A stretch of 63,293 bases of DNA, the filler included, from Bonamia ostreae (taxonomy: Eukaryota): NCBI GenBank assembly GCA_040357525.1. It is 28 parts of 28 records of this genome, joined end to end, with 100 filler letters (N's around TTAATTAATTAA, not from the genome) between each part and the next. Parts side by side here need not be neighbours in the genome. Positions count along the whole stretch, not along the records: positions 4,572 to 6,755 come from JBDODL010000992.1; positions 6,856 to 9,038 come from JBDODL010000993.1; positions 9,139 to 11,319 come from JBDODL010000994.1; positions 11,420 to 13,596 come from JBDODL010000995.1; positions 13,697 to 15,869 come from JBDODL010000996.1; positions 15,970 to 18,142 come from JBDODL010000997.1; positions 18,243 to 20,412 come from JBDODL010000998.1; positions 20,513 to 22,681 come from JBDODL010000999.1; 20 more parts are not named here. One strand, written 5' to 3'. Of this stretch, positions 1 through 63,293 are shown piece by piece. Each line of letters begins with the position of its first letter. The stretch's first letter is position 1. Under the pieces are notes generated by a model. The model made no database searches. It was given only the letters and a program-made list of their open reading frames with translations, and was not told the origin of the DNA. The position numbers were made by a program, and so were the translations under genes.

Positions 1-2187
1 TCAAGTTGCCTGTTTGTATTATGATACTAAGATTAGATAAATGAACTATTGTTTACACTAATCATAACTACACAAACAAAAATGACGTGTGTACGTGTGA
101 CTTTGCCCGTCTATCCTATTACCGTGTATTTGAAAACCCAAACATATGTTACAAGAATAAAATGTTCGGAATATCCATTCATATATACATATGCATGTAT
201 GTACGTTAATACCAAGGATAACCTATGATATATTATAGTTTATTTTCAATGGGGTCCTTTGATGTACGAATTTTGGAACTAGATGGCAATTATGTGAAAG
301 GAAATCGGAGCACCTGAAAGAAACCCAGGTATTCGAAAGGGCGAACACCATGCCCCATCGCATACAACTCCTGTCGATAACGTGGATCGAACTCGGCTGG
401 TAGCGGTGAGAAGAGAGAGCGCTGTGTCTGAGCTGCCGTTGGCTCAACAAACGTATTGACTGGTAGTGATTCAACGCGTTTAAACCCTTTTGAAATCATA
501 TACTCCATCATTTAGGGTTTGGATGGCCTACACTTTTTTTATTATTCTAAATTTATACAACGTTTTATCTAATTTACACAAGTACCCTAACACGTTTTGC
601 ATGTAAATCAATACTAAAACAAAGAACAATGAATTCATAAAAATACATCAAATAATATCAAACTGAAGTAAATGAACAGATAAAATGATATACTTTTTCT
701 TCGCCGTATGCAAGTGCATGTATCTACGGAACTCTATGAGCAACATATGAATATTTATTTACTGAGGATTTTTCTATCAATGACAGTATGAGTAATATCA
801 ACATATAATATCATTTCCTTCTGTCCTTTTTGCAAGGTTTTTATCATGTGACATCTATAACAAGGGATTATTCCGTCAGGTAAGGTAACTATTACTGAAC
901 AAACCACCTTCTTCATTGTATCGTCAATGTTTTTGCAGTACCTAATGTACAAATTGGAAATGCCCATGTATATTAATATTGTGACATTATGACATCGTAA
1001 TTTGGTTTAATAAACTTTGAGCAATGCAAATAGTGCATTTGATTTTCGTCTTAATTTTCCTACAATTCTTAATAAGTTTCTAAGATATTGTTTTCATAAA
1101 CAGAACAGTTCGTCAGCTTTAGCTATAACAAATTCATAAGTTTAAAACTGCAGTGGTTTTCGCCTGTGCTAATAATCCTTCAAGTAGGGGAAATTTACAG
1201 TCATATTGGCAGTTTCGGTAAAATTTGAATTAAATCATGAATACAACGGCGTTGTTCAGCATTCATTGATCTATGAGTGTTGTCATTGCAATTCATTTAT
1301 ATTTAAAGTCACATGTTCTCATCAAAAACCATCGTCAACAATCACTTATGTAACAAAAATGTTTTCAAAGTCCNNNNNNNNNNCCACCCCAACCACCCCC
1401 GCCAACACACACCTACCAACCACACACCACCCCAAAGTCCGATTCCTTCACAATTCCAGAAATATCCATCATAAAATTTAAGTGGAATTTTCTATTAAAT
1501 ATAAACCCCACACGTTTCTATTGACGTCAGGAAAAATAACATTTTCTTTCCTAATCATTTGGATATATACACAACTTGAATTTTCCACAAATCAGTGACA
1601 TTTATGAACATGTAACAGGAGTTATTCCTGAATTTCCTCTGAATCTAATAGTTGCAATACAGAATTTTACAAATAAGTTTCCCATAAAAAAAACATGTTT
1701 ACTAATGTGTTGTTACTAAAAGAAAAAAGAAACACCGCACATTGGATTCAAAACCAATTCTAAATCCACTGCAAAAACCTGAAATTGAAATATGTAACAT
1801 TCGACCCGCAAAGTATCAACAAATCAACTGACTTCACCAGNNNNNNNNNNTTTACAGGGGTAAGAAGAGGAATAAAACACAAACAGAATACACTCTTTTA
1901 TCTGTAAAATTACAAAAATAAACCAAATGAAGATTAATAGCCTTTTTTTTCTTTTTTAAACGTTTTATACGGGCTAAATATGTGATTCAGCTACACGGTT
2001 TTATCATTTCCCCAACACACCAATCCCATTTTCCATTAATCTCTGTTTACTACTTTCACATGCTAATATAATAGACTACTACCTGTTTAAAAGAATGTGT
2101 ACTAGTCTAGTTTCCAACGCTATATACGCACTTTTCGTGTCTGAAGTATCCACTTTTTTACTTTGATCATTATCTGACATAACCAAT

Positions 2188-2287
2188 NNNNNNNNNNNNN
2201 NNNNNNNNNNNNNNNNNNNNNNNNNNNNNNNTTAATTAATTAANNNNNNNNNNNNNNNNNNNNNNNNNNNNNNNNNNNNNNNNNNNN
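2188..2287. other. Artificial contig linker (44 N + TTAATTAATTAA + 44 N); first of 27 such linkers
   Basis: The same 100-nt block with stops in all six frames recurs about every 2.25-2.29 kb (4472, 6756, 9039, 11320, 13597, 15870, 18143, 20413, 22682, 24950, 27218, 29485, 31749, 34012, 36271, 38528, 40784, 43040, 45294, 47546, 49798, 52050, 54300, 56550, 58799, 61047). Contig lengths fall from 2187 to 2147 nt. Confidence 0.99.
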
Positions 2288-4596
2288 AAATTGCCATCTA
2301 ATTACAATGACTTTGTATTGACTGTCATCGTTCTCTTTAGGTATTTGAGATTTTTATAATGCATATGTTGTTTAAACAAAGACATCATTTAGTCGAATAG
2401 ACTTTGTTAAACATTTCATTTTGATAACAGTCTATTTATATGGCGATTTGCTTTTCTTATAGAAGAAAAATGTAACGTATTTGGCATATTTCTTTCGTGT
2501 ACGACTTGAGTTACGTACGACTTGTCTTGCATGTAGTCCATGTTAGTGTTGAATTCCGGTCTAGATAGATGTCGGATTGATTTCCGCAGCGTGTTATCCT
2601 TCACCATTAGCCCCCCACCAAAGGCAAAAAACATAACACACGTGTCCTTTACATGATGGAAGGGAGTTACCAACCTTGCACTACCCCTCCCCCGGACCCG
2701 TAGAACCGTTGGGTTTCTGTTGGCGTTTTCCTTCCCCTAGTCACATGTTTCTGTTATATAAAGGCGCCGTAGAATCGCCTTTTGACACTGTCACTTAGCT
2801 ACCGAAATATTCCCAGAGTCACCAACGGGGAGGTGTGCCATATGACTAACTAGCAGAACCTATTTGAGTCGGTAGGCATTAACTCAATATAAACAGTAGT
2901 CACTGGTATTTTCAATGCAGTAAATGCATATCTCAAATCATTAAAATGAACTTGCTGAGGTTACCGAAAGTTGTGATGGCCTCCATGTATCCAGCGATGA
3001 TGCACACTTAAACACAACACACTTTTTAGATAAAGTTGACTTGAAGAGAAAGGTACATGCAAATAGCATATTAGTTTAAATTAGACTTACCTATTATTTT
3101 TAAATAAAAAGACTTCTTTTTGTAAAATCTTGTCCAGTAAGGTTCTTTCGAGGAAGAATTATTCCATGGTAGACTTCCATTCGAGGCAATGCAATATTCT
3201 TGAGCTTTAAACCAGTTTACTCCACGTATGCCTATGAAATGTATACTTAACTAAACCGAAGAAAACAATTAACAGATATCCATTTAACGGAAATAATCCA
3301 CAGGTTCAGAACATTCACCAGTATCAGATATTGTTGTGATCTTGGACATGATAAAGAATGCTCTTGCACTTCTATGCATAATCTCCCTTTCATCATATTA
3401 TAGCACAATATTACACAATTTACACGTATGCCGCTTGGGATACTTTATTTTGTTTTGAAACTTAACATCTCTTTACCGTTTCTTTTACCAGAAAGAAATT
3501 TAAACGAATGAGTTAACTTTTTTAATACATTAAACTTCATCTTTTACTATCTATTTGTTTTAATTTTTCCCTTTTTCTATGGAAAACGAACCCGATTGTT
3601 GTCAAGTAATCGAATATCATTAAAACTTCTATAAAATCCTATGGAAAGAACAGAGCTCAATAGCTTATAGAGCAATTTCAGTACTACCCAAAAGCACAGA
3701 AAAAAATTTAAAAAAAATTTCGACAAAAGTTATTTATATAGATCACAAACTAGTCCTGCAAATATAACATGCGTTCACATATGGATGCATTCGCCAGACA
3801 GCAGCTGATCACAAAAAAGTTAGATTTTCGAGATCATTCAATCATATTATATTTTAAGATACAATCATAACCATGTGTAAGATTCAATGTCAAAGTGCAA
3901 CCGAAACTGAGCTTATTTAGAACTACTACTGTAGACAATTAACTATACATACAGGGAACGACAAATTTTTGTGTATGGGAATACTCAATACAGGCTGATT
4001 AAACATTCGATATGTCGTGTAAACTGCTATGATCGTTTCAAAATCATAAACCACATATTGTTTAGAAATTAAAACTGCATGTATATAGTGATGTTTTAAA
4101 CTTAAACATAACATATCTGAAATATTGGTATATATATGATAGGCCCGAATCTAAGAGATTTGAATCTGAGTTGCGTATTATTGTCAATTGGTTTAGAAGC
4201 ATAAATGTATTTTTGAAATTCTGCATTGAAGGCAATTATAAAAACAAAAAGAAAAATAGTGAGTTTGTGCTTTTCATTGAGCTACGGTGTGCTAAACTGA
4301 ACCGTTTTATATTTGAAATATATTTTTATTATAGTACTAGATGCCCATTCTACTTTTACATGTTAGTGTCATTAATACATAAGCATCTAATATCTATCAT
4401 TATACTGTATTAACAGTCATATCTTCTAACAATATTGATAAAGAAAGGTTTTATTCTATTAGAACAAAAACNNNNNNNNNNNNNNNNNNNNNNNNNNNNN
4501 NNNNNNNNNNNNNNNTTAATTAATTAANNNNNNNNNNNNNNNNNNNNNNNNNNNNNNNNNNNNNNNNNNNNCAATTTAATTAAAATAATGTTCAAG

Positions 4597-5009
4597 ATTA
4601 CGAAATCTGTTTTGGTCATCCATATATGGCTCCAAATGTCGATATGAATTCTGTTTTAAATTGTTTCGACGCAATTAAGAATTCAATTTGCTATATTTTG
4701 TGTCAGAAAAATTTTCATATTATTGGTAACAATCCAACATGCGTAATTCAATCGCTGACGGGGATCTATAGATGGACTTCTGATTATTCTTGTCAAATTA
4801 ACGAACCCATCGAAAAAGTTTAATTCTTATATTGTCAGGATGCTAACCATAGAATATATATGATCTATGTGATGTGTGGATTGGCGGGATCGACAGGCGT
4901 TATTGCATCGATAGTAAGGTTAATAAAAAGCAACACAGATTGGTTTTACGAAGAGGACGATTCGTTTTACAACTTTTCAAAAGAAAATCTTATTTCCTCA
5001 TTTGAATAA
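4597..5009 (+). CDS. 3' part of a hypothetical single-pass membrane protein with a Cys-containing ectodomain (one 21-nt intron)
   Basis: ORF 4626-4823 continues after removing GTTTAATTCTTATATTGTCAG (4818-4838) into DANHRIYMIYVMCGLAGSTGVIASIVRLIK...FE* (TAA 5007-5009). Hydrophobic segment near the C-terminus. No family recognised. Confidence 0.5.
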
Positions 5010-5120
5010 ACATTTTTAAAAATTTTCAAATTGAGAATGATTGTTTGTCGTTTTATTTTCAAAGTTTTCATCGATAAAATGTAAATTGCTTTTTGCCGAT
5101 TTTAAATAAAATTTAAAAAA

Positions 5121-5192
5121 TGCGCCAACGGGGAATCGAACCCCGGCCGGCTGATTGGAAGTCAGCAATCATAACCATTAGACTATTGGCGC
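5121..5192 (-). tRNA. tRNA-Gly(TCC), eukaryotic type
   Basis: Minus strand reads GCGCCAA...GCTGA-CTTCCAA-TCAGC...GGTTCGATTCC...TTGGCGC-A: full cloverleaf, anticodon TCC, no encoded CCA, followed immediately by TTTTTT (Pol III terminator). Confidence 0.96.
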
Positions 5193-5209
5193 TTACTGAA
5201 TACAAAAAT

Positions 5210-6110
5210 TTATGTTTTATATTTTTGTTCCAAATAGTCCAAAAAATTATTTGAACTTTTGTTTCGTTTTCTTTTTATCATTTCCGATAATTTTTTCATA
5301 TCGTCGTTCGCTTTTCTTTTTCTCGATTTTTTAGGTTTTTTCGAAATGGCTTTGTTCCTTTTAGATTTGATTATTCTAAACTTTGTTTTGTCAAAAATCG
5401 TCTTAAATTTTTTGTTTTTCAGTTTTCCAGATTTAAAATTCTTTTCAATTATTTGCACAAATCGTTCTGCGTCCTCTTCTTCGCAACTCAAAGGGACATA
5501 ATCAAACAGTCTTTTTATGATTAGCAAACAACTTTATAAAATTTCCTTGAACCAATTCAATGTAATGAAGAACATCGTTTTCTTCTTCTTTCGATTTTTT
5601 GTACGTTTTCTTTAATTTTGTGTTGAGAAAAATAGTTAAAACAGCATATTCGTCAATATCTTTTTCAGTCACTTTCTTAAATTCGTCTCGAAAATATTGA
5701 TAAGCGTCGTTAAAAGAGTCAAATTCCAGTTTTTCGAAATCGGTTTTACCAGTTTTGTCGTAAATTCTGCGTTTTTTGGGATCCGCCAAAATTGATTTTA
5801 TTTTTACTAAAAGTTGGAAATCTTCTTTCGTTCCTTTTTTGCTTTTATCCGGATGCAATTTTAGTGCCAATGATCTAAATGCTTTAATTTTTTTTAATTT
5901 TTGATAATTTTCATGTCTCTGCAAAAATTTTATTATTAACGAAATTGATCAAATATTCAACAACAAAATTTTTTAATTTAGAATTTTAAATTTTGACAAA
6001 AAATTTTTTAAAATTTAGCTTTAAATTTTGCCTTTTAAAATATCGCTGTTATTTGCATTTTTTTGCAATCCCAAAATTTCGTAGAAATCTTTCGATTTGT
6101 CTAAAAACAT
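5210..6110 (-). CDS. DNAJC9: J-domain co-chaperone, DNAJC9-like (231 aa after removing introns 5882-6031 GC-AG, 5610-5642, 5511-5532)
   Basis: Spliced product [39 protein letters not shown]...DIDEYAKTYKKSKEEENDV...FLDYLEQKYKT. HPD motif plus the YKxSxEExxD and LExKY segments typical of DNAJC9. Spliced length 696 nt. Confidence 0.85.
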
Positions 6111-6201
6111 TATGTACAAAAAGACTAAATTGGGATTTTTAAATTTAGCTTTTCCAGATATAAAGCAAAATTTTACTGACTGAAGTTTTTCAAAAATTGG
6201 A

Positions 6202-6694
6202 ATGAAAGCTAAACTAGCAAAACAAATCCTGACATTCGTAAATTTTAATAATATTTAGACTCCTTCGGCAATACGACGAATTAAATGGCTTTTGGACAAA
6301 AATAAAAAGTACTTTAAATTTTTCGCTGTTTTATATCTTTTTAAATAAAACAGAATTATCGAAATTTTGCAAAAATCTAGTTTATTGAACATTAAAATTC
6401 AACAAAATCCATAAATTAAGAGCTTACGGACTATTGCTTGACATAAAATATCGCGGATGCAGTGGCAAAACATATAAAATGGATTACGCAGAAAAATCGC
6501 AAATCCAAAAATTCGATGAAGTTGTTACTGAAGAAGACATAAAAGTAGTCGTCAAATCGAGAGCAGTGCTCAATTTGATCGGCACTGAAATCGACTATAA
6601 AGAAGATGAAATTTCTAGCAAATTTATTTTTAATAATCCAAATGTCGACGAAACATGTGGGTGCGGCGAATCCTTTCACACCAAAAAACAATAA
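6202..6694 (+). CDS. ISCA1: Iron-sulfur cluster A-type carrier IscA1/Isa1 (119 aa; introns 6238-6258, 6309-6420)
   Basis: Spliced MKAKLAKQILTFTPSAIRRIKWLLDKNKKAYGLLLDIKYRGCSGKTY...GTEIDY...FIFNNPN...CGCGESF carries all HesB/IscA motifs. Confidence 0.92.
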
Positions 6695-6958
6695 ATTTTT
6701 TTACTAAAAAAGTCAATTTTATTTTTAACAACGATTTTGGTCATTTGTTACCATTNNNNNNNNNNNNNNNNNNNNNNNNNNNNNNNNNNNNNNNNNNNNT
6801 TAATTAATTAANNNNNNNNNNNNNNNNNNNNNNNNNNNNNNNNNNNNNNNNNNNNAATGTAGAAGAGATTTGCGAAATAGCAAATCAAAATGATCAACAG
6901 CATCAAAAAAAGAAAACAAAAGATGTATATCTTGTCGAAGGTACCTTCATAAATTTGA

Positions 6959-7818
6959 CTAAAAACATTTGTCACATTCCCTAGCAGGAACACATTCTTT
7001 CAAATCGTCACTCTCTTCACAATCGATCTGTTTGCAAATCCACCTTCTGTGATACGGAACTGATACCAAGTAAAACTCCTTTCCATAAACTATTGCAAAC
7101 CTCGCTGCAGTCGTCGCTTCTGACATTAATTCCAACGACTTCTCCATTTTCATTCATCGAAAAAGACGATTTTGTCATTGAACACTTTTCGTAATCTGAA
7201 AAATTCGCTTTCAAGCAGATATTCTCTTTGAAGAGATGCTTGTTTTCACAATTTATCAACGTGGATTCTCCGTACATCAACTTCAAATGCTTTTTTCTTC
7301 CCGGCGCTCCCCAATAAAAAATGTCGTTTTTGTCGCCTAATTTTAATAGATAAACCGAATCCGTACGTGCTCGCTATCTTTGCTTTACGGTGGTAACAAT
7401 CAGGGTCTATGCGCAAAAGAGCAAGATCGTAGTTCATTTTGTCACTGTCGTTTGTTCCGTCTAAAGGATAGTCGGGGTGTAACATGACTTGGTGCACATT
7501 GGAAGATTGGGATTCTTCCGCTCTTAAGATAAAAAAGGTTACAGCAAAGGGCGGAACAAGTCTGTTCTTCCGACAGAAACGCCGACGTAACCGATGTTCT
7601 GACTTTATCTTAAAAACCTTTTTGGAAACGCATGAAGCAGTAGTTAAAACCCATTCTTTGTTTAAAAGTATTCCCGAGCAAATGAAGGAGCCGTACGTGT
7701 CGAATAGAATAGCTAACGAAGCCGTTTTACAGGTTTGGCCGCATGCTTTGTCGATTACTTCTGTAAACGAGACGCGGAACATGAAAAAAAGGAAGATTTT
7801 GTGTATAAAAACAGACAT
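6959..7818 (-). CDS. Secreted trypsin-fold serine protease homologue, predicted non-catalytic (259 aa; introns 7599-7617, 7523-7542, 7337-7355, 7079-7100)
   Basis: Signal-peptide-like N-terminus; FICSGILLNKEWVLTTASC, VSVGRTDL, VMLHPDY, YDLALLRI, FYWG, GEVVGINV..DC and YLVSVPYHRRWI follow the S1A scaffold in order. The His site reads TASC and the GDSGG site reads CSMTKSS. Confidence 0.82.
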
Positions 7819-8436
7819 TATAATTTGTGGTCAGTTTTCGACGAAATTTTATTTTCAGTTTATACAATTTTAGATATTACAAAATGAAATTATCTCGCTT
7901 TGAGATTTTTTGTTTTCCATTTTTTGGCGATTATAGCAATTTGACCATTTTTTGTTTACGCAGCAATATTTTATCAAATTTTTTCGTTTATTTAATTTTT
8001 TATCTTTAAAACAATGTTTAGTCGTTTATTAATCTCTAACGGAAATAACAGCGTCGGAAAATTAGATAAAAGACTGAAAATATTAGAGATGAGGCCAAGT
8101 CAATTAGACTCAGCTTCTCACTAGATTTACAGTCGATTTCAACGTTGAAATTAAAATAAACTTAAATAACGTTGAACGTAAAATTATTTTTTTAAAAATT
8201 TATAAAAATTATAATTTCCTGTTTTAATAAAATCGTTGTAACACAAAAAAGGGCTTTTCAAATCATTTTTTAAATAATTTAAAATTTGCTTACAAAATAA
8301 GTCAAATATGACGTTGGTCATTATCAACTTGTCATCATTTTATTATACGAAAACTGTTAATTTAAAGCAAATCGTTATTTAAATAAGCCAAGCAATAAAA
8401 TTATCATTTTATAAAGTATACCAGTGCACTCTAGAA

Positions 8437-8691
8437 ATGGGGACTTGTGGTACAAAGTTATCAAAAGAAGAGAAAAAGCAGCTGATGATATCAAAGCAGA
8501 TTGATAAAAAGGCGACGGACGATTTTAAAACAGTTGACGAAGCGATAAAAGTGCTTTTGTTGGGACCGGGAGAGTCTGGAAAAAGCACATTGCTCAAACA
8601 AATGAATAATCTCTATTCGAAAGGTTATGACGAAGATGAGACGCGATCGTTCATTCATATAATCAGAGAGAATTTGTTGACAACTTTTCAG
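8437..8691 (+). CDS. Heterotrimeric G-protein alpha subunit, first exon (gene truncated by contig end)
   Basis: MGTCGTK lipidation-type N-terminus and KVLLLGPGESGKSTLLKQM P-loop; donor GTTCAA at 8692. Confidence 0.93.
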
Positions 8692-9038
8692 GTTCAAAAA
8701 TAAAAAACGAAAATTTTAATAATCGAACATTTTACAAAAAATCGAAAAAAATTAAAAAAGAACGAAAATTTTAATAATCGAACATTTTATAAAAAATCGA
8801 AAAAAATTAAAAAAGAACGAAAAAATTTTTATAAAAACAAAAAAATTATAAAAAACATCGAAAAATTTTATAAAAATTTATAAAAAACGAAAAATTTTTA
8901 CAATCGAAAATTGATAAAAATCGAAAAAAATTAAAAAAGAACGAAAAAAATTTATAAACGATAAAAATTTATAAAAAAATGAAAAAAATTTATAAAAAAC
9001 GAAAAATTTTTACAATCGAAAATTGATAAAAATCGAAA
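8692..9038 (+). repeat. Degenerate A-rich minisatellite inside the G-alpha intron
   Basis: Recurrent ~57-nt unit like AACGAAAATTTT(T)AATAATCGAACATTTTAYAAAAAATCGAAAAAAATTAAAAAAG, and variants. Confidence 0.75.
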
Positions 9039-9499
9039 NNNNNNNNNNNNNNNNNNNNNNNNNNNNNNNNNNNNNNNNNNNNTTAATTAATTAANNNNNN
9101 NNNNNNNNNNNNNNNNNNNNNNNNNNNNNNNNNNNNNNAACAATCATAAAAATTTCAAGTATCACTGGTCGCAACATCAAGACCCTAAAAATTTTATCAT
9201 TAAAGAAAAATTCGCAACCATCTGGGCAAATTTTGGCTATATCAAAAAATGACATTCGAAAAATTAAAAACAACCAAAAACATTCGTTAAGTTCAAGCAC
9301 TTTTAATCACACTTCGATTAAAAATGCTCCAAGGTGAAAATGCTTGCTAACCTGGAATCCCCGCAAAAGAAGACATATTTTAACTACTAGACAATTGGAG
9401 TAGAAGATATTTAAAATGCAATTTCGTTCATGTGATTTTTACAGATGAGGCAAGAGCAGCATTAAATGGCTCTGACAGGTGACAAAAGGGGTGGGTTTA

Positions 9500-9725
9500 A
9501 AAGACTCGCCTAAACCAGTAAAACTTTGATGGTTTGGCCTCCATTCAACGGATTTAAATCCAATAGAAAATATTTGGTAAAATGGAAAAATAACGAAAAA
9601 AAGAATTATTTGGAAAAATATTTGGAAAGAAAGTAAATAAATTTTCACAAAAATTTGATAAAAAAAATTATAATCAGTCGATGAATAAAAGAATTTTCGA
9701 TATTGTACGTCAAGAAGGATGTGTG
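9500..9725 (+). pseudogene. Decayed Tc1/mariner (DD34E-type) transposase C-terminal remnant
   Basis: MVWPP[frameshift]STDLNPIENIW* resembles the WPxxSPDLNPIENxW motif. Downstream SMNKRIFDIVRQEG resembles the Tc1 terminal SMxxRxxxVIxxxG. Stops and frameshifts are present. Confidence 0.7.
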
Positions 9726-9954
9726 ATGGCTCTGGTTCGGACTAAATGATGGGTTCGAATCTCGATGCTGTCGTTTCCCAACTGATGTCAAGAGGAAACG
9801 TAGATTTATCTGAATTCCTAATTTGACTGAGGTTGCCTTAAAAAATTTTCAAAGAAAATTAAATTTCTTGATTTTTAGATTAAGTTATCTGAGCCGTTAA
9901 AACTTTAAAATGAAAATTAAACTTTAAATTAAAAAAATTGAAATTTTATCATTT

Positions 9955-10170
9955 CCTGTTCTTCAAGTCTTTTATATAAATTGGACATAAAGCGGATCCT
10001 CGTGTAACCCCTTTGCCAAAATAAAACTTTCTTGATTTTTCCCATTTAAAAGAACTTTTACACTTCTTTTTTTAATAAATGATTCGAAAAATTTCAGATA
10101 TTGTCGCTGATAGATACCCAACTGAATTATTTTATTAACAATATTTGCCATTCATACAATCATACGCTAG
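9955..10170 (-). pseudogene. Decayed non-LTR retrotransposon reverse transcriptase remnant
   Basis: Across frameshifts: AYDCMN...KIIQLGI...LKFFESFIKKRSVKVLLNGK...KGVTRGSALCP.IYIKDL. This follows the LINE RT order AFDxV...LxxxGI...SFLxxRxxxVxxNG...GVPQGSxLxP...IYxxDL. Confidence 0.6.
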
Positions 10171-11419
10171 AAGAAAAAAGGGACGAAAAAGAAACAGATT
10201 TGGGCAAATCAGAAAAAATATAAGAAAACAAAATTGAAATTTCCAACAACATTGATTCTATTAGCTTTGAAAATGGCAAAATTATTGCTGAACTATATTC
10301 TATAGTTTGACAATTTTTTGTCCCTTTATTTTTAAATGATTTACGAATATCTTCTTGGGAAAAAATTAAATTATTCACTTAAAAAATTATAGTGACCATA
10401 TTAAAATCAAAAGTAACGTTTTAATGTTCAATTAATAATTTACAAAAAGGAACAAAAAGAAAAACATTAATAATTTTTATTTAGGAGTGTCAGGGCAGAG
10501 ATGATCGAGTAAATCAGTAATAACTTAAAAAAACAAAAAAGATTTTGCTTATAAAAATTTGAATAATATGATATGTGATTGAATGAAATATCTTCTGCAA
10601 AGAAGAACACCCGACGAGAATGTCTAATCATATTTTTATTAAAATAAAATTTGATCAAATTTCTCTCGGGGAGATGCTTCTATAAGAAGATTTGCTGGTT
10701 TTACCTTGTTTTGTTTGAAATTCAAACAAAAAAAACATTTTGCAATTGGCTGACGATTTCGTTTTATGGAAACACTGAAAGACTTAAACGCGATCAAAAA
10801 AGGTCAATAAAAAATTATTCGATATATAAAAAGTAGAGATTGAAAACTTTCCCTAAAAAATGTGTAGCGATAATATTAGCCGTAAACACAAAATCTCCTG
10901 ATATCCTTCGGGGCAATAAAATCTCGTGTAAAGAAAAGCTCAAAACTTTATTACTCTGTACAAATGATGTAATAAAAACAAATAATTTTTAAACATAAAA
11001 ATAAATATAATTTTTAAAATTAAAAATAAATGATGTAAATAATTTTTAAGCATGATTTTAAATATAATAATAAATATAATTCATAAATGAATTGTACCAA
11101 AAATTATGAAATAAAAATAGATGTCGATAGAAGTTTCATTATTGGCGACTATAATTACTTCGGAGATGAAGAAAAAACATAGTTTGAATTAATTTACCAT
11201 TTATTCAATTAATTCGGCTTACACAAAATTTTTGATATAAATTTGTAATATTTATCTTTTTATTTTTATAGCGAACAAGCGAAAAAAGATTTATTTGAAA
11301 TTTTGACAAATATCTTTGANNNNNNNNNNNNNNNNNNNNNNNNNNNNNNNNNNNNNNNNNNNNTTAATTAATTAANNNNNNNNNNNNNNNNNNNNNNNNN
11401 NNNNNNNNNNNNNNNNNNN

Positions 11420-13559
11420 GACTGCAAACTTTGGCAACGTCTGTTGATCTTCTCCAGAAACATCAAGAATTCCAGATTTGAGATAAAGTTGGCCATTTTA
11501 GAAAAACTGCACAAATTTTTGTACGCGAAAAGTGGTCTAATTTCCGATCTTGCTTTGTCCAATGATGAAACTGACGCGATCACGGTAATTTTAATAACGA
11601 AATTCAAAGACAAAAACTTCAATATCGGTAACAATGCAAAGCCTGTTGCGTTGTAACGAAAACGATTTGATCGTGGAAGCGGCTGGAAAATGCATCGGAG
11701 CACTTGGCGCTTACTCTCCTTCGATGCTGTTTTTGAAAGAGGGAAACGTGTGCAATGGCGACGACGAAAAAGCAGATTCGCTTGAGATCGAATGCACGTT
11801 CGAATTCTTACTTCTGCAAATTCTGGACAGATTTTTGACGAAAGCGCTGTTACAAAGCCCAAACAGGAATTTGCTTATTAACGTGCGCGAGTTTTTGGAT
11901 GTTCTGGCCATTAATCTCAACAGAATCAAAGTCGAAAATGTTTCGCTAAATGATAAAAAGGTGAAAAGAAAAAGGACGAAGCAAACAGAAAAATGGTCCG
12001 CTTTGAGTAAATTAAGCAGAGACGCCCTAAAAACACACAAATCAAATTTGTTGCCCAAAATAAGCACTCGGAAATCAAAAATCGCTTCTGGCGACAATGA
12101 AAATTTTTTATCGCAAAACGATTCTTTTGAATCGCACAATCAAAATGAAAATTTTATAAGTTTTTATTGTCAAAATTTATTCGAAGCAAAATTTTGCTTT
12201 TAAAGCGATTAGAAAGACAATTTTGCGATTTTTCATTTTCGCAATTTTTCGAACAATTTATTTTTTGCAAATTTGCCAAATTTCGCCAATTTGAATTCAA
12301 AAGAATTCGAAGAAGAGAAAACGATATTCCAGAAAAGCCCAAATTATGAAATTTGGATTTGCTCTTTTTGTCTGCAAATACTCGATTTCCTGCAAAACTT
12401 TCTGCCAAAGAATATTCAAAAAATCAATTGGATTTTAGCCCTGAAAAATTTGCTCAGAAACTCGACTTTGCCACATAAAAATTTGTCCAACATCGCCTCT
12501 TTCGCTTTGCCCAAAATCTTCTTCGACCTAATTAAAGAAAGCGACGACGATTTTGTAATTTTCAAAATAAAACGGGAAATCTTTTCCGTCTTAAATCTTC
12601 TCTCGAGAGATTCCGCCGATAGCAAATCCTGCAAAACGCGCCGATGCGTTTCGGCGCTGTTCGATCTCTTCCGGAAACTGGAGAACTGGACTGAAGTCAA
12701 TTCCACAAAAAGAGACTTCGCTTCCGACAAAATTAAAACGGCGCTCTCGCGAATCTTCGATTCCGGTTTCTCTCTTTTGCCACACGCGGCCATCCTCTGC
12801 AAAGCGTACCCCGAAGCGCTCAGACTCATCGAGAGAAGTCGCCGCTTGGAAAGCGACCCGAAGCCGCAGATTTGGGATCTGCTGCACAAGTGCTACGGAA
12901 AACAAGGCGAGATCGAGATGGTTTCGGCGGTCGAGAGAAGCGGGAAGTTTCTGTCTCTGCACAAAACCGCCCGCGGCTACGAACTGCGGGGGCAATGGCT
13001 GGACGCCATTAACAGATATGAACAGTTGTTGCAGGAAAACGGCAATTGTGGCAAAAGTCGGAAAGGCTTGTTGCGCTGTTTGGTCAAAATGGGCCATTTC
13101 CGGTCGGTCTTGAAACAGATAAAAGGGGAAAACGCCAAAATGTCTGAAGCGAAAAACTTTGATTGGGGCGTTTACAAATATGGCGTTCAAGCCGCGTGGA
13201 GGTTGCAACAATGGGAGGAGCTGAAGGAATTGGTTACTAGAACGAAGGGCGCTCAGATAAACAACTTTGAATATTCGGTGGGAAAAATTTTGTCTGCGGC
13301 GACGGCGAGAAGTGACATCGTCGCGTCCTTGTTGCGGAATAGCAGGTTGGAGGAGATGAGACAAGCGCAAAACCTCTTTTCGCAAAGTTACCAAAGAGCG
13401 TATGCGCACGTTTCAAGAATGGCGATGCTTCACGAGTTGGAGCAGATATGCGCATTCGAAGACGAAAATCGCGTTTTCGAACATAAAGTGGAAATAATGG
13501 ACAAAGATTTTGTGTTCAAAGAGCCTTTGTTGTCTTTGCGGCGAGTCTTTTATGGACTG
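11420..13559 (+). CDS. ATR: PIKK kinase ATR/Mec1, internal fragment (HEAT region plus FAT domain)
   Basis: AAILCKAYPEALRLIE...LHKCYG...YELRGQWLDAINRYEQ...GLLRCL..MGH...GVQAAWRLQQWEEL...SYQRAYAHVSRMAMLHELEQ matches the ATR FAT domain. 25-nt intron 11585-11609. A further intron near 12160 has an ambiguous acceptor. Confidence 0.82.
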
Positions 13560-13867
13560 GTTTTTGTGTTCGAAAAATTTGTCGTTAAAACTTTTTNNNN
13601 NNNNNNNNNNNNNNNNNNNNNNNNNNNNNNNNNNNNNNNNTTAATTAATTAANNNNNNNNNNNNNNNNNNNNNNNNNNNNNNNNNNNNNNNNNNNNATTC
13701 AAAAACGCTTTTTGGAAATTCAAAAACGACAAAACTAATTTTTAACCCAATCTTCAAACAAAAAACAAATATCTTTTTAACAATTAAGAAACATCTTTAA
13801 ACGAAAAACTAATTTTCGCCATTTTTTATAGTTTCGACAAATTTTACAACCAATTTGTTTTCAAATA

Positions 13868-14164
13868 ATGAAAAAAACAAAATCAGTTGAAATTTCTTTG
13901 CCGCCATCCATCTTTGAAAAACGAATGAAATATCGAATAGCTTTCAAAAAACACACAAAGAAAATAAATAACGAACGCGATGAGCTACAAAAAGAACTTG
14001 AAGACTTGGAATTGGAGCACAATAAATTAAAGACGGAATACAAAAATTTGGTGATGCAGCGAGCGAACAACAATCTAGTCTTTGAAGAGAATTGCGAGCG
14101 ATTGAAGAGGGATTTCTTTCTGAAGAAACAAAAGGGATTTGGAGATTTTGAATTCCAATTGTGA
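13868..14164 (+). CDS. Small bZIP-like coiled-coil protein with a degenerate basic region (98 aa)
   Basis: KRMKYRIAFKKHTKK-INNERDE-L-x6-L-x6-L-x6-L aligns without gaps to the Jun-type KRMRNRIAASKCRKRK...leucine zipper, but the invariant Asn and Arg positions are Tyr and Thr. Confidence 0.55.
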   Translation: MKKTKSVEISLPPSIFEKRMKYRIAFKKHTKKINNERDELQKELEDLELEHNKLKTEYKNLVMQRANNNLVFEENCERLKRDFFLKKQKGFGDFEFQL

Positions 14165-14336
14165 AACATTAAACATTTATTCAAAATTTTTTCTTTTAAT
14201 GGACGAAATCAAATTTTCATTAAACAAAATTTTCTCAAAAAAAAAAGATTTTGTAAACGAAAAATCTTCAAAACTTGCCGTTAAAATTAGAAAAAACGCC
14301 ATTTTAAGCTAATAACACAACGCAGTGTTTGTAGAA

Positions 14337-15869
14337 ATGTCAGCAAAACGACGAAAAGATCTTAATGAAGTCTTAATAAACGGCGATTTCCACCGCCAAA
14401 TTTTTTCTTTTCCGTTAGAAAAAGATATTTCGAGCGACGACCAATATATCAATTCTTCTATCGTTATCGATAATGGCTCTTTCAGAACCAGAGCTGGATG
14501 GTCTTCTGAATTAGCACCAAGACGTTTTAAATTTGCTATTTTGTGATAAATTGCAAATTTTGATCAAAAATCGACATTTTGCTTCATTTTAAAATTGACA
14601 TATTTTTCCGATAAATCGCGAAAATTTTAAAAAAATGGCATTTTGATTAAAAATCGACAAATTTTGGTTAAAACGTAATTTTTTTGACAAAATTCTAAAC
14701 AGAAAATTTTAAAGTTTGTTTTGCGCCAGCGATAGCAAAAACAAAAGTAAAATCGCGTGATTTGGTTTTAGTTGGAAATCAACTAAACAACAAATTGCCG
14801 CTCAGTTCAAACGACATTTCTTCTCCGTTCACTAAAAATGTCGTTTGCGATTTTTCTGCGATGGTTTTGCTATAAAACGACCAATTTGATTAAATTTGCA
14901 AAAACAGACAATTTTTATAAAAGGAACATGTCCTCGATTACACGTTCGACAATTTGGCCAACAACCCCAAAATGATAGAAAATCCCATTTTGATGACTGA
15001 AACTTTAAATAATCCGTCTCGTCCCGCAATGGCAGAGCTACTTTTCGAATATTATCAAGTTCCGTCGATCAATTTCGCCATTGACTTCCTTCTCAGCAAC
15101 TTTTATAACCGATTTTTAATTTGTTCAAATTTTATTAATCTATGTCATTTTCTTGAAAATCGTTAAAAAANNNNNNNNNNNNNNNNNNNNNNNNNNNNNN
15201 NNNNNNNNNNNNNNNNNNNNNNNNNNNNNNNNNNNNNNNNNNNNNNNNNNNNNNNNNNNNNNNNNNNNNNATCGTTAAAATATTATTAAAACTGCGCCAA
15301 AAATTGTTAGATTTTGGGAAAAAATTTTCCTGAAAATCTTTAAAAAAAATCGTTAAAATATTATTAAAACTGCGCCAAAAATTGTTAGATTTTGGGAAAA
15401 AATCCAAAAATTATAAAAAATGAAATAATAAAAATTTAGCTCAAACAAATTTAACCAAAATCGACGAATACATTTCAAACGATTTTAATGACAAAAACTC
15501 TTTAATAATTTCCGCTGGAAATGATTTCACATTCGTTTCGCCAATAAAAAAAGGATTTTGCGATTTCGAAAAGTAAATTTTCTATTTCTAAAATTTAGCA
15601 CTTATCGAATTCCAGTCGGCGGAAAAACAAATTTGATCTATCTCTGCGAAATCCTAAAATCGAAAAACCAAAAAATGGCTTCGCATTTGACAGAAACAAC
15701 AGTTTTCGAATTAATGTCGAAAACTTGTTATTGTTCGCTAAATTTCGAAGAAGAAATTTTGAGGGAAAAAGGAAAAATCGATGTTAAATTTTGTCCTTCT
15801 TTAACAGAAAATGATTATTTTAAAAAAATGGAAAATTTCTTTCGCGCGGATTCATCTTATTTGGAGAGT
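14337..15869 (+). CDS. ARP5: Actin-related protein 5 (INO80 complex), 5' part, multi-exon, spans an internal N gap
   Basis: IVIDNGSFRTRAGW, EHVLDYTF, PILMTETLNNP.R..MAELLFEYYQVPSINFAIDFLLSNFYN, SLIISAGNDFT and RIPVGG. 26-nt intron 15573-15598. Confidence 0.82.
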
Positions 15870-16426
15870 NNNNNNNNNNNNNNNNNNNNNNNNNNNNNNN
15901 NNNNNNNNNNNNNTTAATTAATTAANNNNNNNNNNNNNNNNNNNNNNNNNNNNNNNNNNNNNNNNNNNNTTTTATGATTTGAATGTTGTTTTTATTTTTA
16001 TTTAAATGATTTATTTTATTGTTTTTTGTATTGATTTTATTTTTTCTGTATTATTTTTTTTATTGTTGAATGTTTTGTATTATATGGTTTTTTTTGATGG
16101 ATGATATTTTTGACCAAATTTTATTTTTTTATAGTAAAATTGATTTGGCATATTTTTTTTGTTTTATGTAATATTTTGTTAGTTTATTGATCGGATTTTA
16201 TTTTATTTTTTGTTACAAAATAGTTAAAAATTTATTTCCTTTTGTTTTATTAAATATAAAAAATAAATTTATTTTCTGTTTTTTTTTATTTTGTTTGAGT
16301 TTTATTTTATTTATTTTATATGTTTTAAGATGTGAATGAGTGATTTTATATGTATATAATAATTTTTACATTTTCATTTTTATATTTTTGAATTTATGCT
16401 TATTTTTCTATTTTGAATTTTAAAAG

Positions 16427-17878
16427 AAAATAAATTTTGACGAAAACGTGAAAGCAAAAGGAATCAATTTGGTTGACAAAATTCAACACGGAATAAAAAT
16501 TTCGTTAATTAAAGATAAAAAGAAAAATGACATCAACGGTCGATATTATTTTTTTCTCGCCGACTCCGACGAAAACAGCTTCCAATTCCAAAACTGTTAA
16601 TTTTATATACAATTTTTTCGACAAAATTCAGAAAAAAATTTAGTCAATATAAAAAATTTCAGCTAAAAAATTTAGTCAAGTTACTTTAAAATAACAGACG
16701 CACCAAGTTACTTCCACAAAATAAGAAGCCTTTACGGAATAAATGAAAACAAATATCTGGACGCAATCTGTAATAAAGAACTTTTGGGCGGCGAAAAAAA
16801 TAACGCCGGAAAAAGCGGTCAAATTTTCTGGCGCACTCAAAATCAAGAATTTGTGATTAAAACAGTGACACAGAAAGAAGCAACATTTTTACAGAGCAAT
16901 CTGAAAATTTATATCGAACATTTGGAAAATAATCCGCATTCGCTGATTTCGAGGTTGAAAATAAAAATTTTGCAAAAGGCTAAATTTTAAATAATTTTGA
17001 CAAAAAGATTTTTTGGATTGCACAAAATAAAAGTCGACAGATTGAGATTGCGCTTTGTCGTAATGAACAATGTTTTCAGCACTTGCAAAATTCCGCCTCA
17101 ACTTATTTATGATTTAAAAGTTTTTTTTATAAAATAAAAAGGGGACGACCGAAGATCGATTAGTTAAACAAAGTTCAAAGTTGAAAAAACAACCGATTTT
17201 AAAGGATTTGAATTTTGCGGATCGATTTATTTTAGTTTCGAAACAAATGGTTTAGACACAAAATTGTTTGATCGAAAACTAAATTTTAATTTAAAACAAA
17301 AAAATTGGGAAAAACAAAATTTTTAAAATAAGTCAAAATCGCTTTTGTTCCAAATCAAAAACGACGTAAATTTCTTCTTAAAAGTCGGAGTGATGGACTA
17401 TTCTCTATTGCTCGGAGTGTGCGTAAAGTTTCATCGAAATTTAATTTTTAGAAATGAAGAAAACTCGGAAGTTTTATCTGTCGATACTGAAATTGATGTC
17501 TTTGCTCCACTGAAATATAATCAACATTTTGCTTCAAGTCACATCGTTTTTTATCAAAATTATTTTCACTTTTTATTTCATTTCTTCAAAATTCGTTTTA
17601 CAAATTTTCATATTGATTTTTAAAATAAGTCGAAAGCGTCAGTTTTTGAGAGCGGGATAAAAGGACCTTTGGGGGAAACATATTTTTTGGGAATAATAGA
17701 TTTTCTGCAAGAATGGACGAAGAAAAAGAAAATGGCCAATGTCTTCAAAACGTGTGCTTTTTGTGATTGCCAACAAAACAAAATCGATTCTGTTCCTCCC
17801 GTCAAATATGCCGAACGGTTCCAGGAATATCTTGATTCAAAGATCAAAAATACCGTTTTTGGAAAATTTTTATTTTAA
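16427..17878 (+). CDS. Phosphatidylinositol phosphate kinase (PIP5K family), catalytic domain, multi-exon
   Basis: FQNYAPSYFHKIR, GKSGQIFW, FVIKT, FFGLH, FVVMNNVF, YDLK|GT (22-nt intron 17120-17141), ILKDLNF, VMDYSLLLG, YFLGIIDFLQ and SVPPVKYAERF. Confidence 0.93.
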
Positions 17879-18242
17879 AATTAAAAAAGCAAATTTTTGG
17901 AATTTAGTAAATTGATTTTTGTTCGTAAAAATGTCAAATTTTGAAAAGTTAAATTTTACTAACAATTTAATAGAGGTCGTTGGGCTCATATAGCATGGGA
18001 CTAGACAAAATTCAAAATAGAATTTTGATTAATTGCAACAGCGCTTATGACTTATTTGTCGTTGACTCGGCGTTCTCAGCGTTTTTAAACTATTCTGAAA
18101 AAATTTTAATGTCGAAACGACAAATCTATAAAAAAAATGTCGNNNNNNNNNNNNNNNNNNNNNNNNNNNNNNNNNNNNNNNNNNNNTTAATTAATTAANN
18201 NNNNNNNNNNNNNNNNNNNNNNNNNNNNNNNNNNNNNNNNNN

Positions 18243-20412
18243 AGAATAAAAAGTGCAATAATGCATTCGCAAAATCTGATGGAAATTCCTTGGATTTATA
18301 ACTGTTGAAAAAATATACCGATGCGTTGTGCATTTTATTTATCAAATCGTCCAACACGATTGATACATTGTACATATCCACGCGTAGACCAATCTCATTA
18401 AAAATTTCGGGACGTAGACAATCGCTATGTTGTCGCATTTTGTGTAGCACGTTAACACACACCGAATCATAGATCGCATCGATCGTAGAATCGATCCTAA
18501 CAGGCGTATTTACTGATGCGACATCAAGGCTTTTTTCTTTTGCAATTCGTACGACATTATGCATGGATGCCGGCTTTCGGGTTGGTAAGGTTAAATCCAT
18601 ACCCTGTAGCTCACTCATCAATTTGGTTGGTTCATCTTTATCGTGATGAATAAACTTCTTGAAGTCGAATAATCCCAATTTTGGGTCGTCGTTCACAGGT
18701 GGATCCATATTTATCGTATATATCATATTACAATATCTTAATCCGTAACGCACTTCGTAGTAATCGGTTGTGTCGAACATATTTTTTATATCGTTATTCG
18801 CTAACACATTACGTATGGTATTCGTAATTAAAAAGATGTCTGGTAACTTATTTGCATATGGTGACCATAGCAACGATTCAAGCGATTGTCCAGACCCGTC
18901 TGTTGCGTTCGAATCCTTAATAGGTTCATTGGGCAAACCGAAATTTCTGCCACAACTTGGTGCTACAGTTGCCTTCGGCTCACCAATCTCACTCACTCCC
19001 TTCTCCCCCATCACCTCCTCAATCTTCCTCCTATTCATCTCATCAATCGTCATCCCATTATTCATCTCCACAATCCTCCTCCCATCCTTATCTTTATTCA
19101 TCTCCGCATTCCTCCTCCTATCCTTATCTTTATTCATCTCCGCATTCCTCCTCCTATTCTTATCTTTATTCACCGTACCAATCCCCTCCACACTCTTATC
19201 ATTCTCCAGTCCCTCATTCTTCAACCTTTTCTGCAGATCACTAACCTCACCCAGCAAATGCTTCGTTTTTTGCATCAGTAACTCGTCTCCTTCTGCTGTA
19301 TTGTTTTCGTTATCTAAGAGCGATAGTGTGAATGTTGAAGATGTTGGGAATCTTGTTGCTGAGTATCGCGCTGGGTCATTTGATGATGACCAGTCATCCC
19401 AACTTTTTGCATTTGGAAATCCTCCTGAGTACCCTGATGAGTGCCCTGATGAGTGCCCCGATGAGCGCTCTGATGTAGATCGTGATGGTGGTTCTGATGG
19501 GTGCTCTGATGAAGGTCTTAATGGAGGATTTGATGAAAGTCCTGATGAACCCTTTGATGAGTGCCCTAATGGAATTCCTGATGTAAATCCTCCTAATGAG
19601 CACCCTGATGGCAATCCTGATGAGCGCTCTGATGTAGGTGTTGGTGTAGGTCTTGGTGTAGGTCGTGATGGTTGTTCTGATGGGTGCTCTGATGAAGGTC
19701 TTAATGGAGGATTTGATGAAAGTCCTGATGAACCCTTTGATGAGTGCCCTAATGGAATTCCTGATGTAAATCCTCCTAATGAGCACCCTGATGACAATCC
19801 TGATGATTGCCCTGATGTAGGTGTTGGTGTAGGTCTTGGTGTAGGTCTTGATGGTGGTTCTGATGGGTACTCTGATGGATGTCTTAATGGATGACTTGAT
19901 GAAAATCCTGATGGACTCCCTGATGAGTGCCCTAATGGGTAATTTTCTGGTGTCAGTTGTGTCTCCTCCATTGCCGCAACAACTCCTACGGTCAGCTTCT
20001 TTGCAATATCGTTTGGCGAATTTCCTATCAAGACTCCTTCTTTTACCATATGTTCTACCATGTCTGATATCAGTCCTGATCCTACGGTCTGTTGTAATTC
20101 TAACATGTTATCTACTGAAGATCTTGCTGAGAGCCCCGTGTTTGGTAGTTCCGATAATTCTGATGCTACCAGTTGTTCCTCTATTACCTGTTGTGTTGCC
20201 GACAGTTCTGCTACCAGTTTTCTTGCCTCGATTTTGGTAATTTCAGCCGCTTCCTCATTGTTTATCATTCTATGTGCTATCATCAATTTTTCTCTCAGTA
20301 CTTCGGACACGCGTCGTTTCATATCCAGAGTCGCCATTCGTAGCAGTTCTGGATCATTATATCTCGATCTCGAACCACCACTCGGTTTTTTCGACGCTCG
20401 TCCCGATGCTCC
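18243..20412 (-). CDS. Intronless orphan ORF open across the whole contig (>720 codons) with Ser/Pro/Gly repeats; origin unknown
   Basis: No stop in this frame from 20412 to 18243 (the 25 codons upstream of ATG 20337 are also open). Helical N-terminal part, low-complexity middle, globular-looking C-terminal ~210 aa. No family recognised. Confidence 0.75.
19020..19175 (-). repeat. Coding tandem repeat: 36-bp (12-aa NKDKDRRRNAEM) unit, 3 copies plus degenerate flank
   Basis: TTATCTTTATTCA at 19088, 19124 and 19160. Confidence 0.9.
19430..19940 (-). repeat. Coding tandem repeat: 183-bp (61-aa) unit, about 2.5 copies, built from 12-bp sub-units
   Basis: GATGAAGGTCTTAATGGAGG occurs at 19508 and 19691; CCTGATGAGTGC-like 12-mers encode SSGH/PSEH tetrapeptides. 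Confidence 0.92.
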
Positions 20413-20512
20413 NNNNNNNNNNNNNNNNNNNNNNNNNNNNNNNNNNNNNNNNNNNNTTAATTAATTAANNNNNNNNNNNNNNNNNNNNNNNNNNNNNNNN
20501 NNNNNNNNNNNN

Positions 20513-22405
20513 TTCGAATCGTCATTGGAATCTTCTTTCAAATCTTTGTTCGTTTTACCATCTGAATCTTTCGTCTGTTTTTGGGGTTTTCTGTCTGGAA
20601 GCCAGACTAGTATCATTAAAATCAAGATTATAAAATGAATTAATTGCCAATATCCAAAAGTTAGAATCCAATCTAAAAACCACATTGAAGGGTATAGAAT
20701 CATCATACTTTTGTTACAAAAAATTATTTTTGCAAATTTACAATTTTAGGATCATTTTATGCCAAATTTGTTATTCTGAAAAGCAAATTTTAAAAAATTG
20801 TTAGTTCCAAAATTTGAAATAAAAGTATTAAAAACAAGTTGAGTACGGCTTCAATCATGTTCTTTAAAAGAGAAAAGCACAATATGAGAAAAAGAATATT
20901 GAGGTACCATGAATAGAATCCAACAACAATTCCCTTTTCTTTTTTCTCAGCTTTTGGGATTTTTTCAAAATGTTCCAATGTGGCAATTAGCTCAACAAAG
21001 CAGACACCCGTGACGAATATATCCATTCCGTACACAACCAAACTTATAATTACGGAAGGGGACAATAGTTTGTCCAGAATTTGTTTATTAAATGTGAGAC
21101 TATAGTAGACGACATTAACCGTGAAATATATCAATCCAAAAGCGTAAATGAGCCCTTTTTTAGTTTTTTGTTTTTTGGATTTCCTTACACCGTATCCAAT
21201 GCAAACGAAACATATCATAACGCGACTGTTTGATGATTATTATAAAACGTTGTTGTTTGCGCAAGAGCGTGAATTGAATTGCAAACCAAATAAAACAAAA
21301 AATTGTGCAAACCAGTGTTGTTTATGTAATGTAAGTCTATGAATTTCAAATGTAAATTTGCTGTTTCAACAAATTAGAGAATGTAAAAGTTTTAAATTCT
21401 AAAAACTAAAATTTTTAAAACCAAAATTCCCAATTTGCAAAAATTAAATTCGATTTTTTAACTTTAATTTGCAAAATTTTGTATTCCAAAATTACGAATG
21501 TGTAACAATTTGGCGAAAAGTTTAATTTTCTCCAAAAAATTATTATAATTTAATTTGCAAAATTTTGTATTCCAAAATTACGAATGTGTAACAATTTGGC
21601 GAAAAGTTTTAAATTATAAAAATTGCAAATTTACAAAAGAATGCAATAAATTTCTATTAAAAACATCCCACATTAATGGCGATATCGCTAACAGTGATGA
21701 ATATTATAATTGTGAGGATATAATGCTTTTTCCTCAAATACTTTAATTTGATAAATAAACTTTTTTGTAAGTGACAACATTGACCACCCAATACATGAGC
21801 AAGACCATGTGAGCAATGAAGAGGTAGTAATAAACTTTCAAGTAATGAATTTTCTTGCCCCCGAGCAACCCGAACGAGTTTTCATAAATCACGGATCCTT
21901 TGTTTTTAAAATTCAAACCTTTCACGTGGATTTCGGTGGAGCAGGTCAGGAAGAACGCTTTGTAATCACCGGAAGTTTCAACGTATAAAGTCCCTGTCAA
22001 AGACCCAGATCTTTCGTTCTTCTCGTCGGGACGAGGAGAATAGAGGACCGGTTTTATCACTATGCCATCATCGTCATACAGCACTTTGGTGTGACATGAC
22101 TTTGGCCATGTCATTATGAAAGGGTTTTCTACCAACTGCGATCGTTATAAATAAACCCGTGCGCGCGCTGCTATGACTAGATAAGTGGGTTTGTTCGCGT
22201 AGTAAGATTTCGTGTACACGGTCAAATTGTAATTTATTTTCGGGCGGTCAAATCCCGGCGGGCCCGAGTCCAACTGGTAAATCGAGTGGTAGTTCATCCC
22301 GTGCACTTCGTTGTATGCGGTGTAACGTGTGTTCAAGAAAAATTCTTTGTCGGCCCGAACGACAAACGTTGTAGCCATTAAGAAAATGAGGGAAATATAT
22401 GCCAT
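20513..22405 (-). CDS. GOST-family seven-transmembrane protein (TMEM87/GPR107-like), runs off the contig at the 3' end
   Basis: Signal peptide, lumenal domain ending YENSFGLLGG...LKVYYYL, then RVMICFVCIGYGVRK and WQLIHFIILILMILVWLP. Introns 22136-22156 (21 nt), 21741-21760 (20 nt), 21226-21248 (23 nt) and one long repeat-containing intron. Confidence 0.82.
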
Positions 22406-23553
22406 TTGTTATATTTGGGTTTAGTTCTTGTTTATAAGGTTTAACTTATTGGCACTGAAATTTCAGCGAGTTGGATTTTAAGCGAAACAAGTGTTTCTGA
22501 ATTTTGCGACAATAAGTTTTTTTGTTAATTGCGGTGAAGAAAAGACTGAAAATGCAAATAAATTGGAATTTGATGAAAATTAACAAAAATGAAATTGAGT
22601 ATTTTAAATTAATGTAAAAAACATCCGATCTTTTAAGAATAGAGTATTTTAAATTAATTTAAAAAACAACCGGTCTACCAANNNNNNNNNNNNNNNNNNN
22701 NNNNNNNNNNNNNNNNNNNNNNNNNTTAATTAATTAANNNNNNNNNNNNNNNNNNNNNNNNNNNNNNNNNNNNNNNNNNNNCAGGTTCGCGACGAGAAAT
22801 ATTTGCGGCGATGCGGTTCTCGTACGCGAATGATAGTTGATTTACAATGTTGAAGAAGACATCGCTTTCAGTGGGTCTATATTAAAATATATTAGATAGA
22901 TAATAAATGGACCTCCATACTCTCTGATAGTGGATTAATCTTTAAAATAATTTCAATTCAATAATTCAAGGAATTGTGAAGGTTTTGGTCTGTAGAAGCA
23001 CGCTTCTTGATCTGTACAACGCAACTTGGCATCTCAATATATTACAATGCAAGTTAAAACTTAATAAATGACCCTGATGTATTGTTTTTATATTTATGGA
23101 AAATATTTACAGCGAATAGATTTTGGCCTTCCACTTCTTAACAAAGTCATCCTGCGGTAATGCTAATGCGGTACTGGTTCCTCAGCTCTCTTTTTTAAAC
23201 TTGAAATGAATGAAGGTATTAATAAACGTATGACCATCTTTTACGGATTGCTAAGCAGATTAATTAGCCGAAATGTCCTTAAGGAACATGCATGGTAGCA
23301 TAAACAGTGGTCTATGAGAATTTGACATATGTATGAAAAGACAACGACATTGACAAATTCTGATTGTATCTCAGGTGTGTAAAAGGAAGGTAACTCTGCT
23401 GAAATATTCAATAGAGGCATTGATCTGATTTCGCAAATTGATTGACGTAAGTGCGCCATGGGAATGAGAGAGTATTCTGCATATATATAGCACGTTAGGC
23501 TTCATAATATACACGATATCATTTCATGAAGTGGTATCAACGACAAACTATCC

Positions 23554-24475
23554 ATGACGATGATGATGCAACGGTATATGCTTATAATGTTTGGATGCTT
23601 TGTGTTTTTATGTGCTGTTGCAAATGCTTTCTCTGACAATAATGAGACGGAAATATGGTCCCCCTGGGGAAAATGTAATATTACATGCGGTGACGGATAC
23701 CAAAAAAGGTCAAGAAAAAGGTGTAAAAATCCCCCAAGTTGTGAGTATATTGTTGACGTTGAAGAAAAACCATGCACAAAACAATGTGGAGGCGATCAAG
23801 AAAAATCACCTATGTCTCCACTGATTGGTGAGTGTATAATGTGATATTATGTACATGTATTTTAGAGTTATCATCATTTGCGAAAATGTATGTTACATAA
23901 CGATCACATAAACTATTGTGAAAATAAATCTTTATAGATTGTTAATGTACTGTTTGTTTCTCTGAAACTGGTTTTAATAGAGCGTGTAACATGCGATAAA
24001 CTTTTATTTTCTACAATGATATTAAATACACATATAATGTTCATTTAATAACAAATGGATATCTTAACATGTATACTGATTTTAAAAGTTAGATTTTAAA
24101 GCTTTGTCTTTTTTTCATATTATAAGTATTAAGGAAATCAAAGTTTGTTTCTATACCAAGGTATTTAATTATCATCGAATACCGTTGATTGAGCAGATGA
24201 TAACTAATAACATAACATTTCTTCAGGGGTAAATAAACAAAACAATGATATATCAAGGTCATGTTGTTAAGATAATTCACTTCTAAAACTTCATATCTCA
24301 AGGCAATTTTGGGGATATACAATGGAGCAGAATGACCGCATTTTCATTTCTCAAATCTACAAAACATCGTGTTCGACGTGATGATCATATTGAAGAGGAA
24401 TGTTTGGAACCCCCTACTTGTACTCATGAAGAAGTTCGGGAATGGTTACATTACATTGGACATGGTTCAGATGTG
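23554..24475 (+). CDS. Secreted protein with a thrombospondin type-1 repeat followed by a Gla-like domain (two exons seen; host-like)
   Basis: Signal peptide; WSPWGKCNITCGDGYQKRSRKRC...EEKPC. The phase-1 donor GTGAGT at 23828 joins in frame to the AG ending at 24302, giving AFSFLKSTKHRVRR/DDHIEEECLEPPTCTHEEVREW. Confidence 0.72.
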
Positions 24476-25189
24476 GTAGGAAATAAGTTACTCTTAATTC
24501 CATTTCTTCTTATTTGAATGTATTGTAATAAATGAACATAACTATCTTAAAATGACGATTGGTTTTGCAATATTGATACCTTAGTTTANNNNNNNNNNTA
24601 TGGTATTTGTAGTATTGTTTATTTTCTCTCTTGACTTAGTGTGCTTGGATGAGAGAGAGGAAATGTAGTGAATGTCAACCATTTGAGGTATGCAAAATAA
24701 TTAAGGAAGATTGCTCAACGTTGAGAAGCTTTGAAGTATCATGTGTCGGTATGTATAACATAAACTAAACTCTCTATACCCCTCTCTATACTTTACTTAT
24801 ATTTTTATATATTTTGGTGAAACACGAATTACAAATTTGTGAGAACAAGGTTATTAGATTCACATTAGAGCTATCTCCAAAGCATTTGGTTAATTCCAGC
24901 GTGTTTCATACTTCAAATATGTTGAATTGTTGATAGAAGAGTGAAACAANNNNNNNNNNNNNNNNNNNNNNNNNNNNNNNNNNNNNNNNNNNNTTAATTA
25001 ATTAANNNNNNNNNNNNNNNNNNNNNNNNNNNNNNNNNNNNNNNNNNNNTATTGAGTGATCATTTTTTGCAATTTTATCAAATAAATCTGCAAATCGCAA
25101 TTTTATCGATCGATTAATTGGGATTTTGCTAATATAAACTTTAAAGCTTTAATTTGTTTATACAAAAACGTTAAGTTTTGCTACAAGAA

Positions 25190-26617
25190 ATGGGGAATTG
25201 TGTTGGCAAGCAAAATCGCGTAGACAAGGAAACATTGCTCATTAACAAACAGCTTGAAAAGGGTAATAACATTAACAAACATTAAAACAGATCGCCTCGA
25301 GTCAATTCTGGAAATCAAAATTTTGTGTCTCGGAGCCGGAGAGTCTGGCAAGAGCACTCTTCTAAAACAGCTGAAAAGCATTTATTGCAGAAATGAGGAT
25401 CTTCCGCAAAAGGCGAAGCAGCGTTACAGGGACATTCTCCACGCGAACGTCAAGGACACAATGGCGGGAATCCTTAACATTTGCCAAAAAATGTCATTAG
25501 ATATGAGCGAAGTCGAGGAAGAAATGGTCCTCATGTTGGACGCCGATTCCGGGGAACTGCTTAGTCCCGAAGAAGCCAGCGCAGTCTCAAAACTGTGGGA
25601 AAACGAGTCTGTGCGAATGGCTTTCGACAACAAAACAAGCCACTACATCCCAGGTTTTGCATTATCTTAATCATTCTGGTAATCGGATTTAATGTAGCTT
25701 ATTTTATTTTATAGGATTTTGTTAATAATCCGATAATGTAAATGGATAGTTTGTAATATTCCGACATTGAGTTTTAGCAACGTCTCAGCAATTTACAGCC
25801 AAATTAAAAACTTCCCCAATTTGTCAAATTTATTAAAATATTTTGAGCAATGGCATCAAATTTTGATCCCAATTCTAATTTCCAAAACATTTAAAGTAAA
25901 TACTTAAAGTATTTTTAAATGCTTAAAGTTCAATCCATTTTAAGCATTTAAAGCTCAATCCTTTTTTATTATATTCTAAATATCTAAAAAGACTCGGCTC
26001 CGTACTATTTTGACAATGTCGAGCGCTTTTCGCGAGTCGATTTCGAGCCGACCGAAGAGGACATTATAATGTCGCGAGTGCGGACTACTGGAATGATCAT
26101 CACAGACTTCAACATTCCGCCACTCAAGTACAAAGTGGTCGATGTCGGAGGCCAAAGAAGCGAAAGGAAGAAGTGGCTCAGAGCGTTTGACGACGTCCAA
26201 GCCATTCTCTTCGTCGTAAATTTGGCCGGGTACAACACCGTCCTCTTCGAAGACGAAACCAAAAATCGCCTGATCGAATCTTTAGAACTCTTCGAAGAGA
26301 TAATAACGAACAACTATTTTTCCGGAATCCCGATTTTCATCTTTTTTAACAAGAAGGATCTCTTCGAAAAGTACCTAAAGAAGGAAAGCATAAAGTGCTG
26401 TTTCCCTGATTACGACGGCTCCAACAAAACACAAGAACAAATGGAGTACATCGAAGCGCAGTTTCGAAACAAGATCGTCGGCGATTACGCTGTGAAAGGC
26501 GTTAACTTTATCGCGGCGCGGTTCAAAAAGGATGTCAAATATGCTTTTGAAGATATCAAGAAGACTTTAGTCGAAATGAACCAAAAACAAATCGACAAAG
26601 CACTCCACAAAAAATAA
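25190..26617 (+). CDS. Heterotrimeric G-protein alpha subunit, complete (353 aa; introns 25263-25290, 25654-25991)
   Basis: MGNC, GAGESGKST, SRVRTTG, DVGGQRSERKKW, FFNKKDLF. Spliced length 1062 nt. Confidence 0.96.
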
Positions 26618-26763
26618 GCTTTTAATTAAATATCATTGTTTTGTCTTTTTTTGCGTCGAAAGATTTTATCAAATCTACCAACTTTTNNNNNNNNNNATAT
26701 GTCGTTTTAGCATTTTATACATTCGAAGGTTGCTTAAATTTATTGAAAGTAGCTAAAATTTAA

Positions 26764-26997
26764 TCAAATTTCCGGGACTATGCTCAGAATCGAAAACTCT
26801 TCGAGATAGCCCTTTTGTGTTTTTGTGAAAACTAGATAGAACAAAGTGATCCAGCAAACCAAAGCGCACGTCGTCACGAAGAAAAAGATGATCGAGAGCA
26901 GCGTCACTTTTGCTCGATTTAAAAACGTATTGGGATCATCTGCTTCATCCGTCTGTGGCGCATGACTGGAAAAAAGTACAAAAAGTTTAGAAGCCAT
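26764..26997 (-). CDS. Hypothetical small single-pass membrane protein (77 aa)
   Basis: ATG-initiated ORF with a long hydrophobic segment, GC-richer than its flanks, convergent with G-alpha. No family recognised. Confidence 0.4.
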   Translation of the reverse strand: MASKLFVLFSSHAPQTDEADDPNTFLNRAKVTLLSIIFFFVTTCALVCWITLFYLVFTKTQKGYLEEFSILSIVPEI

Positions 26998-27403
26998 AGA
27001 ACCGGCGCCAAAAATCCGAAACCGAAAACTAAAATGGCTTTAACTTGTAAAAACGCAATTTGCATAATTTAAGTTGTTGCGTTCTCCTTTCTAGATTGAC
27101 CATTTTAGTACTGAAAAATTGGCACTATATTGATTTTTTGTTATTCGCGGAAAAGTGAGTGAAAGTATTATTGGTGAAAACCTAAAATAATGGTCAATGC
27201 GCATTGGCTAATTAATGNNNNNNNNNNNNNNNNNNNNNNNNNNNNNNNNNNNNNNNNNNNNTTAATTAATTAANNNNNNNNNNNNNNNNNNNNNNNNNNN
27301 NNNNNNNNNNNNNNNNNATTTCTTCTAAAAAGAAAAAAATTAATTTTAGTCCAAAAGATTAATTTAGTTTCAAAAAATTTAATTTGAAAAATCATATAAA
27401 AAC

Positions 27404-27890
27404 GAGAAGAGGATTGACAGAAATAACTTGTTCGACAAAATTTTTCGAAGCCGCGCTTTTCCTAGATTTGGCAAGATGCGAAATGCAGCACTTCGCTGAC
27501 TCCGTCTTTCCCGCTCCACTTTCTCCACAAATTATTATCGATTGGTTTTCACTCGTGGCTCGCAAATTATTCAATGCTCTTGACGCAATTTGGTAACAAT
27601 GCGGATTCGTTGAAGGGGGTTCTTTTCTATACGTTGCCATCACCTTGTCGCCGTAAAGCGATTCGATCCAGACGTACGGGTTAATCGACAACAGAATGCT
27701 ACCTTTGAAGTGTGGGATTTAATAAACCGATGTTGGTGTAGACACTTTTCTTTTCAAAGCGCACTTTGAGATTATGGATGACATTATCCTCTTCCAAATA
27801 AAGAAGAGTGGTCATGTCGGGCACCCCATCCATTTCAGGAGGGTTTGCGTTAAAATCTTTTTTGTCAGGCAAACGCTCAGAAAAGTTTAT
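27404..27890 (-). CDS. Myosin motor domain, N-terminal exons (start codon not resolved)
   Basis: DGVPDMTTLLYLEEDNVIHNLKVRF...VYTNIG|SILLSINPY (25-nt intron 27703-27727), PHCYQIA, NQSIIICGESGAGKTESAK, NPLL. Confidence 0.95.
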
Positions 27891-28395
27891 AAATTTGAAT
27901 ATATCTCAGTATTCTGGCAACGCTATAAACGTTTGATATAAATATTTAGAAATGCAATCGAATTGTTTCTATATGAAAATAAGCTATTTTGGTTGTTTTT
28001 CAGTTTATCAGCGTTTGTTATTTTTTATCATTATCAGAAATTGCCATTTTTGGCCATTTTTACAAAATTTTCGTTTTTATAAAAAATTGTAATTTTTCGC
28101 CATTTTGTTAAAAAAGTTCCATTGTTGTTGACAATATTTGAAATTGAATTCATTATAAAAAGAAAAGTTTATCTGATTTTAATTTAATCTGTTCTAATTA
28201 GAACTTTCGATAAGTTTTGTTTCCTAATGGATAAATTGCAAAAACAACATATCCTCTAAAATAAAGCATCGCCTTTCCCACAAAAGAAAATGTAAAATAG
28301 AAATATTTGATTAAATCTTTATTGACTAAAAATTAATGTGTAAATCAATTGACTAAAATTAATTATTGACTAAAATCGCTAAACTGTAAAAATCA

Positions 28396-29484
28396 ATGCT
28401 TTCAACTGTAAATAATAAACGCAAATTCTGCACATCGATTCCTGACATATTCTACATTAGACCATTCAAACTTAAAAAATGGATTCTCGGAACTAAACTT
28501 TTCATTGTGACAACAGTCGGAGCCATTTCATATTCAGCTTATAAAAAGTCCGAATACATAAAAACGATGCAAAACAGCAAAAGCCAAGAACAAAACGAAA
28601 AAGCTTTTTTGGGCGAAATAATGGATTTGTTTATAATCGCTCCTCATAAAGCAAAAGAGCTTAACGGGCAAGAAATGCTCTTAAACGCCCTTAAAAACGA
28701 TAATTTGGATTCGAGTTTTAAGCTCAAAATCTATGACGCACTAAATTTATATTCGTTAAATTACAAAGTTTAATTGAAAGTAAACAATTAGTTTACAGAA
28801 ACACAAATGAAATCATTGATTAATGTTTCATCCAAATTGATTGATGAACAAAAAAACAGCAAAATTGATTCTTTAAATGCAATTTACAAAACATATCAAA
28901 TATTCAAAACACAACATTTTCCTTTTATACTTAACAAATCTCAACACATTTTGAATATTTTCAAAAGCTTGAAAAACAAAGTTCCGGATTTCGAGTCTAA
29001 ATTTATGAGATTTAAGGAATTTGATTATTTTATGACGCTTTATTACAAAGATTTCAAACAGGAATTTATTGACAGATGTTTTTTTTAATATTTTAGCGAA
29101 ATTTGGATTGTTTTACGGATTTGTATGGAGCGCAATGAGGCATTTTTTCGATAACAGAAGTTTTGTTTTGCGGCATACAACAACAGTTCTCACGCGAAGT
29201 TTGATTTTGGGATGTATTTCGGCGCCGGCGGGATTAATAGCTTTTTTAGCAAATCAGATTTTAGACGAAAATTATTTTAATCGGTTATCAAGAAAAATTG
29301 ACAAATGGCTAATTAACAAAAATGTCGATTCTACTATTTCAACGTCTTTGTCCCAGATTCCGTCTTTTTTGAAAATTAGCATTTTGTTGTTCTTTGTGAA
29401 CAGATACATCGCTCCTTTTTCTAACGCTGCTTTTTTCGCTTCTTTTGTTTTCTTTGAACCTTTCAAAAAGAGATTGGCGGATGC
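28396..29484 (+). CDS. Hypothetical membrane protein, possibly mitochondrion-targeted (introns 28768-28791, 29078-29096)
   Basis: Three consecutive ORFs joined in frame by 24-nt and 19-nt GT-AG introns. Basic N-terminus poor in acidic residues; several hydrophobic segments. Confidence 0.6.
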
Positions 29485-29584
29485 NNNNNNNNNNNNNNNN
29501 NNNNNNNNNNNNNNNNNNNNNNNNNNNNTTAATTAATTAANNNNNNNNNNNNNNNNNNNNNNNNNNNNNNNNNNNNNNNNNNNN

Positions 29585-29905
29585 TAAAACAAATTTTAGT
29601 CCTTTAAGACATCCAGGTTCCCCCTCGGGAACTTCGACCTTCCCCGCATTTGGAGGAGGATTTCTTTCCATGTTCGGAAACCAGCGCTTTGCTGATGTCT
29701 CCGGAACATTCAAAGTGCTTTTAGGCGGTTTTTTAATAATATTTTTGGTTTTGCGCAAAATCTTTTTCGGTTTTCCTGTTTGTTTCTTTTTGAGTTTTCT
29801 CGGATTTTTAATTATTGAATTTTTTAATGGTGTTTTCGCATTTTGTTGTTTGGGGCTATCCAATTTGAGCCATTTTTCCATCATGTTTAGTTCTTTTTTC
29901 TCCAT
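29585..29905 (-). CDS. RFC1: Replication factor C large subunit, N-terminus to start of the BRCT domain
   Basis: PPPNAGKVEVPEGEPGCLKGLKFVL matches the RFC1 pre-BRCT motif PxxxGxKExPxGxxxCLxGLxFV. Truncated by contig end; exact ATG uncertain. Confidence 0.85.
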
Positions 29906-30037
29906 CGCAATAAATTTTAAATTTGACTTAGCCAACTTAACATCAAAAGCCACTTTATTTAAAAGAAAAATCGAAAGTTTTCTGAAAGCTAAATTTTAAA
30001 ATTATAATTAGCGCGTATATTGACATAAAGTCCGAAA

Positions 30038-30804
30038 ATGGCTTTTTTATTTCCGATAAACAACATGAACTATTTGCCATTTTTAATAACAAATTTTCTG
30101 AGAATATTTTCATCGGGATTTCTTTTCGGTGTGCCAAAGAACAGAATCTCGCGAAGCAGAGGACGAATAAGAAGACATTACAGAAGAGTCGCCAAAGGGC
30201 CGAAACCAACGCCATATCGAATTTGCCCAACGTGCGATCAACCTGTTCGCCTTCATTACATTTGCATGAATTGCTACCAGTTTTCAACTTGAACAAAAGC
30301 GCCAATAACAAAAAATCGGAAACGATTTATAAACGCGGCGTCAACGAAACAAACAAAATTTACAAATTCGACAGCAAAATTTTTGCCAAGAAAAACAGCG
30401 AAAAATCGCTAAAACTTGCACATAAAGTCAACACGACGAAAAACAGCGAAAAAATATCTGAAAATGCTCTTGACGTTGACGGAAACAATAAAACATCGAA
30501 GGTAACTCAGCTTTTTTATTACAAACCGGCAAAATATCATTTCGACCCGCCGAAAACAGAAAAAGCAGATCCGTTCCAAATAAAAAGAATATACAAAGCC
30601 AAGAAGAAAAGATTGTCAGATTTGAGAAGCGAACGCGTTGAGACCATCCTTAAACAAGAAGAACATGACAAAAGAAAGAATACCGAAGAATATCAAAACA
30701 AGACCACCGATTACAAAGATAGAAATAGGCACCATTTCATTAAAAAAATCGAGGAAAACGTTCAAAATATTCTTAAACAAAATGACAAGGAAATAAGTAA
30801 ATAA
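30038..30804 (+). CDS. MRPL32: Mitochondrial ribosomal protein bL32m with a predicted long C-terminal extension (20-nt intron 30280-30299; 248 aa)
   Basis: GVPKNRISRSRGRIRR...CPTC...HYICMNC zinc ribbon. Removing GTTTTCAACTTGAACAAAAG joins ORF 30038 to ORF 30223-30804 in frame. Confidence 0.8.
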
Positions 30805-31220
30805 TTTTTGAAAATTCGTTAATCGATAAATTATAAAATGAAGAGATTTTTTGATGATAAATTAAAAATTGTTAAAAGATAAATAATTTTTAAATTATAA
30901 AGATCATTTTTTAATTATCTTCGATAATACTATCGCTTAAACTGTTTTTCATTTCTTTCAAAGAATATAATTCAGCGAAGCTCTTTTCAATATCCCTTCT
31001 GCACTGTTCAATCTTTAACGTGAAAATGTCCATTTATTCTTAATATTGTTTTATTTGTTTAATAAAGCTTTTTTGGATTTAATATTTCTGTTTTTAAGCA
31101 TTTTATTTAATTTACGAAAAAATTATTTCAGAAATATTTCTGCAATAAATAAATGCTAATTTTTTTTATATAATCAAACTTATAAGCTTTAAATATAACA
31201 AAATTTAGACGAACATTGAA

Positions 31221-31716
31221 ATGGTCGTTACAAATAATAAAAAACGAAAAAGAGTGAGTTTTGCAGTCAAAGAAAGCGTTGAACTCAAAAAAGAGACATT
31301 TCTCGAAAAAACAGCGAATTTTCAAAAACTCGTTTTAAATTCAATTCTAAGCAATCAAAAAATCTATTTGTCTCAAATTACGGATTGCTAGCTTCCAAAG
31401 ATAAAACAAGTTTGGACCTTTATAAAAACTTGATCATTTCAAACGAATATGAAATGGTCAAAAAACAAACCGAAACAGATGAAAAATTAAAGAGCAAATC
31501 TAAAAAAATGGAAGTCAAAATAAACAGCGCAAAAAATGGAAAGAAAAAAGACCTTAAAAAAGGGGAAACCGATTTGTCTGTAAAATTGTTCAACAACAAA
31601 AAATCGGACATTCTTTCAAGTCTAAATTCCGACTACAAAAAGATAATTCCCGCGGAATTTAGAAAATCGGCTCAACAGATTGCACTTGAAAATCAACGAG
31701 TCGTGAAACCGCAATG
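31221..31716 (+). CDS. PLRG1: Spliceosomal NTC protein PLRG1/Prp46, N-terminal part (20-nt intron 31332-31351)
   Basis: Ends at VKPQW followed by a donor, matching the KPxWHxPWKL motif that precedes the WD40 repeats. SKNLFVSNYG and NEYE resemble the PLRG1 N-terminus. The WD40 part is not in the contig. Confidence 0.62.
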
Positions 31717-31848
31717 GTTTATATGTTTACGATTCGTATAATGAAGTTNNNNNNNNNNNNNNNNNNNNNNNNNNNNNNNNNNNNNNNNNNNNTTAATTAA
31801 TTAANNNNNNNNNNNNNNNNNNNNNNNNNNNNNNNNNNNNNNNNNNNN

Positions 31849-32657
31849 CTGTTCTCACTGCAAAAATATTGCCCCGACGGAATCGTCCTTTCCAAACTCG
31901 CTATCGACCCTACAAAATTCACCGACAACGTCGTATAACAAAAGTCAAAATGGTTCAAGCCCACATGCGGACTCACCCCATTTTTACCCAATCCGTCTGT
32001 CTCTTCCCCAAGCCGAATCCGCCCTTTAATGCGCTCTTGAACCTGAAGATAACTAAATTTCTTCGAGAAATTGAGTGTGATGAAGTCGCCATCGCGCAGA
32101 TAATAACGCCATTTTTTCTTAACTGCGCCGTCAACGCTGAGAAACCCCTTTTTGATGCCTCTGCGAGCGTCTTCGAGGCTGTCGAAGTAACCGATCCGAT
32201 AGCAAAAGACGTCGAAGCGGCGCTCGAGAATGTCGACCATTTTCAAATGGCTGTTTCGGCGGTGACGTTTGTTTCGATTCAGTTTGACGTAGATTTTTTT
32301 CAGTTCTTTTTCGAACCGAATGCCGTAGTACGCTCTCAGAATCCGTCTCGCGTCGAAGCGCATGCGAAAATAATTCTTTGGATCGGTCATCTGGAAACGG
32401 GGGATTTTCATCGGTTGTTTATTGTGCGTCAAAGGGCGGAACGAAACCTCTGGCAAAAATGAGGACTGTTCGAGTTCTTCCTCTTCTTCCATTTGTTGGA
32501 AACCACTTTTTGTGTCCCAATCTTGCTCTGGATCGTCGGGAATGTCTTTTTTGTCAAGGTCTTCTTGACTCGAAAAAAGGGATTTTTGAGGGAATTTTGA
32601 GTTTCCAAATATTGTTATTAAATGGCGGTGAGAGTGCTTTCTTATGTTCAGCAGCAT
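31849..32657 (-). CDS. rps4: Nucleus-encoded mitochondrial ribosomal protein uS4m with N-terminal extension (3' end truncated)
   Basis: LRAYYG...EKELKK...ILERRFDVFCYRIGY..SLEDARR.I..G.LSVDG...YYLRDGDFI is a bacterial-type S4 domain. About 90 extra N-terminal residues beginning with a basic presequence-like stretch. Confidence 0.85.
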
Positions 32658-33123
32658 TTCTTGAGCTTGTTTGGCTAAATATTCGCCAGATTTTCTATTT
32701 GTTCGCGATATGTTTTTTGGGGATCAACTTGTTTTGTGGATTTAGCCGCAAAGTTTATATTTTTTAGGAAAATTTTATTTTTCAGAACTACATTTTTATG
32801 TACTTTTCGAAAAATTGTATTTTTTAATGATTTTATTCTTTTTAAAAATCAAATTTGTAAAAATTTGTAAAACAAACGGGAGAAAAATTTTTTCGAATAA
32901 GAAAATTTCATTATAAAAATGGCAATTTTTTGCCAAAAACAAAATGGCGATTTTCAAAAAAGGTATAAAAATTCATAAAAATAGCGATTTCCAGTCAAAA
33001 AAGTTTCTGTATAAATATGAAAAGGGTTAAAAATAAAGACTTTTCTGATAAAGCAAAAACGAAAAAAATATTAAAATAAATATCGATCATTGTTCAAAAA
33101 AGTACATGTTCGTTAAAAAATAA

Positions 33124-33950
33124 TTATTCACTGTATTCGCTGCTTTCACTAAATATTTTTTCATAATCGTAACTTTTCCTTTTTTCATAAAAACTATCCT
33201 CGATTCCTTCTTCTTCAACCGATTCTTCTTCCGATTCTTCTTCAAATCCTTTATCATCTTTAACCACTATCGAACTTATCTGCATCGCCAATGTTATTAA
33301 CTGAGAAATAACCAAGAAAACTATTTTTGTAAAATAAAACAATTTCCAACTATTTCTCCATTGACTATTGCTTCCACGTTCTTACCTCCGTCATAGTTGC
33401 CGCAAAAATACTTTGTTGGTACTTCTGATGGTATCCCAAATTTATCTAACCTTATCTTAAAATTCAACATAAAACCTTGAAAAATAGTTTTAACAAAATA
33501 AAAATTTGCTGCAAAAAACAAAATCCCAAAATATCACAAAAACCATTTTAGAAAGGCAAAGAAAATTAGTGTCACAGTTATAAAGGTAAATTGCATTCAA
33601 GACGAATTTGTTTGAAAAGTTTTTCAACAAGAACACCAAAAATGTCGCCAAGAACAACATGTTTATCAACGTTATCGATATATTAAAAACAACCGACCAT
33701 TTTCTATTGACATTTAAAAGAAACATGTTTTTTGCTCTAATAAGAAGAAGCGTCAGCAAATGATATGTGAGAACAACCAAAGAAAAAATGACTACGGAAG
33801 CAACATCGGCGCCATCGATTGAAAAGAAATCGTTAAATTTGAATAAATCTTTAAGTTGAGACAATTTTTAAAACAGACGGTGTAAAGGACAATTCCGGTA
33901 ACAGAGATGCAGCAGTTTGTTCCAACCAAAACCAAATAAAGTTTGGACAT
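33124..33950 (-). CDS. Hypothetical multi-pass membrane protein with acidic C-tail, multi-exon
   Basis: ATG 33950; the 26-nt intron 33849-33874 joins to ORF 33490-33864. Further exons in ORFs 33321-33521 and 33124-33342. About four hydrophobic segments. Confidence 0.55.
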
Positions 33951-34207
33951 TTTCTAAATGGATTTTTGACAAATTTTTTATTTTGAGCGATTTTTAACAA
34001 AAAATTCTAATNNNNNNNNNNNNNNNNNNNNNNNNNNNNNNNNNNNNNNNNNNNNTTAATTAATTAANNNNNNNNNNNNNNNNNNNNNNNNNNNNNNNNN
34101 NNNNNNNNNNNGCGGAGAATTTTGAATAAATTTAAAAAAAAATCAATTTTATTTAAAGAACGTTTTATCAAATTTATTTAAATTAATAGATCTCCAGCAA
34201 ATTTCTC

Positions 34208-36001
34208 ATCAAAAATTAAACCAATCGATGACATTGCTTTTGTTAACACTAAAAATATTCAAGTTGTGCGCTTATCAATTTTTAAATTTATTAATTTGCT
34301 TTTCTACGTAAATGTACTCGCTTTGAAACTCGTCTATAATTGAAAAAAATTTGTCCCATGAGATTTTCTCTTTTGTGACTTTCTCGTACAATCTTTTTCA
34401 ATTTAATATTAATATCGATTATAACTGAAAGTGCTTTTATATTTTTGTACCTGATTATTAGAAAAATTTTTATTTTAGCAAAACTTAATAAATATCAACA
34501 AAAACTGCTTGAAATCCTTGTAAACTTTTTCTATAAGATTTACTTTAGCTTTCGAGACGATAAGGAATGGTCTCATCTTTTCAACAAAGACGTCTGTTTC
34601 AAATCTTTGAATATAATGGTCTAAGGAGTTAACATTTTCCCTCAAATTTTGTAACTCGTCTTCTACGCTTTTTTTATTTGCTAACATTATTACTTTTTGC
34701 AATTTATTTTCTGATTATTTTTTTCAAAAATTTTAAAACTTTTAAGTACTTTTTTTAATTGAGAAAACGATCTGTAAAACGGTTTAATGTTTTTGTGATT
34801 CTTCAACATGTATTCGACTATTAGATGCAACAATGAGTCATATTTCCTGCAATGAATATCTCTCAACTTTAAGATTTTTAATTACAGATATTTAAGACTA
34901 AGAAAAATTTTGCACAAGAAATTTTTATCTTTCAAAAATTCTAAAATTTTATTTTTGCACAAAAACTCTTAAAAGAGCTTCAACATCAAAACCGACAGCG
35001 TTTCCCAGTGGAGTGCCTTTGTTTAAGATGTTTGCAAATGTCAAAGTAACGCTTAAAATAGTTTGGAAATGTTCATCTTGTACTATTGTGCGCATTGCCT
35101 CTCTCAGATCTAGCATCAATATTTTCAAGTTCCCCCAAATTTTATCAAACTTTAAATTTGGCAATATTTGCTATGACAAAATTGTAATTATTTGTAAAAC
35201 AGAATCTTAAAAACTGTTAATCTAAAAATCATTAATTCGACTCTTTGACTGACAGCTGGAATGCTTGAAAGCCACAATAAAAATTTATCGATAAATTCTA
35301 TTTCCTGTTTCTCTCTCGCGTTTTTCAGCATTTTTATTTCCTCCTCTGTTGGACAAATCGATTTTATTTTTCTCAAACTTTCAAAATTCGCGTTTTAATT
35401 TAATAAACGTTTCGACTCCGAGTTTCTCAAAATCAACTTCGACGATAGAGACGAAAATGCGCGTTTGTTGATATGACCAATTGTTTTTTCTATAGAACGG
35501 CATTTTTTTCAACAAAATTTCAATGTTTTCTCTTCTTTTTTGTGGCAGAAAATAAGTCTTTGTCTTAATTTATTTGTTAGATATTCGCTTAAAAACATTT
35601 GATTTTAAAATTTTTGTTTCTGGCACAATTTTAAAATTTTGGCAAATCTCATTTTCATATTTTTCAATTTTTTTCATCAAAACGCCATTCTTACAATTAG
35701 TCAAAATTGTCATTTGGTTTTTCTTTTTAATAAAGAATGGTTTTAATTTGCGTTTAAATAAAATTAAATCTATTGGAGGAGCCGTCATTTCTGTATTTGC
35801 AAGTTTATCTTCGATTTTGATTAATTTTGTATGAACAATTTTTTCATTAAATTTATTTTCTGTTAAATTTGATTTTGTAAATTCTTTTTCGATAACAGAA
35901 TTATTTTTGACCAAATTTTTACTCTTTTCAGTAAAATTTTTTATGTTCAAATTGTTTCTAATAATTTTTCTAGTCTTATTATCGTTCAATCTATTTTTCA
36001 A
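34208..36001 (-). CDS. Formin (FH2 domain), multi-exon, ends approximate
   Basis: CPTEEEIKML...DKFL..LSSIP.V.QRV; FQTILSVTLTFANILNKGTPLGNAVGFDVEALL; SLLHLIV; FVEKMRPFL; DKFFSIIDEF. Confidence 0.88.
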
Positions 36002-36499
36002 TATTTTCTTGGAAGAAAAATATTTATCTTTATTTTAAAATTAAACTTTTTTTTGAAAATTTTATTTCAATAAAGATTTTTAAAAAATAAATCAAAATAC
36101 AAATAACCAAACAAAATTATCAAAATATTAAAACAAAGCAAACAACTTACCATCCAAAAAAGTATAATTTCTAAAAATAAAAAAACAAAAATAAAAAAAA
36201 AAAACAAAACAAATGGAATTAAATCTAAAAACGTTAGCAAACCACTCAAAAAAAAATCAACACAATATCANNNNNNNNNNNNNNNNNNNNNNNNNNNNNN
36301 NNNNNNNNNNNNNNTTAATTAATTAANNNNNNNNNNNNNNNNNNNNNNNNNNNNNNNNNNNNNNNNNNNNTTGACTATTGTGATCATTTTTGGCAATAAT
36401 TTAATTTTGATAAAATTTTGACGATTTTTTATTAAATTTTGAACAAATTGTAATCATTTTTGGCAATAAATTTTAATCAATTTCTATTTTCGAAGAAAT

Positions 36500-38527
36500 G
36501 TCGAAGAAAATTTGTACGGAGAAGTGATAACGTGGGCACAATTTGTATCCTCGAATTTTGATAACCTGGAATCGCTAATTGACGTTATTAACGACTCTTT
36601 TGACGTTTTTATAAAATTAAATTTTTTCGAAAAAATTTAATTTTAACAAAAAAAGTTTGTATATTCAAAATATTTGCCAGAAGAACTATTTGAAAAACTG
36701 AAAATTAAGTTAAAAACAGAAACGGCCAAAATAACAGAAAAATTTTACCGAAATTTATCCAAACTACAAAGCGAAAATTTTTTATCAAATTTGGATCACA
36801 AAGCGAAAATTTTTGTTCCTAACTTTATGAACGATCGAAAATCGACAAATTTTGAAATTTTTGTTTTTTTCGAAAATGTCAGTATCAAAAATTTGATTTT
36901 TGCAGTCAAAAATAAAACAGCAATCGAAAATATTGTAAAATTGCACTGTTTTTCCAAATTGTTGAAATCTTTGAAACATCTAAATTTTATCAAATTCGAA
37001 AAATTGGCTGAATTGCCATTGTTTTCAATTCCAAATGTTTTGGACAAATTTTGTTTAACAAAACAAAAAAAATTGGCCGAAACAGCAAAATCTCGAATTA
37101 AACTGTTTTTCGATTTAATTTGGGTTTCGTTGTCCCAAAACAACTCAAATTCGCTAAAAAACGATTATTGGACCAATTGGCTAAATTTCCGCCTCAAAAA
37201 CATTTCTGAAAATGCCCAAATTTTAAATTTGGTCTTTTTGTCAAAAATTATTTCATTAAATTCGGAGAAAACTGCAACGAACAAAAATGAACATTTTGCC
37301 ATTTTTCGCAAAAAATTAGAAAAATCGCACAATAAAATGTTAAATAAAAGTCCGAACAATGTTAAAGCTTTGAAATCCGAAAAAGCTTTAACGACGAAAA
37401 CAAATTTGTTAAAATCGCTTTCGATTTTTACAAAAAAACAAAACGATTTCAAATTGCCGACATTTTACAAACACGTCCAAAAGCCATTTTTGCCAAATTT
37501 AAAGTTTAGCAAAATTGAATGCGAAAATTTTGTGAACGCAAATTTCCAAATTTCCAAAATTGACAAAGAGCGAAAAGACGTTTATTCGGACAGATCCGCA
37601 AAGCTAAAATTTTTTCGAGAATTGCAAAACTTTTCAAAATTTGGCGATTTTCGTTTTTTCAAAACAATTAATAACAAAAAATTAGCCGAATTAGAAAAAG
37701 TCAAAATTCCGGAAAATATGAAAATTTTGGCCAAATTTAAAAATTATGCAAATTCGATTTTCTTTAAAGCGACAAAAAAATTTTCCGATTTGGTCGAAAA
37801 TTTTAGTTCAAAAAATGTCGAAAAAACTAAAAAATATTGTCGATTTTGGGCTGATTTTTGTCTAAATTTTATGCAAAATTGCTTAAAAATAATTTATTGT
37901 TTAAATTCGATGGTACAAAATTTGGAAAATGACGATATTGAAAGATTTTTAAAAAATGCTTCCGAATTTTTATTTTTCCGAAATTTGCTCATTTTTGAAT
38001 TGCCGAACCGTTTTTTTATTTTGACAATATTTTAAAAATTAGAAAAAGAGAGAATTCTGGAAAAGAACGGCGACGAAATAATGCTCAAAAATTTTTACCG
38101 AATGAAAACAGTTTTTATCGAAACAACTCTAATTTACGCCATTGGAAAACAATCAAAATTTTCGGACTTTTACAATTTTAAAAGCAATATATCAGATAAA
38201 CATATAAAACAAAAATCCGATTTATTGCAACAAATTGTAACGAAAAACGGCAAAACTGAGTATTCGCCGATTTTAGAGAAATTGCTCAATTTTAGCAAAA
38301 ATTTAAATTGTATCGAAACAAGATTAAGCTCAAAAGAAAAAATCCGAAACAAATTGCAAAAAGAAATTTTAGTAAATTTGATTTTGTTTTATGGATTGTT
38401 GCCATTAAATGACAAAAACCCGTTTGAAAAATATGAAATCGGACTTTCAATATATCAAAGTTTGTTAAAAGAATTGGAAAAGGAAATTTATTTTAGATCA
38501 AATTTGCGTTATTTGGATTTATTGGAC
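36500..38527 (+). CDS. Large AT-rich hypothetical protein, internal fragment
   Basis: 453-aa and 164-aa ORFs in tandem on one strand in very AT-rich sequence, too long to be chance. No motif recognised. Confidence 0.6.
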
Positions 38528-38837
38528 NNNNNNNNNNNNNNNNNNNNNNNNNNNNNNNNNNNNNNNNNNNNTTAATTAATTAANNNNNNNNNNNNNNNNN
38601 NNNNNNNNNNNNNNNNNNNNNNNNNNNCTTACCTCTTTTCCCCGACAGTTTTCACACTTTTTTATAAAATCAGCTTTGCGAAGAAATATCCCAGACTGAA
38701 ACAGATCAAGAAAACTTTCACATTATGGAAAGTTTTTTTAATCTAAAAATGTTGTAATGTGCTCTCTAGATTTTAAATGTATATTGATACTTTGCGTAGT
38801 ATACCATTAATTGTTGTATTTTCTGGAATTTCATAAG

Positions 38838-40497
38838 CTTACTTCAAAGGTTTCTCCGTTGATCGTGTCTATCATTGCGTCCAAGCATTTCACTAAGGTT
38901 TGTGACGTACATATAACCAATGGACATTTTATCTGGTCCTGTATACAGTCTGATTTGAAATATGGGCTCTCTTCTGCTTTGGCACACGATTTCAAAAAAC
39001 TCATACATGGAATGCAATATGCATGGGAATAAGAACATGATCTGTTGCGAATCTGCACCTGTTAAATTCAATAAATAACAATATACATGACAAATGACAT
39101 ATTTTCTTCATACAAATATACATAATTGCAACCATGCATATAGTATCAACGCATGGGCAAGACAAAGAACTAAGTACCTCTCCTTCTTTAAGATGTTTGC
39201 TTAATTTTTTATCGGAATATTTTCTGTGATAGGAATCGTATATGAATTCCATATACACTGGGTGTAACATGGTTAATGTAAATGCATATTATTATACGAT
39301 TATCAACTTTTAATGAGGTTTACTCTTGCCTATAAGGACTGGTCAAGTATTTTTACCGTAGCCGTAGACCATCTACGATTTCAACACCAATCAAAACTGT
39401 CTGAAGAAATTTATTTAGGTCATATCGTATTGCTCTCAGTCTTTTCGCTGTTTTCTTGTAGAACTTCGAAAAACATTTTGACAACACAAAATTTAAAAAT
39501 GCTAAGTCAAATACTTCAAACGTTTGACTTTTTCCTTTCGCTTTCAGATAGCATCTGAAAACATTCACAGCTGAGATGGTGTTTTTCTTGTATTTACGGA
39601 ATCCTTGTCAAATAAAATTTATCTTCGACAGTGGCAAACCTGCCGTCCAGATCCACCATTTACTTGTTTCAGACGTCTCTAATTGTTTTAAGAATGTAAG
39701 CAAATCTTTTATGATCGGTCAAAATGGAATAACATAAATAAAGCTCCCACAGTTGAGGTGAAGTTGATCTTAGGAAAAGATCATCTTTATCAATGAAAGA
39801 ACATCAAAATTGTTAATAATTTATATATTTTTGACGCTTTCTATTTTTTACGCTTATCTATTGTAAATATTGCTACATGTATGTGTTATAGTTTTTTTGC
39901 ATCGACATTAATTTGTTGGGTGCATTGCCTTTCTAGTCCTACATGCAACTGATGTTTTGATATTTTGTCAAACAGAGCACAGCGTTATCAGGTACATGTA
40001 TTCATAAATGAATAATAATTCTGAATTCTGAAAGAATATACTATGTAGTAGATAATGCAGTCAATGGTTAATCTTGATTTCCTTACCGTTTTTGAACAAT
40101 AATCTTTGCATCTTCTGCAGGAGTATTTGCTGAATTCCAAAGTAACCGCTGTCTGTAACATATCATTTAATATATGTTTTAATATATCTTTGTTGCAGTG
40201 ATGCTTAATGACAGAAATGTTGTCATGTACAGAAACAGTGAAATAAATATCTTATTCACCCGTTCAGAAAAATATATAATCGGCAATTCATGTTCCATAG
40301 TTTCTTGTAAAAAATGACTTTACCATAAGCGGTGTCTTTCTAAACTCTCGTAAAAGGTTTTGGATTACTGATCCTGGAACTTCTGTTTTACAAAATCTGT
40401 TGAAACATTGCACATAATTCTGCTGTGAAGCTTTCTGTGCTTGCTGTGTACATGTCAGGCAATGAGAGTGTCTACATCTCTTGAATCTAAAGATAGC
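38838..40497 (-). CDS. Host-like multi-exon gene with Cys/His RING-like segments
   Basis: Exon-like blocks FKRCRHSHCLTC...VQCFNRFC (40325-40497) and CSYSHAYCIPC...IKCPLVIC (38838-39058) bounded by AG / GTAA-type sites; long introns. Confidence 0.45.
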
Positions 40498-41065
40498 CTA
40501 TGAAAAATACGAATACCTTATTACCCTCTGATGGCATTGTTAAACACCAATATTTCCTTTTTCATGCACGAATGTAAACTCGGTGAAGGTATATGTGGGG
40601 GTGGTGATCACTTATTTTGATAGCGATCATAGTCACAAATACAGATATAATATTTTTTTGATAAAAGTAGTTGATGAAAAGAATTTAAAACTGAAATATA
40701 TTATCTAAACTCGTGTAGTGAAGGATGAGGGTTTGCGATTTCAAAAATCTTAAATTGAAGGTTGGGAATAGGGAGTAAACTTTNNNNNNNNNNNNNNNNN
40801 NNNNNNNNNNNNNNNNNNNNNNNNNNNTTAATTAATTAANNNNNNNNNNNNNNNNNNNNNNNNNNNNNNNNNNNNNNNNNNNNTTGGTCTTAGCTTTCTT
40901 TAAATTATCAACTTGATGCAGTATAAAATCCTCATCTAGTTGCATAATATCACCCTCACAAGTATAATATTTACTTGCCTTACTAACCTCTATGATGAGG
41001 TTACAATTTTCATTAATAGTTCTAACGATCCTAGCCAGGATTTTAATTTTTAGATAGTTTATAAG

Positions 41066-41097
41066 ATAAAATAGGGTATCAAATGAAATGATACCCT
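41066..41097 (-). terminator. Intrinsic-terminator-like hairpin downstream of the sigma gene
   Basis: AGGGTATCA-7 nt-TGATACCCT (41073-41097) followed by ATTTTAT on the minus strand. Confidence 0.55.
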
Positions 41098-41101
41098 GTA
41101 G

Positions 41102-41146
41102 TGGTTAGAAGGCGAATCGAACGCCTGTTTTATTCCTTTTCTAACC
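41102..41146 (-). ncRNA. tRNA-like minihelix (acceptor stem plus T-arm; no D or anticodon arm)
   Basis: GGTTAGA-AAAGGAATAAAAC-AGGCG-TTCGATT-CGCCT-TCTAACC-A: perfect 7-bp and 5-bp stems and a canonical 7-nt T-loop, 8 nt after the sigma stop codon. Confidence 0.65.
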
Positions 41147-41154
41147 TTTTTAAT

Positions 41155-41745
41155 TTATGCAACAGAATAATATTCTCTTATCACTTGTTCATTAAGAATA
41201 TTTCTTAGTGATTCTCTCCCTTTGGCTAAATGACCTTTAACAGTCCATTTTGTTTTACCGTATATCTCTGCTATCTCATCATTAGAGTATTCTTGTAAAT
41301 ATTTAAGAGTGATAAGCTCTTTCCTGACAGAATCTAACTTCTCAATCGCTGAGATTGCCATATTTGATTTTTCCTTGACCATTATACTGTCTAGCGCACT
41401 CTCACTACTGTCAATGAACGTTTCTAGGTAAAAATCCTCATCATTATGGGTATCTGAGTAGTGATTCTCATGAGTTCGCTCACGTCTGTGGTAATCCATA
41501 GATGCATATTTTATATGATGCCACACAAAATTCATTACATTTGAATCCTCTTTCACATCATTAATATTTCTAAAGAAGTAACTCATCCCAATATTTACGG
41601 CTTCACTTACTGCATCACTATTGCGTAAATACTTTCTAGCAACGTAAAAAGCTAGGTTCTTATATTGTTCATACAATTTTGTAAACGCTACTTGTTTACC
41701 TTTTTTTGCATCTTCGATTAATAGATAAATTTCTGTTTGTTTCAT
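41155..41745 (-). CDS. ECF-type sigma-70 family RNA polymerase sigma factor (196 aa), probably phage-borne
   Basis: LIEDAKKGKQVAFTKLYEQY (region 2 start), SMDYHRR, and AIEKLDSVRKELITLKYLQEYSNDEIAEIYG...TVKGHLAKGRESLR (region 4 HTH). Intronless; A-rich leader with no Shine-Dalgarno. Confidence 0.9.
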   Translation of the reverse strand: MKQTEIYLLIEDAKKGKQVAFTKLYEQYKNLAFYVARKYLRNSDAVSEAVNIGMSYFFRNINDVKEDSNVMNFVWHHIKYASMDYHRRERTHENHYSDTHNDEDFYLETFIDSSESALDSIMVKEKSNMAISAIEKLDSVRKELITLKYLQEYSNDEIAEIYGKTKWTVKGHLAKGRESLRNILNEQVIREYYSVA

Positions 41746-41777
41746 GACTATTATTATTTGCTTAATGATGTAGTTGA

Positions 41778-41996
41778 TTAGTTATTCTTTCTGCTAAACG
41801 ATAAAAAGATAAACCCTGTTGATAAAATTCCTAGTAGTGTAGAATATCCATTACGTTGGCAGTTGCTTAATAATAATAATGGCTTATCATTGTTTATGCC
41901 TCTCATGTATGAGACAGTTAATGAATACTGACTAAATAAAAAAGCTACTAATGCTAATAATACTAATCCAATGATAAAATACTTTGGTCGATGCAT
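41778..41996 (-). CDS. Small two-TM hypothetical protein directly upstream of the sigma gene (72 aa)
   Basis: MHRPKYFIIGLVLLALVAFLF...TLLGILSTGFIFLSFSRKNN; same strand, 32 nt before the sigma ATG. Confidence 0.55.
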   Translation of the reverse strand: MHRPKYFIIGLVLLALVAFLFSQYSLTVSYMRGINNDKPLLLLSNCQRNGYSTLLGILSTGFIFLSFSRKNN

Positions 41997-42399
41997 GATT
42001 ATATTTTTAAAATAATTGATAATTAGCAAGGGATGTGTTATGAGTACATCCCCTGCATTAATTGTGAATGTTAATAACGTGTAAACACGAGTAAAATGTT
42101 GTGTAACTTGATACAATGTTATAATGATGTGTAACTGCGAAATGACTAAACGTAACTAGTACGTCATTGCCTCGGCTATACCTCTGTACTACCCTTTCGA
42201 CTCTGCAAATATGAAGGTAAAATTTAAATGGTGCAAGAAAATGAACGAAAAAGAATAAATAAAAATACAAATAAACATGCAATGCACTGCAAAATAGACA
42301 CTTGACCACAATAAAAAAAAAGCAAATAATATCGTACTGTATAGAATAGATACAGAATACTAGCAAGTACGCGTATGCTTCACGTTATTGCGTCTCTCT

Positions 42400-43039
42400 C
42401 ATAAAGAACTAATGTATAGATGTAGTACATACAATACTATTAAAAGTATAAGTAAGAAGTAATAAGATTATAATATAGTAGTATAGAGTAATACTAATGA
42501 ATAATAATAGTATTAATACATTAATAGATTAAGGTAATCATATACGACTGAATATAATCTAATGAGTAGTAAGTAATAGATAGTAATAATAGTATAAAGT
42601 AATCAATAGATTATAATAGATAATAGTATATAGTAGTAATAGTAAATAGTTAGTAGTAGTAAGTAACTAGTAATAGATCATTGATTATATATATATATGT
42701 AAATTAAACACGCTTGCGTGTATGTAAGTAGAAGTAATAATGAATAGTGAATGAATAGTATATTAATAGTAATAATATAGGTAAGTGATTAGTTATCAAG
42801 CAAAAGAAGTGTAATAATGATTTAATAGTAATGTACCAACTAGTATGAGTTAGTGCCTTAGAATGGCTTATAATAGGTCACTATGTAGTGAGTAGGTGAT
42901 TATAGTAGTAATATGGAGTAACTACTCAGTAATATATGGAGTATTGTGGTTTAGGGTGATTATGGTGTTATTGTAGTAGTTTATACCTTATAATTGTGTA
43001 TAGGCAATTGATACATAGTATTACATAGTAATAAGCAAT
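42400..43039. repeat. AT-rich, C-depleted low-complexity non-coding tract (TAGTA/TAATAG-like motifs)
   Basis: Dense AGTAATAG/TAGTAG variants, strong G-over-C skew on the + strand, no ORF. Confidence 0.7.
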
Positions 43040-43203
43040 NNNNNNNNNNNNNNNNNNNNNNNNNNNNNNNNNNNNNNNNNNNNTTAATTAATTAANNNNN
43101 NNNNNNNNNNNNNNNNNNNNNNNNNNNNNNNNNNNNNNNTTTTTTTAATATTAATAATTATTGTTGCAAAAAATTTGTCTTTTTAACAAATAATCGCAAA
43201 AAC

Positions 43204-43608
43204 TTGAGAGCTTTCCATTTTTTCTTCTTCTTTCGTTTTCTTTTCTTTCTGATATCTTGTTTTTCTCCGATCGTCGAATTTGTTAGTTTTTCGAGGTCTT
43301 TGATGTCATCGTCAAATGTTTCGATAAACGGTTTTAACTCTTCGATTTTTCTTAGCTGAACCCATTCACTCATTCCGGTTTTCCAACAAAGGGTTAAGCT
43401 TTAATTATTATATTGTTTCGGATTTTCCTCATTCAAAAATTCGAAAAATCGCAAAATAACAATTTTTCAAAAAAAACTTCTGAACAATCCCTTCTTTGTA
43501 GAATTCCCCCATTTTCTCCGGCGTCACCGGACCTTTCTGATTCCGATACTCGTCATTGTAAAACCACTCTCCATTTTCTCCTTTTTCTTTTTTCTCGCTT
43601 TCCGCCAT
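43204..43608 (-). CDS. GYF_2-domain protein, 5' exons, possibly HTATSF1/Cus2-like splicing factor
   Basis: Spliced MAESEKKEKGENGEWFYNDEYRNQKGPVTPEKMGEFYKEGIVQN|LTLCWKTGMSEWVQLRKIEEL fits the GYF_2 pattern, followed by KRKRKKKKKWK. RRMs not in the contig. Confidence 0.7.
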
Positions 43609-43794
43609 TTTTATCGAAAAGAGCTCAAATTATAACAAAATCCGATAACCAAATTTAATCGAAAAGAAACCAAATATATCAAAATCCGATAACCAAAATT
43701 TTATCGAAAAATTTTAACAGATTTACTAATTTCATCTGCACATTTTTAAGCTCTTAACAAAATAAAAAGCTCGTAGATTTTCAGACTGCATTTA

Positions 43795-44946
43795 ATGATC
43801 AACACGCGAGATTTCTTGGAAACGGAAGAAGACGGTGTCCTCGCCCAAAAGAACTTGGGCTTCATCGACCCGGAAGATTACCAATCCGTCTGCGCCATCA
43901 TCAAACGCGCGAGAAGATGGACGGATCTTCTCAAAATCAGCTCCGAAGACGTCGGAAGAGCGAAAGAAGCCCTCGACTCCTACGAAGTCCCCCCGAAACC
44001 CGCTCGGATTCTGCTGGCGGACGCGGAAAGAACGTTCGCTTGCAAGCGGCGCCGAGAAAAACTGGTCGAAGTCACCGCGTTCCTCTTCGCCCGCTTCGAA
44101 GAGTACCAACAGAACGTCACTTTCATCTGCAGCTTTCTGCTCTTGTTTCTGCGCCCTCGGTTCGCGGCCGCCGTGATGATCAAACTCTACGAAGACGAGC
44201 TGCTGTTGCCGGGGCACTTCAAGGCGGCGAGCGAAGGCGCGAAGGTGGACATGTTGCTGTTCATGCAGCTGGCGAGAAGAGAGGGGAGGTGCAACGCGGC
44301 CGTGGCCAAATTGGACAGAGAGGGCGTTCCGCCCGATTTTCTGAAGAAGTGGTTCTCCGGTCTCTGCGTCCACGTCCTCCCTCTCGCGGCGCTCTTCGAG
44401 TATTTCGAGTTCTTCGCGGAAGAAGGCTTTTTGGCTTGTCTCAAGTTTGGCCTGGCCGCCTTCATAAAACTGGAGGAGGAGATCGTCGCCTCGAAGGATA
44501 TACAGGACACGATGGCTGTGCTGCATTTCGACAGAAAGCGGTTGGGCGCCGAAAAAATGAAGCGAGTTTCGATGGAAATCCTGGAAATGGCGCGGGACGA
44601 ACGCTTTGAAGTAACCGAGAACATCGACCTGAAAGATCTGCGCTCACGGGTCTTCAAGACTGAAATCGAAGAAAAGGTGCTTAAAGCGGACAAATACGCA
44701 GAAGAAAATCGTTTTTATTCTTATTTTAAAGCCGTCGACGAAATTCCGGTCTGCGAACTTTGTGGCGACGGTTTTCAGGATTTGCGCTGTTCGGATTGCA
44801 ATTTGATAATTTGCGAGGATTGCCACGAATGTCCTCCCGAAAAAGGGGGGCACAAGACGGAACATGAAGTTTTTGATTTTGAGGAGGAGGAGAATTGTGA
44901 TGAAATTAGTGAGGACTTTGAAAAACTGGGCATTGGCGATAAATGA
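43795..44946 (+). CDS. TBC-domain Rab GTPase-activating protein with a C-terminal B-box-like zinc finger (383 aa, intronless)
   Basis: LLADAERTF (Arg finger), YQQNVTFICSFLL (Gln finger), KWFSGL..HVLP; C-terminal CELC...CSDCNLIICEDCHE...H..H. Confidence 0.88.
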   Translation: MINTRDFLETEEDGVLAQKNLGFIDPEDYQSVCAIIKRARRWTDLLKISSEDVGRAKEALDSYEVPPKPARILLADAERTFACKRRREKLVEVTAFLFARFEEYQQNVTFICSFLLLFLRPRFAAAVMIKLYEDELLLPGHFKAASEGAKVDMLLFMQLARREGRCNAAVAKLDREGVPPDFLKKWFSGLCVHVLPLAALFEYFEFFAEEGFLACLKFGLAAFIKLEEEIVASKDIQDTMAVLHFDRKRLGAEKMKRVSMEILEMARDERFEVTENIDLKDLRSRVFKTEIEEKVLKADKYAEENRFYSYFKAVDEIPVCELCGDGFQDLRCSDCNLIICEDCHECPPEKGGHKTEHEVFDFEEEENCDEISEDFEKLGIGDK

Positions 44947-45599
44947 GTTTGTGTAAATTGGTCTTGTACAATAAAAAATGTGCCACTTCTAAAATATAAA
45001 CTGGTCTTCGTGAAGCGAAAAATTGCTTTTGTAAAAATGAAAGTAGTTAAAACTTTATCCTTTTTGGGATGGTGCAACGATGCACCAATCCGGAAATCGG
45101 GTACATTCCTGCTAACCAAAAAGTGAAAGATTGCAAATTGTTAATTATTTTAGGAATTTTGTAAATTCTAATGACCTTTTATTATTGATCGAGGAGTATT
45201 GAAAAATATAAAATGTTTCGTTTAAAGAGGTCAACAAATATAAATGATGTTGTGTTTTAATATGCCACAAACACATGAGCACTTTGTGAATCTNNNNNNN
45301 NNNNNNNNNNNNNNNNNNNNNNNNNNNNNNNNNNNNNTTAATTAATTAANNNNNNNNNNNNNNNNNNNNNNNNNNNNNNNNNNNNNNNNNNNNAAAGATC
45401 CGTGGTTGGACAGAGTCCCTGAGACTCGCTGTTAATAGGAGGCAGGTGGCCAAGAGGGTTGAAGATGATAGTACGTTATTTTCACCCCTTCGTAATTGAT
45501 AGATTGATTTTTAATATGACGGTGTTAACCAAGCCATTGTCACTTACAGCAAACAGGATCGAATCGAAAAATGTTCGGGAATTTCAGAATTCCAGCGTG

Positions 45600-46350
45600 C
45601 CGTCAGAGGGCCGTCGAACTTTTCATCTATTAAGAGACCAACTCCAAATTGGAAATCATGGAAGGGGATTTTACAAACATTAGGAACTTTCTGATCATCA
45701 GTATTGTGCTCAACAACGGTCAGAGGTATGGGGCATTTGTCAACTTGCGCATGCAACATATAAACGACGCTGATCCGCAACGAATTTCGAATTTGCTTGT
45801 TTTAAGTCTACTCTGACACCAAACAAATATCAAGGTCCTTGCAATATCGTCATGGAAGGANNNNNNNNNNAGACTGGTCAAGTGGCTCCGGTCACACTTG
45901 TCCTGAATGGAATGCTGTGGAGGCAGTTGCAGACCTTCCTTCAAATCCGGGCCAAATTGCCCGGTTTTACATCTGACTTGGAGGAAGACGATGCAGTCAT
46001 TTTACTCATATTTATATTTAGGACAATTAAACCTGTCAATTCACTCTTCCACTATTGATAACGCTCTAAAGAGCATCTGGGAAGCCGCTCTATTGAAGAA
46101 GCTGATTCCCGGGACCCAGCTCCGAAAGGGGATCGCCACTTCGGTACATCTTATAACACATAAAAAGATATATAGGAAGTAATTTTTAGAAAATGAGTAA
46201 ATAAATAGATGGTTAATAAATAAATAAAAAGTATGTTTTCCTTTATTTTACAGGTCATACAGAAGTTCCCTGGGACGAGGGATATGCTTTCCCAGCAGAT
46301 TAGTCATTATGCATCCACGCAAGATGCATACTCCTCCTGAGCCAGTAGAA
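45600..46350 (+). mobile_element. Degenerate, intron-containing tyrosine recombinase of a metazoan YR/Crypton-like element (host-like)
   Basis: NIRNFLIISIVLNNGQRYGAFVNL (catalytic Arg), TGQVAPVTLVL, GTQLRKGIATSV (HxxR box equivalent) and LSQQISHYASTQDAY (His...Tyr), in order. Interrupted by stops, frame changes and an N gap. Confidence 0.62.
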
Positions 46351-49300
46351 GAGAGATGACATGAAGGTGGTGAATGACATCACACGTAATGAGAGAGGAA
46401 GAGGTTTGTTGATATGTTTTTGCTCTAAGCACTAACGGTGACAAGGATTTTTAATCATGAAAATGCAACTAGGTTTAATGATATCTTTGTTTTCAGGAGA
46501 AGACCGGACCAGTTATTGAAGAAGTGGGGATGGAGATGGAAGAAGAGCATATACCTTTGGTATGCATTAATAAGGAGCTTTGCTTTAGTTATCTAACAGT
46601 TCATGTACGCAATGGATGAATTAGATCAAAATCCTTTTACACATTCCAGAATGAGGCCGCCATTAGTAACCCTAACCCATCCCGTGACGTTTCCAATGAG
46701 GTCAGTGTCACAGATTGACCAAGCTCTTGTCAAAATATGAGAAATGACAAACTTCATAATAATTTACATTATTTTGTTTTCACTTCAAGTCATTTCTTCT
46801 TAAATACTTCCGTATGTCCATGCTAGTGACATAATTTTAGTGACTCTGCCACAGCCTTGGGTGAGGGAAATCCTACACTGCTTAAAATTATTCTATTGGG
46901 TAAATCCCCAAAAGCTTTAGGGTAATCAGCGTTGCCAATGTATGAAGACTCCCTCAGCCTTGTTGACCCCACATATATCATTATCAAATGCAAAAATAAA
47001 ATCTATAATTTCTCAAAAAGTTTTGCACACACTTTCTCTAGTATAGCAAAACGCTGTATGAATAATACATGTAGTTGTTAAATAATAAACAAAACACATC
47101 TGTATATATTTTGGAAGCTCTATTTGAAAGTATCATGTGACATGATACAAAATAATGTCTTGATACTTAGATTCCAAGTCGTGTCTTCCAAATAACTTCT
47201 AAGTAATTCCACACAAGTGAAACTAAAACTATCCATAATTATCTAATGCCAAGACTTTCTTAACAGAAGGGAAGTAATAAGTCCCATGCCTCTTTTGTGG
47301 GAAGCTATTGCTTTTATTGTCTCTGCCAAATCCCTGGGCGGGGAAAATCATGAAACACTTACAAATGTTCCTTGTGGTAAAACAGAAATGTTTTGGGGGA
47401 ACCAAGGCTGCAACTATATGACTTCCCTCTTGGCGTACCGAATAAGTGGAATTTCTAGCGAGATACAAACTTAGTGAGTTTTATATAAAATGGGTATACC
47501 GGTTATATATATTTAGCGATAGCTAATTCTAGCGACTCCAGAATTNNNNNNNNNNNNNNNNNNNNNNNNNNNNNNNNNNNNNNNNNNNNTTAATTAATTA
47601 ANNNNNNNNNNNNNNNNNNNNNNNNNNNNNNNNNNNNNNNNNNNNAACAGTTTCACATGTAGCTGTTTTATTCACAGGACATGATAACAGTTTCACATGT
47701 TCATGTATGTTTTAATCATTGTTTTAAAAGTAGTAAAATCTAGAAGTGAATGAACAGAGCGAAAATAGCCTTCGTTAACAATTTCATTTACTGGGTTTTT
47801 TTCCTTTCAAATCGCAACTTCCTATCCTCTATAAGATACTTTTCAGAACACTATCATAGATAATATTTCCTGAACTTTTTACGGTAGGATTTTCATGTAG
47901 TCTTTTCATATAAAGTTTCATATAACTGTTTGTCATCTTCACCTATCATCTTTTGAAGGTTCCGTTAGGCCTTGTTACATTTACCTTGGAGTTTGACTCA
48001 TTTTTTTTACACTAAGATCTCTTTAAGTTATTCAACTTATAACGATCATATTTCATATCTACTGAATGGTTGGTTGATTGTTTGTAATTATGATATTGTT
48101 TTGGAAATATATCAAACAAGAAAAAAAATTATAGGAATTTACAAAAATCGTATTACTGTTTGATTTATTGCACGTGGACTTTTTCATTGGATAGTATACT
48201 TTATTAAAATATTTTAAAAATAAATCATATTTTCAGAAAAATCTTTTCGTAAAAGGTTAAATAACATCCCTCTCAAAGGCAATATGAAATTAAATTATCC
48301 ATTTACCACACATATTTATGAAAATAAGATTTTGTTTCAAATTTTAACCAAGGGCTGTTAACTCTTTCAAAACGTCTAGAGTGCAACAAGATTGGCTTCA
48401 AATCAGTTACTAGTCATCTGAATTTCGTTTACTTCACTTTAATCATTATTTAACAATAAATATTTAAACTTCATTCCCACGGATGCGCAAAGTAAGTTAA
48501 TACGCTCTAAAATATCGGTGTGAAGGTGGTTCAGATTTAATATGCATGAACTGACGGTTAGTGCTCATTCCTTCCTTCGTGTGTACGAGGCATCAGGTGG
48601 GTGTATTTCAGTCGATATATCCGTTTGCTGTCCAGGGGNNNNNNNNNNCACACCCACTCCGCACCCACCCCTCCGTGTGACTGTGGTTCCGCTATCCAAT
48701 GCACGCACGTACGCCAAAAGCTAATTAATTCCTTCGTGTGAACGAGGCATCATTTTGGTTTAAATCATTCGAAATATCCTTTTGCTATACATTGAATACC
48801 TTAATTTCGATAGAAAGTTGGAAATAAATCAAGACTTCATGTTGAAATAGTGGTTATAGTTTTCAAGTACAACATGAAATGATTGCCAAGCCAAGGATGC
48901 CTTTCAATGAAAAATTTTCTTTATCTATTACAGACAAAAAAGAAACGATGCTTGTGATCATTTCTTACTGCTTATACAACAACCGGGGGAACCCACCAAA
49001 CATTCTCCATGGATGGGATCAACCAGAATTTGTGGAAAAATTCACAAACATTATCTATGATAGCGAATTTCGATTTTATAGATGCGACCAAAATACTCTG
49101 GCTTTTTTAGAAATCAAGAATTTCTTAGACATATGAAGTATTTAGAAATGTTAAATGCACAGAAAATCTACATCGTTCCTAGCATGATTAGTACAGTTTG
49201 GTGNNNNNNNNNNATGTATATGATATTGAATAAATTCAGAATCAACATATTTTCAAGTCTTCACATTCGATGCATACGGAGGAATCAGTTTCAACACGGA

Positions 49301-50017
49301 TGCTTGACTGTCTTAAGAGCAGCACACTATGTCGTCTGACAACACATGTTCAGCAAATCAAATTTACTTTAAATTAAACTAACATAAGAGAATGGGCATT
49401 TCGTGGTAGGCGTAAGGATGGCAAAGAACAGTGACCAGTGTGTGTCAATTTCAATGAAAATCGTTCATAGAATAAGTTGTGTAATCATGATATACTAGCA
49501 TGAGTACTATTATTCAAAGAATATACCTATTTTGAGGAGAACTTCATTTTATTCAAACTTTTGTCTCCAAGGATTTTTTTTTCTTTTTCTTTTTTTTTTT
49601 TTGAAGATTACAGGCAAAATCCAATTCTAATTATTTATGATTAGCATTCTTGTGCCTTTATATTTCAGTGAAAGGTAATTGCGCGTCGAGCTTACTAGTG
49701 AACGGATTCATGTCATTTATCAGGAACGAAGTACGTTAAACCAGCTTATTAAAGAAGTCAATAACTCACGTTGAAAGATAATAAAACTATGTTCATTNNN
49801 NNNNNNNNNNNNNNNNNNNNNNNNNNNNNNNNNNNNNNNNNTTAATTAATTAANNNNNNNNNNNNNNNNNNNNNNNNNNNNNNNNNNNNNNNNNNNNATA
49901 TTTATGTCACGATTTTTTCAAAAAAAAAATCAGAAAACGAGCAAATAATTGATTTAAATAAAAGATTTGCGCAAAGTAATAATCACAAAACTTAAAATCT
50001 GGCTAAATTGACATTTT

Positions 50018-51623
50018 ATGGCGAAAAAGCGCCAAAACAAAAAGGCTTCTAAAGAGGACAAAGATGATAAAGAACTGGACGCCATTATGGATTTTCTTAA
50101 CGATTCTTCAGCTCCCGCGAAAACTGAACAACAGAATAAGAGCAAAACTAAAAATATTAACTCAAAAAAACCTCAAAACGCAAATCCGCCTAAAAACAAA
50201 GCAAAAAGCGCTATTGCTTTAAAACTACAACAAGTTTAACAATTTTTCAAAATTAAAAAGAGAAAGAAATTAATCGAGAAACAGCGTAAAAAACAATTGG
50301 AATTGGAATTAGAACGACAAAAAAAAGAACAGGCCATAAAAGAAGAAGAGGAACGAATTGAAAACGAAAGAAAAGAAGAATTGAAAAGAAAAAAACGTTT
50401 TTATAGCAAATTTAAGAATTGAAGAAAGAAAAAATCGAGAAAGCCAAAAAAGAAGGCACTTATTTGACCCCAAAACAACTCAAAAAGAAACAAGCTGCAC
50501 AAATAGCGAAAGAACAGTTCATCTCTGCTGGAATGTTGAAAGATAAAACTGTTCCTATTAAAAAACAAGTTTTTATAATTTGGCCAATTTTGACAAATCG
50601 AAAAATTATGTTTTTGTAATTTGGCCAATTTTGACAAATCGAAAAATTATGTTTTAATAATTTGGCCAATTTTGACAAATCGAAAAATTATGTTTTTATA
50701 ATTTGGCCAATTTTGTCAAATCGAAAAATTATGTTTTTGTAATTTGGCCAATTTTGTCAAATCGAAAAATTATGTTTTAATAATTGGACCAATTTTGACA
50801 AACTGAAAAAATTTTGCGTTCAAAGGCGAAAAAGAAAAAAGCAAAGAAAAAATTCATTAAAGCGGAACAGTTGATTAACGAAGAGCAGATTGCCAAAGAA
50901 AAGATTATCGAAGTGGCAGCTGATTCGGACAAAAACGACTCCGAACAATCCGTTGAATCAATAAGCAATTGGGAAAACGTTACAAGCGAGTCCGAGTCCA
51001 ACGGTTCTGAACAAGTTTTGGAAAGCAAAGAAACCCCTTTACTAAACACTAAAACGACCGCAGATAACGAAACGAGTGAAATTTATAAAACGGTCCCAAA
51101 CGGCGCAAAGAAATTTATAAAAAAGGACTTAAAGCGCGATAAAACAAAAACCAAAGAAAATAAACTTCGTTCACCAATTTGCTGTGTTCTGGGGCACGTC
51201 GACACCGGCAAGACAAAACTGCTCGACAAAATGAGAAGCACTTCGGTTCAAGACAACGAGGTCGGAGGGATAACCCAACAAATCGGCGCCTCTTTTTTCC
51301 CGCAAAATTTCATCGCAGCTGCGGCCAAAAAGTTGGAAGCGGCCGGACTGGAGCCTCTCAGCTGTAAAGTTCCGGGGCTTCTCGTCATCGACACTCCTGG
51401 CCACGAATCCTTTTCCAATTTGCGGAAAAGAGGGTCCAATCTTTGTGATATTGCCGTTTTGGTAGTCGACATAATGCACGGAGTCGAACCGCAAACGCGC
51501 GAGTCTCTGCGATTGCTGCGTTCTAAAAAGACGCCTTTTGTCGTGGCACTAAACAAAATAGACAAAATCTACGAATGGGAAGCCCATCCTGGCGAGCCTT
51601 TTGTCGTTTCAATCCTTAAACAA
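50018..51623 (+). CDS. EIF5B: Translation initiation factor eIF5B, 5' part (introns 50234-50260, 50397-50416, 50569-50825)
   Basis: [59 protein letters not shown]; charged N-terminus with EGTYLTPKQ. Confidence 0.97.
50569..50813 (+). repeat. 41-bp tandem repeat, 6 copies, filling an eIF5B intron
   Basis: GTTTTTATAATTTGGCCAATTTTGACAAATCGAAAAATTAT starts at 50569, 50610, 50651, 50692, 50733 and 50774; the last copy is degenerate. Confidence 0.97.
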
Positions 51624-52149
51624 GTTATCTTTGAATTTTTTATTAATTTTCTGTTATAACAGTGTATTTGTTATATTACTTTTTTTTTGTTTTAAATTTT
51701 TTAGTTTATTTTATATTTTTTATAAAGCATTTAATTATTTGAGTTTATTTGTTTGTGTTTACATTTGTTTTATGTTATTTTGTGATATAGTAATTAGATT
51801 TTAGTTAATTATGTTGTTTTCATTATTATAATTTTGTTTTTTTTTGGTTAAATTTGTTGACGTTTTGTTTTGGGTTAATAATTTGTGGACTTGATGTACA
51901 AAAAATTTTAAATAATTTTTTGTTGTTTTGTATCATTTAAGTTTAAACTATTTTTGAGAATTGTTTATTTTTATTTTTAATTTTAAAGTTTTTCAATTTT
52001 TATTTAAATGTATTAGTTTGATATCCTATTGTGTCTTAAGAATTATCGTNNNNNNNNNNNNNNNNNNNNNNNNNNNNNNNNNNNNNNNNNNNNTTAATTA
52101 ATTAANNNNNNNNNNNNNNNNNNNNNNNNNNNNNNNNNNNNNNNNNNNN

Positions 52150-54290
52150 AAATCGTCAAAAAACGTTTTTTCTTTGTTACCAAACTTTCCCGGGAACGAA
52201 ATATTAACATAATCCGATTTGACCAAAAAATGATTTAGCGATCGGTTCGAAAAAGCAAATTTCCGCTCGAAGAAATCGGTCTGCAGAAAAATATCTCTTT
52301 TTTCGATTCCGTTAAACTGGATTTTCACCAAAAGACTTTCTGTTCCTCCGCAAACGCAAATTTCATTTTCGCCTTTCGATAATTTGAATTGCCGCTCAAA
52401 AGTGTAAAGAGTTTTAAAGTCTTCACTGAATCGATCGTAAAAATCGTCTTTTGGATATCGTCTCTTTTATGTTGTAACAATAAAAAACTTTGTTGTTTTC
52501 CATTAACAAAATAAAGTTTCTAGTGATTTCTTTGGAAAGTCGACTCGATATTCTGTCTCTGTTAAGCTCAATAAATTTGAAAATGTTTTCAAAAGAAACA
52601 GTGCACAATAAATCGGACTTTTATTTAATTATTTAAACGTTTTCGGAATTTTCGTTGTTCGAAATCGAATTATTAAATCTCTTAAAAAAGAGGAAAATTA
52701 TTTCTTCGGAAATTTCAAATTTGGCTTTGCCCAAAATGTCTTCGAAGATTTCGTAAAATAATTTGATTTGCAATTTTTTTCTTGTTTTTTTTTAATTGGA
52801 TAAATTTAAAAAATTGGCTAAATTTTTTAAAATTGGCTAAATTTTCTGTGATTTTTGTTTATTAAAACTCCATTTTTTCGACGATATTAAAAGCGATTTT
52901 GGCTAATTTTTGGTCAGTCAAAATTTCAAAAATGGGTCGAAGAGCATTTTCGAAACCACAAAAATCGTTTTTAATTGCCATTTTTTCAGTGCACTGCAGA
53001 AATCTTTTTAGACTTTTTTCCAATAAAATTTTGTTTTCCAGAAATATTTCGATGATATTTTTTCTCGTCGTTGCTGATATTTTAGATTCCAACAAAGTCA
53101 TCTTTTTTTAAACAAATTTTAATAAGAAAAATAAAACAACAAAAAAATAAAACAATTTGAAAAAACAAATTTAATAAAAAATAAAACAATTTGAAAAAAA
53201 ATTTAATAACAAAAAAAACAAGTACTTCAGAAAGTTTCTGAACAAAATCTTCAATATTTTCTTTTGTAGATTGATCGCTATTTGAAAGAACTGTCAAATT
53301 TAGCGAAACGGATTTTAAAAGCAAATTCAAAATTTCTTCTTTTTTGGCATTTTTTTCGTTTAAAGTTTCTATCAGTAACATTGAAAGAGACAATATCTTC
53401 AATGTGTTGAACGGATTGCTGTAACAAAAATCCATTTTTCTGGGCAAATCGAGATTTTGTTTTCCCGTTAAATGACTGTTTTTTGTACAAAATGTGTCTA
53501 AAAACTTTAATTTGAGAAAAAAAAACTTTCAGAACATCAATTACCAAATCTTCAATTTGCAAATTCTCTAAATCGATAAAATCGGTTTTTGGCCGAACGG
53601 GGTTTCTGAAAACGGAAATTTTGTTGTTAATTGCGTCGTACAACAAAATTTGATTGTTGTCATTATCAAAACATCCATCTGTTACTATCTTCTCGGCTTC
53701 GAAATCGCTGAAGCCGACGAAGGACATATCTTTTATTCTTACAAATTTGACGCTTGATTTTTCTTGTTGATATGTATATGAGGAGTTGGGGTATATCAAA
53801 CAGATATGTGTGTCTTCAATGTTAATTTTTGTTTTTTCTCGGTCAAAAATATTTAAAAATTTTTGAGACTGAAAATTGCATTTTTATTTTTTTGACCAAA
53901 AATATTAGAATTTTGTGGACAAAATCACAATCCAAAATTGCAATTTATAAGAAAATCAACCTGTTGCAAACAACTTAATATCCTCCAAAAATAAGACTTT
54001 TTTCGATAAATTAGCACCTGTTTCTAGTCGCCTCAATTTCATTTGTCTCATTGTACTCTTTTCAATCATTTTCATTTCTCGGAAATCACAAAAATATTTT
54101 TTTAAGCTAACGCCTTTCATTGTTATCATTTCTTTTTTGTATGCTTCTTCGATTTGTGCACTTGAAATCTGGTCGAAATCAATTAATCTTTGGTCGTTTT
54201 TTTGTGCGTACCAGAGAACTGGGTTTCCAGTGTTTTTCTTATAAACGTTTTTTGTTTTTTTGTTGTATTTTGGGTCTTTTTAAATTTTAA
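52150..54290 (-). CDS. Large multi-exon protein fragment containing a WWE-like domain
   Basis: Exon ~53962-54240 reads VLWYAQKNDQRLIDFDQISSAQIEEAYKK...YFCDFREMKMIEKSTMRQMKLRR (WWE pattern; missed by the ORF track). Further same-strand ORFs run down to 52150. Confidence 0.6.
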
Positions 54291-54399
54291 ATAAAAATTN
54301 NNNNNNNNNNNNNNNNNNNNNNNNNNNNNNNNNNNNNNNNNNNTTAATTAATTAANNNNNNNNNNNNNNNNNNNNNNNNNNNNNNNNNNNNNNNNNNNN

Positions 54400-55332
54400 G
54401 ACATGATATTGTAGAACCTTCATTTTAATACACAATGTTGCCCTACTAAAATGAGCTACCAACTAAGGCCTCCAACTTCAAGATGTGGGTTCTTTTGCTG
54501 GAGAGTAAAAGTTAATGGTACAATATGTAATTGAGCAGTGGAGTATTTGTAGCCAGTAATGGATAGATATGATATCGTGATGGTCAGGTCTGTAGATTAT
54601 GTAAGCTGCGGAATACTTACGTCATATGTTAACTTAGTATTGGTTGCTGATGATAAATTTAACAATATAGGGGTCACTGTGACGTTTGAGAACATCGTCT
54701 GGAATCGGACTAGAATGAGCTGAAAGTTAACGTCTGCTTCTGCTATCTATAGGAAGTCCACTGTTTACGAGCAATAACACTCGATTTGTCTCTGCTCTAA
54801 ACTGAATATTGTGATTCAAGGCCATCAAAACCAATGCCCTAATAAAACCCACACCCTAGGTGATTTTGCAGATTGTTTGTTTAGGATGTGTACAAGTGCA
54901 ATGTTGTCTACAAGGAGTGACCGTTTATGCCGCAAATTAAAAACCAAAAGAATACGCATCAGTTCTGTAAAAGATATATTCTGCAAAACTAGGGTGTTGG
55001 ACAACAGAGAAGGCCACGATACATGAACCCATTGCCCGTGGAAGTAGTCTCCACAACCAAGGTTGGTCGATCTCTGTTAAGAGTTGCAAAGTTTCTGGTG
55101 TAGCCCATTTGCTGCCCGGAAAGTGCAGGATGCCATTCAAATGGACTAAAAATCCAAGCTAAGTACACATGTCTTGAAGCAAGGATTTCATAATTCTTAT
55201 ATGTTGGCAGTGTCTAAATGGCACTGACATGATATTGTAGAACCTTCATTTTAATACACAATGTTGCCCTACTAAAATGAACTACCAACTAAGGCCTCCA
55301 ACTTCAAGATGTGGGTTCTTTTGCTGGAGAGT
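54400..55332 (+). repeat. 107-bp direct repeat pair (54400-54506 and 55226-55332), one mismatch
   Basis: GACATGATATTGTAGAACC...TTTTGCTGGAGAGT occurs twice, 826 nt apart; the first copy starts at the contig edge. Confidence 0.93.
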
Positions 55333-55913
55333 TCGTGCTGTAATGATAGTTTAAGTTCTGAACAGGTATATTAACTTGCATGTTTACGGTATCTATATCA
55401 AAGCCGAGTAATGTAACGTTTTTCATATGTGTTCAATGGTTTTCCCTGGCTCAGGGGTACACCTAATTATTGTAAATATCTTGCGTTATTCATGAGTATA
55501 AGACAATGGTCTGAATTGCTTTGAGCAGCACATATGAAATCATCCACGTAATGATGAAGTATGGAGGTTTGTTTTGAATTTGACTACCCATTCTAAGAAA
55601 TTGTGGAGAAGGTTTCCAATATTTGACAGGATATTGAACAACCAAAATGAAGATATTTGTGGATGTAGTATACGTCCTTAAAGTTCAAATATAACGACAA
55701 TAATATTGCTTCATGTGCAAATAATTCATAACTATCGTTTATTTAAAAAAAATGAACCAATCCGCATAATTTTGTGTCACCCCTGTGTCACGCTTTACCT
55801 GTATAAAAATCGATGTTGTTTAGAAGTTATGCCGCAGTTGCTTCCCTTGTATGCTACGTCATCAGAGCCAATAACCATAACACGTGTATTACTGACAAAA
55901 CAAAGAGTAAACT

Positions 55914-56549
55914 ATGGCCAGTTTTGCCGATCTTAGTGACAGTGAAGGCGAAACTCCAGAAGTAGACCTTTCCATAAACATTAAGCCATATATGTTTGAG
56001 CCAGTGAAGGAAAATAATCAGCCGGGAAGTGATACTTCCTCGGAAAACGAGACTGACAGTGAAGGGGAACCCGACAGCATAGACCACGTTGATGCATTAC
56101 AAGCAGCAAACGGCGTTGATAATTGGTATGTTTTCAATAAACAATAAATTTCATTCCTCCATAATTATTGCAATTCGGCTTGTTATAAAAAAAAATGACT
56201 GATGATAAATTATTTTTCTGCCAATTCTGGTACAAATTAACTCGATCCAACTATCACACCTGTATTTATTTACTGTACATTTTATGGCGTCGTCACGTGA
56301 TCCAACAGGTATTTTATGGGTTGCTTCTATATATTTTTTCACTAGAAAAGGAAACCTTTTTTTCATTCAAGGTGTACATGTACCAAGTGTAGTCAAATGC
56401 CAACTGTTATAGAAAACAAGTGCTGTAGGAATACAAATATTGTTGATGGTAAAATAGAAGAAGAGGATCTCACCTGCATCACAGACCATGAAGGTTTCAT
56501 AGTAAACTGCCTTAACAGACATGTACTGGAGACCTCATACTATGAGTAT
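55914..56549 (+). CDS. Stand-alone P2X7 cytoplasmic-ballast-like (nanor/KolX-type) Cys-rich protein, host-like, 3' truncated
   Basis: IKPYMFEP, acidic linker, then NW|CTCTKCSQMPTVIENKCC...CITDHEGFIVNCLNRHVL across a GTATGT...AG intron. Confidence 0.8.
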
Positions 56550-56671
56550 NNNNNNNNNNNNNNNNNNNNNNNNNNNNNNNNNNNNNNNNNNNNTTAATTA
56601 ATTAANNNNNNNNNNNNNNNNNNNNNNNNNNNNNNNNNNNNNNNNNNNNAAAAAAAATCAAAATGGCAAAC

Positions 56672-57866
56672 CAATAAACGATGATTAAATTGCACAGCGG
56701 GTTGATTCTCAAAAAAATTTTTCCATTTCTCTAAAATAAACTCGTTAAAATAATCGGTCGGCACCAAACGTCCTTCTTCGCCCATCCAAGGAAACGTGTT
56801 ATAAATCGAACCGGCCTAAATTTACAATTTTCGAACCTCATTACCGGCTACAAACGCGCCAGAAAAGGCGGTCATAAAGACAATTAAACTAGTCACTAAA
56901 ACTGAACGCCTCAAAAATATTGGCGGAAGTTTGGATAAAAAAGTTTTAAAGCGATTTTGGGACAACAAATGGAGATCGAGGCTGTTTAGACCTGTTTTTA
57001 CAAGGGCCAAATAGATTACGAACGCTGAAACCAAATGAACCGAAAGTCTTTTCATTACGAACCAAATTAACCTGTAAGGACTTACTCGCGGCAGATCTAA
57101 ATGGGTCGATGGCTTTTCATCCAATCCACTTTTTACCATCCACCAACCAATAAGTCCCTATTTGTTAAAATACATTTGCAGTTATCGTTTTTTTTAAGAT
57201 TATTGCAAATTTTTTGAGACCGCCCGTTCAATTTTAAATGGTTTGTTTTCGAAGATATGTCGTTTTACGAATTGAAAAATTAAATAATCGATGATTGTTA
57301 TGTTGCATCGACAAAATTAAAACTTGAGATCCGCCCAGAAGAAACAACAGAGAAAGTTTTTTGGCGATCGATCTATTGATGAAACCTCTGGCTGCAAAAT
57401 AGACAGCTGGAACAGCGAAGACGAGTCCGAGCAATCTTCCAAGCATTCTGTGCAAATATTCCATCACATAAATCTTCTTGAATCCATTCAAATCCATTTC
57501 CGAGGTCAGTTTTTTGTACTCCGGAAAGGTTTTGTATCTGGCGAATTCCTCTTCCCACATTTTTTGGTTGAACGGGAATTTTTGGCCGAGAAACTTCCAT
57601 GACGTCTTTTATTAAATTCCGGAAAAATTAACCATCGAGAGACCACTGCGGGTAAGTCTAGTGACACCTCCGACGACGACCATTGTGAAAACGACCCCAG
57701 AACAAACAAACAACCATTTATATACTTTGTTTTGCCCGTTTGGAATGTTAAAAGAAATTTGCGAAGACTGGACATTAAAAGGTCTCTTGTGCAAAAGGCG
57801 AAGATGGGAAAAATTGGACAAGTTCAACCGAGTTTTGAATACTTCTCGAAACCTAGTCAAAGACAT
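56672..57866 (-). CDS. COX15: Heme A synthase COX15, 5' part (introns 57606-57632, one longer intron, 57048-57071, 56816-56836)
   Basis: [93 protein letters not shown]. Confidence 0.97.
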
Positions 57867-58043
57867 GTTCGAATTTCAAAACAATTAATTACAGTTTTTC
57901 TATATAACAACAAATTTAACCAGCTTTAATAATGGCTGGTCGAATTTGAATCAATGCACTCAAATTAATTACAGACCATTAGCGCATAACAATCCTAATT
58001 CTTAGATTTTTACAGTAAAATTTAATAAACTTGACAGAAAATT

Positions 58044-58680
58044 ATGGGTGAAAAACCGAGCGAAATGGAAGAATGCCTCAAACTCTGCAATTTGCTGCAA
58101 AGCAAACCTGAAGCCGAAGCTTTTTTAAGTCCGGTCGACTGGAAAGCTTTAAATCTCCCAGATTATCCTCAGATCATAAAACAGCCAATGGATTTGGGCA
58201 CAATCGAAGTTTCTAAAAATTTTACGTTCGAAACAAAAAGAAAAACCTGAAACAAAACGTTTACAAAGACTCGCACGAATTTTCGAAGGACATGCGATTG
58301 ATCTGGAAAAACGCAAAAACATACAATCAAGAAGGATCCGGAATTTACGTCGTAGCGCACGTTTTAAAAAACCAAACCAACAGCAATTGGAAGGTTTGTT
58401 CGAAAAACGCTTCGCGAACATTCACAAGTCGGCCACGAAAAAACGCGAATCGACGCAAAAAGAAAGGGAGATTTTCACAACTCTCGTCAAACAACTTACG
58501 GCCGAGCAACTGGGATTAGTAGTTGAGATGATTGAGCTGAAATGCCCGCAAGCGTTGAGTGAGGGCGGTCAGGACGACCTTGAAATTGAGGTTTATGACA
58601 TTGACGGAGAGTCGATGGAAAAACTGAACGATCTTGTAAAGAAGTGCGTAGAGGAGAACGCCCAAACTGTAAAGGAATAA
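58044..58680 (+). CDS. Minimal BET-like protein: single bromodomain plus ET domain (193 aa; introns 58209-58240, 58361-58383)
   Basis: FLSPVDWKALNLPDYPQIIKQPMDLGTIE, DMRLIWKNAKTYN, then LTAEQLGLVVEMI...DDLEIEVYDID...L (NET/ET pattern). Spliced length 582 nt. Confidence 0.92.
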
Positions 58681-58898
58681 ATTTGAGCAATGAAAATACG
58701 ATTTTTTGTTCTGGCCATTTTTTAGATTTTTTAAAAGCCAGTTTCGGATTCAGAATTACTATATCGATGATTATTAACAAGCTGAAAATATTTAAAGCNN
58801 NNNNNNNNNNNNNNNNNNNNNNNNNNNNNNNNNNNNNNNNNNTTAATTAATTAANNNNNNNNNNNNNNNNNNNNNNNNNNNNNNNNNNNNNNNNNNNN

Positions 58899-59300
58899 GT
58901 CGATAAAGGGCTTCCTTGTGGAAGACCGTATTTAAATGACTTTTTAACATTGTGCATTCCATGTATTGAAGGAAACCTTCTCGAGAAAATTCTCGAAAAG
59001 CAATTTTTTAATGGGCTCGTTAAATTGAAAACTTAACTAATACGTACCTCTCTTTTTTGCAGTTGCGTCTTTCGTAAATAATTATGAAACTGACGAAATC
59101 AAATAAATGCGACGATGGAGTTCGCTGGAAATCTAACAATAAATGTGTGCAAAACTTCAATAAGCATAAGAAAGAATTCCTTCTTTTTCAACTCAAAACT
59201 GCCACTTGACAAAATAACAGATCAATCACGAAGAAATTTCGTCGACCTTGGAAACTCCCCTGGTTGCACAGAATATTGAAAATCAGAAAATATAAGCTGT
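58899..59300 (-). pseudogene. Decayed non-LTR retrotransposon reverse transcriptase remnant
   Basis: KSFKYGLPQGSPLS at the contig edge (RT motif GxPQGSxLS), preceded across stops and frameshifts by FDFVS and YFLISI...SKVDE (AFDxV-like and YRPISL...K..E-like). Confidence 0.5.
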
Positions 59301-59615
59301 TATTAGAAACAGCAAAAAAGAAACAAATTAATTATTGAGAAAGAAAAAAATTGGCTTTTCAAAAAAACGAGGATTCAAAAATTAGGCTTTCTATTCGAAC
59401 CATAAATTAAAAAATACATGAAAAAAGTAAAATTTGAAATGGCGTGTTTTAAATTTTTTCATCATAAGTCAACAGAACCGATATTATAGTTTTAAAAATC
59501 GCTTATTCGAATCAACTAAAAAATAAACGTTGTCGTTTTAGCGTTAAGCAAATCAATATATTATTGACAAACCTATTATATACCAAATTCGCAACTCCGC
59601 AATCGAAAAGCCAAA

Positions 59616-61000
59616 ATGTCTGTAAATTTAAAACACTTCAATTTCACTCTTTCACACAGTTCAGCAGAGAACGAAAAACAGCGGAAAAATAAAATTGCAT
59701 CTGAAAGAAACAAAGAATTTCTAAAAGACCAAATAGACCTCAATTCCCCAAAAATTAGCGAATTCCAAAAAATGAGACTTGTTATCCAACATTTCGACAA
59801 TGTTAAACAATTTAAACCCGGTTATATCGGAAAAGAAGTTCTTATTATTTTTAGTAAAATTTTAGAAAATAACAATTGAAAAATAAAATTTGAAAAAAAG
59901 AGAAAAAAGAAATTGGAACAACTGATAAACGCCGCAACACAATTTTCCGATGACTACAATTTCCAATACCGTTTTTTGATCATCGCATTGCGCCTTTCTA
60001 TGCTAGAAAACAATCTCGCCGATCTCAATATTCTAAAACTCGTTTAAACAAAATTTTCATAAAAAGGCGGTAAAAGCGTTTAAAAAATTTAGCCACGAAG
60101 AAATCATTTTTAGCACAGCAATAGAATTACTGCATTCCCAAAGCAAAATTCTGAATTTACGTAAATACATTTTAATTGTAGGCGAAAATTGCGAGGACTA
60201 TTTTTTTAATTGCGTACTCGATTCCGTAACAAAGTACCCGCGGATCGACCAGCATCTTCTTTTGAAATGTTATGAAATCCTGATTGTTCTGTTCGATAGA
60301 AAATGTCTCGATTTGCCTGTGGATTCAAAATGGTGCAAATTTTACTTTTTGCGCACTTTTTCAATTTTTTTTAAGATTTTAATCATTTTTTTTTGAATTT
60401 CAAAAAATTGAAATTCGGCATTTTCGATTTGTTATTAAATATAACGTGTAAAGGTTGGTAGAAAACGGAACAAATTGTTTGATATTATCAAGGAATTGGG
60501 CAAAATCGACTAACCAGACCAACACTTATCACTTTATCCATTTTCTGCTAATCCTCTCTCGTCATAAACAATTTTTGCCATTTTTAAGCTCTAAGCTTAA
60601 ACTACTTTTAGACGGATTCGGCGACTTTCTTTTAGAAATCTTGAATCTGTTTGAAAACATGTTAAATGTTTCGGATCCAGGCGTTTTCCCCGAAAACTCG
60701 GATGAATTTTTAAAGGCGATGACTCACATTTTGCTGTTTCTTGTTATTTTAAATATTGTTGACGGATAAAAACGTGAAAATAGTTTTATTAAAATCGGCA
60801 ATTTTGAGATAAAAATTTCAAAAAAAAAGTTGCAATGCAAGCAGAGCTGAAATTTTTATCAAAACTATAACTCTTTTCCTGCGATGTTATCCTATTTTTA
60901 ACGAAAAGCTGACCGAAGAAAATTTCATTAAGCGATTAATTTCTATTGTTAAACTTCACTTCGACCGAAAGTTGATTTTGCCGGTTTTTAATCAAAATTT
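59616..61000 (+). CDS. Hypothetical multi-exon helical-repeat-like protein (end approximate)
   Basis: Leu-rich exons joined in frame by short introns (60042-60066, 25 nt; 60161-60181, 21 nt). No family recognised. Confidence 0.5.
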
Positions 61001-61562
61001 AAAATTGTCCTTTGGATAAAATAATCAAAATTTAAAATTGTCGTTTNNNNNNNNNNNNNNNNNNNNNNNNNNNNNNNNNNNNNNNNNNNNTTAATTAATT
61101 AANNNNNNNNNNNNNNNNNNNNNNNNNNNNNNNNNNNNNNNNNNNNTAATAACCAGAAAATCTTTCCGGTTTATTCAGAATCGAAACAGAGCACTGAGGA
61201 CATCTTAAAGCTTTAGATCTGCTGTTAGAGTTTCCCATGTAATAAATCTGTGTTTCTTATACCACGATACTATAAAAACAAACACTAACGTTCCGTCATA
61301 GAAATTTAAAGCTTTTCGGATATTATACAAAATTAAAGTTAACAAAATATAAAGTTGATCAATTCCGGAAATAACAAAATTAAACTGCAATTTTCAATTT
61401 TTCATTTGCGCCATTAACGTTGTAATATCGCAAACTATAAAAACAGTTTTTGTAAAAACAAAATAAAAAACGTTTCTTATATTACAATTTCAGATTATAA
61501 TAAAATCTATAATAAAATCTATAATAACAACTATATTAAAAACAAACCGAAAAATCTATAAA

Positions 61563-63293
61563 ATGTGCGTATGTCGATCTGAAGATGTGTTTTCGCGTGT
61601 TCAGAAATTCTTTGTGTTTCCTTCCAAATACGTCCCCCCTATTCTCGGAATTTGCTTTGGAATTGGTTTTGGATTTGTTTTCAGAAATCTCGGTATTCCA
61701 AGTTTTCTGCTTTTTATAAAATAAATGTCTATTCTTCTATATTTCTGGGCAAAACAACCTTAAAAATTTGCCAATTTGATTGACATAAGTAAAAAGAATA
61801 TTTGTATTTTGGACAAAATAATATTTAAAATTTAAAAGACGATGCTATAACTCTGATTCAATTGATTGGTGATCTGTACTTTAACGGATTGAAAGCAGTT
61901 ATGTTGTTATATCTGTTTGTCTCGATGGTACTCAATTCGATTAAAATTGCTTCAGAAAAAAATGCTTGTAGTCTCATGATCATTGTTTAACTTTTAAGCA
62001 TTAGTTTAATTGTAACAAAAACTTGTGACAATTTGTAACAACATTTAAAAACAAGTAAAACTAATTGTAGTAACAAGAAATATAAACAATTTTTGCTAAC
62101 AATAAAAGACTCTATTGTCATTCACAACTGGCACTATACTCACCAGCCTGATGGGAATTGGAGCGATGAAGGTAGTAGAACCATATATAACAAAAGCAGA
62201 TACTTCAAATATTCAATACAAACATGCTGAAAGTGACATTACCAAAACACTCGAACAACTTTTCAACAAATTTTTGCCTTCAAATTACGTCGCAGCAATG
62301 AGTCAAAACAATATTCCAGGGACCCTTGTTTTCGGAATGTGTTTTGGAATGTTTGCAGCCGGGGTCATCAAATCGAGAATGCAAAAAGATAAAAAAAACT
62401 ATATGCAAGACATTTTAGAGCTCACAGAGAAGTCTTTAATGCGAATTGTTGATTTTTTGATACTTGTAACAGCTGTTGGAGTGTTTTCTATTATTGCTAG
62501 TCAAACACTTTCTTTGAAAAACATCGATGTCCTTAGGAAATTGCTGATCTTTCTTATTCCTTATGTTATCTGTTTGTTGTTATAATATTTAAATTTTATG
62601 TTTCATATTATAAATTCATGAAGGCAACTTGTTATTGACATATGTACTCACGCCGCTTATATTTTGCTTTTCCCGGGGAAATAGATTCGCGGGCTTAAAA
62701 AAGTATGCTTATTCGACTTGTATTGGCTTCATAACTTCAAGTGGGGTTGCATCACTTAACCCGAATGCAAAGTTTTTAGTTAATCCCTTAAACCAATTAT
62801 CGTTGAATAAAGTTTGACCAAATGTTTATTAAAATTAGAGTTGTTGAAGAATTTGATGTGCCGGAAAATAAGTCTAAATTCCTTCTTACGTTGGCATTGA
62901 TGTTTGAAACTAACGGTTCGTGTTTGTACATTGTAATGCTGATGACATTTGTATCCAAAGTGTATGATATTCCATTTCCTTTACCAAAAAGACTTTTATT
63001 GGCGTTTATAATCAATTTTATTTGCTTGTCGTTACCTCCAATTCCGTATGGAACAGTTCTTTATTTTCCAATGGTCGGAAGCTTCTTTGACGTCAATATA
63101 CCACTTGAAATAATGTCGCTTTTGATAATGTGGGACATCGTTTTGGATCGTTTCGTTACAGTTTTTAAATCAGCACTTAAACCTGTTCAAAAACTAAATT
63201 CTGTTACCATTTTTAATCATGTGCATGACAAAAAAAGATGTCGAATATCGGTCCGGATGCTGGAGCAGTGATATTAGTACACAAACTTCACAT
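61563..63293 (+). CDS. Dicarboxylate/amino acid:cation symporter (DAACS/SLC1 family), divergent, multi-exon, runs off the window end
   Basis: GICFGIGFG, LIGDLYFNGLKAV, LPSNYVAAM..NNIPGTLVF, GFITSSGVASL (HP1), FETNGSCLY (TM7), WDIVLDRFVT|MSNIGPD (TM8, after intron 63161-63237). Confidence 0.88.

Follow-up and report, generated by a model that had tools for sequence, protein, structure and literature searches.

Introns in the window

Reading frames in this draft sequence of Bonamia ostreae, a haplosporidian that parasitises oysters, are interrupted by short segments that start with GT and end with AG. Are these segments spliceosomal introns, and do they follow a splice-site grammar of their own? 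The window, i.e. the whole stretch of DNA analysed (63,293 nt, filler included), holds 28 separate contigs of ∼2.15 kb each with N spacers between them. An earlier note, made from the sequence alone, described 35 introns here, most of them tiny, mainly with GTT donors and AAG acceptors, with no conserved G at donor position +5 and with A-tracts in place of a pyrimidine tract, and ascribed them to a remodelled spliceosome. The unusual grammar is confirmed as a real observation; the note's interpretation as a whole is partly supported.

We reconstructed 43 introns in the window (Table 1), 18 of them with protein-level support. The sole constraint in reconstruction was GT..AG, an assumption under which exact boundaries are always picked, here or in public annotation. 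Thirteen of the 43 came from the public protein P0121, from HMM evidence or from the earlier note, and the rest from a gene finder; the curated set was filtered by hand, with 23 gene-finder calls dropped. When another dinucleotide was substituted for GT or AG in the gene finder, GT-AG was not singled out. Reads over contig 16, the one contig considered, gave almost no cover and no joints. In the available part of the B. ostreae genome paper the annotation is described as RNA-seq-trained, with ∼2 introns per mRNA, and these introns are labelled 'canonical' (PMC11069148).

Table 1. Reconstructed introns, ordered by position in the window
Position	Strand	Length (nt)	Ends	Gene	Tier	Evidence
5511..5532	−	22	GTT..AAG	DnaJC9-like	A	flanking ORFs match HTH_DNAJC9 1-27 and 23-58; also gene finder
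7337..7355	−	19	GTT..TAG	trypsin-like	B	independent gene-finder call; frame change into open C-terminal frame; homolog score not raised
7523..7542	−	20	GTA..AAG	trypsin-like	A	homolog scores, removed with 7599-7617
7599..7617	−	19	GTT..CAG	trypsin-like	A	homolog scores, removed with 7523-7542
11585..11609	+	25	GTA..AAG	ATR/FAT kinase	B	gene finder
12160..12216	+	57	GTT..AAG	ATR/FAT kinase	B	gene finder, 56 and 82 bits on two sides
15573..15598	+	26	GTA..TAG		B	weak: 11 and 15 bits
16596..16697	+	102	GTT..CAG	PIP5K	A	exact P0121 mapping
16954..17007	+	54	GTT..AAG	PIP5K	A	P0121; junction ungapped vs PDB 4tz7
17120..17141	+	22	GTT..AAG	PIP5K (DLK|G motif)	A	exact P0121 intron; PDB 4tz7 alignment
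17250..17332	+	83	GTT..AAG	PIP5K	A	P0121
17428..17451	+	24	GTT..TAG	PIP5K	A	P0121
17546..17629	+	84	GTT..AAG	PIP5K	A	P0121
17855..17973	+	119	GTT..TAG	PIP5K	A	P0121
21741..21760	−	20	GTT..AAG		C	earlier note; frame change
22136..22156	−	21	GTT..CAG		B	gene finder, 25 and 35 bits
25654..25991	+	338	GTT..AAG	G-alpha	A	two ORFs match G-alpha HMM 23-147 and 149-355
27703..27727	−	25	GTT..AAG	myosin	A	ORFs match Myosin_head 2-35 and 31-135
28768..28791	+	24	GTT..TAG		B	multiple of three, but stop codons inside
29078..29096	+	19	GTT..TAG		C	earlier note; frame change into long open frame
30280..30299	+	20	GTT..AAG		C	possible intron, doubtful
31332..31351	+	20	GTT..AAG		B	gene finder, independent of earlier note
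33301..33350	−	50	GTT..CAG		B	gene finder, 10 and 29 bits
34484..34505	−	22	GTT..AAG	formin	B	one gene-finder run; another run picked a different last intron
34711..34739	−	29	GTT..CAG	formin	A	FH2 HMM 242-287 then 277-339
34847..34915	−	69	GTG..CAG	formin	A	FH2 collinearity; boundary less sure
34968..34992	−	25	GTT..AAG	formin	A	FH2 HMM 171-233 then 242-287
35171..35214	−	44	GTT..TAG	formin	A	FH2 HMM 114-172 then 171-233
35378..35408	−	31	GTT..AAG	formin	B	gene finder; 37-nt alternative ends at 35372
35564..35596	−	33	GTT..AAG	formin	B	gene finder
36605..36655	+	51	GTT..AAG		B	
38010..38042	+	33	GTT..TAG		B	81 and 44 bits
50234..50260	+	27	GTT..AAG		B	
50397..50416	+	20	GTT..AAG		B	gene finder, independent of earlier note
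52618..52638	−	21	GTT..AAG		B	downstream support weak, 8 bits
52781..52868	−	88	GTT..AAG		B	
53102..53153	−	52	GTT..AAG	LMBR1-like	B	124-nt alternative in another gene-finder run
53505..53526	−	22	GTT..AAG	LMBR1-like	B	
57158..57323	−	166	GTT..TAG	COX15	A	COX15 HMM 32-126 then 124-208
58209..58240	+	32	GTT..AAG	bromodomain/BET	A	Bromodomain HMM 1-43 then 43-82
58361..58383	+	23	GTT..CAG	bromodomain/BET	B	
59838..59900	+	63	GTT..AAG		B	
60042..60066	+	25	GTT..AAG		B	

Contig 8 encodes, residue for residue, the NCBI protein P0121 ('PIP5K, partial [Bonamia ostreae]'), which maps onto the contig at 100% via seven GT-AG introns, all with GTT donors; at the conserved DLK|G motif, removal of the intron leaves a junction that can be aligned gap-free with the solved structure of zebrafish PIP5K. 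In the trypsin-like gene, taking out the two tier A introns lifts the median score against homologs from 40 bits to 58, and for 36 of the 42 homologs the score is higher with all three introns removed than with the third alone removed. Nine of the 35 introns in the earlier note, those at 7337, 7523, 7599, 17120, 21741, 29078, 30280, 31332 and 50397, were checked, and each runs from GT to AG at the length given, on the coding strand. Eight of these nine are supported; the one at 30280 is doubtful because the upstream ORF, for the ribosomal protein bL32, may simply end at a stop four codons on.

Intron lengths range from 19 to 338 nt with a peak at ∼19–25 nt, 19 nt being the floor in the window. 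Tiny introns do prevail, with 28 of the 43 at 19–33 nt, but the 30 of 35 in the earlier note overstates their uniformity: the other 15 are 44–338 nt long and share the grammar of the short ones, so that tiny size is the mode and not the rule.

Splice-site signals

At the donor the pattern exceeds chance. GTT donors make up 39 of the 43 (A at position +3 in 3/43), as compared with a fraction of 0.488 among all GT in the same contigs (p ~7e-9), and the longer GTTT is found in 34 of the 43, as compared with 0.253 (p ~2e-13), a signal beyond AT-richness. Decoy GT dinucleotides at most 40 nt away are followed by T in 46 of 99 cases (0.465). G is present at +5 in a single intron (1/43). The protein-supported subset (n=18) gives GTT in 16 and GTTT in 13, and the gene-finder output before filtering, with GT..AG as the only requirement, gives GTT in 29/38 and 35/42. 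The motif, GTTT(T/A), is wholly intronic; no exon-side donor consensus was seen in the set (n=43).

At the acceptor the most common triplet is indeed AAG (27 of 43, with nine TAG, seven CAG and no GAG), but this is a mild excess, barely above the 0.448 expected from the composition of all NAG (p 0.013). G is absent at position −3 (0/43 vs a background of 0.19), and the AAG excess is consistent with simple avoidance of G at −3 in A-rich sequence. The 3′ end is AG preceded by any base but G at −3 (A more often than T or C, which are about equal). A pyrimidine tract is absent, as the earlier note had it: pyrimidines make up 49%, and A 45%, of the 14 nt preceding −3 (n=43). Position −8 is occupied by A in 30 of the 43 introns, as compared with a background of 0.42 (p 2.5e-4).

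Alternative explanations

The pattern could be produced by AT-richness and freedom in placing boundaries, the introns being ordinary or their ends a few bases off. GTT already accounts for 49% of GTN and AAG for 45% of NAG in these contigs, the gene finder can get across a break in frame under nearly every dinucleotide rule and the AAG excess is weak. Composition does not yield the frequency of GTTT, nor do decoys in the vicinity approach that of GTT; the junctions fixed by protein evidence agree, and of the six equivalent placements of the 22-nt removal at DLK|G only one is GT-AG. We consider such an artefact very unlikely. Still more improbable is that, in a draft of low coverage, assembly indels or decaying pseudogenes rather than introns account for the breaks in frame. 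The assembly is fragmented into short contigs, and most of the inferred introns do alter the frame. Errors, however, would not form blocks of 19–338 nt that start with GTTT and end with AG, 14 of the 43 lengths are multiples of three and conserved motifs are restored exactly when the introns are removed.

With the introns taken as real, two further readings concern their recognition. According to the fold-back idea of the earlier note, the T-rich 5′ half would pair with the A-rich 3′ half and join the splice sites. The asymmetry is there (56% T in the 5′ half and 49% A in the 3′ half of introns ≤35 nt), as are a few weak folds, e.g. at 15573 (−1.7 kcal/mol) and 28768 (−2.4 kcal/mol). Yet in 19 of the 28 introns ≤35 nt the minimum free energy is zero, the mean of −0.375 kcal/mol is no better than the −0.43 kcal/mol of the shuffles (z +0.34; 184 of 300 shuffles as low or lower), and the observed end-to-end pairing was reached or exceeded in 25 of 100 shuffles; the hairpin idea fails and is very unlikely. 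The other reading accepts the grammar and leaves the snRNAs unchanged: a standard U1 would tolerate the mismatches, as in yeast and Giardia with GUAUGU, and proteins and short length would provide recognition. Several lineages with atypical donors retain a standard U1, according to the available part of bioRxiv 10.1101/2022.06.08.495308. GUUU(U/A), on the other hand, would mismatch at +3, +4 and +5 without exon-side pairing, and judged by sequence its fit to a standard U1 would be poorer than in any of those lineages. We consider unchanged snRNAs less likely than not.

Comparison with known systems

The closest precedent is Entamoeba, with its GUUUGU donors and co-evolved U1. In what is accessible of bioRxiv 10.1101/2022.06.08.495308, these donors pair with a changed U1, 5′-AACAAAC-3′, and the AT-rich reduced genome of a parasite, short introns and a strict donor consensus unpairable with standard U1 are further points of likeness, along with U at +3 and +4. 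In contrast to B. ostreae, with its 1/43, G is found at +5 in 97-98% of Entamoeba introns. Entamoeba is an amoebozoan and B. ostreae a rhizarian, so the origins are independent.

The mikrocytids Mikrocytos mackini and Paramikrocytos canceri belong to the same parasite class, Ascetosporea. As far as the consulted part of PMC10245619 goes, they too have extremely short introns with conserved sequence, and their spliceosome is reduced, U2, U4 and U6 being all that was found; unlike those of B. ostreae, every mikrocytid intron is either 16 or 17 nt long, and there are few of them (224 in M. mackini, vs the per-mRNA figure of PMC11069148). The introns of chlorarachniophyte nucleomorphs (18–21 nt) and heterotrich ciliates (15–16 nt), as quoted in PMC10245619, are of similar size class but narrow in length range, with no counterpart of the long tail in B. 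ostreae. Myxobolid myxozoans and Dicyema japonicum share ultra-short introns (median 22–27 nt) without a pyrimidine tract; there the donor is reduced to 'GTa', while the B. ostreae motif is longer and stronger, with its T at +3.

Recognition of the splice sites

The data support the reading that the segments act like true introns of the GT-AG type whose grammar is peculiar to the lineage. Taken as a whole, the explanation that we find likely is that they are spliceosomal introns in the nuclear genome of a haplosporidian, with the GTTT(T/A) grammar and with recognition along the following lines. A U1 snRNA with a changed 5′ end may pair with GUUU(U/A), in the manner of Entamoeba, or the donor may be read without U1, by U6, U5 and Prp8, a route suggested by the mikrocytids, its relatives. 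The branch point may be the A near −8, with the first AG downstream being used; a pyrimidine tract and U2AF65-type binding would then be dispensable. Searches of the window yielded no snRNA genes, even at E≤1, and no splicing factor genes. The GTTT donors and the missing pyrimidine tract point to altered splice-site recognition in B. ostreae, and, by analogy with Entamoeba and the mikrocytids, the remodelled spliceosome proposed in the earlier note, which would have altered U1/U6 pairing and relaxed or lost U2AF recognition, is plausible.

Identification of the introns

Candidate genes were assembled by a gene finder that chains open frames by codon-usage log-odds, with an in-frame versus an out-of-frame model, and accepts any stretch from GT to AG as an intron if it measures 15-70 nt (15-130 nt in a later version), with no further splice information. 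In its unfiltered output the donor was GTT in 29/38 introns of the 15-70 nt version and in 35/42 of the 15-130 nt version; among introns of up to 35 nt the two versions gave 17/20 and 19/21. The gene finder is insensitive in very AT-rich genes, and its 15-130 nt version recovered only one of the seven introns of P0121 (the partial PIP5K of Bonamia ostreae in the NCBI protein database, encoded by contig 8). It also replaces a single long intron by a chain of invented 'introns' of 46-128 nt, as on contig 12.

The curated set holds 43 introns: 18 in tier A, where the protein becomes continuous and conserved once the intron is removed, on the evidence of an HMM, homologs or an annotated protein, 22 in tier B, with coding support on both sides (weak in two cases), and three in tier C, taken from the earlier note only. 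The gene finder had found 30 of the 43. Before the curated counts were made, 23 of its calls were discarded by hand: those on contigs 8 and 12 contradicted by P0121 or by an HMM, two within the continuous 723-aa ORF of contig 9, one on the bacterial contig 19, alternative ends of two formin introns, and weakly supported long calls on contigs 4, 7, 14, 22, 24 and 28.

All 43 introns start with GT and end with AG, a rule that the search and the public annotation both presupposed. A scan of alternative dinucleotide rules gave 12-51 supported 'introns' whatever the rule (35 for GT-AG); the scan cannot tell the rules apart, since a frame break can be bridged under any of them. Reads hardly covered contig 16, which carries seven introns: read analysis X4 yielded a single contig, of 193 nt and within the last exon, and X7 yielded nothing, with no joints in either, an outcome that bears on splicing neither way. 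The nine introns singled out in the earlier note were verified computationally as GT..AG, on the coding strand and of the length given there.

Protein-level support

A database search with the PIP5K exon of contig 8 returned a single protein, P0121. It maps onto contig 8 exactly, over the whole of its 407 residues, through seven introns of 102, 54, 22, 83, 24, 84 and 119 nt, every one with a GTT donor and with acceptors, in order, CAG, AAG, AAG, AAG, TAG, AAG and TAG. The product aligns with zebrafish PIP5K (PDB 4tz7) over residues 50-351, with no gap at two of the junctions (residues 142 and 179); the second falls within the conserved DLK|G motif and corresponds to an intron that the earlier note had used as its example. 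The introns of 83 and 84 nt have in common a 23-nt stretch (91% identity) across their acceptors, which may be coincidental in DNA so rich in AT or may have been left by the duplication of an intron.

Collinear HMM matches support further junctions. Two G-alpha ORFs on contig 12 match the homolog HMM at 23-147 and 149-355, and thus define one 338-nt intron (GTT..AAG) in the place where the gene finder had wrongly put several of medium size. Similarly, matches continue across single introns in the myosin head (2-35, then 31-135), the bromodomain (1-43, then 43-82), HTH_DNAJC9 (1-27, then 23-58) and COX15 (32-126, then 124-208, across an intron of 166 nt). The formin ORF pieces match the FH2 HMM at 114-172, 171-233, 242-287 and 277-339; a homolog search with formin gave no match.

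Two of the three introns in the trypsin-like gene, at 7599 and 7523, offset each other's frame shift, so that the ORF reads through unspliced. When both are removed the median phmmer score against 42 homologs rises from 40 to 58 bits, and removal of all three introns scores above removal of the intron at 7337 alone for 36 of the 42. No homology is gained by removing the intron at 7337, which was called on the open frame downstream. A database search with this ORF returned only the unspliced 178-aa ORF (P0122) and distant multi-domain homologs. The protein has Ser at the catalytic His position of the TAAHC motif and no GDSGG motif, which suggests a protease homolog that has lost its catalytic activity.

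The intron at 30280 is doubtful: the ORF upstream encodes the ribosomal protein bL32 (HMM 2-47 of 56) and may simply end at the stop four codons on. In the SDF transporter gene of contig 28, exons matching HMM 68-216 and 263-371 flank a middle exon, and no GT-AG junctions that fit the frames were found in the interval listed in the table; an assembly error, a non-canonical intron or a missed micro-exon are possible.

Features discussed in the text, with positions counted along the joined contigs
Feature	Position	Strand	Remark
First spacer	2188-2287		
tRNA-Gly(TCC)	5121-5192	-	contig 3, immediately downstream of the DnaJC9-like gene
Trypsin-like protein	7000-7830	-	
Trypsin-like intron	7337		
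Trypsin-like intron	7523		20 nt
Trypsin-like intron	7599		19 nt
PIP5K intron at residue 179	17120-17141		
Stretch common to two PIP5K introns	17319-17341; 17616-17638	+	
Contig 9	18243-20412		ORF of 723 aa
bL32 ribosomal protein	30029-30289	+	presumably mitochondrial
Doubtful intron downstream of bL32	30280		
Contig 19	40884-43039		AT-rich
ECF-type sigma-70 factor	41158-41781	-	contig 19; Sigma70_r2 and r4
Contig 20	43140-45293		ORF of 389 aa, RabGAP
COX15	56825-57608	-	haem A synthesis
SDF transporter, interval around the middle exon	62582-62834	+	contig 28

A strong donor motif

The donor carries the clearest signal. GTT begins 39 of the 43 introns, compared with a share of 0.488 among all GT dinucleotides of the same contigs (p 7e-9), and GTTT begins 34 of them against a background of 0.253 (p 2e-13); GTA accounts for three donors and GTG for one. 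The tier A introns give the same picture, with GTT in 16/18 (p 5e-4) and GTTT in 13/18 (p 4e-5). By position, T stands at +3 in 39/43, at +4 in 34/43 and at +6 in 24/43, while G stands at +5 in a single intron; +5 and +6 are otherwise T or A. The last exon base before the donor showed no preference. These introns do not follow the donor consensus GTRAGT, complementary to U1, nor the U12-type (A/G)TATCC, with 0/43 donor octamers beginning GTATCC.

AT-richness could by itself produce T after GT. Other GT dinucleotides within 40 nt of the donors are GTT in 46/99 (0.465), vs 38/42 donors of an earlier intron set (Fisher p 5e-7). Since GTT and GTTT also lie far above background, the donor is a real and strong intron-internal motif and not a by-product of composition. 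The observation is real, and for the donor it is beyond chance; GTT donors lacking a conserved G at +5 had already been proposed from the sequence, and the counts bear this out.

Acceptor side, branch point and length

The acceptor side is less distinctive. AAG ends 27 of the 43 introns (background 0.448, p 0.013), TAG nine and CAG seven; GAG, with a background of 0.19, ends none. The −3 base is thus A in 27 introns and a pyrimidine in 16, and this modest excess of AAG is best read as a −3 position that excludes only G. Pyrimidines make up 49% and A 45% of the 14 nt that precede −3; a pyrimidine tract is thus absent, and the introns depart from the arrangement of a YAG acceptor preceded by one. 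The absence of the tract had been noticed earlier, together with A-tract/AAG acceptors; of the latter claim the loss of the usual pyrimidine preference stands, but AAG itself is mostly a matter of composition.

Upstream of the acceptor, A at −8 is found in 30/43 introns against 0.42 expected (p 2.5e-4, or ~0.003 after correction for 12 positions). The branch motifs CTAA, CTRAY and TTRAY were not enriched in the curated introns, and TTAA was marginal, its count being reached in 28 of 500 shuffles.

Intron lengths run from 19 to 338 nt, and are evenly spread modulo 3 (14 per class). Introns of up to 33 nt, mostly of 19-25 nt, make up 28/43, and 9/18 in tier A. The description of the introns as tiny therefore fits the commonest state, the mode, but not the range; the frame repair by eye behind that description favoured tiny introns.

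Proposed fold-back of short introns

It had also been suggested that a T-rich 5′ half folds back on an A-rich 3′ half and brings the splice sites together. For the 28 introns of up to 35 nt the compositions are real (56% T in the 5′ half, 49% A in the 3′ half), but the fold is not. MFE equals 0 in 19 of the 28, the mean is −0.375 kcal/mol vs −0.43 for composition-preserving shuffles (z +0.34), and in 25 of 100 shuffles the first third paired with the last at least as well; the outcome was the same when bases were shuffled only inside each intron half. On the MFE comparison and the counts of end pairing, an end-to-end hairpin is rejected.

Gene content of the contigs

The 28 whole contigs, sorted by length from 2,187 down to 2,147 bp and with GC of 25-43%, add up with their spacers to 63,293 bases and do not make up one locus. 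The spacers, which follow the first every ~2270 nt, consist of 44 N, a 12-base six-frame stop and 44 N, and no feature can be read across them. Pfam matches are eukaryotic on most contigs: DnaJC9, IscA, the trypsin-like protein and G-alpha on contigs 3-4, and elsewhere an ATR/FAT kinase, RabGAP, an EF-Tu-type GTPase, an S4-domain protein, PIP5K, a second G-alpha, formin FH2, COX15, LMBR1, WWE, BET, myosin, the SDF transporter, a bromodomain and bL32. The named proteins closest to the G-alpha ORF (48-59% identity) have a protist/fungal character: 'G-protein subunit alpha 8' of dictyostelids and chytrids, Cercozoa sp. M6MM and Plasmodiophora; no animal Gi, Gs or Gq is among them. A dicyemid source, suggested by the link with molluscs, was rejected on these G-alpha matches and on the name that P0121 carries. 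Contigs 13-16 are contained in DNA runs of one organism and in an RNA run labelled mollusc metagenome, in keeping with a mollusc parasite.

Searches for RNA genes gave tRNA-Gly alone; snRNAs were absent from the window both at Rfam gathering scores and with the cut-off relaxed to E<=1. COX15 and bL32 fit a respiring mitochondrion, in contrast to the mitosome of the related mikrocytids. Contig 19, with its sigma factor, looks like a bacterial contig among protist ones, from contamination or a symbiont. The intron-bearing contigs are treated here as B. ostreae, which P0121 shows directly for contig 8. Contigs 9 and 20, with a higher GC (0.42-0.43), long unbroken ORFs and no convincing introns, are less surely of the same organism; the ORF of contig 9 matches no Pfam family.

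Comparison with known splice systems and interpretation

Few lineages are known to have an atypical donor consensus, and the clearest case so far of a core snRNA changing along with the donor is Entamoeba. The preprint bioRxiv 10.1101/2022.06.08.495308 describes GUUUGU donors in Entamoeba together with a U1 that has become ACAAAC, and states that other lineages with atypical donors retain a standard U1. The B. ostreae introns resemble those of Entamoeba in U at +3 and +4 but lack its combination of G at +5 and U at +6. Mikrocytids share the lineage; in PMC10245619 their introns are given as only 16-17 nt long with a conserved sequence, and U1 and U5 as not found in the spliceosome. That fixed length differs from the variable one seen here, with its minimum of 19 nt. 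In myxobolids and Dicyema japonicum, the account in PMC13644364 gives introns of 22-27 nt with a donor reduced to 'GTa', a bare AG and upstream A residues taken as branch points. A residues upstream of AG and a tract-free 3′ end are found here as well; the GTa donor is not.

For B. ostreae itself, a comparative genomics study of Ascetosporea (PMC11069148) speaks of ~2 introns per mRNA and of 'canonical introns', and describes an annotation trained on published RNA-seq, from which the P0121 model comes; a 2026 paper (PMC13746701) reports drastically reduced intron numbers and sizes in Ascetosporea. We found no description of a GTTT-donor grammar for Bonamia or any haplosporidian in a literature search that was thin on subscription journals. 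These introns are already implicit in the public gene models; their grammar appears to be undescribed.

A remodelled spliceosome would be a reasonable explanation, and specific enough to test. Tentatively, and with rather less than even confidence, we suggest that haplosporidians are a second and independent case of co-evolution between the 5′ splice site and the spliceosome, with a branch A ~8 nt from AG; Bonamia would then be an intermediate, with ordinary rhizarian introns on one side and the mikrocytid type of 16-17 nt on the other. Under such co-evolution the 5′ end of Bonamia U1 snRNA may be complementary to GUUU(U/A), or U1 may have been lost, with U6, U5 and Prp8 reading the donor directly. 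At the other end, a branch adenosine fixed ~8 nt from AG might take over from the pyrimidine tract and U2AF65. These roles for U1, U6, U2AF and the branch point are what we infer.

A rhizarian parasite whose introns begin with GTTT, lack both G at +5 and a pyrimidine tract, and can be as short as 19 nt would offer an independent test of the co-evolution of splice signals and snRNAs, and would also show the lower size limit that is compatible with variable length. Bonamia ostreae is an economically important oyster pathogen. Gene finders and spliced aligners that keep their default minimum intron size and expect GTRAGT/YAG will annotate it wrongly. One database protein for the trypsin-like gene is the unspliced ORF. 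Such mis-annotation bears on the published gene counts of B. ostreae, and on the diagnostic and comparative work built on them.
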